Assembly (NCBI RefSeq): GCF_002113885.1
Contig: NW_018405338.1
Location: forward strand, 1,176,968 to 1,240,967
Length of the DNA stretch: 64,000 nucleotides
Origin: Mizuhopecten yessoensis
Taxonomy: Eukaryota
Reading direction: 5' to 3'
The translations under genes and the position numbers were made by a program. Numbering within the stretch: position 1 is the stretch's first letter; every line of letters begins with the position of its first letter. This document shows, one piece after another, positions 1 through 64,000 of the stretch. The notes under the pieces were generated by a model. It ran no database searches. It was not told the DNA's origin and saw only the letters and a list, made by a program, of their open reading frames with translations.

Positions 1-1270
1 TCTGAATAGTATTCGTTTTTATAACACATATGTGATACTTATCATAATGATTATAAAACTGGTTATACAAGCTTATATTGATTCCTTTTTGTTGGACCTG
101 CTGGTAAAACGTATGAGGCCTCTATATTGGAGGAAACTGAAGTAACCGGAGAAACTATCATGTAGTTTAGCAGGTGGCCCTTTACCCTAAAACATGCGAG
201 TTCAATGACATTTTGTAATATGCACGGTTGTTGCTTCATCTTCCATGAATCAGTCCAAAAATAAACTGAAGAGGAACTATTTTTTGCTATTGTAACCTGT
301 GGAGTTGTTTTCATTACCATAAGAATTCTGTATAAATATCGTTTGATATTCGAATCAAAGACCAACATGAAAGGTCATTAATGTTTAGGTAAAAACGTAC
401 CTCGGAAATTATTCGTTTATGCAACCTTATACTCTTCCTTATCTTCCATTATTTAATCAGTCCATGTCCTTGTCATTATGACTCCCTTAGCAAAAACCTA
501 TTATTCAGTTTTCCGTTTTCATTGGTAAGGAGAAAGAGCAAATATAGACGGATGTACTTAAAAAGGAATCTCAATATTTGAAGTGGCAGATATAAGAAGA
601 AAATGTTACTAAATAAAATATATCAATACTGGTCATGAAACATTTTTAATACAAAATGTTCGATTTCGTTCTCATGCATTTATTCGTTTAATGTATAAAT
701 CAGGTATTCGTTTGCTTTTTTATGTTATACATCACATTTGTCATCTGAAATAACTCCCCCCACCCCCTTCTATGTTGTCTGCATTCCTTCTTTCTTCCAG
801 CAATAATTATAAATTATAAACATTCAATGATACTGTGAAATAACACTTCTTTCTTAATATTTTTATTTTGATCAAGGCGTTTTCCGTTCTTTCAGTTTGG
901 TTTAGTGGTTAGAGAAGGTTACATGTATTTGCTATGCGATATGTGTGTGATGCATGTGCTGTGAGTTACATTGCGGGTTGAGACCAAAGTTAGCTGATCT
1001 TCCTAAATAGAGTTTTTAAATTGCTTTATGACTGGTAAACATATCGTATTGATTGATGAAACGATTTGACGTGCTGAAAATCAATAAATCTTACATACGT
1101 ATCGTTATTTAATACAGTAAATTTCATTGTAGATCACCAATCTCATTATCGATTTCATTATTCAATAATAGTGCATGAAACAAGAGCACACTTAACAATA
1201 CTTCACATATTGATATTCACTCATAATCCGTTAAATGCTCACGTGATATGGTAATCAACGGAGAGCTTAC

Positions 1271-1454
1271 CTAGTGTGTTTCCATGGTTACAGCTGTCTC
1301 CTATACAACAGTATTTACAGTGAACTTCGTTGGCACTCCCAAAGCATTGTGAACTGACAGCTCGAGCTTTTTCGACACAAGTTCGAAAAGATTCACATCC
1401 TTTATTAAGCTCTAGACCACTCGTTGTGAACGTCAAATTAGAATAACACACCGG
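1271..1454 (-). CDS. LRR-Ly6 protein, exon 7 (C-terminal half of Ly6/LU-like domain); the gene probably continues beyond the window start
   Basis: 184-bp phase 0-1 exon, TTTCAG|...|GTAAGC; PVCYSNLTFTTSGLELNKGCESFRTCVEKARAVSSQCFGSANEVHCKYCCIGDSCNHGNTL has the LU hallmarks 'KGC' and terminal 'CCxxDxCN', and is phase-compatible with exon 6. Confidence 0.82.
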
Positions 1455-3907
1455 CTGAAAAGATAAATACATATCATATAAAAAAGGACGCCATGTCTAC
1501 TCCATGTCTGATAGGTTGAACAACGTGCATATTGCCTGTCCATTGGATTCAGTAGGTGTTCTTCACTTCAAACATACGCACAACGTTAATACATACCAAA
1601 GGATCACATAGCAAAACTAGTCCCCTTTTTAATTATTTGATAAGTAGATATTTATAGTACCAGTGGCATTGATGTTTGATGATCTATCATGTTAAGCAAT
1701 AAAAATAAGCACTTGAAACAAAGAGATCAAACAAAAGGAAACTTTTGAACAATAGCGAATGCATCTGAATAATTGACAAGATCGAGAGTTATTTTCCATA
1801 TTTCATTCAGTAATTTCTCCCTTAGGTTACTTAAAAATATGTTTTAAAAGATATAGAATAAAAATGATTAAAAAACCTAAAGTGTGATCGTATTTGATTA
1901 TATGCACTGTTTATTTTTTTTAAACTAAATTTTTAGTAGAATTACAATTTAAAACTTGATTTTTAAGGAATCATGGCAAAATATTTTCTCATTAAAATCA
2001 GCATGATTATTTTCCCCAATATTGGGTTCAGCCTCTCAGCACCTGGAATGACTTGACATACATAAGATTATTAAATTTTCTTTTCCCAGAGATATATCAT
2101 AGCGAATTGAGTTGAAATATGACCACTTTTTTTTAGAAAGAGTAGACCTTTAAGACTTAAATACCAAAAATTTCCCTTGTACCCTAACCCGATCTCAAGG
2201 TAGCGACACCATTCCTTTTACAAAACAAGCTATTAGGAGAGCTTCAATATGTGAATATAGTTATATATATAAGATCGGAATCTAAATCATTTCTATGTTT
2301 TGATCCAAGTACTATGCCCTCAGAGAGAGGGCCTTACTCCTGGATCAATGCTGGTAATCTCCATCCATTAACTGTAGATGTGGTTAGATTGTGTGTATCG
2401 AAGACGTTTTTAACTTTTTTTTGCCCCGCCCCGCAGCCCCGGGGAGTAAAGTCTTCCATTTGTACAATCTTAGATGCATACATTAATGTATTTCTCGTCG
2501 TCAGGTTTCATGGAATTCCTTTCAGCATTTCAGAAAAAAGAAGTCATTTCAAGAATTGTTGATGAAGGGATGTGGAAGGGTAATTAAATAGAGGTCAATG
2601 ATATATTTATAATTGATCTCTGAAAAGAATGTATATTTGCAGAGTAAAACGTCATAATAAAGTTTATGAATAATGTATTGCTATTAACGTTGTAACATGG
2701 AATACAAAGTCAAGGATAGGAAGAAAATCAATAACCATAAATGACCTTTCTAATAAATGGACATAAAAAACAAGGAAGTACGCCACTTGCATCACCTATT
2801 CAAAATAATTAGTAATGCGACACAATTCAACGCGATATTAATAGGCAAGAACTCTTTCATATCAAGCAATTTTGACCTTAAGGTATCATTATAGGTATAA
2901 CCCTTCCAAATTAATCAGGGATGAGAGTTGTGTGTGGTTGTTTGTATTCCTAAAGACCTACTTGTATTTCATTCTAATTGCAGAATTTGATATTATAGAT
3001 ACCAAAGACTTTACTTATGAAACCATTGTTACTTTATATATGTATGAATATAATTGTCTCCTCCCTGCCAGAAAGATGAGCGTAAGACAAACATATTTGA
3101 TACAGAACGCCAAAAATAAATACCTATCATAAAGCACAACATCACATTCATGACTGTTCACCTTTCGTCACTAGTAGTCAGACAGTTGTGGAAAATAGAC
3201 CAACATTATACTTTCCATAAGTTTGCAGAGTATTCTACCGGACAATCTTTGATCTACGTTGACGACATGTCACGATCGGCACGAGTAAAGACTGTTTTAC
3301 AATGTTATAGATCATTCATGACCAACATACTGTCCTGGATGTGACATACGACATAATGACGGATACATGTTTTATGTGAGTTCACAATCTTTATGTTGTT
3401 GTTTGAGTGTCACCCAAGTTCAGTTTATTGTCATTTTATAGATTTTGAGTTAGAATTTCCTCCTTGTATTCCCTTTTGATTCACATAAAAAGAAAAGAAA
3501 ACTATTTTTTTTAAAATCTTTTATTGGTGTATCAACTTTTTCAAAATGATACACGTGAATATAACTCTATCACAACATAATGAACAAATCTCAATACCAC
3601 TTTTTAAAACATTAATACTAAAACAACAAGACTTGTAAGCCACTTTATAAGATATATGCCCAGCTCTTTCCGAGCAAACTTCCGTCGTCAACTTTTATCA
3701 GGTATGTTGATGAAGTGATATGCATGCTGAAGTTCCTGTAATAAATGTTTAACAGTTGTCTTTGATAATATTAAAAGTATCGAAATATATCTCTGAGGGA
3801 ATAATCGCCATGCATTCCTCACTTAGAGCCAATAATTCTTCCATTGAAGACAGTACGTAGTAAAATCGTTCAAGAATTGTCAATATAATAAGTTGTTACA
3901 TTGTGTG

Positions 3908-4065
3908 TATTCCGTCTTTGCGTATTGCAGAGTTATCTTCTCTTGGGATCAGGTATTGATTGTTACGTCACTTGTTTGTGAGAGTAACGTCACCAATTTT
4001 TGAGAAAACGACGTTATTTCTTTTACACAAACCAATGACGTAACAATCAATACGCAAAGACGGAA
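3908..4065. mobile_element. MITE family A copy (right arm internally deleted)
   Basis: TATTCCGTCTTTGCGTATTG...CAATACGCAAAGACGGAA; same family as 23313, 52657 and 56486. Confidence 0.8.
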
Positions 4066-4155
4066 GAGGGAAATCATAGAAAACCTTCAAAGCTGAAACA
4101 AAAGTGTGATAATTAATTTTCAATATAACAGACAAGAATTGTAGAAGTAACCGGA

Positions 4156-4377
4156 TAATATGGTGTCCACCGATGGATCGATGGACGGACCACCTGATGA
4201 CAGTATCCCCCTGGCCTCGTTGTGGGAGGTTTATAATATGGTGTCCACCGATGGATCGATAGACGGACCACCTGATGACAGTATCCCCCTGGCCTCGTTG
4301 TGGGAGGTTTATAATATGGTGTCCACCGATGGAACGATGGACGGACCATCTGATGACAGTATCCCCCTTTATAATAT
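4156..4377. repeat. 78-bp tandem repeat, ~2.8 copies
   Basis: Unit ATAATATGGTGTCCACCGATGGATCGATGGACGGACCACCTGATGACAGTATCCCCCTGGCCTCGTTGTGGGAGGTTT; explains the three overlapping repetitive ORFs. Confidence 0.95.
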
Positions 4378-5683
4378 GCAATTAAAGAATCATATTTGGT
4401 AATACGTCAGCAGAATTTCTAAGTGTGCTCATACAATCGATAAGTGGACGTTACAAAGTAAGCAGCATATTATGATCTTATCCTTGTTATCAATGCAATG
4501 ACTGGGACCAGTCACCTGCCATAAAAAAAAGTTTATCTGCAAAACTAAATTTTGTCAGTGCAAAGTAGCACGAGAGCAGCTATGTATATCCATTAGAATT
4601 TTTTAAAAGGGCACATTGTTTAGCACTTTTAATCAAACATTTTCACAACAGATCTACAACTGAAATATGAATCAGATTTGGAGAAGTGTTTCGGCAAACC
4701 ATATATAAAACTGAAACATCAACAAATTTGTCAGCGAAACCTCCGACAATTTAGCAGGGGAGCCACAAGCGTTGCTAAAATAAACTTCCGCTTATATCTG
4801 GACATCCATGATGTGTTTATTATTTTATCGGTCTCCTACTTTCTTTTTATCGTATTTTCCATTCTATTTTGATTTCTTTCCATATGTGTAAGCACTGCGG
4901 TATATGTAATATTGACACAACATCTTAGCAGAATTAATTTTTAAGCATATGCAAAAGTTTATAATTTGGAAAAAGATTAAAAAGAATGAAAAATATACTA
5001 AAACGTGGACATAAGAGTCATTTCATAATGATTTAATTTGATAAGTTCGTTGTCCTTGTTATCAAATAAAGTCCTATACCTAAATTTAGTGCACTACTGC
5101 ATCCATTTGTCTGATAAGTTGCCAGAGTCATACAGTGACACGCCTGGTTCGTACTACCATAAACAATATTTTTTACTTCAAAGTGATTGTAGTGTAAACA
5201 AAATATCCATTTATACGACTTTGACTTCATGGTACTCAACTATCCGAGACGTGAGCAAGGAAATACCAGTCCGATATCATTATAATATATCATGACGTCA
5301 TCCCTTTCTGTGTTATGTCGTCCTGTCAACATAAATAAACATTTCCCTTGATGAACCTCTAAAAAGGGGACAGTACTAGGGAGATACTAAGGAGCTCATT
5401 TTTATATTTAACCATCGAGAAGAAAAACGATGTATTGAAAATGTGTCGAAATGGCGAAAGTGTACAATAAACTGATCGACAATCGGACAATTCGTCTACT
5501 TAATATGGGAGTGTATGTCAGACTCATACACAGACATAAAGAAACAGACCAACAAAAATTCTGCAGTTTGTGGAATGGTCAATCAGAGTTGGATTGCCTG
5601 CCCTTGTACCATTTCTCTCCGCTAGGTTGCGCTCTTTTGTCAAAACAAAGACCAAACTGTTGAGAAGCGCCTTACGATAAATA

Positions 5684-6513
5684 TTGATGAACGGAGGAAA
5701 CAGCAGGAGGCAATTATAGCATATACCAAACTTGATGTTGGTAGTTATTTAGTATATGTTGACTTATGTCAAACCCTAAGTGAGTCGTCAGAAGAAGAAG
5801 GAAATGAGGAAGAAAAATGCAAAGTCTTCCTGATAAGACTTATTTTTATTTGAATTTCTAATTAATTTTATCCTTTGTTACACAAGCGGCTCCACTTAAG
5901 CCAAACACATATTGACCACGCGTACATCACGTGAACAGTCAACGCTGATTGGTCAACTAAAGGCGGTCACGGTTGAGTGGAGCGCACTTGAACCTCACCT
6001 TCGTCAGTGATCAGCAACAGTGCACAGACTGATTTTTGTAAATATTGACAAAAACGCACCCTCCACCATCCCTTCTGACGCCTTCCTTTCGGTTAATGTT
6101 GTTTATTCAGTTTTATTTAATGCATTTCATTGTAATAATTGGTATATTTTAACCGTTACTACATCATAAAAGATGTACATGTATATCTAAAATAACGTAT
6201 ACGTTAAGATTATACAGAAGGAACAGGTATTTTGATTCATTTGTATTGGCGGTTTTATGGGCCGGAATTTCATCAAAAAATATTATTTAGTAATATGGAC
6301 GATCAATGATAAATTCAACGGCCACCCGTAGGTGAGCCATTTACGGCATTTCGTCGTTTGGAGTTATATTTATAGATTTTGATGAACGGAGGAAACAGCA
6401 GGAGGCAATTATAACACATGCCAAACTTTATGTTTGTAGTTATTCAGTATATGTTGACTTATGTCAAACCCTAAGTGAGTCGTCGTCAGAAGAAGGAAAT
6501 GTGGAAGAAAAAT
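5684..6513. repeat. Pair of ~135-bp direct repeats (5684-5818 and 6379-6513)
   Basis: Both read TTGATGAACGGAGGAAACAGCAGGAGGCAATTATA...CCCTAAGTGAGTCGTC...GGAAGAAAAAT. Confidence 0.9.
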
Positions 6514-7618
6514 ATCACTACAGCATGAACGCATTTATTTTAGGAATGAAACATACTTGCATGTGGTTTACATCGATTGCACGTGTAATTTAAAAAAAAA
6601 ATCTTAACTGCTAATTAGTATATATTTCGCATGCAACTTTTCAGTAAAATTAATAATAAGTTATGATGGTAGGATTTCCTTTTGCAAAAACATGAATCAT
6701 GATTTACAAACAAACTCATCCAATTACAATCGTATTGTATGATTATCCGACGAGCGATTACTAAATAACAATATCATAAATCGTGCTGTCTGAAAGTAAC
6801 ACAATCCATAATGAGACATATAAAAACTAATTAACGATGTATCTGTTAATTTAATGAACACCATTCGCACTGTTTGGTGGTAGTAAGATAGGTTTTTGAC
6901 GATGTGTTTATCATTTTTATGTCAAATAACGTATTATTAAGTATTATTTATGTCAGTGGACAAGCTTAACCTGTATAGTAATGATCTGTTTCCAACGTAT
7001 TAAGACATTGTTGTGTGGATTTGGTATAATGATAAAAAGAGAACAGGAACAAAATGGGCGGATAATCACATAGATATATGGTAGCCTTCTTACCCTCCGC
7101 CTCCCCTCAAACCTGCTTTGCCTGTGCCCTTTGACCCTTTAATCTTGACCGATGACCATACAAATCTAATTAGATATAAAACTCGATATAACCATTATAT
7201 GATGTATATCTGAACTAAGTGTGTTCAGGTGTTGTTTATTAGATATCTTGTACACAAGCTTTTTATTACCGAAGGACGGACTGGTGGACGCACACACGGA
7301 CGGATGCAGTGACAAAGCGATTACTTTATATCCCTCTCGCTACATTCGGGTATAATAAGAATGGAAATGCCTTAAAGTAAAGATACTACTGCATCAGTCA
7401 TTATCTCGAAGAAGGTATGTTTGACTTGTGGTATTCTCCCTACAAATATTAGCGCTTTTTTAGCTTATGACCACATCAATTGTCAATTTATTGCTCCCTC
7501 AGTTTTCAATCCCCGCATAAAATTTTAAACCCATCAATAAACCTCAAAGTGTTTTGCTGATTTTAGTTTTTAATTCATGGAAAACAACAATGTAAAACTG
7601 TAGGGTTGTCAGTATTAA

Positions 7619-8880
7619 AGGGACACCACGTGAAAAGGCGTGTTTTTTTTAATGAATGTATGTATTGTATGCACTTCCACTTATGTTACCACGCTATCCC
7701 CATATTCATAGTCCGTTCCAAATGTCCAGTTTGACCACTTGAATTGTTCGGGAAAGCCCTGCTAAAAATAGCGCCGATAACGTCACCCGACTAGGCAGTA
7801 AACACAAGTGGTGCGAGCGAGATGAAACGGTTTCCAAAGNNNNNNNNNNNNNNNNNNNNNNNNNNNNNNNNNNNNNNNNNNNNNNNNNNNNNNNNNNNNN
7901 NNNNNNNNNNNNNNNNNNNNNNNNNNNNNNNNNNNNNNNNNNNNNNNNNNNNNNNNNNNNNNNNNNNNNNNNNNNNNNNNNNNNNNNNNNNNNNNNNNNN
8001 NNNNNNNNNNNNNNNNNNNNNNNNNNNNNNNNNNNNNNNNNNNNNNNNNNNNNNNNNNNNNNNNNNNNNNNNNNNNNNNNNNNNNNNNNNNNNNNNNNNN
8101 NNNNNNNNNNNNNNNNNNNNNNNNNNNNNNNNNNNNNNNNNNNNNNNNNNNNNNNNNNNNNNNNNNNNNNNNNNNNNNNNNNNNNNNNNNNNNNNNNNNN
8201 NNNNNNNNNNNNNNNNNNNNNNNNNNNNNNNNNNNNNNNNNNNNNNNNNNNNNNNNNNNNNNNNNNNNNNNNNNNNNNNNNNNNNNNNNNNNNNNNNNNN
8301 NNNNNNNNNNNNNNNNNNNNNNNNNNNNNNNNNNNNNNNNNNNNNNNNNNNNNNNNNNNNNNNNNNNNNNNNNNNNNNNNNNNNNNNNNNNNNNNNNNNN
8401 NNNNNNNNNNNNNNNNNNNNNNNNNNNNNNNNNNNNNNNNNNNNNNNNNNNNNNNNNNGGCTATCCGGAAGAATACATGCACCGTACTAACTGCTACGGC
8501 AGTTATTTTCTCCTTTGAATACTGCCCACCTGCAATAATGATTCCGTAACGTACTCCTTGCGCTATCTTTTGACCATTTGGCAACTTTTCGTTTCGTAGC
8601 TGACACGGTACAACACTTTTCTTTCGCTTACTTCACACGGCCAGTCATTTTGTTTACAAAGAAATGGTGTGCTATGCGCATGCGCCAGTAGAGGGAAATC
8701 CCTGAACAAAACGTTGGTCAGACAGGTAGAAATACCGATGATTTTCTTAGATTTAATCATTTTTATGAATCTATTTCAGCCAAATCCGATCGTTATTTTC
8801 CATAAGGAGTCTCACTTGATATGTTTATGTAGTATTTGAAAAAAAGACAAAAAATAAAGTTACTTCACCGTGATGCCCCT
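7619..8880. mobile_element. Non-autonomous DNA transposon with TTAA target duplication (Kolobok-like), spanning the gap
   Basis: Left TTAA|AGGGACACCACGTG, right CACCGTGATGCCCCT|TTAA: imperfect TIRs beginning AGGG, flanked by TTAA. Confidence 0.6.
7840..8458. other. Assembly gap (619 N)
   Basis: Run of n characters. Confidence 1.
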
Positions 8881-9728
8881 TTAAGATCACGATGTCGATT
8901 CTTGCATTTATTTATTTTCTCTCCGTTTTTCAAATATGCATCATTCTTAAACTATATATATGTAAAATGTTTTCAACTTGGTTTTTATATTGAATTCTTT
9001 CGTTAAAAAATAAGTAAACTAAAAGTTTAATCCGGGTGACAATGGTATAAATAGACTTGATGGTACTCTTTACTTAAATACAACTGGAGTAAAATAGACA
9101 AAACATTTACCTTAGTTCAAATACGTCGGGAGAAATGTGAGCCTTAATTAAAATCAATACGAGCAGGCATTAATAGAACCAAATTAACAACAAAACCAGA
9201 TATTATGAAACCCTACAGAGAAAGGAGAGGCTAGATTTTTGGAACTGGTCAACAGTTCATTTAACTCAGTGCACCAACCATAACGCCTCTTTTATAATCC
9301 CTGTCGATGTCATATCTACCTGACACATGTTTATTAGCTAGCAACACCCTACGACACATTGAACTTATCTATTATTATAAGCTGTCACACACTCATAACA
9401 ACATTTTCATTTGTTTGATTATGATCACGATGAGGACGGTGTTTGTGATATTGACTCGGTCTTAATATATTTTTTAGAAATAGTAGGTTAATATTCATTT
9501 TATGACGTCATTTCAATGGTAGCGACACAATGCTTTCTGCAAAATGCAGTATTTTTTTCCTGAAATTTCACACGTTTTATCATTGTTAAGGATTTAAACA
9601 TTGTTAAGCGTCAAATATAACAACTAAGGACTTTTATTTCGGCGAATTTTCGATGAAAAAAGTCTTTCTCAGGTTCATATAACCACATTATCACCTCAAC
9701 AAAAATCATTCATTGATAAACAGAGGAT

Positions 9729-9866
9729 ATTTAATGGTGTCGTCATTAATAACAAATATATTTCACGAGTGTGGCTAATATTTTGATATTTTTTACTCGT
9801 GTAAAATATCAAAATATTAGACACACTCGTGAAATATATTTGTTATTACTAAAGACACCATTAAAT
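9729..9866. mobile_element. Fold-back (palindromic) MITE-like element
   Basis: ATTTAATGGTGTC...TTTCACGAGTGTGGCTAATATTTTGATATTTT / AAAATATCAAAATATTAGACACACTCGTGAAA...GACACCATTAAAT. Confidence 0.75.
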
Positions 9867-10736
9867 TTTCTATTTATTACATTTTTAAAGCATAAACATA
9901 AACAAAAATGTAATGCATTAAAAAAGGGCAGGAATCAGGAGCGTAATAATTAGCACCATATCCTAATGACGTCACACTTGACAACAAGGCTGCAAGCCAT
10001 TTTGAATGGGATACTCAACGCAATTCCGACGTTTTCTGCTATTTTCTGGTATAATTGCTTATAAAAAATGTTATTAATTGTATATTAATGTAAATACTTA
10101 TGTGTGTGTACCAAACATTTACCATAACAGCCACTTATTCTGCTATCGCTTCATTTGAATCTGAACAAAAAACGTTGCCTTTGAATGCAGCGAATAGAAG
10201 ATGCCGTTATGATTGGTCAATATCAAAAATATCACTTTTGATATTTGTCACAGTGTGAAAGATATCAGTTTTATCAAGTTGATAAAATCCAATATTTCAC
10301 TGGCAAAAATGTAATAAATGTTTTATCCAACCTGTTTCTTTAAATGACGCCAAAATTGAAGTCAGACATTGCTGCTTTCAAAATAAAATACATTCAGTTT
10401 ATGTTATTATGTTGAATACTTTTGAGAAATTGGTAATCAATTAGTTTACATTCATAAATCTCTACCGTTTTGAAACACGTTTTCTACCTCTAAGACATAC
10501 CAGCATTTTAAAAATATTTGCCTTAGTTTGAAAGGCAGTCCTATAAATTATAAATACAAAATCGTAAAACATGTGTTGGATAAATTGTGCTGAATTTGAA
10601 CAAGGACAGTGCTATATCATTGAAAAAGTGGGTCTGTAAAAGGATCATGGTCATTTCACGACATTCCTGAAAGTTCCATGAATCGATCTGGTAGTTTTTG
10701 ACAGGATATCGTTGAAAAGAAATTACTACACAAAAT

Positions 10737-12110
10737 TCACGCCTGCTCTATCTTTAAACGGCATTTGTCCCAATGCTCCCGACATTCTTCACGAAAGTTC
10801 TTGTTAATAATTGTATAAATTACAGGATTTGCAGCATTGTTAAGATAAAACAGATGCATGAAAAATGTTTCCATCGCCTTTCCGGTCTCTGACTGGCCGG
10901 CCATATACGACGGCGCGAATAACCAGCAAAACCTGATTACCCAGAATGGAAGCCAGGAGAGCAGGAACACCGCCGTCACTAAAAACAGGATTTTCGCCGC
11001 CTTTAACCTGGCCTTGTTACACTGTATACTCTCGTCCTTCCATTTCAACTTATCCTTTCGGGTCATTCTCGCAATTGCGTAGTTTTTCCTTCTTTGATGA
11101 TTTACTGAGCTGACCTTGTTGTCTTTCTGAACATATTTATTACAGTTTTTCAATATTGGCTGGTGTATCTTCTCTGTATCCAAATCCTTATATACACTCG
11201 CTGTGAACATGCTGGCGGTTAACGAAACATTCTCGATTGTTGACACAGAACAAATATCCGAAGATCTCGACAAGACCAGTGAGGGACTACCTATACCATC
11301 CTTACTTGTACTGCCTTGGTCTAACGAGGTTAGGAACGATCTTTTGTTTGCATATTTTTCGTTCTTTTTCGATGAATCAGTGACCAAGTCTTTGGGAGAA
11401 ACAAGTCGTAAGCGGCGTCGATAGGCTGTACGGGCAACACTGAAATACAGTATCATCATTCCTAAAACAATGACGCTAAAGTTTACAAACATAACCATTC
11501 CAAATGAAGCCATCGACAGTGACCCTTGATAAAGATCACTGAAGTCGCATACATATCCTTTGATAGTTCCTTGAACCGGAGTTGGTACTTCTATCATCCT
11601 CTTTCCGTAAAACTCAAGCAACGGTAGACTGACAACTATGCCTATTGCAAACGTTGCGATCAAAATACTCGTGGAATGTTTCTGATATTTTAGGAACTGA
11701 AATGGTCTGCAAATGGCAAGATACCTGTCCACGGCTACCACAAGTAAAACGATGGCGGATACGGACAATATGGAATGAATCAAAAACTCGAACAATTTGC
11801 ATGTCAATACCTGTTGTTGGTTATAGCTGTTAAATAACTTGGATATAACGTAGGGATGAATAGCCACGCAGGAAGTTAGATCTATACAGGCCAGAGTGAT
11901 TACGAAGCAGTTGGCAGTGGTTCGAACCTTACGAACGCTGTATATCCAGATCACAATCAGGTTACCGGGGATACCTATTATCATCAGAAGACACATAAAC
12001 GATAGCAAGGGAACACTCCGTATAACCATTTCATCATTTAGCTGGTCGATTGTCTTTTTCCAGCAAATAAAATCGCATGAAGCAAAGGAGGAATTGTTGC
12101 TAGTATTCAT
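10737..12110 (-). CDS. Rhodopsin-like (class A) GPCR, peptide-receptor type (CCK/gastrin-receptor-like orphan), intronless CDS, 457 aa
   Basis: Seven hydrophobic segments; TM1 GIPGN, TM2 LACID, TM3 Cys (CKLF) and VDRY-LAICRP, ECL2 Cys (YVCDF), long Ser-rich ICL3, TM6 FLLSWLPF, TM7 NNAANPVIY; N-terminal N-glycosylation sequons NTS/NNS/NSS. Confidence 0.96.
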   Translation of the reverse strand: MNTSNNSSFASCDFICWKKTIDQLNDEMVIRSVPLLSFMCLLMIIGIPGNLIVIWIYSVRKVRTTANCFVITLACIDLTSCVAIHPYVISKLFNSYNQQQVLTCKLFEFLIHSILSVSAIVLLVVAVDRYLAICRPFQFLKYQKHSTSILIATFAIGIVVSLPLLEFYGKRMIEVPTPVQGTIKGYVCDFSDLYQGSLSMASFGMVMFVNFSVIVLGMMILYFSVARTAYRRRLRLVSPKDLVTDSSKKNEKYANKRSFLTSLDQGSTSKDGIGSPSLVLSRSSDICSVSTIENVSLTASMFTASVYKDLDTEKIHQPILKNCNKYVQKDNKVSSVNHQRRKNYAIARMTRKDKLKWKDESIQCNKARLKAAKILFLVTAVFLLSWLPFWVIRFCWLFAPSYMAGQSETGKAMETFFMHLFYLNNAANPVIYTIINKNFREECREHWDKCRLKIEQA

Positions 12111-12423
12111 TATGATAAATACAATTTTTCACGAACATCTGAAATGAAAAGAAAGTTTTTTTATAATTGTATGTGATAAACTCAAAACCCATCATTTTTT
12201 TTACAATTATCCGTTTTCTGATGGACGTTTCAATATCCTTATTTTATTTTATTTTTAATGAGATTTTTCAATTAATATTTCATTTTTTGTTTACTGTAAA
12301 AAATTTATTCAGTTTTTTGTTTGCTACGGTATTAAAGCATTCAAAGTAGTTAAGGTAATAAAAACATACTAAAACACTGAAATATCATAACCGCCAGATC
12401 ACATAAGACTAAAACAGACTTAC

Positions 12424-12640
12424 CGGAGAATATCAATGAAAAACATTTAAGCTGTATTACTAGCAATATCGCAGATACGTATAGAACTAACGTTCGGTTA
12501 TGTCAGAATACCATCAAACGGTTGAAGATGATGTAACAGAAATGAATAATGTTATTCCTGAAGTATTTTGCCGAATAAAGTCATAATAAATCACAATGTG
12601 CGCAGGATGTTTTTGGCTTCCTATGAGGATCAATGGACAT
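12424..12640 (-). other. Probable 5'UTR exon of the GPCR
   Basis: Bounded by acceptor ATTTTGTAG| and donor CCG|GTAAGT. A further donor TTG|GTAAGT lies at 12939/12938, and a strong acceptor CTTTCTTTTCATTTCAG| at 12139/12138 sits 28 nt before the GPCR ATG. Confidence 0.55.
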
Positions 12641-15600
12641 CTACAAAATGAATTACTTTTCTACGAGTATGACTTTTGTTCATAAAATATCAACACTGTC
12701 TTAATTACAAAGGTTTTTTCTAACCTTTCACATCATTATCATTCCACGAAAAAAAGAGAGTAAATGCCTTTATCTGGATAACTGATAATTCCATGTAGTT
12801 TTGCGTTGAGGTTTCTCAATATTTCAGGACACTAGTATCTCATCTTAGTGAGCAGATGATGTATCTTCTATGCATCATAACAAAACACTTTTCCTAGAAA
12901 ATATCTATTGACATTAGAACGTATGAATTCCAACTTACCAACGTTTAGATGTCCAAATAACGGTAATGTATTTCCTTGTACACCTTTCAATTAATCAAAA
13001 TCAATCACCGACTCCAACTTCCGAAGAGCCACAGGATATAAGTGCGTGCGGCATGGCAATCATCACGGTAGGTATGTCATCGCTTGGAGCGTTCGCGGCG
13101 TTTTCAATATAGCCTTAGTAGTAACGAGCGATCGATAACGGGCGATTCCTCTATCAATAGAGAACCAATCGCGTTCCCTTACTATCAGTCATATTGCGTA
13201 TACATCGTGTATTTGCTAAACCACTGGGAATTGTCTCTGATCGTATCGTCAACTGATGTTGATATTAAACGCTATTGTTCATACTGACTACAAATCACTG
13301 AAAATGTAATACCTCTTGAGAGAGATACTATGATACTCATAACGAGAGATCTGAAAGCTGATTCTTATCTGCATCTGAATGGACATAAGCTGATTCAATT
13401 GTATGCATATTGTACTATTGAAAACAGTTGTTCGGCTTCCTGTATCGAGTGGTATAGGTGCAATCATTTGTTAATGTCTTCTGTACATCTTTTTTAGATA
13501 TTGGTTGGTGGAGTATGTCGGCAGGTTTTTAGCCCCAACAGTTTTATAAATTGCCACAGTAATATCCTTTAAGAAGTGGAACGAATCTGCATACACACTC
13601 TTTACTCATTATCAATTTCATATTTACCAATGCTCCTATCAACGCTTTGAATTGCATTTAGTTAAGAGGGCTTCCTTTTCCCATTTGTATTTTGAATGCA
13701 GTTTAGACAAATACGGGTTTCCAAGATTGTTTTTGTTTAACTCCTTGCATTACAGATGAGTCTTAGCAGTACAAAACAGTTTAATGGTGAAGTGTACTTC
13801 AAATTGTGCATGCTGTTTCACTATCACCTAATTTTATGTGTTTCAAGTGTCTTACGTTTGACATTTCATATTTGTGTTTCAATTTGTATTGTATTTCTAC
13901 TGATTATTTCATTTAGAAAGTCGGTAAACTCTGCTTATGGATCATCAATGCCTGAGGTTGGCCGTAAACTTCAAGTTGGAAATTTATTCCTACTTGGTTT
14001 ACATTAATATACTAGCTTACAATATACCATACTAATGGAAAAAAGTAACGAAACTTTAATTGTGGCTTTACACTTCCCCTATTTGTCAGTATGATTGATC
14101 CTCCGGGTGACAGAGAGGTATCGCCACAAATTGGTGTATGTCTACAAAGCATAACCTTGCTGTACGTTTTTATCAAATAAAGACAAAATTCAGGCATCTT
14201 GCACCTGTTATAAACTTGAAAACCATTCAAACACGAACTCCTGATCTGCACAGATACAATGCACAACGAGTTAGTACAAAAACCAGTAATAACCAGAATA
14301 CGGCGGACGTCTGTGGTTGTGAGAGGAATTGCACTTATTTTGCAGTTTGGTGTTCATGCATCAACCATTGCCCATTTAGTTAGACGTCGAAGACACTCTG
14401 GACGTTAACAACCCGACCCAGAAGAAGACGTCCATGCATAATGTCTGGACGTCAAGACAGAGCGCGAGAATGTCTCATACCCGGAATCGTTTTCGGGACT
14501 TACAGCACTAAATCAGCCAATCAGCAAGTGTTACATACGATTGTAATCCCTACCTTTTTTCCCCCGATTAAACACAGTGCCTCTGGATAAGTTAAATGGG
14601 TAATTGTTGACATATTTTTCATTGAATGAATTCTATAGATATTTAACTTTAAATAAACGTATAGTTTTAGTAGATTTTAATAAATGATGGCGGATTGATA
14701 TGGGGTCAAAAGTAAGGGGGTGTTCCCGGTCCACTTCAACGGTTTGGCTTGTAAACGTCTGGTTGTCAAAAGCAGACACCTGTAGCACTCTTATATGCCA
14801 CTAACCTCGCCAAAAACGTCTTTTGGAGCCTTTTTCTGGTATGGATCTATAGATATAGACAGTTGTCACTAGTGCTGAACTTCAAATATAAAAGCTATTA
14901 GCTCAAAAGCATAGTAATAACACATAGTAAATGAGGTAAACGGCGAACAATTGGTAATTGATATTCATGGACGCCGAGTGTGCCCGAGAAGTCGGTTGAA
15001 CCGCTCTTTACAAATGCTCGAATAAGGGTAAAATTTTCAACCTTAATTTTGCATCGATATTAGAAATATTTTATTCAATATAGTTCTAGGTCGTTAAATA
15101 CTGATAATTAATCCTTGGAAATGCTTTAATTAGTTTTTTATCAGTCACAACGGCCCAAAAAAATCACAAAGTTTTTTCGAAATTGAATCAATGTTACCTT
15201 ACTAATTTCAGCTTATTTTAGCGAACTGAAAATATACATTACTAGAATTAAAACAGAGCAACGCTTTGATAATCTGTGAACCAACAATATCTGTAGTAAA
15301 AAAATATACAAAAAAATAAACGAGCACAATGATATGAAGCGCAATATTATGAAGCGAAAAGCGCTTCAAGAAGTTACCGCTTAATAATGTATGTTAATAG
15401 TTTACTTTTAGTCTGAAATTCATTGTTTTGTTATTTATATGTGCATATACACAATTAAAATTAGATATTTCTTTAATGTTATTTTTATTTATTGATTTAT
15501 TTAATATCATTTTTTATTTTTATTTAATATCTACGTGCTTCACCAAACATTACGTGACAAAATAACGCAGTTCACCACAGCATGGGACATAATGTGACAT

Positions 15601-16822
15601 TAAAAACATGTCATAAACAGAACGAAAGGATGTTAATTTATTCGTTTGTGTGAAAGTTCTTTTACAATTAGCAATATATGAACTCAAATAGATTCAAATG
15701 AATAATAGTGTCAATCATGCTAATTGATGCTAGTTCGTCAAAAGTGAAACATTTCAAATGAAAAATAATATTACATTCAAGATAGACGCATGGTTAATGC
15801 AAAGGTGGTTTTTTTTTAAAGAATGACTAAGGGCCAATTAAAACATTCGCGATCACCACTTTTATCTTGTGTATCACGTATTATTTCATATGATTAATCT
15901 TATTTAAAATTGTATTTTCTTCGTGTAATTTATAAACAATATTCATTTATGACCATAACAGGTTTTGTTGGTGGGAATACCGGAGAAAATCACCGACCTG
16001 AGGCCAGTACCTAGCGACTGCCTCGAACGAACAACCCAGGGGTATAGGGCTATCAATCGTATATACTACAGACTTTACAATATTCGACTCCTTGATAACG
16101 TCACATTCCGGATACTCGGCAAACTAAACCCTGTGCAAAAATGTCACGTTTCGTAGTAACAACAGCCTACCTGTCACGTTTCGTAGTAACAACAGCATAC
16201 CTGTTGTGAAGCAAATGTTTATAACAAACTTATTATTCTCTTAACAAGCATTTGTCGCAAGTCTATTATCATCATTACTTGTACGGTATTTCATTGTCAA
16301 TGAATTAAATCTCAAATCCTGTCCACAACTAACTAAAAAGAGAATTTATCGCACAATCACTCAAAGTCTAGTTTTAGTCAAGAAACATGTACAACGTTCA
16401 TTTTGTACTAAATGCACTTCTCTTCAAAGAGTAAAGTACGACACACACAAGTGGAAGAGCCTATAGAATTTTATGATTGATACTGTATCCTAAATATTAA
16501 TCATACTGCACTATACAGCGGTTCGTTCTTCAAGAAGCATTGGTAAACATCAAACAAATTAATTACATTTAACATATTTAAGTAAAATTCCTTATATACC
16601 AGTTGATTTTTGGAACAAGGTTTAAAACATATATTTGCGAAACCTAGTTTTACTGCCAACATTTTTTATTTGAAACTATATAGGGGTTTGGAAATTAGGA
16701 AGGGAGATGTTCGTTTAAACGGACATTCTTGAAAGACGGTTGCAGGGAGCTAGGTGCCAAATGAAAAGGGAGAATTATATCGGGGTTTATTGGATGTAAA
16801 TTAAATTGAACATGGTACTTAC

Positions 16823-16932
16823 TTTATCTTCAGTTAAACACTGTACTGTAGTTGTTGTTTCGTCACATTCCCTATCACTCTTTTTCCGGGAACAACCTTC
16901 ACAATCAATACCCTGATTGAAAAGATCCTGTC
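16823..16932 (-). CDS. LRR-Ly6 protein, exon 6 (N-terminal half of Ly6/LU-like domain)
   Basis: 110-bp phase 1-0 exon, TTGTAG|...|GTAAGT; (G)QDLFNQGIDCEGCSRKKSDRECDETTTTVQCLTEDK contains the CxxC start of an LU fold. Confidence 0.85.
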
Positions 16933-17282
16933 CTACAATATGATAGATAAATAAAGTAAACATTAATATTGAGATGTTGTCGGGAAATTCGAATATTATG
17001 AAAAGCCCTACTCTCTAAAAGAGCTTCACGCTAAACTATTTAAAAGTTTGTTGTGAGATGACTTACTAGATACAGCTAACAGAAATAGCTAACGCTTATG
17101 CTGACAATCACATCCTAGGGAAATAACCATTGCTACTTATAGAAAATATATTGAAATATTTTTAGTACTTAATGAACTATCTAAGAGAAACAACTGTTAA
17201 TAAGTCATAAGTGCAGTGCATAGTGTTAAATAAAAATTGATCAATTTTAATGAGAAGTATAAGAACTGTTTAATATTCCTAC

Positions 17283-17449
17283 CAGTGCATCCACCAAAGT
17301 CAGATACGTCCTGAATTGGAAGATTGTTTTTGTTCGCACAATACGCGTCCAGCACGCTGACGCCAAATGCTGTTGACATGAAGTCGTACCATTGTTTGAA
17401 CTTCCTCATCTCGCAATCACAAATAAGACCGGTGTTTCCGGTAAAAGCA
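17283..17449 (-). CDS. LRR-Ly6 protein, exon 5 (LRR C-terminal cap)
   Basis: 167-bp phase 2-1 exon, ATACAG|...|GTAGGA; (L)AFTGNTGLICDCEMRKFKQWY...DAYCANKNNLPIQDVSDFGGCT matches the LRRCT pattern 'GN..L.CDC....F..W...C...C'. Confidence 0.88.
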
Positions 17450-18551
17450 CTGTATGGAAAGATAACAAAAATGTTTAAGTAAGAATATACTTTGTAAGAT
17501 GTATACCATCAGCTTTAAATATTCATGCTTGCAATGCCTGTGAGGACATGCTTTTTGTTGTTTAGGTCTTTCATTTAACAGTGAGTATGAATCTGAATAA
17601 ATTCAGACTGTGCACATTGTATGAAAATAATTCACTAAAAATTTGATAAAGGGTAACAATGAAATTCATATATCAGAAAAGGTTCACAAAGAAATGTATT
17701 ATGATTTATATTATTTGTTTAAATTGTATGAATAGTAAAACACTTGCATCTGGTTGATTTTGGTCAGGGTAACGAAAGAATCGCCAACTACTCTTGAAAT
17801 CTGGTTATTTGAAAGGTCCCTGAAAGTATAAAGAATCGGCACTAGTATATTTAAACATGACCATACAATTATGAGGCAGGACAACGAGAGGTTTTAAGTA
17901 AATATCATTATAAAACCTCTTTAAAAACTTTGTTAAAATAAGACTTGAAGATAAGGCGAAAAGGTCAGTCAACTGTAGCCATCTTTGATTTTGGGTTGGC
18001 AAAAAAATTAATCAAATTGCCCATGGGAGGATCCTTCGTGCTTCTTTTCGTTAAAAATATACCCAATGATCTAGAGAAGTTGAAACATTTTGGTCAATAA
18101 GAGCACAATGCGAAGAAATAATGATATCTACTCAGTGTCGTCAGAGGAACGTTTATAACCAGCCAGGTTAAAATTAGCCCTGTGGAATTTCAGACGTACT
18201 AAATGACACACCAATCTTGAATTTCGAATCTGCCCGAAATAATACTATGTCAAGCCAATGGAAGAAAACAATATACAACGCTCAGCAAAAACCAATCAGA
18301 TAGAAATTAAGATCTCGAAAGTCACAACAAATCAGAAGTTGTAAAGGAATTTTTAATCGAACTGAATAAAACAAAAAAGTGTAAAAAAACGCGATATTTA
18401 GTATAGAAATAATGTCGTACATTTTGGATAGTTACATTAAAAGTTGGATTTAACTCAGTGTGACTCCTACGCAAGTAGTTCATACGTAGTTGGGGTATGA
18501 ATGCATTTCGATTCGATGGTTGCGAGTACTAATCTATGGGTATCATACAAT

Positions 18552-18712
18552 TGGTTTGGTTTGGTTTGTTTGTGTTTTACGTCCTATTAACAGCTATGGT
18601 CATTAAAGGACGTGCCAGGTTTTGATGGTGGAGGAAAGCCGGAGTTCCCGGAATAAAACCACCGACCAACGGCCAGTACCTGGCGACTGCCCCACGTAGG
18701 TCTCGATCTCGA
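18552..18712 (-). mobile_element. SINE fragment (V-type core plus (AAACC)n tail)
   Basis: GGTTTGGTTT tail, TTTACGTCCTATTAACAGC, GGAGGAAAGCCGGAGTTCCCGGAATAAAACC; a related fragment lies at ~15962-16030. Confidence 0.7.
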
Positions 18713-18934
18713 TATATGGGTGTCATATATCTGCATTTGTCTGGAACTTTTAGAGTGATTTTAAGTTATTTTTAGCAATAAATACCTGTATCTGTATCAT
18801 GTCATATAAATCAAATCCAAGCAATGTCAAGTTCTCAAATGGGGAATCGATGACATCACAAGACATACTAACTGGCATAGTCAAAATATCGACTTTATAT
18901 CACGCAAGGAAATAGAAGATTTTCTGATACTTAC

Positions 18935-19006
18935 AGTGTTGCAAGGTTAGACAAATATCGGAACATTGTAGATTCAATCCTTGTTAATAAGTTGTTCTGC
19001 AAGTTC
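18935..19006 (-). CDS. LRR-Ly6 protein, exon 4 (one 24-aa LRR)
   Basis: 72-bp phase 2-2 exon, TTACAG|...|GTAAGT; reads (L)NLQNNLLTRIESTMFRYLSNLAT(L). Confidence 0.9.
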
Positions 19007-20103
19007 CTGTAAAATAATAAAAAATAATTAAATAAAGGTATGCATTAGATTGCTTTAACAATCTGTTTGCAGTAGTTATGATATTTATCAATATCATCAA
19101 ATATTACGTTTGAGCATTGGATCATAAAGGTAAAATATTTAAAATATATACTGGTAAATATAATTTAGTAGCCGTGCTTGGATATATCCTTCCGCGATAT
19201 GTTTTCCCGTTTGCTCTGTCTTGTTTTTTTTAATCCCTTTTTCCGAAACGGAGTTAACAAATTTCAAAATATCTTTGTTTTCAGATATGCTTTTCGGAAT
19301 TGATTGATGTTTTCCATTCCGCCAATATAATACCAAATTTCTTAAACGATATACATCCGATACCTTTCGAATTTCGAAGAAAGCAAATGCCTTCCGAGTG
19401 ATAAAAAGTTGTTTCATACAGAACATGGATATCCAGAATAAAATATTCCGAATTACACCTATTGCGAATGAGTCAGAAAAAGATTACTTGGTTAATACCA
19501 ACTCGTAAAATAATAGTTGTAAATCATTTGGTTGTAGTTTTAATCCTAAGTTCATATTCCATGTGCTTAATACATCATGACGAACTCTGCAATGATTTTT
19601 TACATATCGATGTAAACCCTGTACATGCTAGACTGTGGCACTGACAAATTAAGTTGTGGTTGGTTACAGTAACTGAAATTTAATTTGCATGGCAATAAAA
19701 CTGCAAAAACAAGCAACATTAAGAATGGTTCGATTGATGTTAAGGTTGTTTGTTTCCTTACACATAATACTTGTGCTCAATATTAAAATTATCCCCCTTA
19801 TATTTTTATAAATAATCTTTGCCTACTACTTCACGATTACCTAATAACATTAGTACTTGCGTATTTGAGAAAGTTTCAGATTTATTATCAGATTTAAAAT
19901 TAAGGTACCAGCTTTATACTGAATCATCTCCTCAATATACAGTACAAGTACAATTCCCCGAAGGGCAAGTGTATAAAAACCCAGTACTAAAACGGTTCTT
20001 TGTCGTATCTCTTTAAATCTCAATCCAATATTTATTTGAATATTTTGTAGCTTAACGAAAGCCTATATTATATTTAAATTATATAATAATAAAAGGAACA
20101 TAC

Positions 20104-20175
20104 AGGGTCCTGAGGCTGTATAGCTGATCAAAGCTTCCACCAGCTATATTCTTGATCCTGTTATCGTTGATATGT
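20104..20175 (-). CDS. LRR-Ly6 protein, exon 3 (one 24-aa LRR)
   Basis: 72-bp phase 2-2 exon, TTTCAG|...|GTATGT; reads (L)HINDNRIKNIAGGSFDQLYSLRT(L), a typical LxLxxNxIxxIxxxxFxxLxxL repeat. Confidence 0.9.
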
Positions 20176-20480
20176 CTGAAATAGCATACATTGTAATTAC
20201 ATTTAACTAATAAAAAGACATTTTAACTGCTAAAATAGTTCTAAAGCAAATTAAATTAAAAAGATCCCTGTTCTTAGGGATATTGCTGGGGTCACTGAAT
20301 ATCGCATCCCTTGGTAATGAAACTGTTATCAAATGACGTCGATTTACTTGATACCTTTCTTTACAAACAAAGTGTAATTGAAATTGGATATTTACCAATC
20401 GATATCAAGGATATACCTTAGGGTAAACAAGCTCCTCATCAATTTATTTAAGTAAAATAAATAAATAAATAAAATACATA

Positions 20481-20634
20481 CAGGATCTTATATCAGTTTC
20501 CATTTCATATGAGAGATATGAAATCAGTTTAAATACTTTCAATTTATCGGGCCCCTGGCGAGCTAAAATGAAAAAAAAAACTCGTGACGAGTTTCATAAA
20601 TATCATAGGAAATGAAAACCAGTGTAAGATCCTG
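20481..20634. mobile_element. Degenerate inverted-repeat element
   Basis: CAGGATCTTATATCAGTTTCCATTTC ... GAAATGAAAACCAGTGTAAGATCCTG. Confidence 0.6.
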
Positions 20635-21269
20635 TTTATCACATAATCAAGATTTGTTGTATTTATGCGTGTAAAACAATGTATTTTCATGCAACCTTCA
20701 AATGTAAAAAGCCGCCCTTTTGACTCCAGTGCATAAGTCTGTGACGTCATGAACTTGTTCTAGGCGTGACGTCACAATTGAAACAATTGAAACTTACAAC
20801 CAATCACAGGGCTGATAAGTCATATTACATAGGTTTATACGCAGAAAGTATGACACGGGTATATTCACTCGATAACACAGTACATTATGTGATTTGAAAA
20901 ATATGAACCGGAGTACTCGTCTCTAAGACTACCGAGGTCATAACATCAATACATGTTTATTTTTCTAAAATCGCCTGTTAATAATATGTATTAAAAATGT
21001 CAATGAAATAAGTTTCATAAATAAAAGTGCTTTGATCACCTTCGTTACAAATTGTATTGCAAAAGTCTTTTCCACAACCACTTTTGTGAAATTCATACAT
21101 GATTTCTTAAATTTTATAAAATCATATGTATGAAATCTTGCTTTTACATATTTTCATAATCAAGTGTGATTTTAGCACCACAGTTATATAAAGTTATAGA
21201 ATCTTGCTCAAATGCTAAACGTTACATACATCTAGCACAACTGGAGATGTTGAAAAAATGCATACTTAC

Positions 21270-21341
21270 AACGTTTCTAGTAAATGTAGATTAAGGAAGT
21301 TTCCTGAATTAATCCATGTTATCATATTGTTTTTCAACATC
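21270..21341 (-). CDS. LRR-Ly6 protein, exon 2 (one 24-aa LRR)
   Basis: 72-bp phase 2-2 exon, TTTCAG|...|GTAAGT; reads (L)MLKNNMITWINSGNFLNLHLLET(L). Confidence 0.88.
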
Positions 21342-21622
21342 CTGAAAAGAAAAAGGAAAGTTCAAGGTTACAGCAATATATATATAACTTATAACTCAAA
21401 ATGAAAAATGAAAGGACTACGATGAAGACTCCTACTAAGAGGTTGAATAATTCAACGATAATTTGAATAATAAAACACTAATATCAAACAAAGGGCAAAA
21501 TAATATCGAACAAAGAATATGTATAAATATAAATGATATATGTTATTTAGAACATTTGATTGGATAGGAAAAGAGAAAGTGAGATATATGAAAAATACAG
21601 ACGTGGAGAAACAGCAAGAGAG

Positions 21623-22380
21623 AGTGACAGATCGAGATAAGAGCAGACAGATACAGAGGCAGAGAGACACACATACAGAGAGCAACAGACATACTGACAG
21701 ATACAGAGGCAGAGAGAGACACATACACAAAACAAGAGACCAACAGGCAGATACAGAAGCAGAGAGAGACACATACAGAGGACAAGACACTAACAGACAG
21801 ATACAGAGGCAGAGAGAGTCATATACAGAGGCCAAGACACTAACAGACAGATACAGAGGCAGATAGAGTCATATACACAGGGCAATAGACCAACAGACAG
21901 ATACAGAGGCAGAGAGAGACACATATAGAGGGCAAGACACTAACAGACAGATACATAGGCAGGGGAGTCATATACAGAGGGCAAGACACTAACAGACAGA
22001 TACAGAGACAGAGAGAGTCATATACAGAGGGCAAGAGACCAACAGACAGAAACAGACGCAGAGAGATATAAACAGAGGGCAAGACACTAACCGACAGATA
22101 CAGAGACAGAGAGAGTCATATACAGAGGGCAAGAGACCAACAGACAGAAACAGAGGCAGAGAGCGTCATATACAGAGGGCAAGACACTAACAGACAGATA
22201 CAGAGGCAGAAAGAGACACATATAAACGGCAAGGGACAGACAGACAGATACAGAGGCAGAAAGAGACACATACAAAGGGCAAGAGACAGACAGACAGATA
22301 CAGAGGCAGATAGAGACAATAAACAAAGGGCAGGAGACAGACAGACAGACAGATACAGAGGGGAACGAGACAGACAGAAA
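21623..22380. repeat. Purine-rich ~50-bp minisatellite built from ACAG/AGAG motifs
   Basis: Unit ~ACAGACAGATACAGAGGCAGAGAGAGTCATATACAGAGGGCAAGACACTA, in intron 1 of the LRR gene. Confidence 0.95.
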
Positions 22381-23312
22381 CAGCTAGATCATTGTTATTT
22401 TTCAATTAATACGCTTATTTCAAAATGTCGAGTTCGGTATTAGGAAGACTAGGAAAGTGTTGAAGGATAAAATAACAAGATCCACGCCCTAAACGAGGAT
22501 GTACACGTGCGAATTGCAGCGACGCTACCTGGTTAATTAATCCGCTTGTCACCTGTTGAGACCTTAACTGGATGTGGTACCACCTTACTTATGTTATCAC
22601 AATTGTATAGTGTCGAGTTAAAATTCTTTCAAAAACATTGTAGTTTATGTTCCTGATATGAAAAATATAACTTTACATGTGTTTGGTATCGTGTGTTTTG
22701 GTCGAGAGAATGCATTATTATAATTATGTTTGGTTGAAACTATTAACTTGTGCACTGGAGTAAACACTGTCGAGCACTGGAGGTCACATCCATGTGCACT
22801 GGAGTTAACTTCAGTGCAAAAGACAATTTTCTTTATCACATTATGTCTGACCTTTCCAACAGTATATACATGCTTTGATTTTCTCCCCTCCCACCTGCTC
22901 AAAAAAAGAAAGAAAGAAAGAAAGAATAATAATAAATATTAGATGTTACCTTATATATATTCATATACTTGTTATTGATTGATCTAAGCAGTATCCTTTA
23001 ACGAAAGAAGTATGCGTTGAGATATAATATACTAACCTATTAAATTATACTAACATACCAACTTGGATCCGTGGTACATGTATAAACATGTATTGGTGGT
23101 CTATAATTTATAATACTTTGTCTTATAGACATATTCATTAAAATTAATATAATAGTTTTAACAGTATTAGGTCTACATAAAAAACATGTCTGTATATAAT
23201 TGGTATGTTATACACAAGTCTTTTTCTGTATGTTCATTAAAAAAAAGGAAAGTTCGTGCATGTAGGTAACTACATGTATTGTAAATAAGAAAGAAATACT
23301 ATGTATGTTATA

Positions 23313-23502
23313 TATTCCGTCTTTGCGTATTACATAGTTATCTGCTCTTGTGAGCAGGTATTGATTGGTATGTCATGCGTTTGTGAGAGTAACGTCATCA
23401 ATTTTTGAGAAAATGACGTAATTTTCTCACACAAACCACTGACGTTACAATCAATACCTGCTCACAAGAGAAGATAACTCTGCAATACGCAAAGACGGAA
23501 TA
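23313..23502. mobile_element. MITE family A, full-length ~190-bp fold-back copy
   Basis: Long TIRs TATTCCGTCTTTGCGTATT...AATACGCAAAGACGGAATA, with TA at both ends. Confidence 0.85.
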
Positions 23503-25289
23503 GTTACTTGAATGCAGATCTGCATTCCAACAAAACATTCATTTTAAATATGTAGTTATTCAAATTGATTTCTACATGTAAATTTAACATGTCTGAATCC
23601 TGGCAAGCACAGGTGAAACTTTGGTTGACATGCCACTAGGTATAGGGGTCTGATGTCAAATTACGTTGACCTACTGATCAGGACACAGGGGAGAAGTCAG
23701 AGTAGAAGATATAATGGTTGTGGTGGTGGGTAATCATAGCACGGTACCAGCTGTTAAACTTTCTTGTTTCTTTTCTCTCTCTGTCTCTGTATGAGGGTCC
23801 TGACATCCCGAGATTCATGCACCAATTATATGTATTATGTACAGGGGCGGATCTATATTTTTGCAGGGAGATATTGCCATTTAAGGGTAAATCTTTTCTA
23901 TTTGATTTTTCTTATTCTTAAATAAATAAACAAAAAATCATTTTGATCTTATAGTAAGTGTATAGGTTTCCATTACAGAATTATATGTCATCGAAGTCCG
24001 TGTTTTAGTAAGAAAACATACTTAACTACATGCAAGTCTATCAGGTAAAAAGTACCCTTACAATGTCTAAAAAAGAGATGCAATTGTTTATTATCCAATC
24101 AAAATAAACACCTAGTGTTGTTGTCAGAGAGCATGGTAAGGTCATCTTGCCATCAAGTAGTGCATAAAGAATACCCAAGTGATATACATGATATGTATGT
24201 ATTTCTTTTATAAAATTCTTTTATTAATAAACCATAAATGATAAACGATCCCAGTCCTAGGATCATTTTTGTAAAGAACAGATATGATTGTTAGTTTTAA
24301 AAATATGTGCATTCATTTATTGATTTAATCTTTTTAATTAACCTTCTCGATTTATTTTGGAAGTTTTCCGATTTATTTTCCTGGTTTCCATTGACCTTAC
24401 AGGTATAAACACTCAGTCATGTTCCAGTCGTCTATCAATTGATGCTGAGGTGTGGTATCAATTAGTGTCAGCCAAGCTTGTTACCATGGACATAACCTAG
24501 AGTGTGAAACTGACCACTGTGTAACTGACCACTGTGAAACTGACCACTGTGTAACTGCCTATATGGAACACTAATTGTCTTCTGGTTCACACAAGCTAAT
24601 TAAAATCAATGTTGCTCAAAACCAGAAATGCTGGACTGATTTTTTCGTCTTTAATATTGGCTTATGCTGTCTACCGGACAATTGGCAGGATTAATTGACA
24701 GGATTAATTGTCGTCACAATGTTTCACGACTAGGTACAGCCTATCAGCTGCCCATATGAACATAGGCGATTGGTCAGTGGCTGGTCATTGCAGATATTCT
24801 AAGGTAGATATAAAATATTGAAAAGAAAAAAATAGCTGCCAAAGGGTAGTTACGTTGCCCTAACAACCATCATTAAACCCGCCACTGAAGTCAAGTTATA
24901 ATTGTGTGATTAAAACATGAGGTTCCTTGTGAAACTTTATTTATTGATTGTTATTTGTAAATTAATCAACTAGTTTCATTGATGTACATGTACCCCGTAA
25001 CAATGAAGTTTGTCATCGTTTAACAATGAAAGGGACAATTCAATAAGAATTTTACAATGGGCAATGTGTTACTGTATCACCAGTCCGGCTGTTTACCTGC
25101 TACATGTAACTGGATAACCCCCTCGCCGACTGTTGGTGTGGGGAACACTGTAGACCCAGGGGAGGCGGTGGAATTGGGGTGATATACTTTCTAAATGAAC
25201 CATAGATATGTATACATATATATACCTGGCGTATATAAATATAAACTTTATTTATTTTACAACAATTATGAAACAAGTTATTTCAACTT

Positions 25290-25475
25290 ATATTAATCAC
25301 TCTTGTTGGACCGGATGTTCGCGCGTAGAGGTCTTAGTGTGGGAGGAAACCGGAGTACCCGGAGAAAACCAACGTGTTCGGGCAGGTGACCCCAACCTTT
25401 TCACGTCCGATCGGGGAATCGAACCCCGGCCGCCTTGATGAAAGGCAAGTGCGCTATCCACTGCACCACCCGACC
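25290..25475 (-). mobile_element. tRNA-derived SINE with V-type core
   Basis: Reverse complement has A-box (GGTGCAGTGG), B-box (GGTTCGATTCC) and core GGTTTTCTCCGGGTACTCCGGTTTCCTCCCACA. Confidence 0.85.
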
Positions 25476-25603
25476 AAGATATTATGAGTTTTTCAGTTAA
25501 ATGATTTTTTCTTTACTCTTTCAAATTTCATATCATGAAGAACTCCTTTCATTATAAACAGTTATTGAAATATGTACTTCAGTCTTTTAAACTTGGGTAA
25601 ACA

Positions 25604-25712
25604 CTGTAGTGCACTGGAGTTCACATCATTGTGCACTGGAGTTAACATCGTAGTGCACTGGAGTTAACATCGTAGTGAACTGGAGTTAACATTGAAGTGA
25701 ACTGGAGTCATA
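25604..25712. repeat. 22-bp tandem repeat (GTGCACTGGAGTTAACATCGTA); related array at ~22750-22815
   Basis: About five units visible at 25604-25712 and three at 22750-22815. Confidence 0.85.
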
Positions 25713-26399
25713 TATGTGCACTTCAAATTGCACCGTATACCAAGCTAAGTTTGCTCCCAACTATAGTCAATGAGAGTTACGCTCATAGATTCAACGAAAG
25801 GAAATATCAACCAAGCTCACTTAATTCTTTTTTTTTTAAAGTAAAACCTCATTCCACAACCATGGTTTACAAGTGTTTTTGGACATGGCGACAAACGGAC
25901 GTTTAATATAATGCTGAGTTTTCAAATAAAAGTAAACCCATTGAAAATCAATTCTCGGATATGTATCTGTTTATGATCTCAACAGTGATATCTGCCTATA
26001 TACTTTATAGTTAATATGAGTAATGGCCACACACAAAGAATATAGAGTATCATTATTAACTGAAAATCAAAACAAAAGATATTTAGGGTCACATAAAACA
26101 AGGACAGTAATCATTCTAAAGACGACTACAAATATAAAAGGTATAAAGGGCCACATAGTAGAAATATGAGAGAGATGACCATATGACAAACACACGTGAT
26201 TGCACCTATAAAACATTGTAATAGATGCAGTATGCCAAAAATAAATTTCACTGCTCTGTACAATATTTTTAAAGGAAACTAAAGAATAAAATGGTCACAT
26301 GATTGTAAAGGAGCAATCATCATTAACTAGCTATAAACAAATGGAATCAATGACCTAATAGAATACGTCATTTAAGGAATATAAATATAAGAAAATATA

Positions 26400-26900
26400 A
26401 AGCCACGCATAGAGTCAGATCCGCCAACATTTTCAGGACTGTGAATATAAGGCAACATAAGGTCTCATAACAGATTAAGAGCGACCATTTAACGGACTAT
26501 GAATAAGAAATATAAGGCCACACAATTGATTTTGTGCCAGCATTTTAAGGACTATGAATAAAAGGCAACATAAGGGCACACATATAAATAGAGCAGCAAC
26601 CATTTTACGGACTATGAATAAAAGGCAACATAAGGACAAATATAAATAGAGCCAACATTTTAAGAACTATGAATTAAAAGGAATAAAATGCCACGCAATA
26701 GAAATAGAGCCACCATTTACGGATTATGAATTAGAGGCAACGCAACATAAGACAACAAATAAAAATAGAGCATTTTCTTTTACAGATTATGAATAAAAGG
26801 AAATATGTGGCCATCCAATAAATTTAGTGACAGCATTTTAAGGGCTATGCTTTAAAAGGAATATAAAGAAATAATTTGAAGTACTATGATTAAAAGTGAA
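26400..26900. repeat. Degenerate ~60-bp tandem repeat
   Basis: Recurrent CATTTTAAGGACTATGAATAAAAGGCAACATAAGG...ATAGAGC. Confidence 0.8.
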
Positions 26901-28493
26901 CATATTGCCACATAATAGATACCGTTGGAAGTAAAAGAATTCTAAAGAAAAGGAAAATCAATCATATGAAAAACTGTTTGTTTTCCTCACAACAACACAG
27001 GTTAACCATTTCTAAAGTTGTTTAATTTTAAACCAGCTGTACCCGAGGTGAAAACCTAACACTAATTTCCAGAGTTTTTTTCCTTACGATAGCAATATAG
27101 TGTTTCATTAACAAATAAGGTTGTTATCGTAAAGATTGCTGTTTTGATCGAGACGAAGCCTAGAAGGATATTGGCGCTCACCATAGAAAGATCTTTATCA
27201 GATCTACAAAAGATGATATTTTCCTTCTTTGCTCTTCAGTTCCGTTATAGGTACTATCGCCCCTCTACGTAATTTATGAGAAAAGGCAAAACTGTCCAAA
27301 TCAAAGATGACCGCCTGTTAGCCATTTCGTTTATTCGATCAGTCTCAAGAGTTCGTATGCACAAATAAAGACCAAGGGAAACCTAACTATCTAATACGAG
27401 AATGATCTCTCCAGTACTGAGAAATAGCGATACAATCATTGAATGTCAAAGTCCAAGATGGCCGCCTGTCAGACATTTTGTTTATCCAATCAGTCCCAAG
27501 AGCACACATGCACAGTTAGAGACCAAGGGAAACCTATCCATCAAATACGAGAAATATCTCTCCTGTACTTTGTGATAAAAAGCGCTAACAGAAATTGTTT
27601 AAAAATGGACGAAAAACGACAGACGACGGACGGACGGACGACCAACTCAGGGTGATTTGAATAGTTAACCATCTGATGAATTACTGTTTGCGTCAGCGTT
27701 GCTTTTTTTTTTTCTCTTTTTCCTAATTTCAAGTTAATATGGGTCATATAACGACTCTGTCTCCACCTGCGATAGAGTGAAACTAGAGGGACTTGAGTAA
27801 GGCTTCCAGTGCTACTGAAATGACACCGTTGACACACCTAGTGACATCGCACATTGCCAAATAAGTGAATGGACTAATTACTTGTATGAAATGATACGTA
27901 TTTCAGGGTTATAATGTCGTAAAACTTGTGACAGATTCATTGAGTGTATGTCACCCTGTCAAAAGAACCAAAAGGTTAATCACGTGTGTCAAATGAGACG
28001 TTAACTAACGAATAAACAAACGAAAGAATGAGCGAATAATATGCAAATCAGAGTTTTTTTTCGGGTTTTAACAGCCAGGTTCATGTGAGAACGGGGTGTG
28101 GTTTTGTATCAGTCTAATATAAAGTATAGTTGAAATCAATCTGAGCGTTTTTGTTCAAAGTTTTTTCTGCAAACCATTTCGGCAACAAATATTTTCAAAA
28201 TTATTCTTTAGAGACAATCTGAACATTTACAAATATTTCAGTAATTTCTGTCCCGGATGAATTTTTTGGAGTCCTAATGATGTTGTTTCTTTTGGGTTTT
28301 TTTTAATTTCAGGATTTAAAAATGTAAAATATAAGATGAAAATATTGCACTAATTAAAGCGTTCAGCTAAAACCAAAAGTTTTAACAACAGAGCCATGTT
28401 CTTGAACGGATAACAAGGAGTTTTCCGTGTGATCTGTAAAAGTCATCATTGTTTGAGTTCAATAATGGGGTCAGAGGAAGGGGGGTTACTTAC

Positions 28494-28744
28494 AACACCT
28501 TGGAGTCACGAGGAATGCCCGCAGGTACTTCAATGAACCCTTTGGAAGAACAGTTGACCAGGAGTCTATCATTGCTGAGAATCGAACATGGGCACGTGAT
28601 GGTATTTCCAGGACTGCATAAGTTGTTATCCAGAAAGTTAGTCGTTGTAGACGAGTTGACTGGTAACAATACGACACACACCATGACTAATCCAACGGTC
28701 CAACTGGTCCTTAAAACGGCACATACTTTACTTCGTGTCGACAT
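28494..28744 (-). CDS. LRR-Ly6 protein, coding exon 1: signal peptide + LRR N-terminal cap
   Basis: ATG at 28744. MSTRSKVCAVLRTSWTVGLVMVCVVLLPVNSS (hydrophobic leader), then CSPGNTITCPC...LLVNCSSKGFIEVPAGIPRDSKV (LRRNT-like C-C-C-C, 'VP.GIP'). Ends phase 2 at donor TT|GTAAGT. Confidence 0.88.
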
Positions 28745-30482
28745 TTTCAAGAATGATATGAAATGAATGGTCTCCTGTTGAATATGTATATGTTGAATAA
28801 TTGTCATATATATGTATCGAAAAAGTTGTGGCAAGTTATCAACCGAGATTATTTTTTTTCCAATTTCACACGCCTAACACTCAACAGCAGTTATTGGCGT
28901 GGGATGATTTGACATGATGTAATTTACCATCCTGTCCTCTTACACCTTGCCTTCCTGGGAATGCCGGATTTAAATCTCAATGATGACCCGATAATGTCCG
29001 TTATTAACAAATACCTGTATATTCACACAGGTAAAGTCTACTGTAGTAACGGCCAATCGTATAAAAATCCAAGTTAAGTTTTTCTCCACAACGTTGAAAT
29101 TATATTGTTCACTTCGGGCACACCGTAAGGACCATCACACCTGGGTAGGACAGACAGACAGGTAACAGTCCCAGGTAAAACTGAACCCTGAAATTGTTAC
29201 TTCTACCAGCATGGGTAGATCAAAGTAGATACACACCTTCTATATTGATTATTACCATGGGTCGGTTACACAAACTTCTATTGGCCTGGTCGCCGCCGAC
29301 TTTTGTTTACCTTCTAAATAAACACACAGTGTCCCTTTACCGTTTCACATATGCATGTAGATATCTCCGTATGAACTCTCTGTGATGGGCTGTTATCAGC
29401 AGTTGGAACGTATGCCTGTTAAAATATAAACAACAAGATTACCGCAATGTCAACAAAACCGCTCAAGTAATTTCAAGTATACGTAAAGGAAAATAAAACA
29501 TAAAAAAAGGTTGAATTGCTGATTTTTTTTCTTCTTTAAACAAATCACTGCTCTATATAAAATAAAGGCAAAAACATATTTTGAAGAAAAGAAAAAAAAG
29601 AAAAAAAAACCTTCAGCAGTGAAGTTAGAATTTTCACAACAGAACGAACTAAGTAGTTTATTATTATTGAATGAGTAATTAACTTTCAATTAACTTTCAA
29701 ATAATTAACAAAGTCAACAAAATATATTTCATTCAGCGTGAAATTATTCTAGAGGTAAGTCATGGTAAGGAAACCGTCTTCTATGTACTACGCCACAAAT
29801 CGTCAAACACCGTCAGGTTGCATAATAACCCTGTCAAAAAAACAGTAATTACTATGAGAACCATTTTAATTGTCAGTTAACTGAAAATTACAGTGTAGAG
29901 AAAGGTATTATAGTTACGTTATGTCATTATTAAAAATAGTTTGACAGAAGTAATTATTTTTCACTGTTTTCACCAGGCGTTGTACCTTGGACCTATGGTT
30001 AACTAGTCTGATGATTTGCCGAATGAGCTAAAGAGAAGTCTTCCCTAGCAGAACGGGTAGGAAGTGGCTAGTATTTTGCCAGTGTGGCATACTCCCTCTT
30101 CCAAGAATCAACTTGTCTCAATGTTTCCAGAAGAAAAAGGAATGCTACTTGGGAGAGAAATGCTCAGTATATTTCCCTGGTCCCTACATGGACGCAAGTT
30201 TAGCAGAGCTCAATATTTTTGGTATTATGTGTTAGGGCAAAGAACTCACATGGATTACAGGATTATATGGTTTGAATACATAAACTCTTTGATAAGTAAA
30301 TATATTGGTAGGATACAAAAAACGTTAATATTCTGAAATAATACTTTAACGTTTGCATTGAATTTAGAATTCACACATAATAATATCCAGTATCTAAACA
30401 TTCCTCTTGAGCATATACTACTTATATTCTCTTCAATCTACCCCATTCTACAAACTTTTGGCATCGCATTACATGTAGTCAT

Positions 30483-30842
30483 GGCACGGTAGGCTAGTGG
30501 AAGGACGCCGGGCTCGTGACCGAAGGGTTGCGGGTTCGAGTCACGGCTCGGCATTGTGTTGTATCTTTGAGCAAGATACTTTACTCTACTTGTTCCAGTC
30601 TTCTCAGCTTTAAATGAGTACGTGGTTGAGCAGTGCTAGAATTGTTGAATGCTAGCTGTGAGCGCCGAAATAGCGGCACCGGCTGTATGCTCCCCAGGGA
30701 GTTGGGAAAGATATTGGCTAGTTGCAAAGGCCCTACAACAACGGATACTTTGTGAACCGCTTTGAGACGACCTACAAACTAGGTTGTGATAAAGCGCTAT
30801 ATAAGAACCTTGAATTAATATTATTATTAGTAGTATTATTAT
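30483..30842 (+). mobile_element. tRNA-derived CORE-type SINE with L2-like 3' tail
   Basis: A-box TAGGCTAGTGG, B-box GGTTCGAGTC, CORE-like TGTGTTGTATCTTTGAGCAAGATACTT, tail TAAAGCGCTATATAAGAACC followed by (ATT)n. Confidence 0.8.
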
Positions 30843-33800
30843 AAACGTTTTGAAATAGTTAACAGCTATTTTAATCTCATGGAACATTTTTTATAAAATC
30901 ACAACCTCGTCTTAATACCCCGATGATAAGTTTCTCCTTGACCTTCAACCATGCCGAAACATATCTGTTTATCAGTACATTTTATACATACAAAGTTCCA
31001 TGATGATAGGAAACCATGATTGGCACCCAACCTGAACTATGTTTCTAGGAAAAGACAAATCAGACGTGAACGCTGAGCAGGTCTCTAAAACATGCTGGGC
31101 TTTCATGTTAGGTGTCTATTGCTATTAGCCGATCCGAATCACAAGAACGATAAAAAACCCATTAACAAACAAACAGAAACTATATAGATCGAAATAAAAG
31201 CCATGTAAAACAAAAGTAAAAATGATAGGTGAATATAATGAACTTGAATGAGTTTGCTCTTGTCTAACGAAATAACATATTTTGTGGGGAGGCCAACAAA
31301 TCGTCCTCATTGGTTTCATCAGAAATTCTTTAGTAGGGTACATATGGGATCATCAGGATGACTTTTCATCTTGACAAAGGATATCAAAGATACTGAAACG
31401 TCGTATTATTACACATTTAATCCTACTGTTTACGGAAGTATCATCATCCTGCATCCGAGATAATTTACTATGATGACACTTGTTGCTGCTAAGTGTCTGT
31501 TTCACCGTTGCTGCAATGAGCAACATCATTATCAATTCCAGGAGTAAAGACCTCAGTTTCATAAATGCCGTGTGACGTCAGTGGCGTTTGGTTATTTGCA
31601 CTGCTTTGGCTTACAAGCAATGTTTTGCGTCTTTGATCAGAAACACTTAAATCGTTATAATATTAGTTGAAGACAATAAAATGATTAATTGATCCTCTAT
31701 TGTTATGATAAATTGTTATTTACAGGACTGGACCAGTGTTCGAAAACATGACTACCGAATTTTTATAGATACTTTTTTGTGCATTTTTTTTTTTCTTTTT
31801 TTTTCTCTCCCTTTTTTCAACATTTTGGATTTCAATATTTGTCTCTACTTCCAACTGTCTTTTATAACCTTACACCTGTCTGGCCAATACTTTCTTTTTT
31901 GACAAGAGGATTGTGCGCAGGTTATCAACATTATCAACGCCTTTTTCTCAAATACACTACAGATTTACAAACCTGAAAGTAGCTTAGGAACATAATTTTT
32001 TTCACAACAGTAGAGAAAAGTATAACAAAACCAGAGCAAACTTCAAACGGTCACATAATTGAACTTAAAAAACATTACACCTACCTCTGGATTTTATAAA
32101 CAGTTTGGCACGTTTCGAAATAACTCAAACATTGTTTAAACAGGGGGAAAACATGAATATAACTATAAATACAGTACAATTAAATATGTTTTGTCATCAA
32201 ATTGTTCGTCATCAGACAAATTAACCGTCATGTGGTCAATACGTAAACCGTACTCACCTTACTGAGTGTAAAGACATGAAGCCAAACTTTTACTGTGGCG
32301 GCTAGATCAGGCAAAGATTGTATTGTTCTAGATCCGCTTTAGCATGGAAGGTTTACGAAGCCTTGATAGGCGTATAGTAAACAATTAATCACAAGGTAAA
32401 ATTCAAAGTTAAAATGGTGGCAGTCAATTGTGTATGACTTCTGTGTCCTTACAACAAGGCAGACTATTTGTCATTTGTCAACAACAGTGTCATAAAGCTT
32501 GTCACCGACTACTTTAGGGGATCCGTTCTTGTTTCGTGTTGACAAAATGACAACATATTGTTTTGGCTTCCTTGTCACTATCGTCATGAACGTCCATGGC
32601 GGGTAAAACTAGAAGCTAATGGTCGGGAGGTTCCACAATTTCAGAAGTTTTGAAAACTGTAGAATTAGCATTTCTGACATTAATACTGTCTATCTGCAGT
32701 AATTTATTTGAGTGTCTTTCGAATGTTTTCTTCTTCCGAGCTTTTATGATGACGTATATAGGTAACTAGCTTCCGTCTTGCTAATGTCAATTTGCATGTA
32801 TAAGCTAAATCGAAAGTATAATTTTTTGGTAGATTGAACTGGAAACTGTAATCGAACGCATTGGAATTACAATCGAACGAACTGGGACGGACTACTCTAT
32901 TCATAGAATGGAGAGTATTCATGCATAGACGGCACTAACAACTTCAATCAAACGCACTGGAATAATTTTATTACAGCAGGTATGAACAACAATTGAACGC
33001 AATGAAACTTCTTTATCTTTATAAGACTCAGAAAACTGCAATATCACGCACTTGAACTACAATACAACACACATGCAAAAAGAATATAACACATTTAATT
33101 TGCAATCGATCGCAAAGAAATTACTTCAATACTTAATTCATCGAAGGCAGCTACAATAGAACGCAATAAAAAAAAAGCAATTTAATGCACATGAACTACT
33201 TTATTTATCGAACACACTGATAAGTCGTGCGAACGCTTTGACGCTTTGACGACTACAATTGAAATACAAAATGACAAAGTTTAATAGATATCTCCTTTCG
33301 TCAAACCGGGCATTATTTGTCCAACTTTGCGTCATGTCATCCAACCATTCGTCATTTCACCAAATTTCATGATAATCGTTCTCCAATTTCATAACCAATA
33401 ACTAATAATATATCCTTTCTTCACAGAAAAACAAAACGGGAGGACCACCCAAACTGCCCAACTACAACTCTTTTGGCTCTTAATGAACAAATTAGCCACA
33501 TGGTGTAGTACAAAGTCTGTTTTGTTTGGCTTTCTTCATAGACAAGCTAAAATATTGCTAGTAAGTGGGTGTTCCTTAATTCGTACTGTTTATAATTGTG
33601 TCTGTGCTGTATATCCTATCGTTAAACAGTGACCTGTATCCAGCAAATATCCCTTTCGTCCAAACACATGTGTTTTTATCCATACTTTCGTTCAGGACAC
33701 ATTGTCTTTTCATTCCATAATCTTGTATAGTGCATCCCATTACGCGATCATATGTTCTGCTAATTAATCTTTATTTTGTCCAAACAAATCAGTTAATTAC

Positions 33801-36800
33801 ACGACATTAACTAGGATAGAGCCCGTACGAGATAAACATTATAGAAGATGTGTGTAGGCTTAAGACGCTCGTGCTGTCAGAAAGCCACACTTTGTATAGG
33901 TATGTAACATGTAAAATTATGATAATACAATACACAGAGCAGGCATGAACTTCAACACCCAAAGTAAACCGATACAACGCCCACTGTCGCTTCTATCAAA
34001 TTTCTGATGAATGATTACTGATAGTGTACATTGTGTAGATGATCCACTAGGGTAGCCTCATCCAGGTATCGTACGACACTCATGTAGACAGAAAGTAAAA
34101 AACAAACTCTTACCTTGTGTGAGAGATGTGCATGCTTACACCAAGTAACTTATGCAAATTAGCAGGTAAAAACTAACATCACGTGTGTAATTTAATGAAA
34201 CATATAATAAGTCACGTTCGAGTGAGTTTTACTTAACTCTAGCAACACGTAGCTTACTAGTCAACTTTCATCAACTCGAAATAATGAATAAGATTGTTTT
34301 AGAAATCGTTCTGCGTTCAGTGGAGACAAACTAAATTAGTTTTTGTACAAGAATATTTCTGATGTCCTATTTTATGAACATTCGTGATTTTATGCTCGAG
34401 GTAAAAATTAAATATTCTGCCCTATGGACACTCAAAATCATTAAATGTTATCAAAAGGAAGGTTTTAATGCAAATGTATTGAAAATATGGTGAGGTATTA
34501 AGGTTTGGTCGATATGTTATTTAATGTTTAGTGTTGACCAATTAGTTACTTTTCATACCAGAGAGATTTTAAATCGATGCTGAGAAAATGCACTACCCGT
34601 TTACCGTCTTAAGTGTAGTTTGTGTATTCTGATTATTAATATCATCTTTTGTTGGTTTTGTGTCGGGGGAGGCGGGAGTGAGGGATATTCCGGATTTCGT
34701 TATTCGTTTCTCCCTAAAGCTGTGTGTTTTGTAGTTTTGCGTAGCCCCGTATGACAAGTTCATAATTTAGATTATACTATTTAGCATGTACAGTGTCATT
34801 TTTTAGTCCTTATTCATATTACCATGTATGCAAATACAGATTTTTGTGCTTTTAAAATGTTTCTTTTTTCCTCAATTTAGAGCATAAGATTACATGCATG
34901 TATTTACTAAATATTTGCTCTTAATGAAAATATAATATTGGTCATTTGCTATTCTAATGCATGCTGCTTGTCTGAGATATATACAAATAGTGTTAAGCTT
35001 TTTATGAGATAAAGTTATAACTTGCAAAAAGCTGATATTTTTTAATATTGTTTGTATATGTATAATTTGTACTGGCATAATTTGTTTTTGTATAATTTGT
35101 ATTGATACGTAAATAACCTCCATTTACTTTTATAGGGTGGTTTTGTCGCTATGCCTTTCCAATAGTTGCCCTCAGCATCACCATTTCTATCTTTAAGTAC
35201 TGGCGTCGTCCTTGTTCATGATCCTACGATGATCTCTTAAGGATCCCCTACCCACTGCGGGTAAAATACTAGAGAATTTCACAGGGTTTAATTTTTCTTG
35301 TAAACAGTAACCTCCCCGTTCGTTCAGTTCAGATTTAACTGTGACGCAGTTGAGCCAGGACATTTCCTTTGAGCATGTAACCAGTTGGTTAAAGCGACCG
35401 TATAATAATCTAAGATCCAGGGTTCGAATCCTGGCATAGATGGCGCCTTGCATAAAATTTTCACAATGTTTCCAAAGCATAGTTACAGTTTTTGGCAGTG
35501 GTACAGTGATCTTTAAAAATATGTCCTCCTGACACTACCCTTCACCAAAGTGTTGAATCATTGTAAAAAATCGACCAAGATTATCCTCTTACAGTTCACA
35601 CGCTAACGTGACGTTTTATCGGTGATTGTGAAAGTCACAAGGGGATGGAATTTCATTTTAAACCAGAATATCGATTTACAACTTTCAGTGAACGTCATCA
35701 TGTACCTTTCATTGTTGTACTTGGCACACATTAAATACGCATTGTCATGCGTAGGTAAGCATCTGGGCAATGAGTTATTACTAAGGTTAATGTTGAGTGT
35801 CACACCACTCTTCTACTTTATGGATACATTGAAAAAAACGCCTGTTAGCTTAATGCTATATCTTATTTTTAATCAAAGTCACCAAAAAAATGCTGGTTTT
35901 TTTAGAGTGATAGAATCATTTTAAAAAATCGATTTGCGTTGTACAAAAGTATTAGCATAGCATAGGCCTACTGCCTTAATATCAAGAGATCTGGGGATAG
36001 AATCCCCGTTGAAGATTTGTTTCTTGCGTGGTTTTTTTTTTAAAAGAAACTATATGTTTATTTTTTTCCTTTATTTCACATAGTTAATAGGCAGATAACT
36101 GCAAGTCAGAAAAAAATACAAAAATCTCCTGTGACAACGTAAAAATTACATCAACTAAATGCTTAATTATATGACCATTTAAATTTGCAGTATGCTTTAT
36201 GACTTCAAGACATACTATACTTCAATTTATATGGATTTGTATCACTTATAAAGACGTTCACCTGCGATTAATGACTTAATTAACTTCCAGCTGGAAACAT
36301 TCTGCTTCGAAAATCTAAAGATGACATCAATTAACAGATTAAAATGTTCTAACCACTTAAACATTTTAATTTGAATAAGGTTCAATAATGACGATTTAAG
36401 AAATAGTGTACATCAGTATATGGGAAAACGTTCCAATGAGATAATTGACCTCCTTGTTAGTATATATGTATAAACTACAGTTTGTCAGTTTAAAATGCCA
36501 AAAGCAAACTGATCCGCAAGATAGCAGATCGCTAGCCTGACCTTTCCGACTCTAACATATTAAATAAATCATCGGAAAATCCAAACTTTGACCTGTGGAA
36601 TTGGCTATATATAGGTCTTTAGATCATATAATGATATGTTTATCTTTTTCAAGATGACCCTTAAACAATTATACTTATTCTTAAGGATAAAATATTCCAT
36701 TGCGGCATACAATGTCTTGATCTCCTTATCGCCCAAGAGGTGTCTATTCCAACCGGTTTTGGCCTTATTTCATTTGAACACGCAACAGGCCGAGTACTAA

Positions 36801-37389
36801 ATATAAAAAAAACTGCGAACCAAACACGAATTAAAGCACGCATTCACTTAAAAAATGTAAATCGATAGCAAAACTTAAATCGCACACACGAGTAGGGGTA
36901 AGGGCTAGTGAAAGTATGTTTTAAGGATTCTCGTACCACTGTCGAAAACTAACTACGCATCGGAACCACGTTCTCTGTGATGGCTATGGCTGTCATGTAT
37001 CATTTCTAAGAAATCCACATCTTGCGGAATTTTATGAAAACATACAGAGGAAAACAAAACAATCAAGAACAGTGTTTTGAGTTTAATCACACAACAGGCT
37101 CGGATCAGGATTCGAACCCTAGAAAAAGGGGTCATTGACCAAGTAAGGTCCTCCGTATTTCCCTCAGGGGGATATCTTGAAGTTCTCAGCAAAGCTAGTG
37201 TTTGGCAATTCTGTAGGGAATGAAATGAGGGATCTCAGCCTGAGCAGAAACATTTGTTTCTGTTGCCTAACACTCAGGAAACCTCGTGTTACGCAAATAA
37301 GCCCCCATTCTCGACCATCCGGCTGAAATCCCCGAATCTTATTCCCAACGAGATAGAAATTTATAAAAGATGCACCCTTGGTTTAAGGG

Positions 37390-37469
37390 CAATCTGATTA
37401 AAATCATATCCTACGTTCTCTACGTATCGTGATACGTAGAGAATGTAGGATATGATTTTAATCAGATTG
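37390..37469. mobile_element. 80-bp near-perfect hairpin MITE with 9-bp target site duplication (Mutator-like)
   Basis: 39-bp arms with one mismatch and a 2-nt loop; GTTTAAGGG directly repeated at 37381-37389 and 37470-37478. Confidence 0.85.
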
Positions 37470-38581
37470 GTTTAAGGGGAGAGGAATTCCATGTTAGAAC
37501 AGTTTATGACGTCATGTCCTCATTGTATGGACCCCGTAACGTCAGCATCGCATATATGACAAGACCAACAGAATGAGACAAAGAAAAAATAGTTCAGCCC
37601 CTCTTGAAGGTGAGATGGGGAACATTCTTCAGTAGTCAAACGTTCGGCAAAATTTGTTCATAGGTAACTGAAGAATCTTCTGTCTATGTTTGAGATCGCC
37701 CTATCTCAACAAAGGGTATGAAAGAGTCTTTGAATCACTACCCAGGTAAAGCCCGAGGGTGCACCTTGAAAGCTTAAGAGAAAGAATGCATCCTATACGA
37801 CCTACGCACGATCATATCCTTATACAAAGACATTCGCCTTGTGATCACACTCACTTGATTGGAATATACATTAGGTTTCATTGTGGTCAAACCTATGCAA
37901 TTAAGAGAAAGAAACAAAGGAAGTGCACTTTAACAAACAAAATATGTTTCAGGAGACGCATCGAATGAACAAACATATATTGTTTTGCCTATCATTCTAC
38001 ACCTTTATTGATAGATTTCTCTTGATCGGCTTATACCAAAATATTGTCAGACATTTCATGAATGTACCTCCCAATGGATTCTAAGGATTCGATTCTTATT
38101 AACGGACGAATTGTTATTTTAAGATGTAGAATATAATTCTGAAATTGCTATATATGGTAAAGAGCACCATTAGGTATAGGTATATGTCATGAACATTGTT
38201 GTCACTATTATGAACTAGTATAAGTCATTTTCTGCAGAATTATTCTATATATGTGACGTTACATTTTGCCAATATATAAGCGTTCGAAATTTTAAGTAAT
38301 GAAAACAAAATATACAAATAAAAATATTTAAAAATCAAAAATATAAAAACAGACATAAACTACAAGAATCGAACCCTGGACCTACTCACCCAGTTACATA
38401 CTTTATATACAGGATGTCTCGCTCCACTGAGTGATTAGGGAATATTTGATTAAAAACGCACAAGATCAAAATGAAAGATGGATATATTGAAAACGGAAAT
38501 CAAAATGTCAGAAAAACTGCGTTTTTTGCTCCGTCTTTTATAAAGAAAGGGGATATCACGATTCACGAAAAACACAGTTAC

Positions 38582-38821
38582 GTTGTACTCCTAACTGTTC
38601 GTGATCAGAACTCGTGCAGTGGTACTCTTAACCTTTAAAATATCTAAAACCGAAACACCTGCGTGGGACCTGTACACCTATTTATCAATAGGTTAGTAAG
38701 AAAAGTTGTACTCCTAACTGTTCGTGATTAGAACTCATGAAGTGGTACTCTTAACCTTTAAAATATCTAACACCGAAAAACCTGCCTGGGACCTGTTCAC
38801 ATATTTATCAATAAGTTAGTA
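38582..38821. repeat. Tandem duplication, period 123 bp
   Basis: GTTGTACTCCTAACTGTTCGTGAT...TTTATCAATA.GTTAGTA at 38582 and 38705. Confidence 0.92.
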
Positions 38822-41404
38822 TGTGTTCCTATCCATTGTGATCCGCTTAATGTGGCTTAATCAAATCCGCTATATCGAGGGAGAGTGTTGTCACTTTTGT
38901 CGACCTGTTTGGTGTATCCGCTTACATATATCTGTCTGAGTATGGTGAAAAATGTGGCCGGACCTCGGACAGCTTGATCACTTACACATGATCATTGATA
39001 CTGTGTAAATGTTCTATATAATCAGCTAAAAACTTAACGCGAGATCGACAGCAGTAGTGAACACCGTTAACGAGTCAGCATAAGAAAAAAATAGACTACC
39101 CCACAGTGTCGACATAGGACGAAATCCAACCTCAAATTCGATAGAGAGGGACAAAAATGTCATGGGAAAATGTATTTATTCAAAAGCAGAAATTAATACA
39201 GTATACAATAGTGTTCTTCGACGTCCCACAGGCGGTTGCATAATATTTAGTTTGCTCTTACAGCTGATAAAACACATCTAAATGTGTCGAAACACGCAGA
39301 TAATATTCTAACTGTAAGTCGACAAGTCAATAACAGAAATAAATTATAAGGCGACGCGAAAACAAAAGGAAAGACAACACCACAATCCTTAAAATACCTG
39401 AATTCTGCATCTGAAGCCTATAGGTACTATCACAGGTGATGTAAACCTATTTAGCAGTATTCGCCGATCACTATTGTGCCTTTACTGGTATGTCTGTGTC
39501 GACTCGACAAAATTGTCTTTTTAATTGTTAAGAAAACTACATCAATCATTGTTTTTTGTTAAGACAACCATTATAATACCTACCTGAGATTTATGACCTA
39601 AACTGCAGACTCGGTCATGGATGCAATAAACGAGTATCTCCTTCAATGAAAGGTCTGGTTAGGTTGTATACAAGAGGACATCGGTTATTTACATATTTGT
39701 TTACATATATAAACATATACAACAATGTTTTCTTACCTTAGTTTTCACGTTGTTAGTATATCGCAATGACTAGTACAATCGGTGTGTTCTAATGTCACAA
39801 GTCACGTTCAATAATCCCTCGTTTAAACTGCTCCTCCGATGAAAGTGTGAATACAATTATCTCAACTTTCTCAATGGCGCACTGGTCGAATTTACATTTA
39901 CATGATCTCACATCTCAGAGTTCTTAAAAAGACGTGCTGTTTTTAATTAGTGAAGAACCTCCGGACAAATCATAAAAAATCCACGAGCTCGAAAGTTCAT
40001 GGTCTAGATGTACACGGGACACTGCCGGTATAACCTTCCGACGGGTAGGCCTCCGAAAATAACTCTGTATATATGTTATTCAACTAAGCGTGTCCTATTA
40101 TCTCGAGCGTATAGTTGTATACCCTTTGTACAATGTGCCACACTTTAAATCCGCAGTGAATAGAACTCGATTGTACACAATATAATTTAACAGCTCGTAA
40201 AGGACATGTTTTCACACTTGCAAAGAAATATGCAACATCTGTCGACAAAACAATGTTCCCATTTCATGACGACATTAATTCTTAAGTCGTAAGTCAAAGA
40301 ATGTGTTGTTTAATGGCCATTGAACTCTCCACTAACAATGCTATACCGACGACAACGTGTATAATGATACGGGTCCTATGACGCACCCGTGTAGTATCCC
40401 GTGTCGTCTATATATAGTACTCCTCGTTTGAGATCCGGTTTGTTGCAGGAGATTTTTCGCTTTAGTCCATTGAGTCAACATTGGCATGGCTGTAAGAATT
40501 ATAAGAATTATACACTGGCCCACCTGTGTGTACCATGGGAAACACACACATACACAATCAAATAACATTATACAAAACCGAATCATCCCCTTATTGAACC
40601 CGTCTCAAATAAAACAAGGCCGACAGCTCAATAAATTTCCTTTAAAGGGACTAAAAGTAGAACAAGGTATAAATTGAAGAGTTTTACATTTACAGCCCTT
40701 ATTTATTTTTTATTCATTTATTTATTAAGAATAAAAAATAACTGGCGAAATAAACTTCTTTTCATAACGTTGCTTCTTACTCACATAGATGTAGCATTGC
40801 CGAAAATGAAACTGGAAAAGTGAGGGCGATTACTTAAATCGTGAAACGACAGATCTAAGTGCGTCATTTCTAAATAACGATACAGGAAAATATTCACCAC
40901 TTTTTCCCATATATAATTTACAAAATTAAGAAAAAATAATTAGCGTCTCTTTGATAATGACTGTTTTATATCATTTTGTTATCGTGTGTGTCACGTATTA
41001 TTGAAAAAAAGGTTAACCTATTTACGTCTACAGGTATAAAGGAACTTGAGTTTATCACTTATAATGAGATGTCAAACATCCCCCACTTAAATTTATATTG
41101 TTAATTCTAAAAACAAACTTTATTCAAAATTATACCATTTTAGCCATTTCCAAGATCCATTAAGATAACATTTCCCATCACATGAGTTTCCTAAATTTAA
41201 ATACCTTTGGATGGGACGTTGTATTTTCATACATAAATGACTATGAAGGAATTAACCGACTTTTCCTTTTAATGAGCGCACTATTATATTTGCCACTTTT
41301 CTTTCCGCATCTTCGTTTAAGACGTCATAACAAACAGCATATATGTTAACAGAGAGTTGGACATACATAAATGATAAGTATCCATGATAACGTTAAAATG
41401 TATA

Positions 41405-42287
41405 TCTCATAAGAATGTTGTATTTGCTGTATTACGATCAATGGACTCCCATAAAAATGTTGTATTTGTTGTATAACGACCATTGGCCTCTCATAAGAAT
41501 GTTGTATTTGTTGTATTACGATCATTGGCATCTCATAAGAATGTTGTGCTTGTTGTATAACGACCATTGGCCTCTCTTAAGAATGTTGTGTTTGTTGTAT
41601 AACTACCATTTGCCTCTCATAAGAATGTTATGTTTGTTGTATAACGACCATTTGCCTCTCATAAGAATGTTGTATCTGTTGTATTACGATAATTGGCATC
41701 TTATAAGAATGTTGTATTTACGATCATTGGTCTCTCATAAGAATGTTGTATTTGTTGTATTACGATCATTGGCCTCTCATAAGAATGTTGTATTTACGAC
41801 CATTGGCCTCTCATAAGAATGTTGTGTTTGTTGTATAACGACCATTGGCCTCTCATAAGAATGCTGTGTTTGTTGTATAACGACCATTGGCCTCTCATAA
41901 GAATGTTGTATCTGTTGTATTACGATCATTGGCCTCTCATAAGAATGTTCTATTTACGACCACTGGCCTCTCATAAGAATGTTGTATTTACGACCATTGG
42001 CCTCTCATAAGAATGTTGTATTTACGACTATTGGCCTTTCATAAGAATGTTGTATTTACGACCATTGGCCTCTCATAAGAATATTGTATTTACGACCATT
42101 GGCCTCTCATAAGAATGTTGTATTTACAACCGTTGGCCTCTCATAAGAATGTTGTATTTGTTGTATTACGACCATTGTTCTCTCATAAGAATGTTGTATT
42201 TGTTGTATTACGATCATTGGCCTCTCATAAGAATGTTGTATTTACGACCATTGGCTTCTCATAAGAATATTGTATTTGCTGTATTAC
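41405..42287. repeat. Minisatellite with mixed 42-bp and 33-bp units
   Basis: CTCATAAGAATGTTGTATTT[GTTGTATT]ACGACCATTGGCCT. Confidence 0.97.
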
Positions 42288-43424
42288 AGAAAACACATTG
42301 AAAAGCCTTACGGCCGAAAGTGATTTCTATGTTAGCAATTGACATTTTGATCGTTTGACATGATTTAAGCGAGTTACAAAAAAGTTGGTTTGAGCACAGA
42401 ATCCATGCTTGAGCATGAGAACGGTTTCATGAATACGGGCCCCGGTCTTATTCTTTTCAAAAGTCTCTATGTTAACGTATCTTTGGCTCACATTGTACTT
42501 TAGTTTATGACTTGAATTTTGTTTATGGTTATAACTGTAAGTTTTGTTAATTTTCATATGTCACTTGGACGAATATTCTTTGAAAATTATTCATAAATTA
42601 TTGATATTCGTCTTCATTTTGCCTGTTGCCATTTTTCTGTTACAAACGTTGTCATCGACAAACAATTTGCTATAGATGTTGTAAATACAAGCAAGTTGTT
42701 GACATACACTGACAGCATAGAAGACCAAGCACTTTTAATTGGGTAACCTTTCTCTCATCAGTCCAAAATTGTAATATCTACTTTTGCCCTGCGTTTATTT
42801 TATCCTAATGCCATGCTGAAATTCTACAACCTGTAATTTTGATTTCATCAAAAATCTAGGGGTGCAGTTGATCTGCTTCTGGGTATTTTTTATATGGACC
42901 GCTTCTCTAAATTTTCTAATTACGTGTTCCACTATGATATGAAGTCAGTATCTTGACTTTGCTATAAAATCAAGCATTACTGATTCTTTGTTTTTACATC
43001 TGTGATGCTGTTCAATACACACTACTCAAAAATATATTCAGTCCTGTAGTTTTTCCTTTGTCTTCCGCTTCCATATTATACCTCCTCCCACAGTTGACAC
43101 GTGAGATGTGGACTGGTTTATTGTTGGGGTTATACTTGTTTATCAGATTATAGATTTCCTGCTATGTGTACTTAAGTACCTATACTTAAACAAGTTCGTA
43201 TCTTTTGTGTAAGGCCCATGAGTTTCCGTCCTCATCTTTTTCTAGATTTGTAATTTCTATTTACATCTTTGTCTCTCAAACACTTATGTCAGGCTTTGCT
43301 CTCCCCTGTCTTTCCGCATCCATCAACAACTTTCTACTCCGCAACGGTCTATTTTTTACAATGGTTTGTCATTATGCCCTTGCATTACCCTTGAAGACGC
43401 ATGTGGATGGATCACCATATGAAA

Positions 43425-43895
43425 ACGCAGGTGAATGGATTTTCATTATCCAATAAGAACGCAGGTCAATGGATCATCCACCAACAACGAGACTGGGTTG
43501 GATTATCCACGGACAAGGAAGGTTGGTGGATTATCTACTGATACTGGAATGAGGAGTAGTATCCACTGAAGATTATCTCCTGAGAATGTCGATTGAAAGA
43601 TAAATTATCGAGGGTGAATGTGGATGGATCATTCTCTGAGAATGCAAATGGATTGATTATCCACTCAGGGGGCAGATGAATGAATTATCCACAGAGAACG
43701 GAGATTTATGGATTATCCACTAAGAATGTAGGTGGATAGGTTATCAATTAAGGACTAAGGTGGATGGATTATCCTATGAGAACAAAGGTGGATGGATAAC
43801 TCACAACGACAGGTGGATTAATCGCTAAGAAGGCGGCGGGTGGGTGTACTGGCACAGATGGATAGATAATCCAGAGAGAACTGTAGTTGCTGGAT
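43425..43895. repeat. Old degenerate ~30-bp tandem repeat
   Basis: Recurrent GGTGGATGGATTATCCAC...GAGAA motif. Confidence 0.7.
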
Positions 43896-44577
43896 TTCCT
43901 ATGCTCCGATGTATTCAATTTCAGAAGTTTCCAAACAGTATCATAAATGGGACCCACGCGCTGTACATGTCTCTTTCCTTTTTTTAATATTTTTCTTCCC
44001 ATTCCTCTTCGTCTTGATTACTTCCTATAACATTTACAAGGTCGTATTCATGTGTTTCGTCTGAAGCGCTGGTGATCCCTTTAAAAACAGGATGTTGATA
44101 TGTTCAATAACCACGTGCCCGTACTTGTGCTTCAATTCTGACTTCTAGAACACCACTCGCCTCGTTTTTGTTTATCAATTCTTCTCTTAATCTCTTGTTG
44201 AAGTGTTTAGCTGATTACAGTTGTTGAAATATGACTCTCAGATCGGTACTCACTCGATGGTTTATAAGTGGAACATTAATTTTCAATCTTTCAATCAATA
44301 AAATGAAGTCTTATGAGCATGACATTTAATCACAGAGCTTCGTATGATTGTATTATTAAGCTCATTTTATTAGCATTTGCGCATGATATTTCTTGTTGAA
44401 TCTATTTTAACGGGGTAAAAATAGAAACAAATATTTCACAGTATTACGTTTCGAATTTAATCAAAAATGCATTCAAATCAAGACAAGACAAAACAAGAGG
44501 TCAAACACAGTCTGGATCCAGACAAAATGGACTGGAAAGTATCCCGCCTCTAAATGACGGTGTTTTACATTTGGAGA

Positions 44578-44765
44578 TTGGGTGACGCCGTGGATAACGC
44601 TCTCGCCTTTCACCAAGGCGGCCGGGGTTCGATTCCCGATCGCACTTGGGGTCACCTATCAAACCGAGTGTTTTTTCTCAGGTTACTCCGGTTTCTTTCC
44701 ACATAAAGACCCTCTGTCCTCTACCATCCAGACCAACACACGTGATTTATATAGGCTGATGTAAC
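44578..44765 (+). mobile_element. tRNA-derived SINE, same family as 25290-25475
   Basis: CAAGGCGGCCGGGGTTCGATTCCCGATCG...TTTCTCAGGTTACTCCGGTTTCTTTCCACA. Confidence 0.8.
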
Positions 44766-45489
44766 ATGTTTCATTAGTGTTGTAACACACATTAACCGAT
44801 ATTGTTTTAAATAACTCCTATTTGTAAAAGAACGTTCAGCTGTAAGTGTTAAAGAAATTACAAATCTACATGTTATATCAAGTACAACCAACTGTGCTTT
44901 ATGAACCCAATGAAGGTTATTTCGGTATCTGTATCGAGAACTGTCTTCACAGAATTGACACAAAGTTGAAAACGTCTCGTACAAACAACAATACTGTAAT
45001 CTCGGAGTTTTAGAATCTAATGCCAAAGCTATGGTTGCCATATATGTTGAATTGTTTCAGTACGTTGACCAAATGCCGTTCTAATTTTTCCTGACTCAAC
45101 TTAAAAATGTAAAACGATCTCCGAACAAGTTACTGCTCCCATCTCTAATCTAAACCAACGTTTTGGTTTTCTCTGTTTCTACTGACAGACCCAATCGGTC
45201 ATGTTTTTCAAGCATGATTATCGAGAGATTTAACCATCGTCTTTATACCGCATAAGAAATATTAACGTTAATATCAGAATTAAATATTCCGGACCGGGAA
45301 GAGGGAGTTTTTACTTATCAGAAATGCAATCTAAAATTGACATGTTATCGATCTTATTAGCCCTATTATAGCTTCTGTATTGCAATTTATGTCTTTGCAA
45401 TTAATACCCGCTTTTCTTTGTATGATAATGGACCCTCAAAATCTAATTAAACTCCGTTCATTTGCAAAAATTATGAAACAATAGTCAAC

Positions 45490-45705
45490 GTATATTAATC
45501 ACTTGTCGGCCTCCAAGGAAGCACGCAGTGTACCTTAATTTGAGAGGAAACCATAGTACTGGAGAACAACCACGTAGTCTGGCTGTTGACTACCTACCAG
45601 TTCAAATCAAAACTGAAACTGGACATCATATTCGATCGGGGAATCGGACCCTGGCTGTCTCTTCAATGGTAGGAAAGTGCTCTATCCACTGTGCCTTCCG
45701 ACTTC
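45490..45705 (-). mobile_element. Degenerate copy of the same SINE family
   Basis: TATTAATCAC...GAGGAAACC...GATCGGGGAATCGGACCC...AAGTGCTCTATCCACTG, similar to 25290-25475. Confidence 0.65.
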
Positions 45706-47230
45706 CCCTGGTACAAGTTTCCTTAGCTATATAATGTGGGTTTCTTGATATATCTTTACCGTGCTTTGATACGCGTCTCTGTAAATAGTCAATTAGTACG
45801 CTGTTAAGACACTGCGAACGGTTCAGCGAGATAATTACACGGGATTAATCACGGATTTTCACTCTCTGATAAACTTTCTTGCACGAAATTACATTTTAGC
45901 GTGCCTGGCAAGATTGAACCCTTATATAGATAAAAATGGAGTCATAACACGACAATCGAGTATGACCATAACGTTATCATACAGGTACACACAATACAAA
46001 AACGTCATAAACGTGTATGAATTAACCAATACGCGCACAGTTAATTAGGGGACTTCTTTTTCGAGAACAACGTGTAACCATTGAAATAGTACGTAATTGA
46101 AACACGTGATTTCTCATCTTAACAGGGATATACGTAGTCTCGTTCAACCAGACGCTTGATCACTTGTAATTCAAGAGTCTGGTCAAACACGGTACTTTAG
46201 AATCACCATCACAAGAGGGCAGTGTTTTTACTTCCGTTAAAACATTTCAAAGAATAAGGAAATTAATGAAAGAAGTATCCGTGTATTCACTAATACCGAG
46301 AAAATGTCAATTCTCCAGAATAATGCCATATATTTCCACTGAATAAATCATAACTGAGCACTAAGCCAACAAGGCTGACTGAGGTTGGAAAAAAGCATGC
46401 AAAGCAAGCGAGATTTTACCTGTACCCAATTCAAAACACTTCAGGTTCTCACTCAGGTAATCTGGCTTGACTTGTATCAATAGCCTTGTTAGCTTTATGA
46501 ATTGTTGTAAAATATCCAATGAAAATACATGAAATCATTCTTTTTGAAGCATTTTCTTACATTTTTCTCGTTAATAGTGAAATCATGGATACTTCAGGAG
46601 GAATGCATGTACAGGTAATTTTTTCATGAATTAAAATATTCAATGAAATTTTGCGCCACTCAAATTCTGACTTCAAAAGTTGAAAAGGGTGTGTCAACCT
46701 TTGACCAATGAAATCATTTACCAGAATTCTGGTAAGCCTCGTTATGATGTCACAAAACGAAAGCACAGGGTTTGACCAGACTCTCTGTTCGGCGTAGCAA
46801 GTATACGAAGTCATTCGGAATGTATCCACATATGGGACAAAAATTGATAAAATATAAGAAATTGTCAGATACTTCAAACGTTCAAATGTGTGATTGCATT
46901 TACAAATTACTTAACAAATAATTTGAGAAGTATTCATTAATTAGTGCAATTATTTTGTCTGGAGAGAAGAGGTTAGGGGGACTCTACATATGATATAACA
47001 ATTTGCGAGTAAATACAAACATAATTCATCAATACCGGGCTACGATGAAACATGATAGATACAGACCCAAAAACGCCTACACGTCAATTGATTCGCTGAT
47101 GAATACATAGCTATCAAAGGAACGGTTTTATTTCTGAGTTCACGTTTAGCATTTCCGTGAGCGAGTAAATCGGACACGTGATCTCTGATAATTGCGAGGA
47201 CAAGCATTCAGAACATAATTTATAGTCCGG

Positions 47231-48492
47231 GAAATAATGTTTTCAGGAAAACTGTCTCTCTGTATTAAGTCTTAGGAAATAATATGTTCTCATGAAAACT
47301 GTCTCCCTGTATTAAGTCTTGGGAGATAATAAATTATGTTCTCACGAAAACTGTCTCTCTGTATTAAGTCTTGGGAGATGATATGTTCTCACGAAAACTG
47401 TCTCTCTGTATTAAGTCTTGGGAGATAATATGTTCTCACGAAAACTGTCTCTCTGTATCAAGTCTTGGGAGATGATATGTTCTCACGAAAACTGTCTCTC
47501 TGTATTAAGTCTTGGGAGATGATATGTTCTCACGAAAACTGTCTCTCTTTATTAAGTCTTGGGAGACAATATGTTCTCACGAAAACTGTCTCTCTGTATT
47601 AAGTCTTGGGAGATGATATGTTCTCACGAAAACTGTCTCTCTATATCAAGTCTTGGGAGATGATGTGTTCTCAAGAAAACTGTCTCTCTGTATTAAGTCT
47701 TGGGAGATAATATGTTCTCAAGAAAACTGTCTCTCTGTATCAAGTCTTGGGAAATAATATGTTTTCAGGAAAACTGTCTCTCTGTATTAAGTCTTGGGAG
47801 ATGATATGTTTTCACGAAAACTGTTTCTCTGTATTAAGTTGACGGAGGTAACATCTCACGAAAACTGTCTCTCTGCATTAAGTCTTGGGAGATAATATGT
47901 TCTCGCGAAAACTGTCTCTCTGTGTTAAGTCTTGGGAGATGATATGTTCTCACGAAAACTGTCTCTCTGTATTAAGTCTTGGGAGATGATATGTTCTCAC
48001 GAAAACTGTCTCTCTGTATCAAGTCTTGGGAAATAATATGTTTTCAGGAAAACTGTCTCTCTGTATTAAGTCTTGGGAGATGATATGTTTTCACGAAAAC
48101 TGTTTCTCTGTATTAAGTTGACGGAGGTAACATCTCACGAAAACTGTCTCTCTGCATTAAGTCTTGGGAGATAATATGTTCTCGCGAAAACTGTCTCTCT
48201 GTGTTAAGTCTTGGGAGATGATATGTTCTCACGAAAACTGTCTCTCTGTATTAAGTCTTGGGAGATGGTATGTTCTCACGAAAACTGTCTCTCTGTATCA
48301 AGTCTTGGGAGATAATATGTTTTCACGAAAACTGTTTCTCTGCATTAAGTTGACGGAGGTAACATCTTCTCACGAAAACTGTCTCTCTGTAATAAGTCTT
48401 GGGAGATAATATGTTCTCACGAAAACTGTCTCTCTGTATTAAGTCTTGGGAGATAACATGTTCTCACGAAAACTGTCTCGCTGTATTAAGTC
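47231..48492. repeat. 47-bp minisatellite, ~27 copies
   Basis: GAGATAATATGTTCTCACGAAAACTGTCTCTCTGTATTAAGTCTTGG. Confidence 0.98.
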
Positions 48493-50329
48493 TCTACGAG
48501 GAATTGAGTTAGACAAAATCTCGGAGATGATATCATTTTCACTCAACTTCTCTTTCCTGATTTGAGTTAGTTTTGGAGAAATTTGTTTCTAACCCTGAGT
48601 TATATAAAACTTGAACTTTCAACAGGGTTAGAAACAACTTACTATTGATGCGCATATGTCATGTTAGGGAATGAAAACGGTTTCAGAGAGAAGGGCAGGG
48701 ACGGACGGACGGACAAACAACGAGGACATCTCGATCTCCTCACTTTCTCCGATATAAGAAGATAGGAGTTGAAGTAAAACTTGCAAGAGTTTGCCACGTC
48801 CTCCTGCTGTTCTAACAATTTACACATTAAAATCATAAATATTGTAATCCGGTGTTATATGTATAGTGTTGGTGTTGGACCGACAAACGCCGAACAATTC
48901 CCAACCCTGGCCACTTTCATTTATCGCGATCCAATAGGTTGAACCGGTTGAACCACAGTTGTTCGTTTATGAAATAAGGTCGGACTTAGTAATTTGATGC
49001 TGCTTTCAGGCGAGCCTTGACAAAGCGTTGCAAGGCCTGCATAAACATTTGCAGGTCCGCCAGAGTTCACACCCGAGAATGTAACATGTAAATCCAGACA
49101 AACCGGTTATTCCTCATAAACGAACAGGCCTCTGTTAAAAACATTTCAATTTATTTATCTCGTTTTTTAATTCAATTCAATTTTTAAAGAAAAATGCCGT
49201 GGAGATTATTCAGATACACTTTTTAGTCGAATGATATTGAAAATTTGTATATATGTATACTTAAAAAGATCATGAGGTTTAGAGCGGATTAGCATTGTTC
49301 AGTAATAGGCTTTCTTACAGTATGAGAGGGTTGGATCCCACTGATAAAAAACTTAATTTCAAGATATGGAATATCAATAGTCATGTAAAATACGTCAGAC
49401 GAACGTTTTGTACACCTGCGTCAAGTATGGGGGGATAAATTACGTGACAAACAGTGTCGTGCTGCCTGTACGATCTGACTCAGGACATAAGATCCTCCAC
49501 CATTACCGTAACAATGGCAGGCGTTTGTTGTTGTTTATATCTTAAATAGGTTTATAATTTGTGTACCTACCCGTATCAGGTCTGGGTTTGGGGTGTATAG
49601 GGGTGATATTAGTCCATGTATCGGAAACACTTGCAAAACTGTTGTAGTGGTATAGTGACGGGGAGATGTAAAATACATAAGTTCTTTACTAGAGTACCAC
49701 AAGGTGCCGTGATCGATACTCCACCGTCTATTTCACTTGTTAAACGATACTTTGGCAATTATTGAGTTGATGTAAATAGTTTTGTTTGTTCGGGTTTAAC
49801 GACCTCGCGACCTGTGAATAGAGGAGTGGAGTGGGATAAATAACTAAAAGGGATCGAGGATGAGGGGGGGGGGAGGGGTAACGAAGGGATGTGGGTGGGC
49901 GGCGATATTCATAAGACTAAAGTGATGGGAGGTCATATTTTAAAATATACGCAGAGAAGCAATGGCGACAGTGTGAACAAAACTTACTACTAGAGTATTT
50001 GTATTAAATATATTTATTAAGGGTATGGTGTTATGTGTGCAACTTGTGTAAATATTGACTAGGAGTTATTTCCCCTTTGATATTAGCATTGAAGGAGGCT
50101 TTGTAGATAACGATTTACCAAAGTGAAGTTCCTATTATTGTACATTTTCTAACACTTTGGGTCTACCGGGTAATGACGATTTAATTTTTCTCTCTGCAAA
50201 AACATACATGTGTTTTCTGTGATTTTAACGTACATTTTACTGGCGAGATATTGTTTAATGTCATATACAGTGAAATCGATTGCCCAGACCCTTCTTAATA
50301 TATTAATTTAGAAATACTTCGAGTCCACC

Positions 50330-50995
50330 TCAAACTGAGCTCTAACTTAATCTCACATCGGCTTAACATAGAGACAAAAACTCAAGCTTAATCTCACATA
50401 GACGCAACAAAGACTTAACCTCATTCATAATCTGCTGTAGACTTAACACAAAGTCTAAAGCTCAAATTTAATCTCCCATAGACTAAGCATAGAGACTCGG
50501 ACTTAAGCTCAAATGTAATCTCCTAAAGACTTAGCATAAAGACTTAAGCTCAAATGCAATTTCCTACAGACTCAAAAACAGAATTTTGCCCGAACTTAAT
50601 CTCCAAAAACACAACATAAAGACTTCACCTCAAACTTAACCACCTATAGACTTAACACAGATACTTCACCTCAAACTTAATCACCTATAGACTTAACACA
50701 GAGACTAAACCTCAAATTAACTCTCCAATAGACTTAACACAGAGACTTCACCTCAAGCTTAATCACCTATAGACTTACCATAAAGACTTCACCTCAAACT
50801 TAATCATCTATAGACTTAACACAGAGACTTCACCTCAAACTTAATCACCTATAGACTTAACATAGATACTTAACTTGACTAAACCTTAAATTTACTCTCC
50901 AATAGACTTAACACAGAGACTAAACCTCAAACTTACTCTCCAATAGACTTAACACAGAGACTAAACCTTCAATTGTATCTCCCGTGGACTTTACA
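50330..50995. repeat. ~41-bp minisatellite
   Basis: CACCTCAAACTTAATCACCTATAGACTTAACACAGAGACTT, more degenerate towards the 5' side. Confidence 0.93.
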
Positions 50996-52656
50996 TAGCC
51001 TCATCCTCAAACTCAGTTTGAGGCAAACTCTAAGTTTTGGTGATACTTCGATTTGAGTCAAGAGTTTTCCTTAACTTTAAAATTTTCAATTGATTGAACA
51101 TGGATTAAGATTTTTCTCGTCATTAAAAATCAAGGGTGAGATAAAGATGAATTTTCCTCAACTTTGAGTTGAAAGACTTGCAGAAGTCCGAAAATTTTGT
51201 CGCGCAGTGGCAACATCTTGTTAGACAAAATTGGACTGAAAAGATCAAATATTTGACAAAAAACTCCGAGATAACCATCACCATTATCTAATGCATAAGG
51301 AATCAAATAAGTTGGTTTATGTACGTGTAGCAGGGGAATTTGCATAAAACATGGGACTGAAGCAAACAGTACATGAATACTTTGCAGTGGGGTATTCGCG
51401 GGGAACAAGAAGAAAACAACAAAACATAGAAAATAGATACGGAGACAGAATACCATAATACACAAAACGGTAAATTCCGGATATTCTATTGATGGTAAGA
51501 GTATAATATACCATGACAACAGTGTAAAACTCTAAAACGTCTAGTATTTCTCTGAACAAATCAGTTTAGGTCCAACATGGTTGTTGTCACAAATTATCGG
51601 GTCCCTGTGTCCCAGTGTCCTGCATCCAACAATAAACAACAGTATATTGTAATATAACTGAAAATATATATACTAAACATCACATTCGCCATGAATTTCT
51701 AGTCATATCACGCCATGTATGGACATCGTTAACTCTCTAATGATGTTCATAGGCACATAACAACACATGTTCATTGTATTATAATTTTATAGATCTTTTC
51801 ATCAATCACAGGAAACATCTCTCAGAAATTGTCTTAATTTGTATCCCTTCAAACCGGATATCAGGCACATTCTGTAACATAATTTTAGCATTAATTGTGA
51901 CAATAAATCTGAAACAGACGAGAAATGTCGACATAATTCATAGGCGTTTTGTGAATGAAATTACACACGGACAAAACAGTAAAACCGTCAAATTATTGAA
52001 CAATACGCCATACCGTACCGATATTTCCGAGTACAATTACATTTCGTAGTTTGTACTTTAAAAAATCGTGACGTTTCTAAAAAGAATACTTTAAACAACC
52101 CAAAAGATATATAAATGTTTATTACTGAATTAGTTCTTCTCGAATTAAATTCGTTCATTTAAATAATTCATGTGAACTGAAACGTTATGTCGCCCTCATT
52201 GAATATCAGCTGTCAGCGAGACAGGGTCTATGAAATCGACACGGCTAATTAAGGGAGTATACCCGCAACTGCCCTTGAAGTTCCGGGGTCATGTCCACAA
52301 TAGAACACATCCTTAACACGTCAATGTAAATACTCACAGATGTTCAATTTTAAAAGATCATTTGAAAAGGACAACACACCTGCATATTAGTATGACATAG
52401 TTCAAGTCAGTGAATTTCGATTTGTGACCTGTGCCTGTACTTGGGGTCGCATGGACTACAAGAAGCAATATGGCCGATCTTGTTTTTAAAACATCTATAT
52501 TTTATATGAAATAAAATTGGCAAGATAGTCTGTATGTTTACTTCGAGAAAAGCAAACAAATGAAAATACGCGAAGTTGTAAACGAAAAGTAGACTGACTA
52601 TATTAGATTGTTTTTCTCGATATTTTTTTTCCATTTTGGATTGACTTGATATTCTC

Positions 52657-52712
52657 TATTCCGTCTTTGCGTATTGCAGAGTTATCTTCTCTTGGGAACA
52701 GGTATTGATTGT
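52657..52712. mobile_element. MITE family A, single-arm fragment
   Basis: TATTCCGTCTTTGCGTATTGCAGAGTTATCTTCTCTTGGGAACAGGTATTGATTGT. Confidence 0.75.
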
Positions 52713-53275
52713 TTGAATATTATGTATTGTATTCGTAGGAATCGTCGCCAAATTCTGAACAATTACTAAGGTGAGATTTTCCCTTGTGTTAGTTAGCTGT
52801 CCTTGAAATATTCATTTTCATTGCAAATAGAAAATAGAAAATAGTCCATAAATTTCGCTATTAAAAATCTCGAAAACATACCACTAACCTGAGCATATTC
52901 AAAGATGAAGCGTTAACCTTTGGGTTTTCTTCTTTTGTGTCCTCAAACCGTGTATTTTCTTCATTCAAAATTTGCACCTTTGAAACTTTCCAACATGGCC
53001 GCCCTCTTTGCCTTCCTCGAACAAAGATCATCAGCAACTGCATAGTACGCATGCTCAACAAGACTGCAATCCATTTCGAGGAAATTGATCAGACGACAAC
53101 ATCACATTTCACATAGGGGAGGATACATTTCGAGAGGCGTGATTTGGACCATTGGATTAAATATTCTATTCCAGTTTCGCCTAAATACGTCATTGATAAG
53201 TTGAAGGTAATTAATCGAATCAGATACAAAGTTTTGTAATAGTGTGGGAACCGGGTGACAAAAGCAGAAGAGAAT

Positions 53276-53640
53276 TGGTTTGGTTTTATTTTGTTTAACG
53301 TCCTATGAACAGCTATAAGGTCATTTAAGGACGTGCCTGAGACAGTGTATGTTTCTGTACTTGCCTCCTTGTGAATGCGCGGATCTGATGCCAACATTAT
53401 ATTGCTATGTTACCTCACTGAAATACCATATGCCGAAGGCACCCAGCACAGCATTCCGCCCGGTCACATTATACGGACACCGGGTGAACCAATTGTTGCC
53501 ATTCCCTTAAATGCTGAACGTTAAACAGGGAATAACAATTTAACTATACCATTGTTATTTAAGGACTTTGGTATTACCCGGCCTTGGGACAGAACACATT
53601 GCCTTCTTCTTCTGGGCAAACGGTCAACATTAAAGCCAAA
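53276..53640 (-). mobile_element. SINE with Meta/MESC-like core
   Basis: CCGGTCACATTATACGGACACCGGG core; tail TTTAACGTCCTATGAACAGC...GGTCATTTAAGGACGTGCC shared with the 18552 copy. Confidence 0.65.
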
Positions 53641-54973
53641 AGTTAGATGTTGTCAAGCAAGGCGCTAGGAAATAAAAGGTAGTAAGAAGTCAAGTAGACG
53701 GAAATATAAAGATCCCAAATATGCCAATGGTTGCAGCAGGTTTATTTTGGTCGCTCTTGTGTCCCCAAGTAGAGGGCATAAAAGCAAATCCCCAATTCTG
53801 CATGTGGGTTCCCACTAAGTCGCCTCTGCAGGTGTTTTCTTTTCTCGATCCCCGACCTAGAGGGGTGAAAAATCACATATTTAAAACTTGCGCTGCAATA
53901 GTAATTCCATGTTTGTGTTTTTTTGCCGTGTACCGTAAGGAACGAAAAGCAACCGCTTCTGCAGTAACTCATTTTAAAGGTTATCATATGAACATTTCCA
54001 TGTAATTAACCCAAGGGTCCGGAGGCCCGAGGGCTGATATTGGTCGAGGGTCACAAGTTGACACGGGGTAGGATAAAAATGAAAATGAATTGTCACATCG
54101 TAACCTTTTTGCCATGTGCTACACACTGCAAATTATGTAAGTACAATATTTAAATTATCATCTTTAACACACACTAGTCAATAGTTACAAAAAATAGATA
54201 AAACAATTCAAGTCGTAGTCAATTTGACTTTCGTTGGCCTGTATATGTTAACTTAGGCCCAACTTGTTTTATTACTGAGGGGGTTTCAGAGACACATATA
54301 TATACGTTATTCGTCCCAGTCTTGTTTTTAACGGCAACATATAAGTAAATAAATAATAAATTAGTAACAGGCATAATGTTACATGTTACAATAATTGGTA
54401 TCAATGGCGGTATTTTACAATTTTGTGTCAGTGTAAGTCTGACAGTTCAATCACGGACTTAATTCCGTGGTTCAATCTTAATAATTTTTCGTTTTTCTTC
54501 TTCCAGTTAAAGTGCAGGCCCTTGAAGGTATTCTCGCACTCAGTCTATACTTTCACTTTAAATAACAGAAAAAACTATGAGTTGTTTACTGTCAAATAAG
54601 ACACGTCGAAAATAGGACGTACTGCAATAGGCCTAGGGTTTCCCCAACATAACGTCACATGCTATTTTTAGATGACAGGCCATTCTTAACATCCTGGTCA
54701 CCAAAGTGCTTTAAATAAGCGCGATGAAATGCTGTACAAACATGTAGCAAACACTGATTCATTCTTTAATATTTATATGGCTGACATAATCTTCTGAAAT
54801 GGAAATTTATCGACATTGTTCACGTATATAGAATGTAGGAATATAGCTGATAAAGTGTGGGATAGGTAACTTGATAACTCATATATAAACAAGGATATAT
54901 TATTTATACGTAGCGTTTGTGACGTAATTTGGCACTAGAAAATTATTTTGTACTTCTTTGAAACCCATCAACG

Positions 54974-55018
54974 ATGACGACGAACTACGAATCATATCTG
55001 AAAACATCTCTAGCCAAG
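54974..55018 (+). CDS. TSG101: Tumor susceptibility gene 101 (ESCRT-I), exon 1
   Basis: MTTNYESYLKTSLAK, donor AAG|GTGAGT, phase 0; joins in frame to YKYADI. Confidence 0.85.
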
Positions 55019-55200
55019 GTGAGTTAATATATAAATATTAAAAAGTAAACGCACCCAATCAATCACTGTATCGCCATACAATCATATTGTCTATTTCAAC
55101 CTTCCTGTTGTGAAATTGAAAGTTGATCCACAGGGGTTCGTTACAAATGTCTGAAATACACATATGCTTTACTCATAGGTGGTGGGCACGTCTATCNTAC

Positions 55201-55290
55201 GGTAACGGGTTGTTTCGCCCCAAATCCCGTTCGCCCTAAGGGTTGTTTCGCCCCAAAACCCGTTCGCCCCAGGTTGTTTCGCCCTAAAAA
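55201..55290. mobile_element. Transposon end with subterminal TTCGCCC repeats (TSG101 intron 1)
   Basis: GGTTGTTTCGCCCC / CCCGTTCGCCC repeated five times; the motif recurs at ~55787. Confidence 0.5.
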
Positions 55291-56062
55291 ATATATTTTT
55301 CTTTAAGTCATTAATATTATGTTAAAAGTTAAAAAAAAACTTATCTTTCTCTTGAATCCAGATATAATATACGTATAATTACGTGGCGGAAGATAAAGAA
55401 TGAACCTGTATATTCATCACCCGACAACGGACATACTAATATCCGGAATATACTGCACATTACAACCAGTAATGTTGTTCTTTATAAAATGCACCTGTCC
55501 GTGTTTTAACGTTATGGATATATAACGAAACTTAATTAATTTCTCTAAGTACATAGATACGTATAATATATAGATAAGATATGGACATATAAAGAAACTA
55601 AATTAATTAATATGCATATTAATATTTATTTGTTGGTACTATCAAAACTTCTCAAAATGATCTCCTCCAATTAGCAAAACACAAACACATATTTTTTTAA
55701 TACAACTAATTTTAATGATATGAAAGACTAAGAAGACTTAATTTGTGACTTAAAACAAATAAAAATGAGAAAAAAATACCAAACAATGTTTCGCCCTAAA
55801 AAAATTGTTTGNCTAGGGCGGGGCCCCAAAGGGAACATTTACCAATATTTTCAAATTCTTATCCATTGATGACATGACAAGTATTGTATTTCACTTAGTT
55901 TACATGCTGATTTCCACATCACATCTAAACAATAAAATAAAGCTACCAGTACCTATGATATAACTCAGGTGACCGCTAAGGCCCTTGGGCCTCTTGTTGT
56001 TAGATTAAAGCTTTTTATTGGTAAATACTAATGTTTAAGATGAACAATTTATTTCTTTTCAG

Positions 56063-56147
56063 TATAAGTATGCAGACATTGCCAAAAGAGATGTACTGAA
56101 TGTATTTCAACAATTCAAGGACCTTCGACCAGCTTACAATCCTTACA
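56063..56147 (+). CDS. TSG101: TSG101 exon 2 (UEV domain)
   Basis: TTTCAG|YKYADIAKRDVLNVFQQFKDLRPAYNPY|GTGAGT, 85 bp; resembles TSG101 'YKYRDLT...YKDLKP'. Confidence 0.93.
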
Positions 56148-56485
56148 GTGAGTTAATATATTAAATTTCCTCTTAGTGTTCCCTGTCCCAGGCCACTGCA
56201 CTGTGTTTTTTTGTAAATACAGTAACCTTAGACTCTTTTACTTTACTTCCGTTTAGACATAACTGAAGCACAATTGGGCAAGAATACTTCTGTTGATCTG
56301 GCAGCCCAATCAGTTAGAGCGATATTAAAACAATTTTAAGTCCAGGGTTCGAATCCCAGTCTAGCCCTGCAGATTTTTCTCTCCGCTCAAAATACTGTTA
56401 TTGATTATGATACGTTTCTCTCTATTATTTCTCAACAAAATTCCTACAAGATATGTTTTTCTTTTTGGAAATGATTTATCAAAGC

Positions 56486-56675
56486 TATTCCGTCTTTGCA
56501 TGTTGCAGAGTTATCTTCTCTTGGGAGCAGGTATTGATTGTTACGTCACTTGTTTGTGAGAGTAACGTCATCAATTTTTGAGGAAACAACGTAATTTTCT
56601 CGCACAAACCAATGACGTAACAATCAATACCTGCTCCCAAGAGAAGATAATTCTGCAATACGCAAAGACGGAATA
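56486..56675. mobile_element. MITE family A, full-length copy in TSG101 intron 2
   Basis: Same TIRs and internal sequence as 23313-23502. Confidence 0.85.
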
Positions 56676-57867
56676 GTCATGCAGGAAAATCATTTTCCAA
56701 CACCTAGTTTCAGTCTTTGCCGGTGGTACGGGGATCCTAATGCTAATGATTACATGTGAATTGGGGAAAAAATACATTTTTATTTGTCCCAATGTTTTAT
56801 TTTCTCCTCTCACCTGCATATCACTTCCCCATTGTATTTGTCCTTTTCTCACTCCCGTAGTTTGGGGTTTTTCGGCGGTGTCATCGGATCTTGATGGGCA
56901 CGATCTTCATATATATGACAATAGCATTAGCTGTTGCAAAGATATCAAACCCCTAACACCTAGTGATGGGCTGATGATCGATTATAATCGAAAATTGATT
57001 GGTTTGCCCTTTCTTATTCCAGTTATCGATTTCAAATTCCATAATTGGTATAATCGGTTCATCATTGAAATCAAAGTATTCAAATGTCTTCCATGTAAAG
57101 TATGCTTTGAAAGTCACATTTTGTTATGATTTATACTGTATGTTTGATAACAATGCATAAAGGTTTCTTGATATCTATTCCTTATAAAAGAATGAAACCT
57201 TGTGTATAGTGAACAACTCTGTCTGATGTAACAGTAGTGTGTTCTCATGACTTCATTTGGGTATTCAGTCCCATAAAATTATGAAAAGATTATGCTATCG
57301 ATCATCAATCAGCTAGCTAACTGATTCCAATTACAAATCGATTATGATATTAAAGTGAATGCCCGTCCCTACTAACAACAAAACAAAACTGTCCTTGCAA
57401 CAGTTTATTCCCAGACATCACCGATCAGCTCATTGTTAGATTAATGTGGCCGAGTCGATGGAATGTCGAGGTCCTGACATTTCAGTGTGACGTCACAGCA
57501 CTCTTATGTGGCCATTGGAGTTGAGTGGCCATGTAAACATGCCATTCACCCCTAAATTCACATTTGAACATTATCAGATCAAAGATTGGGCAAGTCCAAT
57601 GTAAAAATCTAGAGGTGAATGAGTTAAAATTTGTAATTGTTGCAAAGATGTAAAACAAGAATCTATCTCTCAAAGTTGGTCCCGTAAATATATTGCATCC
57701 CTAAAAAATTCAAAATGACATCCAATTTTGTCTTAAATTATTGCAAATTGTTATCATAAACTTATGATTAAGGTTTTGTAAAAATCAGAAAAACAGTTAA
57801 TGGACATATGATAATGAATTTTAAGATGTACCTCTTAGTATATTTTATATATTTTCACTTTTTGCAG

Positions 57868-57933
57868 TTTTCAATGATGGGTCGAAAAAGGAGCTCTTGA
57901 ATTTGGACGGGACTATTCCTGTATCATACAGAA
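57868..57933 (+). CDS. TSG101: TSG101 exon 3 (UEV domain)
   Basis: TTGCAG|(I)FNDGSKKELLNLDGTIPVSYR|GTAAGT, 66 bp; conserved 'FNDGS..EL.NL.GTIPV.YR'. Confidence 0.95.
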
Positions 57934-58217
57934 GTAAGTATATCAGTATGATTTGATGCAAAAGTGTTATTCATTTTAAAAAGATACAGGTTTTAGATTT
58001 CAAAACTATTGGATTGTAGCATTTGCATTCCAAAATTCAATCTGTATCCCTGAAATAAATCTGACCTAATTGCTAATTAACATACTTTAGCTACATGTTT
58101 CAGTTAATAGTAAAACATTGACTGACACTGAAGACAAGTGGTGAAGTCCCAGAAGTTATCAAGTATCTTGAAATAGACATTGTTTAATATTTAATAGAAT
58201 CATTCATGGTACTTCAT

Positions 58218-58575
58218 ATCCTCGATATCCAGGGGTTATGCTCACCTTCGCTTTCTACACCCCTGGAATATGTCATAGCAAAATTGAAGGCACAACCGGG
58301 ATAGCTGTTTGATTGGTCTCGGTTAAAAAACAACTGACCAATTGCTAGGCTGATACCTGTCCTTCGAAGATTACAAAGGAGAGTCGCCCGACCTCAAAGC
58401 CTGTCAATTTTTACCATTACGTTTACTGCGAGATTCTTTCTTACATCAAAGGATTGAACTAGTCTTCGTGTCTCACCAACAAGGTGGCGCACACGCACCG
58501 AGCCTTCAATTTTGCTATGACATATTCCAGGGGTGTAGAGAGCAAAGGTGAGCGTAACCCCTGGATATCGAGGAT
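58218..58575. mobile_element. MITE with ~70-bp TIRs (TSG101 intron 3); partial second copy at ~62527-62625
   Basis: ATCCTCGATATCCAGGGGTTATGCTCACCTT...AAAATTGAAGGC / GCCTTCAATTTT...CCCCTGGATATCGAGGAT. Confidence 0.88.
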
Positions 58576-59530
58576 GAGTACTAACTACTTCATAAAGACC
58601 AAGATGCCAAGTTTCTTATTACGTGTATGATTCAATGATAAGTATAGAAGTAAGGTAAAAAAGTGTTCTGTAAAAAATAGTCCGTAATATTTTCATATGT
58701 TATCAAACACGAAAAACATAAAAGTAAGTTGTTGGTCAAGGTCTGGTCTACAAAATTTCGATGTGTCTGTAATCTCTTACCCTGGACAGGTACCGGTGAA
58801 CTTACACTTTTTTTCCAGTGTGCGTTATCCTTGACTCGCCCTAGGGTTGAGTCGCCACAGGGGGATTCCCCTATATATATATTCATAACAATTGTATGAC
58901 TTCACGTCAACAATAATGACGTCACGCTAATAATGCATCATCATTACATCAACCCTGCATTTAGCCTGCAATATTAGCATTACATATAATGTATATGATG
59001 CACAATGGCTGAACAGGGTAACTTAAGAGTTTAAGAATCATTCGCCCCCTTTGGGGTGAGATAGGGACCGAACCATAACACTCGGGGAAGATTCTTAAAT
59101 AGCCACACACTCGGCTAAGCCTTATGTTTGGCAACTTAAGAATCATCCCCCTCGGGTTAAGATACCCCTATCTCACCCCAAACGGGCCGAGGGATTCTAT
59201 TGATCTCACAGACCTTTTGTCTGTGCATACTTGCCAACTCTCCCTATTATGGAGGGGGACTCCAGATTTTGGACCCTAACATTAAGCATTTTCAACTAGT
59301 GAATTTGTTCCTCTATTCCTATCTTCTAAGATCTGATGATTTCATTAATTGAAAGAACAGCTCAAAAGGTGCCATTTAAAAGCGGTATTTTTTCCCTTGA
59401 GTGTACATACACATATTATATTTATGCTGTTAATTTGTACTTAATTCTGAGCATGCGTAATCACCCCGATGGAAATTTCAAAAAGTTGGCAAGTTTGTCT
59501 ATGGTGTGTAATTTCTAAATTCTAAGACTG

Positions 59531-59855
59531 ATAACATTGTTTGTCCGTGTTTTTACAGATGTTACCTATAACATTGGGTGTCTGTGTTTACAGATGTTAC
59601 CTATAACATTGGTTGTCTGTGTTTACAGGTGTTATCTATAACATTGGGTGTCCGTGTGTTTACAGATGTTACCAATAACATTGTTTGTCCGTTTGTTTAC
59701 AGATGTTAGCTATAACATTGGGTGTTTGTGTTTACAGGTGTTACCTATACCATTGGGTGTCTGTGTGTACAGGTGTTACCTATACCATTGGGTGTCTGTG
59801 TTTTCAGGTGTTACCTATAACATTGGGTGTCTGTGTTTACAGGTGTTACCTATAA
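59531..59855 (+). repeat. 35-37-bp tandem repeat of the TSG101 intron 3/exon 4 junction (9 acceptor copies)
   Basis: Unit RTGTTACCTATAACATTGGGTGTCTGTGTTTACAG; the last unit runs directly into coding exon 4. Confidence 0.95.
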
Positions 59856-60006
59856 TATCCCAGTGTGTATCTGGATCCTGGACACGCACCCCTACAATCC
59901 TCCAATGGTCTTTGTCAAACCTACAACCAGCATGCAGATCAAACAGGGGAGAAATGTCGACGCCAACGGCAAAGTGGATCTGCCCTATCTCCGCGACTGG
60001 AGATAT
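59843..60006 (+). CDS. TSG101: TSG101 exon 4 (UEV domain)
   Basis: 164 bp; (S)VTYNIPVCIWILDTHPYNPPMVFVKPTTSMQIKQGRNVDANGKVDLPYLRDWRY|GTAAGC, a highly characteristic TSG101/Vps23 UEV sequence. Confidence 0.96.
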
Positions 60007-60060
60007 GTAAGCGTCACTGCATCGTTACATATCCAATACATTTCAAAATTTTCCCATTTT

Positions 60061-60795
60061 ATTTTTTATACGCCCGTCAAATTTGACGGGAGTATTATGG
60101 TATGGCGTCGTCCGTCCATCCGGCGTAAACTTTTGTTTGTCCGGCAATCTCCTCCTACATTTTTGACAAATCTCTTTGAAACTTGGTATACATTATAATC
60201 ATGATATGAAGTTGAGTCTCCCATAAAAGAATTTTGATTCAACGATTTTTGCAAAAGTTATTGCCCTTTGTTCATTTCAGTATTTGATTTTTGTCCGGCA
60301 ATCTCCTCTTACATTTTTGTCCGTCCGTCAACTTTTTCTTTTGAACGACTTCTTCTGAAGAACCGGAGGACCTAGGGTCATGGCATTTGGCCAGTAGGTA
60401 CCTGGGAAAGAGTAAAAATGACCTTGACCTACTTTCAAGGTCACAGGGGTCAAATATGTTTAAAAAGAACCACAAAGTAGCAGAAGTGAGACTAAAGTGT
60501 TGCTTTTCCAACAGCAGCGGCGGCAGCGACGCCAACATTAAGTTTTTGCGTTTAACTTAGTTTCGCTGAAAGTATAAGTGCTAGCCCAACCAAACTTTGA
60601 CCATAGATGCATCTTAGGTAGTAAATCACAACCCATGCATTAAATACTTGATGCGGCCTCAACCTTTCATGGTCCATTGACTTTGTCAGCATCTTCATTA
60701 ACAATGACGTTTGCGTTTAACTTAGTTTCGCTGATATGTGCATTGATGGTCAAAGCAGGGCACAGGCGAGACATATCAATCTGAATGGTTTGTTT
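60061..60795 (+). mobile_element. HINE/Helentron-like non-autonomous element(s) (TSG101 intron 4)
   Basis: T-rich start, stem-loop CCCGTCAAATTTGACGGG, GTCC microsatellite, GACCTTGACCT..TTTCAAGGTC motif. Related GGAC-microsatellite ends at ~7270-7360, ~27610-27680 and ~48690-48770, and a typical 3' end (GGCCCTTGGGCCTCTTGTT) at ~55980-55998. Confidence 0.65.
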
Positions 60796-61033
60796 AAATT
60801 TATGTATAACTACATGTAGATTCAAATGTGAAATAGTATATCAGAAATGGGGTTGGGGAAGTGATTGGGACCCAGTGGTCTCTTGATTTCAACTTTCGTC
60901 AAGATCTTCTCTAAAATGTTCAAGTTGATTGGATGAATCCTTTGACAAAATTTGTATTGGATTTGTGATCCTTCTGAATTCCAAATCATAATTTTCTTGT
61001 TCTGTGACGTTATTGAATTGCCATATTTTTCAG

Positions 61034-61184
61034 CCTCAATCGGACCTACTTGGATTGATACAGATACTTGTGATTGTATTTAGCGATGATCCTCCAGTAT
61101 TTTCCCGGGGTCAGGCTCAGGCACAGCGACAGCAGCAGCAATACTCCCAACAACAGCCATCCAACCTTCCATACCCCTCACAAG
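61034..61184 (+). CDS. TSG101: TSG101 exon 5 (end of UEV, start of Pro/Gln-rich region); gene continues past window end
   Basis: TTTCAG|PQSDLLGLIQILVIVFSDDPPVFSRGQAQAQRQQQQYSQQQPSNLPYPSQ(G)|GTATAC, 151 bp. Confidence 0.93.
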
Positions 61185-61247
61185 GTATACAATAATATAT
61201 ATAAACACAACAGTATCGCTAATGAAACGATTCTTGTAACACAACCA

Positions 61248-61511
61248 GTAAGTGTTTCTATGTAACGTTTCGATGACTAGTACTGTATGTACTCTGTCAC
61301 CTTCATCAGACAAATGGCCAGTGAAGCGTATGTACACAAAGGTGTAAGAGCTGTCCACAAATCGATGTTGATTCGGCTACACTTTAAGGGTATGTTCAAT
61401 TAGTTTCAACCGATATGACTTGTGTACATACATTTTAATGGTCATATGTCTGATGAAGGCGACAGAGTACATACTGGACTAGTCGTCGTAACGTCACATA
61501 GAAACACTTAC
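61248..61511. mobile_element. MITE with ~70-bp imperfect TIRs (TSG101 intron 5)
   Basis: GTAAGTGTTTCTATGT...GTACTCTGTCACCTTCATCAGACA / TGTCTGATGAAGGCGACAGAGTAC...ACATAGAAACACTTAC. Confidence 0.8.
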
Positions 61512-61709
61512 CAATCGGAAGAAAATGTTTAGAAATAACAGTATCACTTAAATGTTTGGTATATAACACCATGTCTTAAGGCAGAGAGACCCTGTGATTT
61601 TATTTGTTAGCCACTAAGGGAGAAAACATAACCAATCATTTGTCAGGTGATGTCAGTGTTGGTATTTACGTAGAATTTCTGTCATAAATTTATTTGTATC
61701 AAATTATGT

Positions 61710-61890
61710 AGAGGTAAGTATTTTTGTCATATCTCTCGAGTCCCTTCACATGCGCCAATGTAACAGAGGTAAGTATTTTTGTCATATCTCTCGAGTCCCT
61801 ACGCGTGCGCCAATGTAACAGAGGTAAGTACTTTTGTCATATCTCTCGAGTCCCTACGTGTGCGCCAATGTAACAGAGGTAATTATTTTT
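61710..61890. repeat. 55-bp tandem repeat, ~3.3 copies
   Basis: AGAGGTAAGTATTTTTGTCATATCTCTCGAGTCCCT...TGCGCCAATGTAAC. Confidence 0.92.
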
Positions 61891-63245
61891 TTCAATGCCT
61901 CCGCCAAGGGTCGAACCTACACTCTACGGAATGAGCTAATGGGAAATTCTCCCTCGCCAAGTCGGTAGGAAGCGGCTAGTATTTTACCAGGGTGACACAT
62001 GTATACTAATAAAACTAACATTTACGGAATCCTTGGTGGTGATGCTCCATCACTTACCTATTTGTATCAAACTGGAAGAAACAAACCATGATAAAACTGC
62101 CATTTACATTTCCACAAATTTATCTGGTCCAGTTCCCTCATTGGTCTAAGGGAGACAACTCAACCAATCTATTGCCAAGTGAGATCAGTGTTGGCAAAAT
62201 CACTGTCAAAAATGTCTTTGTAGCAAATTCCAAGAAAGAAAATAGGACCAAGGAGAAATAAGAAGGAGGCAACCCTGTTGTGACTCTGAAACAGGATGAA
62301 GTTGACACTGATGAACTGTGGCAACAGATCAATTGCTACAGCAGCTGATTCTGCAGTTATTTCAGATGATAAGTCAAACAAAGAAATGCTTTTGTACAAA
62401 AACATTAGTCCTAGTAGTGGCATTTATACCAGAACTGCTTGATGTAATGAGGCCAGGAATTTCAAGAATTTTTATATAAAGAATGTAACGTAGAGGGCTG
62501 GCTGATGACAATGTTTTGGGAAACCACATCCTCAATACTCCAGGGGTTACTCTCACTTACGCTCTCTGCATCCCTGGAAAATGTCACAGCAAAATAGAAG
62601 GCATGATTCTAGTTCTTTGATTGGTCACCTACTTTTTCTCTGAGTTACCATAGAGCGCACTCTTCAACAAACTTTATATTTCACCTAAAGATGTATTACA
62701 GGTGCCTACACATTATCCTTTGATATTAAGTTTGTTCAAGCATGCGCTCTATAGTTTCTAGGAGAAAAACTATGCAAAATATCACAATATTCATTGAATA
62801 TTCATTTTTTTCTAATTTATGCAAATTTGAACTTGTTACCATGGCAACAATAATTAGAAATATAAATAAATGTTTTCATGATAGTATTTGGGAAGTATTC
62901 TAAGTTAAAGAAACAGTCATTTCAAAGTTCATTTAAAGGTTTTGAATTTTGATGCATTTGCGGGGGCAAAACAGGCCCAAACCATATATAGTCCTTTCAG
63001 GGGTGAATGAGTTACACTTAGAAGAGTCACTGGTCTGGGTTCTTTAGTGATACTTTAAGAATGCAGCAGAACTTTTCAAAATAATAAAGGGATTTTTTTT
63101 TTTTTGATGAAGCCATGTTTCACTGCACCATGCAACTGAAGAAATTCCACGTAAAGTTTCATGCACTTAACTTTCATTGCTTTCTAGCTATAGGAGCTTG
63201 GTTAGAAGGACAAATCTCTCTGAGGAGGGTCCAGAAGTTGACATG

Positions 63246-63848
63246 TACTGTAAAACATAATATTTCGTAGGGGATTTAATTTTGCTTATTTGGTGGTTTT
63301 ATAAAAACCATGAACTACAATTCCAACAAAATTTTAAACATATAAACTAAAAGGAAATATTGAATAAACTATTGATTTTATTACAAATCCATGGTGTATT
63401 TACATTTAGACACAAGTCATGATAAACGGTGTAATTATCGTCACAGACACAGAGGTAAACACTTATAACAACAGCTTGTCAATCAAGCGTTATATTTGTA
63501 ACACAGTTATTGTTATACAGGTAACGTCAGCACCTGTCAAGGTACATGTACGTCTATGTGAGTCTAAAAAGTATACATTATGTGTATATCGCTCTTTGTA
63601 TACATATATAAGCTATAGAGCGTGAAGGATTTGACCGATACCCATCGAGTGAGTAAATCTCATCCGATCTTACCTGTACTATATTTACCTGCACTGTGTC
63701 GTCACACCTGTCAATTTAAACTTCTTACCTACCAGAAAAAAAGGCTGGGTTTTAAAATATTGATTCCACGAAATATAATTCCAACAAATTTGTCCCTATA
63801 CAAAAACAACCGAATTTAACCCCAGTGAAAATATATGCTTTTACAGTA
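63246..63848. mobile_element. Tc1/mariner-type non-autonomous element (TA-flanked)
   Basis: TACTGTAAAA ... TTTTACAGTA termini with degenerate subterminal inverted motifs. Confidence 0.6.
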
Positions 63849-64000
63849 TGCACTTTATCGCCTCAGCATGGTTTAAAGCATATCTTTTTCTATTGGCAGT
63901 TTTTGTTTTTCATTCTTGATCTATTGTGTTGACTGTTGAAACAGATGATAATTTGATAAATTCAAAATCCAATATGATTTCAGGAGGCTTTCAGATGCCA

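What the first reader, a model, noticed from the sequence alone, without database searches (positions are those of the whole stretch)
1271..28744. Hidden gene encoding an LRR solenoid fused to a Ly6/three-finger-like domain
Seen: seven small exons, mostly invisible to the ORF track, join with canonical GT-AG sites and consistent phases (2-2-2-2-1-0) into 928 nt (~309 aa) without a stop. The product is signal peptide, LRRNT, three 24-aa LRRs on exact 72-bp exons, LRRCT, then a 12-Cys domain IDCEGC...REC...VQC...PVC...KGC...RTC...SQC...VHCKYCCIGDSCN. Established: CxxC...CCxxDxCN is the Ly6/uPAR (LU) signature; LU proteins such as Lynx1 and Quiver/Sleepless modulate receptors and channels; capped LRRs are ligand-binding ectodomains. 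Inference: an LRR+LU fusion is an architecture I do not recognise from characterised families. It could be a lineage-specific immune or neural receptor/co-receptor.
Basis: partly seen in the sequence, partly recalled or inferred. Interest (0 to 1): 0.75.

Follow-up and report, generated by a model that had tools for sequence, protein, structure and literature searches.

The report
Scallop three-finger adhesion GPCR
These exons are the spliced front end of a 1,176-residue scallop adhesion receptor (leucine-rich repeats and a predicted three-finger domain on a GPR126-type base) that likely signals through G proteins; the family spans molluscs, and such receptors are already reported.

Summary
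The exons are real, but they are not a stand-alone LRR+Ly6 protein. RNA shows eight exons in the window, not seven: a fourth 72-bp LRR exon with a GC donor (17819-17748) was missed. The gene runs on past position 1 into a 25-exon, 1,176-aa adhesion GPCR: signal peptide, capped LRRs, 12-Cys three-finger (LU) domain, SEA, HormR-like domain, GAIN/GPS (HL|T), 7TM and a PDZ-type tail. One RNA contig links LU to GAIN. An AlphaFold model (pLDDT 84) matches LU proteins (Lynx2, LYPD6B, GPIHBP1; Z about 8) and the SEA domain of Gpr126 (Z 10.2). Relatives with this layout occur in bivalves, gastropods and cephalopods, multiplied in octopus. LU-bearing GPCRs of molluscs, arthropods and starfish are published (PMC13719153, PMC11595613), and the octopus expansion is 'group 3' of PMC6408891. 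This scan had already noted the family twice in octopus DNA. Added here: a repaired gene model (the public annotation is split), the missed exon, and the reading of the receptor as a GPR126-type core with a swapped outer module. Ligand and function are untested. New member of a known kind; interest 0.3.

The parts
28494..28744 (-). Exon 1: start codon, signal peptide, LRRNT cap (aa 1-83)
   Evidence: Sequence; hydrophobic stretch aa 9-27; aligns with orthologues P0002 and P0003.
21270..21341 (-). Exon 2: LRR, 72 bp
   Evidence: AG/GT, phase 2-2; junction to exon 3 in X8 and X9
20104..20175 (-). Exon 3: LRR, 72 bp
   Evidence: Both junctions in X8 and X9
18935..19006 (-). Exon 4: LRR, 72 bp
   Evidence: Junctions in X8 and X9; the downstream one also in X24
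17748..17819 (-).
   Evidence: Joints 17818/18934 and 17449/17748 (CT..GC) in X8, X9 and X24; present in the orthologues
17283..17449 (-). Exon 6: last LRR strand and LRRCT cap
   Evidence: Both junctions in X8, X9 and X24
16823..16932 (-). Exon 7: first part of the 12-Cys LU domain (Cys 1-4)
   Evidence: Junctions; fold
1455..16822 (-). 15,368-bp phase-0 intron that splits the LU domain; holds a same-strand intronless class A GPCR ORF and an assembly gap (7840-8458)
   Evidence: Joint 1454/16823 in X8, X9 and X24; ORF; N run
1271..1454 (-). Exon 8: rest of the LU domain (Cys 5-12)
   Evidence: Junction to exon 9 in X8 and X10
1..1270 (-). Intron 8, leaving the window. Exons 9-25 (SEA, HormR-like, Thr stretch, GAIN, GPS, 7TM, tail) lie at G000:C2011:1175748 down to 1151125 (loci L002-L004)
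   Evidence: Exons 9-15 joined by RNA; exons 16-25 from splice sites, open frame and orthologues; Pfam GPS and 7tm_2

Best explanation
The exons encode the outer part of a transcribed, 25-exon scallop adhesion GPCR (LRR - predicted three-finger LU - predicted SEA - HormR-like - GAIN - 7TM) that likely cuts itself at its HL|T site and likely signals through a tethered agonist when the LRR/LU tip is bound or pulled. Shown: splicing from the LRR exons through LU and SEA into GAIN, an open frame of 1,176 aa, GPS and 7TM matches, and conservation across molluscs. Predicted: the LU and SEA folds. Inferred from ADGRG receptors: autoproteolysis between L823 and T824, the following TNFALLM segment acting as Stachel, G-protein coupling, and scaffold binding by the C-terminal -STI. 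The SEA domain has neither an autoproteolysis-type motif in its strand 2-3 loop nor a furin site, so it likely acts as an uncleaved spacer, as in zebrafish Gpr126. LRR and LU take the place of CUB and pentraxin in ADGRG6 and likely form the ligand-binding and regulatory tip. The most likely ligand is a matrix or neighbouring-cell protein.
For: RNA joints: 6 of 6 tested in the window and 7 of 7 from exon 8 to exon 15 in X8. One 2,707-nt contig of X8 carries exons 7-15; its remaining 1,360 nt compare with 1,333 nt predicted for exons 16-23. Open frame without a stop. Pfam on single exons: GPS E 3.8e-17, 7tm_2 E 2.2e-9 and 6.7e-11, GAIN weak at 0.008. Full-length orthologues in two other scallops are annotated ADGRG6-like; best PDB matches of one are ADGRG6 (E 1.6e-87) and ADGRG2. 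Model pLDDT 83.9. Residues 8-100 match GPIHBP1 (Z 8.3, rmsd 2.9, 77 aligned), LYPD6B (8.3, 3.7, 85) and Lynx2 (8.1, 2.6, 85); residues 97-207 match the Gpr126 SEA domain (10.2, 3.5, 98). HHalign to lancelet LYPD6-like proteins gives probability 96.8. HL|T/S is kept in 12 of 13 relatives with a Pfam GPS.
Against: No cleavage, ligand or signalling was tested. Pfam finds no LU or SEA family in the scallop sequence, the PDB sequence search gave LU proteins only at E 0.5-1.8, and Foldseek's listed rows hold no LU protein. LU Z-scores near 8 are at the level the tool calls middling, and the LU part of the model has lower confidence (blocks of 65-92). HormR rests on a weak Pfam hit (E 0.044 in P0002). 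One octopus relative (P0023) has a non-canonical GPS. X22 showed no junction and X24 only 1-4 reads per junction, so expression is low in those samples.
Confidence: 0.8

Rival explanations
1. Same receptor, but it signals without cleavage or Stachel exposure, through shape changes of the LRR-LU-SEA region, or works mainly as an adhesion scaffold through its PDZ-type tail.
For: Ectodomain conformation tunes Gpr126 signalling (PMC6954182, passages). One octopus member has lost the canonical GPS. The SEA domain has no cleavage motif.
Against: HL|T/S and the following segment are kept in 12 of 13 relatives with a GPS.
Confidence: 0.14
2. One reading: a stand-alone secreted or anchored LRR+LU protein, as the main product or as an important short isoform.
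For: The public annotation ends a 285-aa model (P0001) by reading into the intron after the SEA exon. Seven of 34 relatives hold LRR and LU without GPS or 7TM.
Against: RNA splices exon 8 to 9 and on into GAIN in one contig. The intron read-through tail of P0001 is not among the listed contig pieces. The truncated relatives are annotation models, one of them labelled partial. Both other scallops have full-length models.
Confidence: 0.04
3. The 12-Cys domain is not an LU domain but another disulfide-rich module.
For: No Pfam LU hit for the scallop sequence. The model has an extra helix at residues 60-73. Z-scores are near 8.
Against: Among the 50 rows, those that align only to this half are all three-finger folds (GPIHBP1, LYPD6B, Lynx2, PSCA, Lynx1, Prod1, TEX101, CD177, TGF-beta receptor II, irditoxin). 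All 8 PDB sequence hits are three-finger folds. Relatives P0014 and P0038 hit UPAR_LY6_2 below the cut-off.
Confidence: 0.02

Closest known systems
LU-domain GPCRs of molluscs, arthropods and starfish (PMC13719153; starfish LyAr2/LyAp2 in PMC9410279 and PMC11595613)
   Same: A 7TM receptor with an LU domain in its extracellular part. The 2026 survey reports them in molluscs, and its Fig. 2 legend lists LRR and GPS among its domains. The starfish ones are annotated as adhesion GPCRs.
   Different: I could not see the figure or supplements, so whether its molluscan example is this LRR-bearing family is likely but unverified. The legend names no SEA or HormR domain. The passages read give no ligand or signalling data.
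Octopus-expanded adhesion GPCR 'group 3' (PMC6408891)
   Same: Group 3 contains A0A0L8GYR2, a member of the cluster of hit P0030. Its nearest non-cephalopod sequences include KP79_PYT06667, whose tag neighbours that of P0001 (PYT06668) and which is likely the GAIN-7TM half of this gene.
   Different: That paper mentions LRR, GPS and 7TM. The passages read do not discuss LU or SEA, though its supplement has an unlabelled SSF57302 hit at aa 136-215 ('snake toxin-like' is my recall). Only one complete LU-SEA copy was found in the scallop, against many in octopus.
Vertebrate ADGRG6/GPR126 (CUB-PTX-SEA-HormR-GAIN-7TM)
   Same: SEA-HormR-GAIN-7TM order; best sequence match in the PDB and best fold match for the SEA domain.
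   Different: LRR and LU replace CUB and pentraxin. There is no furin site in SEA. Orthology was not tested; the published tree places the clade near six human ADGRG receptors (ADGRG1-6) together.
ADGRA receptors (LRR-Ig-HormR-GAIN-7TM; layout recalled)
   Same: N-terminal capped LRRs on an adhesion GPCR. One relative is auto-named ADGRA3-like.
   Different: LU and SEA instead of Ig. No ADGRA entry is among the best 60 PDB sequence matches shown, which are led by ADGRG6, G2 and G4.

Membership tests
Adhesion GPCR (class B2) | Secretin-family 7TM | tested here: met
   7tm_2 above cut-off on two exons; seven hydrophobic segments after aa 845
Adhesion GPCR (class B2) | GAIN domain with GPS just before TM1 | tested here: met
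   GPS E 3.8e-17, GAIN weak; the orthologue aligns to ADGRG6/G2 over aa 526-1116
Adhesion GPCR (class B2) | Large modular ectodomain on the same transcript | tested here: met
   RNA joints from exon 2 to exon 15; one contig spans LU to GAIN.
Adhesion GPCR (class B2) | Autoproteolysis, Stachel activation and G-protein coupling | not testable with these tools
   The HL|T motif is present at aa 822-824; activity needs the bench
Ly6/uPAR (LU) three-finger domain | Cys pattern CxxC...CC...CN | tested here: met
   12 Cys with spacing 2-8-8-7-16-5-10-8-2-0-4; the pattern holds in 22 of 34 hits
Ly6/uPAR (LU) three-finger domain | Three-finger beta fold | tested here: met
   Predicted model matches GPIHBP1, LYPD6B and Lynx2 at Z 8.1-8.3; HHalign 96.8 to lancelet LYPD6-like proteins
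Ly6/uPAR (LU) three-finger domain | Pfam LU family above cut-off | tested here: not met
   No hit for P0001 or the single exons; sub-threshold hits in 2 receptor-type relatives
Lynx/Quiver-type channel modulators | Small GPI-anchored or secreted LU-only protein | tested here: not met
   LU is an internal domain (aa 244-328) of a 1,176-aa 7TM protein
SEA domain | Ferredoxin-like SEA fold | tested here: met
   Foldseek: MUC16 SEA E 4.5e-4; VIA: Gpr126 Z 10.2, TMPRSS6 10.0, MUC16 9.8; Pfam SEA sub-threshold in P0008 and P0038
Cleaved SEA domains | GSVVV-type or furin site between strands 2 and 3 (PMC6954182) | tested here: not met
   No furin motif in 15 of 15 rows scanned; a GS-type motif in 2 of 15 and none in the scallop model
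ADGRG6 orthologue | CUB and pentraxin domains | tested here: not met
   Pfam on the full-length orthologues finds LRR, GPS and 7tm_2, no CUB or pentraxin
ADGRG6 orthologue | One-to-one grouping with ADGRG6 in a tree | not tested
   No vertebrate sequences were in the tree
Octopus group 3 clade (PMC6408891) | Homology with a listed group 3 member | tested here: met
   P0030 hit at E 5e-5 on LU-SEA; its cluster holds A0A0L8GYR2, listed in group 3. The scallop gene is a relative of the clade, not part of the octopus expansion

The most novel reading that the evidence does not exclude
This gene is the conserved, unexpanded molluscan counterpart of the adhesion GPCRs that octopuses multiplied and express in arm nerve cord, suckers and skin, and its built-in Lynx-like finger binds nicotinic-type receptors or another receptor in the same membrane. 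It would then be an adhesion GPCR that carries its own channel modulator and couples touch or adhesion to cholinergic or chemotactile signalling.
Probability: 0.07. Interest if true: 0.75.

Novelty: new member of a known kind. Interest (0 to 1): 0.3.

Why it matters
It gives a complete, RNA-backed model of a receptor family that octopuses expanded and express in arms, suckers and skin (PMC6408891). In the scallop only one complete copy was found, which makes it the simplest member in which to look for a ligand. It also shows a SEA-HormR-GAIN-7TM core, as in GPR126, carrying a different outer module, with LU, SEA and HormR each bounded by phase-1 introns as exon shuffling would predict. That is useful for adhesion-GPCR evolution, but the class of receptor is already reported and no function is shown.

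Tried and rejected
The single-sequence AlphaFold run of P0001 failed (pLDDT 37.8) and was not used. ESM Atlas gave no usable hit. Pfam found nothing on the LU, LRRCT, LRRNT, SEA or HormR exons. Foldseek's listed rows held SEA and ferredoxin-like folds and no LU protein, probably because the SEA half filled the list. The seven-exon model is open but was rejected because RNA includes the GC-donor exon. P0037 (Flg_hook and YadA domains) is a chance hit and P0033 is a lancelet LU-only protein; both were left out of alignment A2 and the tree, and P0031 was left out of A2 too. The tree is the quick version, on full-length proteins of 16 rows (the model plus 15 relatives with GPS or 7TM), without an outgroup; Dreissena is a long, unplaced branch. 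Paper searches found no paper on this scallop gene and none describing LRR-LU-SEA-HormR-GAIN in words; the figure and supplements of PMC13719153 could not be seen and may show it. No complex was predicted, as there is no candidate partner. The nested class A GPCR was not followed beyond Pfam and RNA depth.
Full report
Observation. The window is G000:C2011:1176968-1240967. Their seven-exon join gives 928 nt, 309 aa and no stop. Laying four RNA runs on 1400-21399 showed all 6 of the 6 in-window introns that this stretch could test. The contigs of X8 and X9 hold all six, the raw reads of X24 hold four, and X22 holds none. The in-window part is therefore 8 exons and 333 aa. Intron 1 was outside the laid stretch. 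X8, X9 and X10 are labelled RNA by guess, but their spliced joints show that they are.

The gene continues. Stretches beyond the window start contain GAIN, GPS and 7TM exons on the same strand. A second lay showed 7 of 7 joints from exon 8 to exon 15 in X8, 6 in X10, 5 in X9 (plus one two-base variant) and 4 in X24. One 2,707-nt contig of X8 carries exons 7-15 in order. Its remaining 1,360 nt compare with 1,333 nt predicted for exons 16-23. The whole model has 25 exons over 54.6 kb and 1,176 aa without a stop, and every intron is GT-AG except the one GC-AG. Exons 16-25 rest on splice sites, frame and orthologues, not on laid RNA. Single exons hit Pfam GPS (E 3.8e-17) and 7tm_2 (2.2e-9, 6.7e-11) above cut-off and GAIN weakly. 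The GPS reads CDHL|TNFALLM, with the cut expected between aa 823 and 824. Seven hydrophobic segments follow, and the tail ends in -ADSTI.

Why it looked hidden. The public annotation of this genome holds only a 285-aa fragment for this part (P0001, KP79_PYT06668, Mizuhopecten yessoensis). Two other scallops have full-length models named 'ADGRG6-like': P0002, Pecten maximus, 1,183 aa, and P0003, Ylistrum balloti, 1,168 aa. Identity to them is 88% in the 7TM, 76-77% in GAIN, 73-80% in the LRRs, 51-58% in LU and 49-57% in SEA.

Folds. An AlphaFold model of the LU-SEA stretch with 35 aligned sequences reached pLDDT 83.9. Against 48,161 chains, residues 8-100 matched GPIHBP1 (Z 8.3, rmsd 2.9, 77 aligned), LYPD6B (8.3, 3.7, 85), Lynx2 (8.1, 2.6, 85), PSCA, Lynx1, Prod1, TEX101 and CD177. 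Residues 97-207 matched the SEA domains of zebrafish Gpr126 (10.2, 3.5, 98), TMPRSS6 and MUC16. Foldseek listed SEA and ferredoxin-like folds and no LU protein. A sequence search of the PDB returned 8 weak hits (E 0.5-1.8), all three-finger folds. HHalign to lancelet LYPD6-like proteins gave probability 96.8. Against this, Pfam finds no LU or SEA family in the scallop sequence, and Z near 8 is middling on its own. The HormR-like domain rests on a weak Pfam hit and its position. LU (exons 7-8), SEA (exons 9-11) and HormR (exons 12-13) each begin and end at phase-1 introns, which fits exon shuffling (inference).

Distribution. A profile of three scallop LU-SEA stretches against 1.84 billion representatives gave 34 hits at E up to 0.001. 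By Pfam, 12 hold LRR plus GPS or 7TM, 7 hold LRR without them, 2 hold GPS or 7TM without LRR, 11 have no informative family, 1 is a lancelet LU-only protein and 1 is a chance hit. The 12-Cys pattern holds in 22 of 34. Names were looked up for 22 of 34: 20 are molluscs (scallops, oysters, Dreissena, Haliotis, Nucella, Plakobranchus, Physella, Argonauta, and nine from Octopus), 1 is unnamed and 1 is the lancelet. A quick tree of 16 rows groups the cephalopods with the unnamed sequence, the gastropods together, and oysters with scallops; Dreissena is unplaced. This fits one ancestral molluscan gene multiplied in octopods, though the tree has no outgroup. In the scallop genome the profile found this locus and one partial match on C4407 (counts are lower bounds).

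Mechanism. By inference from ADGRG receptors, the receptor likely cleaves itself in GAIN, keeps both halves together, and signals when binding or pulling at the tip frees the Stachel. HL|T/S is kept in 12 of 13 relatives with a Pfam GPS; octopus P0023 deviates. ADGRG6 is CUB-PTX-SEA-HormR-GAIN-7TM, and its SEA is cut by furin in mammals but not in zebrafish (PMC6954182, passages). Here the same inner order is kept, LRR and LU stand where CUB and pentraxin do, and no furin motif was found in 15 of 15 rows. The outer domains diverge faster than the core, as expected for a ligand-facing part (inference). Ligand, G protein and tissue are unknown.

What is known. PMC13719153 (2026; read: parts 1-3 of 4, the whole main text; figures and supplements not available) reports GPCRs with an N-terminal LU domain in molluscs and arthropods, and its Fig. 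2 legend lists LRR and GPS. [quoted passage not shown] PMC6408891 (passages and supplementary tables) describes an octopus expansion of adhesion GPCRs, LRR-bearing in 5 of 22 sequences and enriched in axial nerve cord, suckers and skin of O. bimaculoides. It includes a member of P0030's cluster, and its nearest scallop sequences include KP79_PYT06667, likely the other half of this gene (inferred from the adjacent tag). PMC11682238 (passages) added nothing specific. Six paper searches found no study of this scallop gene. Two earlier notes of this scan describe the same layout in octopus; I saw them after reaching this reading.

Verdict. A real, expressed gene and a correct LU call, but it is the ectodomain of a pan-molluscan adhesion GPCR of a kind already reported. 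New here are the repaired gene model, the GC-donor exon and the SEA-HormR-GAIN core shared with GPR126. New member of a known kind; interest 0.3.

Noticed in passing
window 10737-12128, minus strand: Intronless rhodopsin-family GPCR ORF (457 aa from the first Met; 7tm_1 E 1.4e-34) nested on the same strand inside the 15.4-kb intron that splits the LU domain. Almost no RNA depth in the four runs laid.
   Followed up: partly
G000:C4407 about 94,400-104,700, plus strand (L024, L025): Paralogous adhesion GPCR with closely similar GAIN-7TM exons. Upstream lie an IPT/TIG-like exon (Pfam E 4.5e-4) and an exon like the second half of the LU domain with 7 Cys, followed directly by GAIN; no SEA, HormR or LRR match in 57-137 kb. 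Suggests module shuffling; not checked by RNA.
   Followed up: partly
window 59821-60009, plus strand: Exon of a TSG101/UEV-domain gene (Pfam UEV E 1e-23), preceded by tandem repeats that copy its splice acceptor region.
   Followed up: partly
L004 about 8880-8906, minus strand: Candidate optional 27-nt exon in the cytoplasmic tail, matching an insert present in some Pecten isoforms and in Ylistrum; tail splicing looks conserved among scallops.
   Followed up: partly
L014 2619-2788 (exon 13): Thr-rich linker between HormR and GAIN encoded by a trinucleotide run; RNA contigs of X8 and X9 show 6 gap positions here, likely a length allele.
   Followed up: no
proteins P0016, P0018, P0025 (Octopus): Octopus relatives carry 12-14 LRR motifs before the LU domain against 3-6 in the full-length receptors: the LRR solenoid is lengthened in some duplicates.
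   Followed up: partly
window 7840-8458 and 21550-22400: A 619-base assembly gap flanked by transcribed repeats, and a long low-complexity repeat in intron 1.
   Followed up: no

What the first reader, a model, noticed from the sequence alone, without database searches (positions are those of the whole stretch)
1455..16822. Peptide-type GPCR nested on the SAME strand inside the intron that splits the Ly6 domain
Seen: the two halves of the LU domain (16823-16932 and 1271-1454) are ~15.4 kb apart, whereas neighbouring introns are 0.35-1.5 kb. The whole GPCR unit (putative UTR exons near 12939 and 12424-12640, CDS 10737-12110) lies between them in the same orientation. Established: nested genes are more often antisense to the host; same-strand nesting forces the host transcript to skip the guest's splice sites and polyA signal. 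Inference: host and guest may be mutually exclusive or co-regulated. Splicing of host exon 6 into a GPCR exon would truncate the host to a secreted LRR-only form. Speculatively, the LRR-LU protein could be an accessory subunit or modulator of the receptor it encloses.
Basis: partly seen in the sequence, partly recalled or inferred. Interest (0 to 1): 0.8.

Follow-up and report, generated by a model that had tools for sequence, protein, structure and literature searches.

The report
Receptor gene nested inside receptor gene
In the Yesso scallop a small single-exon rhodopsin-type receptor gene sits, in the same orientation, inside a 15 kb intron of a large adhesion-type receptor gene; four scallop genera share the arrangement, but it is an ordinary kind of gene nesting with no sign so far that the two genes work together.

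Summary
Minus-strand exons 16932-16823 and 1454-1271 are two halves of a Ly6/uPAR-like (LU) domain. They are separated by a 15,368-nt intron whose only long ORF and only conserved DNA is an intact 457-aa class A GPCR (12110-10737) on the same strand.

Spliced contigs from two public runs join 16823 directly to 1454. Annotated orthologues in Pecten maximus and Ylistrum balloti splice across the same nested GPCR, and Argopecten irradians has the same exon order. The N gap (7840-8458) therefore lies in an intron and is not a mis-join of two genes.

Three parts of the interpretation need correcting:
- The host is not a small LRR-LU protein. It is the 5' part of a ~1170-1200-aa adhesion GPCR (LRR-LU-GAIN/GPS-7tm_2, nearest ADGRG6) that runs off the window.
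- "Peptide-type" is not established for the guest. It is an orphan.
- The proposed 5'-UTR exons and any host-to-guest splicing found no RNA support.

The guest is under purifying selection (dN/dS about 0.12-0.15), but its transcription was not shown. Octopus homologues have the same LU-splitting intron at 1.7-1.9 kb with no guest.

Verdict: a new member of a known kind, of modest interest.

The parts
28494..28744 (-). Host exon 1 (coding part): ATG at 28744, signal peptide, LRRNT and first LRR. Ends in phase 2 with donor GTAAGT.
   Evidence: tblastn with P0057 gives 57% identity over residues 2-84 and with P0053 62%.
21270..21341 (-). Host exon 2: a 72-nt LRR exon, phase 2-2.
20104..20175 (-). 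Host exon 3: a 72-nt LRR exon.
18935..19006 (-). Host exon 4: a 72-nt LRR exon.
17748..17819 (-). Host exon 5: a 72-nt LRR exon. Its donor reads GCAAGT here, whereas the three orthologues have GT.
17283..17449 (-). Host exon 6: LRRCT, 167 nt, ends in phase 1.
   Evidence: The junction to exon 7 is shown by the loose end at 16933, which equals window 17284-17313.
16823..16932 (-). Host exon 7: first half of the LU (three-finger) domain, holding Cys 1-4. Ends in phase 0 with donor GTAAGT.
   Evidence: Spliced contigs in X1 and X2. P0052 residues 43-78.
1455..16822 (-). Host intron 7: 15,368 nt including the estimated gap. It holds the guest gene, and nothing else in it is conserved at the DNA level with the orthologous introns.
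10737..12110 (-). Guest gene: single-exon CDS of a 457-aa orphan class A GPCR. DRY and NPxxY motifs are present and the third intracellular loop is about 150 aa.
   Evidence: dN/dS is 0.12-0.15 against three scallop orthologues.
7840..8458 (.). Assembly gap (N) inside host intron 7, downstream of the guest. It was not filled.
1271..1454 (-). Host exon 8: second half of the LU domain, holding Cys 5-12 and ending CCIGDSCN. Ends in phase 1. The next host exon lies beyond the window start.
   Evidence: The loose end at 16823 equals window 1425-1454.

Best explanation
The window comes from Mizuhopecten yessoensis and holds the first eight coding exons of an adhesion GPCR gene on the minus strand. 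The encoded parts are a signal peptide, LRRNT, leucine-rich repeats, LRRCT and one Ly6/uPAR-type three-finger domain. The mucin-like stalk, GAIN/GPS and 7tm_2 parts lie off the window.

The LU domain is encoded by the usual two-exon set flanked by phase-1 introns. In scallops the intron inside that set has grown to 9-17 kb and contains a complete single-exon orphan rhodopsin-type GPCR gene in the same orientation.

Shown:
- The host pre-mRNA is spliced from 16823 to 1454, straight across the guest.
- The guest ORF is intact and under purifying selection in four scallop genera.
- The arrangement predates the divergence of those genera.
- Octopus homologues have the same intron, short and empty.

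Inferred:
- The guest is an independent transcription unit with its own promoter and polyA site inside the intron, as is typical of same-strand single-exon nested genes.
- The arrangement persists because a guest inside an intron is hard to lose or move, not because the two receptors are functionally coupled.
- Any interaction would be generic transcriptional interference.
For: Species and host model: P0052 (OWF51986.1, M. yessoensis) is 100% identical to exon 1454-1272 and joins LRRCT-LUa-LUb.

Splicing: loose ends of X1 and X2 contigs at 16823 and 16933 map uniquely to 1425-1454 and 17284-17313.

Host identity:
- The Pecten and Ylistrum loci carry a same-strand gene of 1192 / 1168 aa around the GPCR, with LRR, GPS and 7tm_2. 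The Argopecten locus carries a same-strand 1199-aa gene with the same exon order, with no Pfam hits on record.
- P0053 hits Pfam 7tm_2 at 1.3e-50, GPS at 5e-14 and LRR_8 at 9e-21.
- The nearest solved receptor is ADGRG6 at 2.5e-87.
- Exon-by-exon tblastn places LUa upstream and LUb downstream of the GPCR in all three species.

Guest:
- Pfam 7tm_1 at 5.4e-35.
- 62-69% identical full-length orthologues in three scallops.
- dN/dS 0.12-0.15 with dS of 1.3 or more.
- The CDS is the only part of the intron alignable between species and its only ORF of 100 aa or more apart from ORFs that run through the N gap.

LU identity:
- A profile of five sequences hits LYPD6 (E 0.002 and 0.0029) and LYPD1 (0.011) over the whole domain, with all Cys aligned.
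- Nearly all of the top 50 Foldseek hits are three-finger proteins.
- The phase-1 flanks match the archetypal LU exon set (PMC6600238).

Octopus: the same LUa|LUb split, introns of 1.7-1.9 kb, and no GPCR inside.

General pattern: same-strand guests are mostly single-exon (PMC3814207), and guests sit in long 5' introns (PMC11694760).
Against: - Transcription of the guest is not demonstrated in this species. In X1 and X2 its k-mer depth (about 6) is like that of other patches of the intron (4-6), so it could be host pre-mRNA or DNA carry-over. The two raw-read RNA runs had no read on it.
- No promoter, transcription start or polyA site was located.
- The proposed UTR exons are unsupported.
- The rest of the host (GAIN/GPS/7TM) is off the window and is inferred from orthologues only. 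The one M. yessoensis protein model recovered is a 285-aa fragment.
- X1 and X2 come from one study and are labelled RNA only by a guess, though spliced contigs show that RNA is in them.
- Neutral persistence versus functional coupling was not tested by expression data.
Confidence: 0.8

Rival explanations
1. The nesting is functional. Transcription of the host adhesion GPCR and of the guest class A GPCR interfere with each other. This could give promoter occlusion, or premature polyadenylation of the host at the guest's 3' end, which would yield a secreted LRR plus half-LU form. The two receptors would then be mutually exclusive or co-regulated, and selection would keep the arrangement.
For: - The arrangement is conserved on the same strand and in the same intron in four genera whose synonymous sites are saturated.
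- Host/nested interplay through premature polyadenylation is documented at some mammalian loci (PMC11694760).
- One polyA run had host-exon reads but no guest reads.
Against: - Conservation of a nested position needs no selection, because rearranging a gene out of an intron is rare.
- In Drosophila, nested and host genes show no more correlated expression or function than neighbouring genes (PMC3814207 abstract).
- No truncated host isoform, no joint and no pile of ends was seen in 10951-16950.
- The intron already holds 27 sense AATAAA hexamers.
- No conserved non-coding block lies around the guest.
Confidence: 0.12
2. The GPCR ORF is not a separate gene but an alternative terminal exon of the host, so that chimeric host-GPCR transcripts or proteins are made.
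For: - The two are on the same strand.
- Consensus acceptor-like sites lie upstream of the ATG, near 12140 and 12640.
Against: - Exon 7 ends in phase 0. After the acceptor near 12140 that frame stops after 12 codons and is out of frame with the GPCR ATG.
- The only loose end at the exon-7 donor leads to 1454.
- NCBI models in three species call the GPCR as a gene of its own.
- The GPCR starts with its own Met and an N-glycosylated N-terminus, like its non-nested paralogues.
Confidence: 0.03
3. The picture is an assembly artefact. The N gap would join two loci, so that exon 1454-1271 belongs to a paralogue and the GPCR is not really inside the host intron.
For: - A 619-N gap of unknown true length lies between the GPCR and exon 8.
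Against: - Spliced contigs join 16823 to 1454.
- Three other assemblies, two of them with 51-75 Mb sequences, show the same order and strand.
- The exhaustive search found no second copy of the LUb exon in this species.
- No other LU-like exon appears in 1-30000 by tblastn.
Confidence: 0.02
4. The guest is a decaying or silent relic that is no longer used in M. yessoensis.
For: - No read on it in two RNA runs.
- Its exact protein is absent from a collection of about 15 billion proteins, and no M. yessoensis protein turned up in the homology search.
Against: - The 457-codon ORF is intact and all class A hallmark motifs are kept.
- dN/dS is 0.13-0.15 against Pecten and Ylistrum, and conservation is concentrated in the TM helices.
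- Low, tissue-restricted expression is normal for orphan GPCRs. This last point rests on my own knowledge.
Confidence: 0.03

Closest known systems
Same-strand, single-exon nested genes in long introns (host/nested gene pairs as catalogued in Drosophila, PMC3814207, and in mouse and human, PMC11694760)
   Same: The guest CDS lies wholly inside one host intron. The guest is a single coding exon, as are 72.5% of same-strand Drosophila guests. It sits in an unusually long intron in the 5' part of the host. The host splices cleanly across it.
   Different: Here both partners are seven-transmembrane receptors of different classes. The pair is conserved across four scallop genera. Expression interplay has not been measured.
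Adhesion GPCRs of the ADGRG group (ADGRG6/GPR126, ADGRG2)
   Same: In the orthologue P0053 the GAIN/GPS and 7tm_2 regions match ADGRG6 at 2.5e-87 and ADGRG2 at 2e-80. GPS and 7tm_2 both pass Pfam cut-offs.
   Different: The N-terminus is LRRNT-LRR-LRRCT plus one LU domain and an unassigned region. As I recall, vertebrate ADGRG6 has CUB-PTX-SEA-HormR instead. In this window only the LRR and LU exons are present.
LU-domain-bearing GPCRs of molluscs, arthropods and starfish (Acta Naturae 2026, PMC13719153)
   Same: A three-finger LU domain sits in the extracellular N-terminal region of a 7TM receptor. That paper's domain legend also includes LRR and GPS.
   Different: The paper names no scallop and says nothing about gene structure or a nested gene. 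I could not see its figure, so identity of the architecture is not verified.
LYPD6 / LYPD6B / LYPD1 (Lynx2) LU domains
   Same: The 12-Cys pattern aligns Cys for Cys over the whole domain, at E 0.002-0.011. These are also the best Foldseek matches. The two-exon set has phase-1 flanks, as in archetypal LU genes.
   Different: No Pfam LU model reaches E 0.1. The domain is embedded in a large receptor rather than being a small GPI-anchored or secreted protein. The AlphaFold model has low confidence (pLDDT 54).
Class A orphan GPCRs of lophotrochozoans, variously named 'GPR84-like', 'No18' or '5-HT1D-like'
   Same: A full-profile 7tm_1 match, DRY and NPxxY motifs, the TM3-ECL2 cysteines, a long ICL3, a short C-tail and an intronless CDS, as in its paralogues.
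   Different: No ligand class can be assigned. By counting back from DRY, position 3.32 is Ile rather than the Asp of amine receptors. Similarity to solved peptide and amine receptors is equal.

Membership tests
Rhodopsin-family (class A) GPCR (guest) | Seven-TM domain matching Pfam 7tm_1 above the gathering score | tested here: met
   121.6 bits against a cut-off of 30.5, E 5.4e-35, residues 49-432 covering profile positions 1-260 of 260.
Rhodopsin-family (class A) GPCR (guest) | Hallmark motifs: N in TM1, D in TM2, DRY at the end of TM3, NPxxY in TM7, and the TM3-ECL2 cysteine pair | tested here: met
   Read directly from the translation: GNLIV, LACIDL, VDRYLAI, NPVIYTI, and C at 3.25 plus C in 'GYVCDF'. 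TM6 has SWLP instead of CWxP.
   CCK-B 4e-19, ghrelin 1.5e-18 and orexin-1 1e-17 against 5-HT2B 3e-17 and adenosine A1 1.6e-16. The names given to the orthologues disagree.
Biogenic-amine receptors | Asp at position 3.32 in TM3 | tested here: not met
   Counting back from D3.49 of DRY in the translation gives Ile at 3.32. The numbering is by offset and was not checked on a structure.
Ly6/uPAR (LU, three-finger) domain (host exons 7 and 8) | Cysteine framework with N-terminal CxxC and C-terminal CCxxxxCN | tested here: met
   The Cys pattern is shared by the three scallop sequences and the full-length octopus domains. It includes 'CEGC' and 'CCIGDSCN'.
Ly6/uPAR (LU, three-finger) domain (host exons 7 and 8) | Significant sequence match to known LU domains | tested here: inconclusive
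   The profile against PDB gives LYPD6 at 0.002 and 0.0029 and LYPD1 at 0.011, full length with Cys aligned. No Pfam LU family reaches E 0.1 on P0052 or P0053, or E 1 on the single exons. Atlas leads all fall in the three-finger clan but score below 0.9.
Ly6/uPAR (LU, three-finger) domain (host exons 7 and 8) | Three-finger fold | tested here: inconclusive
   The AlphaFold2 models have pLDDT 40 and 53.6. Even so, nearly all of the top 50 Foldseek PDB hits are three-finger proteins. The best is LYPD6B at E 4e-3 with TM about 0.5.
Ly6/uPAR (LU, three-finger) domain (host exons 7 and 8) | Two-exon set flanked by phase-1 introns (PMC6600238) | tested here: met
   Exon 7 is entered in phase 1 and exon 8 is left in phase 1. 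The same split is found in the octopus homologues.
Adhesion GPCR (host) | GAIN/GPS autoproteolysis motif followed by a secretin-like 7tm_2 domain | not testable with these tools
   These exons lie outside the window. The feature is met in the orthologues: P0053 hits GPS at 5e-14 and 7tm_2 at 1.3e-50, and the Pecten locus gene has GPS and 7tm_2. Spliced contigs extend at least 255 nt beyond exon 7, which is past exon 8.
Host/nested gene pair | Guest lies wholly within one host intron, and the host is spliced across it | tested here: met
   The guest CDS 10737-12110 lies inside intron 1455-16822. The 16823|1454 junction is seen in X1 and X2 contigs. The guest's UTR limits are unknown.
Host/nested gene pair | Guest is transcribed as its own unit | tested here: inconclusive
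   Contigs cover the CDS at the same depth as the intron. There were no reads on it in two raw RNA runs, and no starts or ends were reported.

The most novel reading that the evidence does not exclude
The class A orphan receptor and the LRR-LU adhesion receptor form a conserved regulatory unit in scallops. Guest transcription would switch the host to a truncated, secreted LRR form, or host read-through would silence the guest, so that cells express one receptor or the other. Selection on this switch would have kept the pair together since before the scallop genera diverged.
Probability: 0.08. Interest if true: 0.55.

Novelty: new member of a known kind. Interest (0 to 1): 0.3.

Why it matters
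For annotation:
- The Yesso scallop guest GPCR appears to be missing from public protein sets.
- The one host model recovered here for that species is a 285-aa fragment.
- Both can be corrected from this window together with its orthologues.

For biology:
- This is a clean, datable example of same-strand nesting. The intron is old, because octopus shares it. The guest and the intron's expansion are seen in scallops and not in the octopus homologues.
- Scallop tissue or single-cell data could use it to ask whether same-strand nesting constrains expression.

It does not by itself open a new question. Nested single-exon genes are common, LU-bearing GPCRs in molluscs have been reported, and nothing links the two receptors functionally.

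Tried and rejected
- Pfam on the two LU half-exons separately: no hit at E 1 or better.
- NCBIfam on the GPCR: nothing, as expected for a prokaryote-oriented library.
- AlphaFold2 of the LU domain with a 5-sequence alignment gave pLDDT 40 and was unusable. With 8 sequences it gave 53.6 and was used only as a weak lead.
- The word search with the LU plus following region of P0053 found only Ylistrum and Pecten. With the LU profile it found only small octopus proteins. The reach of the LRR-LU architecture outside scallops therefore stays open.
- DNA alignment of the four orthologous introns, looking for conserved UTR exons or regulatory blocks, found only the CDS. There was also one 36-nt match at the E-value cut-off of 0.001, which I take as chance. 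An isolated 30-codon tblastx patch at 12999-12910 against Pecten is too weak to call an exon.
- Rfam on 1-30000: no family.
- Region 310-540 of P0053 against PDB: nothing. I guessed SEA/HormR from reading this segment, but that stays unassigned.
- The loci of the GPCR paralogues P0006 and P0015 hold no host-like exons, so nesting is not a family habit.
- The look-up of encoding contigs for P0052: not on record.
Exons were searched singly, and the database proteins P0052, P0053 and P0057 were used for whole-domain tests.
- I did not fill the N gap or look it up.
- Read laying could cover only 6000 nt, so the acceptor side (1454) was identified from the loose-end sequence rather than from a joint row.
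Full report
**What is in the sequence.**

The minus strand of 10737-12110 is an uninterrupted 457-codon ORF. It matches Pfam 7tm_1 end to end (E 5.4e-35).

On the same strand, exon 16932-16823 reads ..QDLFNQGIDCEGCSRKKSDRECDETTTTVQCLTEDK. It is entered in phase 1 and left in phase 0 at a GTAAGT donor. Exon 1454-1271 begins PVCYSN.. after a TTTTCAG acceptor and ends ..CKYCCIGDSCNHGNTL in phase 1.

Upstream on the same strand lie:
- an ATG exon with signal peptide and LRRNT (28744-28494);
- four 72-nt phase-2 LRR exons (21341-21270, 20175-20104, 19006-18935, 17819-17748);
- an LRRCT exon (17449-17283).

Intron lengths are 7152, 1094, 1097, 1115, 298, 350 and then 15,368 nt. The long intron is therefore real.

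**The gap.**

N runs from 7840 to 8458, downstream of the GPCR and upstream of exon 8. It is therefore intronic, and reading frame across it is not an issue. Its flanks are unique in the window and unlike each other.

Whether it hides a mis-join was tested in three ways:
1. Logan contigs of two public runs (X1 and X2, one study) end their match at 16823 and continue for 255 letters. The 30-letter consensus of that continuation is identical to window 1425-1454. At 16933 they continue into 17284-17313. Each 30-mer occurs once in the window. So exons 6, 7 and 8 lie in one spliced RNA.
2. A GenBank model of the same species, P0052 (OWF51986.1, Mizuhopecten yessoensis), is 100% identical to exon 8 and joins LRRCT-LUa-LUb.
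3. Three other scallop assemblies show the same order and strand (see the synteny section below).

Its true length is unknown.

**What the host really is.**

Looking up the three best GPCR homologues in their genomes showed each one lying inside a larger same-strand gene:
- Pecten maximus: 1192 aa, with LRR, GPS and 7tm_2.
- Argopecten irradians: 1199 aa, with no Pfam hits on record.
- Ylistrum balloti: 1168 aa, with LRR, GPS and 7tm_2.

The exhaustive protein search with exon 8 returned the Ylistrum protein P0053 ("adhesion G-protein coupled receptor G6-like"). It matched at residues 252-310, directly after the LRRCT and the first LU half. Pfam on P0053 gives LRR_8, GPS (5e-14) and 7tm_2 (1.3e-50). 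Its GAIN-7TM part is closest to solved ADGRG6 (2.5e-87) and ADGRG2.

The window therefore holds only the 5' part of an adhesion GPCR gene. The next exon (P0052 residues 141-177) is not in the window.

**Synteny.**

Exon-by-exon tblastn places the elements as follows.

| Species | LUa | GPCR | LUb | Intron |
|---|---|---|---|---|
| Pecten | 3039-3152 | 10001-11386 | 20443-20634 | 17.3 kb |
| Ylistrum | 6380-6493 | 10001-11377 | 18437-18628 | 11.9 kb |
| Argopecten | 7349-7465 | 10001-11368 | 16694-16885 | 9.2 kb |

For Pecten and Ylistrum these are the annotated proteins' own exons, at 95-100% identity. Counting the window, four genera share the nested arrangement.

Between species, the only alignable DNA in the intron is the GPCR CDS, at 67-74% nucleotide identity. 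Pairwise dN/dS for the GPCR is 0.12-0.15 with dS of 1.3 or more. Identity is concentrated in the TM helices and low in the roughly 150-aa third loop. The guest is thus a selected gene, and the arrangement is old.

**Is the split domain an LU domain?**

- Pfam does not call it.
- A five-sequence profile hits LYPD6, LYPD6 and LYPD1 as the three best PDB sequences (E 0.002-0.011). The match covers the whole domain with every Cys aligned, followed by TGF-beta receptor I ectodomains.
- Language-model neighbours are all in the three-finger clan, but score below the level that counts.
- AlphaFold2 gave only pLDDT 40 and 54. Even so, nearly all of the top 50 Foldseek hits of the better model are three-finger proteins.
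- The exon set is flanked by phase-1 introns, as described for archetypal LU genes (PMC6600238).

I accept the LU assignment with moderate confidence.

An intron inside an LU domain is the rule, not an oddity. Octopus homologues (P0058, P0059) have the split at the very same place (..AAE|EPVC..), with introns of 1.7-1.9 kb and no GPCR inside. So the intron is ancient. Its expansion and the guest are seen in scallops and not in these octopus genes, whose orthology to the host is uncertain.

GPCRs with an N-terminal LU domain were recently reported in molluscs, arthropods and starfish (PMC13719153). That paper names no scallop.

**What the guest is.**

It has the class A hallmarks: N in TM1, LAxxD, DRY, NPxxY and the TM3-ECL2 cysteines (read). 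It lacks the amine-receptor Asp at 3.32 (Ile, by offset from DRY).

Solved peptide receptors (CCK-B, ghrelin, orexin) and 5-HT2B or adenosine receptors score within two orders of magnitude of each other. NCBI's names for the orthologues disagree. "Peptide-type" is therefore unproven, and I call it an orphan.

Its paralogues at 34-39% identity are also single-exon, and those I looked up are not nested in a host-like gene.

The exact M. yessoensis protein is not in a collection of about 15 billion sequences. No same-species hit appeared in the homology search. It seems to be unannotated there.

**RNA evidence and its limits (stretch 10951-16950).**

- No joint was reported anywhere in the stretch.
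- The only loose ends at the exon 7 borders lead to exons 6 and 8.
These exons have good consensus sites but no support.
- Depth over the GPCR CDS (about 6) equals that of scattered intron patches (4-6) and is about half that of exon 7 in X1. It may therefore be host pre-mRNA or DNA carry-over.
- Two raw-read RNA runs, each sampled at about 12-13 million reads, gave no read on the GPCR. One of them gave a few reads on exon 7.
- Guest transcription, its start and its end are therefore not shown in this species. Contigs and two unknown tissues cannot show absence.

**Mechanism.**

Shown: the host spliceosome pairs the 16823 donor with the 1454 acceptor across 15.4 kb that contain the guest.

Inferred: the guest has its own promoter and polyA site. 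The first sense AATAAA after its stop codon is at 9878, one of 27 such hexamers in the intron. It also behaves like other same-strand guests, which are mostly single-exon, arguably because introns in a same-strand guest invite mis-splicing (PMC3814207).

A splice from exon 7 into the acceptor near 12140 would stop after 12 codons and would not fuse with the GPCR. None was seen.

Conservation of the position needs no functional link. In flies, nested pairs are no better correlated in expression or function than neighbours. In mammals, more than a tenth of genes are in such pairs, with little strand bias.

I give the plain reading about 0.8, regulated interference about 0.12, and the artefact, chimera and relic readings a few percent each.

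**Verdict.**

This is a new member of a known kind, of modest interest.

The joined spliced model from the window was deliberately not searched, and database proteins stood in for it.

Noticed in passing
window 17742-17747 (minus strand; donor of host intron 5): The donor after LRR exon 17819-17748 reads GCAAGT. The Pecten, Argopecten and Ylistrum orthologues have GT at that position. It may be a genuine GC-AG intron, a polymorphism or a base error. The reading frame requires this junction. The older model P0052 starts only downstream of it.
   Followed up: partly
window 10737-12110 (-): The exact 457-aa GPCR is absent from the ~15-billion-protein collection, and no M. yessoensis hit appeared in the homology search. 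The gene seems to be unannotated in this species, although NCBI calls it in three other scallops.
   Followed up: partly
P0052 (OWF51986.1), encoded from window 17409 downwards and continuing off the window: The M. yessoensis protein model recovered here for the host is a 285-aa fragment. It starts inside the LRRCT exon, and its tail diverges from the orthologues after '..WSLDHPS'. It looks like read-through into an intron.
   Followed up: partly
window 14507-14555: A piece of about 49 nt is covered hundreds of times in contigs and by dozens of raw RNA reads. All of them run on into unlike sequence on both sides. It is a fragment of an abundant repeat or transcript from elsewhere. It has no Rfam match.
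   Followed up: no
window 21644-22360 (host intron 1): A purine-rich (A/G) tandem array with a 50-nt period and 14 copies, with a higher-order period of 347 nt. It translates on the minus strand into long Cys/Leu/Ser-rich pseudo-ORFs.
   Followed up: no
window 4155-4368 (host intron 7): A 78-nt tandem repeat of 2.7 copies at 97% identity. It gives rise to a spurious 137-aa ORF.
   Followed up: no
L006 5835-8170 and L007 9953-26371 (Octopus): Small 'uncharacterized' octopus proteins carry the same LU type, the same exon split and a similar following segment (GWTNSFVF..). They may be fragments of a larger, mis-annotated receptor gene like the scallop host.
   Followed up: partly
window 12102-12140 (-): If the acceptor near 12140 is used, a 12-codon upstream ORF (ATGTTCGTG...TAG) overlaps the GPCR start codon. 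This is hypothetical, since that exon border has no RNA support.
   Followed up: no
window 55197 and 55812: Two single N letters lie outside the finding.
   Followed up: no

What the first reader, a model, noticed from the sequence alone, without database searches (positions are those of the whole stretch)
59531..59855. Nine tandem copies of the TSG101 exon-4 splice acceptor; only the last yields intact protein
Seen: the minisatellite unit is the acceptor (TGTCTGTGTTTACAG) plus the first ~13 coding nt (GTGTTACCTATAA). CAG acceptors end at 59558, 59593, 59628, 59665, 59702, 59737, 59772, 59807 and 59842. Relative to 59842, five upstream sites shift frame. The three in-frame ones (59593, 59665, 59737) stop at or before TAA 59818-59820. 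Five units read CAG|GT, so each regenerates a GT after splicing. Established: TSG101 is a core ESCRT-I gene, and AG|GT sites underlie recursive splicing and the tandem-duplication model of intron gain. Inference: the spliceosome must select the ninth near-identical acceptor (exon definition) or ratchet through the array. The array could act as a copy-number-variable AS-NMD rheostat or a nascent-intron intermediate.
Basis: partly seen in the sequence, partly recalled or inferred. Interest (0 to 1): 0.72.

Follow-up and report, generated by a model that had tools for sequence, protein, structure and literature searches.

The report
Splice-acceptor "mirage" repeat in scallop TSG101
In a scallop's TSG101 gene the end of an intron plus the first bases of the next exon are repeated nine times in a row, but the assembled RNA uses the last, true copy (one sample also skips the exon), so this is likely a tolerated repeat of a kind known from lancelets and fairly common in this genome, not a regulatory switch.

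Summary
A 35-nt minisatellite (9.1 copies, 59531-59855) spans the intron 3/exon 4 border of TSG101, and the exon matches the protein named for Mizuhopecten yessoensis. All nine CAG positions and frames are right; only 59842 among them rebuilds the 438-aa protein. Contigs of 5 of 5 RNA or RNA-like runs join exon 3 to the ninth acceptor. No listed joint uses the other eight, though contigs drop minor forms. One run (X14) also skips exon 4 (depth 30 against 79), which gives a premature stop. The regenerated donors are weak (4/9 consensus matches; real donors 6-9/9), so ratcheting is unlikely. This is a 'mirage' as described in amphioxus. The same gene carries a second, donor-side one at exon 9. 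In 252 kinesin, myosin and DEAD exon matches of this genome, 15 had donor-spanning and 4 acceptor-spanning arrays; acceptor arrays are rarer than background. The scan has noted such arrays before, in this genome (donor type) and in others. Best reading: a tolerated, perhaps mildly costly passenger that exon definition likely bypasses. Open: whether array alleles cause the skipping.

The parts
59531..59855 (+). Acceptor-type boundary minisatellite: 9.1 units of 35-37 nt, each made of about 26 nt of intron 3 end plus about 9-13 nt of exon 4 start
59556..59807 (+). Eight upstream pseudo-acceptors (CAG ending 59558, 59593, 59628, 59665, 59702, 59737, 59772, 59807); each would give a premature stop 842-1232 nt upstream of the last junction
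   Evidence: no joint to them among the rows listed
59817..59842 (+). Working acceptor (ninth unit). Its branch-point-like TAAC about 21 nt upstream is made of the copied exon sequence of unit 8 (function inferred)
59843..60006 (+). TSG101 exon 4 (164 nt, UEV domain PF05743); skipped in one contig path of run X14
57868..57933 (+). TSG101 exon 3 with the donor at 57933
61034..61184 (+). TSG101 exon 5, the landing site of the exon 4 skip
59531..59537 (+). Intronic microhomology (6 of 7 bases like 59852-59858 in the exon) at the array's 5' edge; likely seed of the first duplication
   Evidence: sequence; unit borders
59852..59858 (+). Exonic partner of that microhomology at the array's 3' edge
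54974..55018 (+). TSG101 exon 1, coding part
56063..56147 (+). TSG101 exon 2

Best explanation
The array is a splice-acceptor 'mirage' minisatellite that likely arose by slippage between two 7-nt look-alike stretches flanking the intron 3/exon 4 border and is likely tolerated because exon definition favours the ninth acceptor, which the assembled RNA uses. Shown: the repeat's anatomy, dominant use of 59842, premature stops for every upstream acceptor, exon 4 skipping in one run, and the frequency of such arrays in this genome. Inferred: (1) origin by microhomology-mediated duplication followed by unit turnover; (2) choice of the last site because only it is followed by real exon sequence and gives a 164-nt exon, not because its core signal is stronger; (3) removal of leak products by NMD; (4) a mild cost, since acceptor arrays are rarer than donor arrays and may weaken exon 4 inclusion.
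For: Joint 57933->59843 at the same depth as the neighbouring exon joints in X13 (844), X15 (485) and X14 (79), and in X16 (364); X11 has the equal-length joint 57936->59846 (32). Core signal does not explain the choice: units 1 and 5 have more pyrimidines (12 vs 10 of 17), unit 1 has a CTGAT branch motif, and unit 2 is identical to unit 9 upstream of the AG. A 4-mer exon/intron score trained on 252 exon matches is positive only after the ninth AG (+0.14; others -0.09 to -0.45), and 164 nt is close to the median match length of 171. Units 7 and 8 have lost the TAAC motif. The gene has a second boundary array at the exon 9 donor. In the survey, 15 of 252 exon matches have donor-spanning and 4 of 252 acceptor-spanning arrays. 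Amphioxus mirages, including the acceptor type in BflGb6, are reported not to disturb splicing (PMC3087553 and PMC3902484, passages).
Against: X14 shows the skip joint 57933->61034 at depth 30 beside 79.4 for inclusion, so splicing is not always clean. The contigs are simplified graphs that drop minor paths (tool text; Logan preprint passages). Only 15 of 256 joints and 15 of 18 were shown, so minor use of upstream acceptors is not excluded. The exon-likeness score is crude: real exons 2 and 5 score -0.19 and -0.13. No NMD-blocked data, raw reads, array genotypes or orthologous introns were available.
Confidence: 0.72

Rival explanations
1. The array is a cis-acting splicing variant: certain array alleles (length or unit order) weaken exon 4 definition and cause skipping and NMD, so TSG101 output varies between animals.
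For: In X14, exon 4 has a skip path at roughly a quarter of junction depth (30 of 30+79). In the same run exons 1-3 lie on one 317-nt contig, and an unbroken 1530-nt contig starts at exon 5 and by length is inferred to cover exons 5-11, so exon 4 would be the only internal exon with a retained skip. X16, from the same study, shows no skip, which fits an individual effect. Acceptor arrays are depleted in the survey (4 of 252; control windows 12-19).
Against: One run of five and one contig. The chance that a random skipped exon is this one is about 1 in 9. Tissue, stress or an unrelated variant could explain it. No genotype is linked to X14, and contig depth is a poor measure of isoform share.
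Confidence: 0.17
2. Recursive splicing: exon 3 is joined to a CAG|GT unit and re-spliced onward, or the ninth unit acts as an RS-exon start, which would also give the X14 skip.
For: Five units read CAG|GT. RS-exon re-splicing yields a product identical to exon skipping (PMC6224609, passages).
Against: The regenerated donor matches 4 of 9 consensus positions against 6-9 for real donors, and that paper states that efficient RS needs a strong RS-5ss. The intron is only 1909 nt. No intermediate joint was listed. An apparently exon-free 45-copy array elsewhere also carries CAG|GT in most units (L010), so the motif alone means little.
Confidence: 0.05
3. A selected, regulated AS-NMD switch that uses the upstream acceptors as poison options.
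For: All eight upstream acceptors give premature stops far upstream of the last junction.
Against: Stops are the default for this unit. No use of these acceptors was seen. Similar arrays occur at several percent of exon borders in unrelated genes.
Confidence: 0.04
4. Nascent intron gain by tandem duplication of an AG|GT site.
For: Proposed as a long-term fate of mirages (PMC3087553, passage).
Against: The copies sit in an existing intron, no unit is used as an exon, and the CDS has no new intron.
Confidence: 0.02

Closest known systems
Amphioxus 'mirage' minisatellites: globin BflGb6 (acceptor type), BflGb9, Adh3, troponin C, PGBD5 (PMC3087553 and PMC3902484, passages read; the original Adh3 paper was not held)
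   Same: Tandem copies of an intron 3' end plus the start of the next exon, with AG signals in the units and the regular transcript kept. The unit size lies within the Adh3 range of 10-72 bp.
   Different: Found in a mollusc. All nine AGs are intact and near-identical. One RNA run skips the exon. Length instability was not tested here.
Human F7 intron 7 37-bp VNTR (PMC1557585; abstract and Discussion read)
   Same: A minisatellite across an exon border with 5-9 look-alike sites, of which only the exon-adjacent one is used. Exon skipping appears when the proper site is impaired.
   Different: F7 is donor-side and is explained by 5'-to-3' scanning. Here the used site is the last AG, which simple scanning from the first branch point would not choose.
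RS-exons and recursive splicing (PMC6224609, passages read)
   Same: The exon starts with GT, and the skip product is the same as from recursive re-splicing.
   Different: The regenerated donor is weak, the intron is short, and no intermediate was seen.
Human TSG101 aberrant re-splicing, TSG101 delta154-1054 (PMC3439910, search listing and start of abstract only)
   Same: Same gene, non-productive splicing.
   Different: It uses cryptic sites within exons 2 and 9 in cancers; no repeat array is mentioned in what was seen.

Membership tests
Mirage minisatellite | Tandem repeat whose unit spans an intron-exon border | tested here: met
Mirage minisatellite | Minisatellite-size unit (10-160 bp in PMC3087553) with similar copies | tested here: met
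   35-37 nt, 88% matches
Mirage minisatellite | Units carry spare splice signals | tested here: met
   9 of 9 units end in CAG
Mirage minisatellite | Regular splicing to the authentic site persists | tested here: met
   Ninth acceptor used in 5 of 5 RNA-like runs; one also skips the exon; minor forms not resolved
Mirage minisatellite | Length instability between haplotypes or cells | not testable with these tools
   Contigs built from 31-mers do not span the array; one DNA-like run was laid
Mirage minisatellite | Turnover with concerted evolution of units | tested here: inconclusive
   Units 7 and 8 share TACC; units 6-9 differ by 1-3 bases; units 1 and 5 share a T-rich tract; unit 9 is central rather than set apart
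Recursive splice site / RS-exon | Regenerated 5' splice site as strong as canonical ones | tested here: not met
   4 of 9 consensus matches vs 6-9 of 9; a crude count against a recalled consensus, MaxEntScan not available
Recursive splice site / RS-exon | Part-spliced intermediates or lariats at the site | tested here: inconclusive
   None among the listed joints; contigs are insensitive
Regulated AS-NMD switch | Alternative product has a stop well upstream of the last junction | tested here: met
   817-1232 nt upstream for the skip and all eight acceptors
Regulated AS-NMD switch | Isoform is produced and rises on NMD inhibition | not testable with these tools
   Skip seen in 1 of 5 runs; no NMD-blocked data
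Regulated AS-NMD switch | Conserved across species | not testable with these tools
   No relative's genome is held
Tandem-duplication intron gain | A new intron between duplicated AG|GT sites is spliced out of coding sequence | tested here: not met
   The CDS equals P0002 with no array-derived exon

The most novel reading that the evidence does not exclude
Acceptor-side mirages are selected against in scallops, and this survivor is a natural splicing QTL: array alleles set how often TSG101 exon 4 is skipped into NMD, tuning a core ESCRT-I gene between individuals. The genome's many boundary arrays would then be a large natural experiment on donor versus acceptor choice.
Probability: 0.14. Interest if true: 0.6.

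Novelty: new member of a known kind. Interest (0 to 1): 0.27.

Why it matters
As a single locus it is ordinary. Two side results have some value. First, about 6% of sampled exon matches have a donor-spanning array and about 1.6% an acceptor-spanning one. Donor arrays occur at the intronic background rate, while acceptor arrays are about three- to four-fold depleted, which suggests that duplicated acceptors cost more than duplicated donors. Second, exon 4 skipping in one sample makes a direct test possible: whether boundary-array alleles act as splicing QTL in a farmed shellfish, and how the last of nine near-identical 3' splice sites is chosen.

Tried and rejected
RNA structure as the selector: local folding leaves the ninth YAG no more open than the others (unpaired probability 0.017 vs 0.056-0.187 at window 80), so it was rejected. 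The idea that CAG|AT units preserve the ancestral codon is unresolved: scallop proteins have Asn (4 records) or Ser (2) and 44 other matches have Gly, so the direction of change is unknown. A search for short truncated isoform proteins gave one unrelated-looking fragment among 2 candidates and is uninformative. Near-zero RNA depth over the array bins is not used as evidence, because contigs drop such paths. Other genomic hits of the array are 66-71% alike, apart from one 40-nt flank match at 90%; the two looked at (L002, L010) are separate GT-rich minisatellites, not the same family. The first survey run reversed some loci wrongly and showed a false acceptor case; it was redone. Exon 7 coordinates were off and were fixed. 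Literature: searches listed no paper on this locus or on mollusc mirages. The library lacks most subscription journals, and no supplements were read.

Full report
Observation. The array is real: period 35, 9.1 copies, 88% matches at 59531-59855. The translated exon 59845-60006 matches Pfam UEV and is 100% identical to P0002, named TSG101-like of Mizuhopecten yessoensis. With two neighbouring stretches, an 11-exon CDS that uses 59842 translates exactly to P0002. Each of the eight upstream acceptors gives a stop 842-1232 nt upstream of the last junction. This is the default outcome, because a 35-nt unit that carries TAA is read in every frame within three units.

RNA evidence. Of 18 runs listed I laid six: five RNA or RNA-like (X11, X13, X14, X15, X16; three studies) and one DNA-like (X5). 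All are assembled contigs. Exon 3 joins 59843 at the depth of the neighbouring joints in X13, X15 and X14 and in X16. In X11 the joint reads 57936->59846, the same 1909-nt skip, probably because of a variant at 59845 (the variant is inferred). No joint to an upstream AG was among the rows shown (15 of 256, 15 of 18). Contigs are simplified graphs (Logan preprint passages), so this bounds only abundant forms. Against a fully clean picture, X14 has a second path, 57933->61034, that skips exon 4 at depth 30 beside 79.4. It would stop after 81 aa. In X14 exons 1-3 sit on one contig, and a 1530-nt contig starts at exon 5, so by inference no other internal exon has a retained skip. X16 of the same study shows none. 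This is one contig in one run, and nothing ties it to the array.

Artefact check. X11 contigs match the 5' flank and first units, and an X5 contig matches the last acceptor and exon 4 exactly. With the differences among units, this makes a collapse or expansion artefact unlikely. Length was not genotyped.

Why the ninth site. Core strength does not explain it. Unit 1 has the better tract and a CTGAT branch motif, and unit 2 equals unit 9 upstream of the AG. Predicted structure does not explain it either. What sets it apart is context: a 164-nt exon instead of 199-448 nt, and the only exon-like downstream 50 nt by a crude 4-mer score, one that misjudges real exons 2 and 5. The two nearest competitors have lost the TAAC motif, a single shared change. 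Exon definition is therefore inferred, not shown. The array's edges fall in two 7-nt stretches that agree at 6 positions, one intronic (59531) and one exonic (59852), which suggests a microhomology-seeded duplication.

Recursive splicing and intron gain. After joining to exon 3 the regenerated donor matches 4 of 9 positions of a recalled consensus, while the ten real donors match 6-9. PMC6224609 (passages) says efficient recursive splicing needs a strong regenerated site. The distances from the GT units to the true acceptor are 214, 105, 70 and 35 nt. The skip in X14 would look the same under recursion, so it is not strictly excluded. No new intron or microexon is in the CDS.

Base rate. The same gene has a second boundary array beyond the window (G000:C2011:1245075-1245588; 95-nt unit, 5.4 copies). 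It repeats the exon 9 end and donor, and P0002 uses the first donor. I searched the genome with kinesin, myosin head and DEAD profiles (127, 85 and 55 matches). Ten matches were not fetched and 5 had short flanks, leaving 252. TRF flagged 16 donor-side and 6 acceptor-side arrays. Control windows of equal width in the flanks held 9-13 array starts and 12-19 array ends. By eye I dropped one donor case (it begins after the GT) and two acceptor cases (no exon bases copied), leaving 15 and 4, three of the four with an intact spare AG. Fisher P is 0.017; for arrays of five or more copies it is 11 vs 1, P 0.006. Caveats: profile edges only approximate exon edges, exons of one gene and paralogues are not independent, the curation was not blind, and none of these loci was checked against RNA. 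Boundary arrays are thus common here, and long acceptor arrays like this one are the rarer class.

Comparison. The anatomy matches amphioxus mirages, above all globin BflGb6, where RT-PCR suggested normal splicing and haplotypes differ in unit number (PMC3087553, passages; PMC3902484, passage). Human F7 intron 7 is the donor-side parallel (PMC1557585, abstract and Discussion). Earlier unreviewed notes of this scan describe donor arrays in this genome and acceptor arrays in other animals. They agree with this reading but are not independent evidence.

Verdict. A new member of a known kind, most likely a tolerated passenger (0.72). The live alternative is an allele-dependent effect on exon 4 skipping (0.17). 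Interest 0.27.

Noticed in passing
L011:5076-5589 (G000:C2011:1245075-1245588, beyond the window): Second mirage in the same gene: 95-nt unit, 5.4 copies of the exon 9 end plus donor. Inner units form AG|37 nt|GT pseudo-exons. Any later donor gives a stop at 375 aa.
   Followed up: partly
window 57933->61034: Exon 4 skip joint in run X14 only (depth 30 vs 79.4).
   Followed up: partly
window 59845: Run X11 lays exon 4 from 59846 with joint 57936->59846, implying a variant at the third exon base (would be Val to Ile); inferred, letters not shown.
   Followed up: partly
window 59843-59844: The junction codon is Ser here and in Ylistrum, Asn in Pecten, Argopecten and two unnamed records, and Gly in other molluscs; the array holds both the Ser-type and the Asn-type start.
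   Followed up: partly
window 61710-61894: 55-nt intronic array whose units contain a donor-like GTAAGT; its last unit overlaps the end of a dispersed repeat (413 candidates); no TSG101 exon lies beside it.
   Followed up: partly
L169 (G000:C4496, upstream of 196769), L161, L150, L132: Other acceptor-side duplications in myosin and DEAD-box genes: 38 nt x18, 59 nt x2, about 47 nt x2-3, and 44 nt x2 with the spare AG lost.
   Followed up: partly
L035, L039, L044, L053, L054, L057, L058, L073, L074, L091, L095, L028, L157, L166, L180: Fifteen donor-spanning arrays in kinesin and myosin genes, up to about 21 copies within the 700-nt flank examined.
   Followed up: partly
L010:1402-3039: 37-nt x45 minisatellite with a pyrimidine tract and CAG|GT in most units; no adjoining exon seen by eye.
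   Followed up: partly
L011, about 2040-2710 (intron 6): Degenerate 22-nt array ending about 35 nt before the exon 7 acceptor, which is a pyrimidine-poor ACAACAG site.
   Followed up: no
window 10737-12128 (-): Single long ORF of 463 aa matching a rhodopsin-family GPCR (PF00001, E 1e-34).
   Followed up: no
window 7706-8632: Overlapping stop-free frames of 225-308 aa in all six frames; no Pfam match for the longest, the only one scanned, and no TRF array listed there.
   Followed up: no
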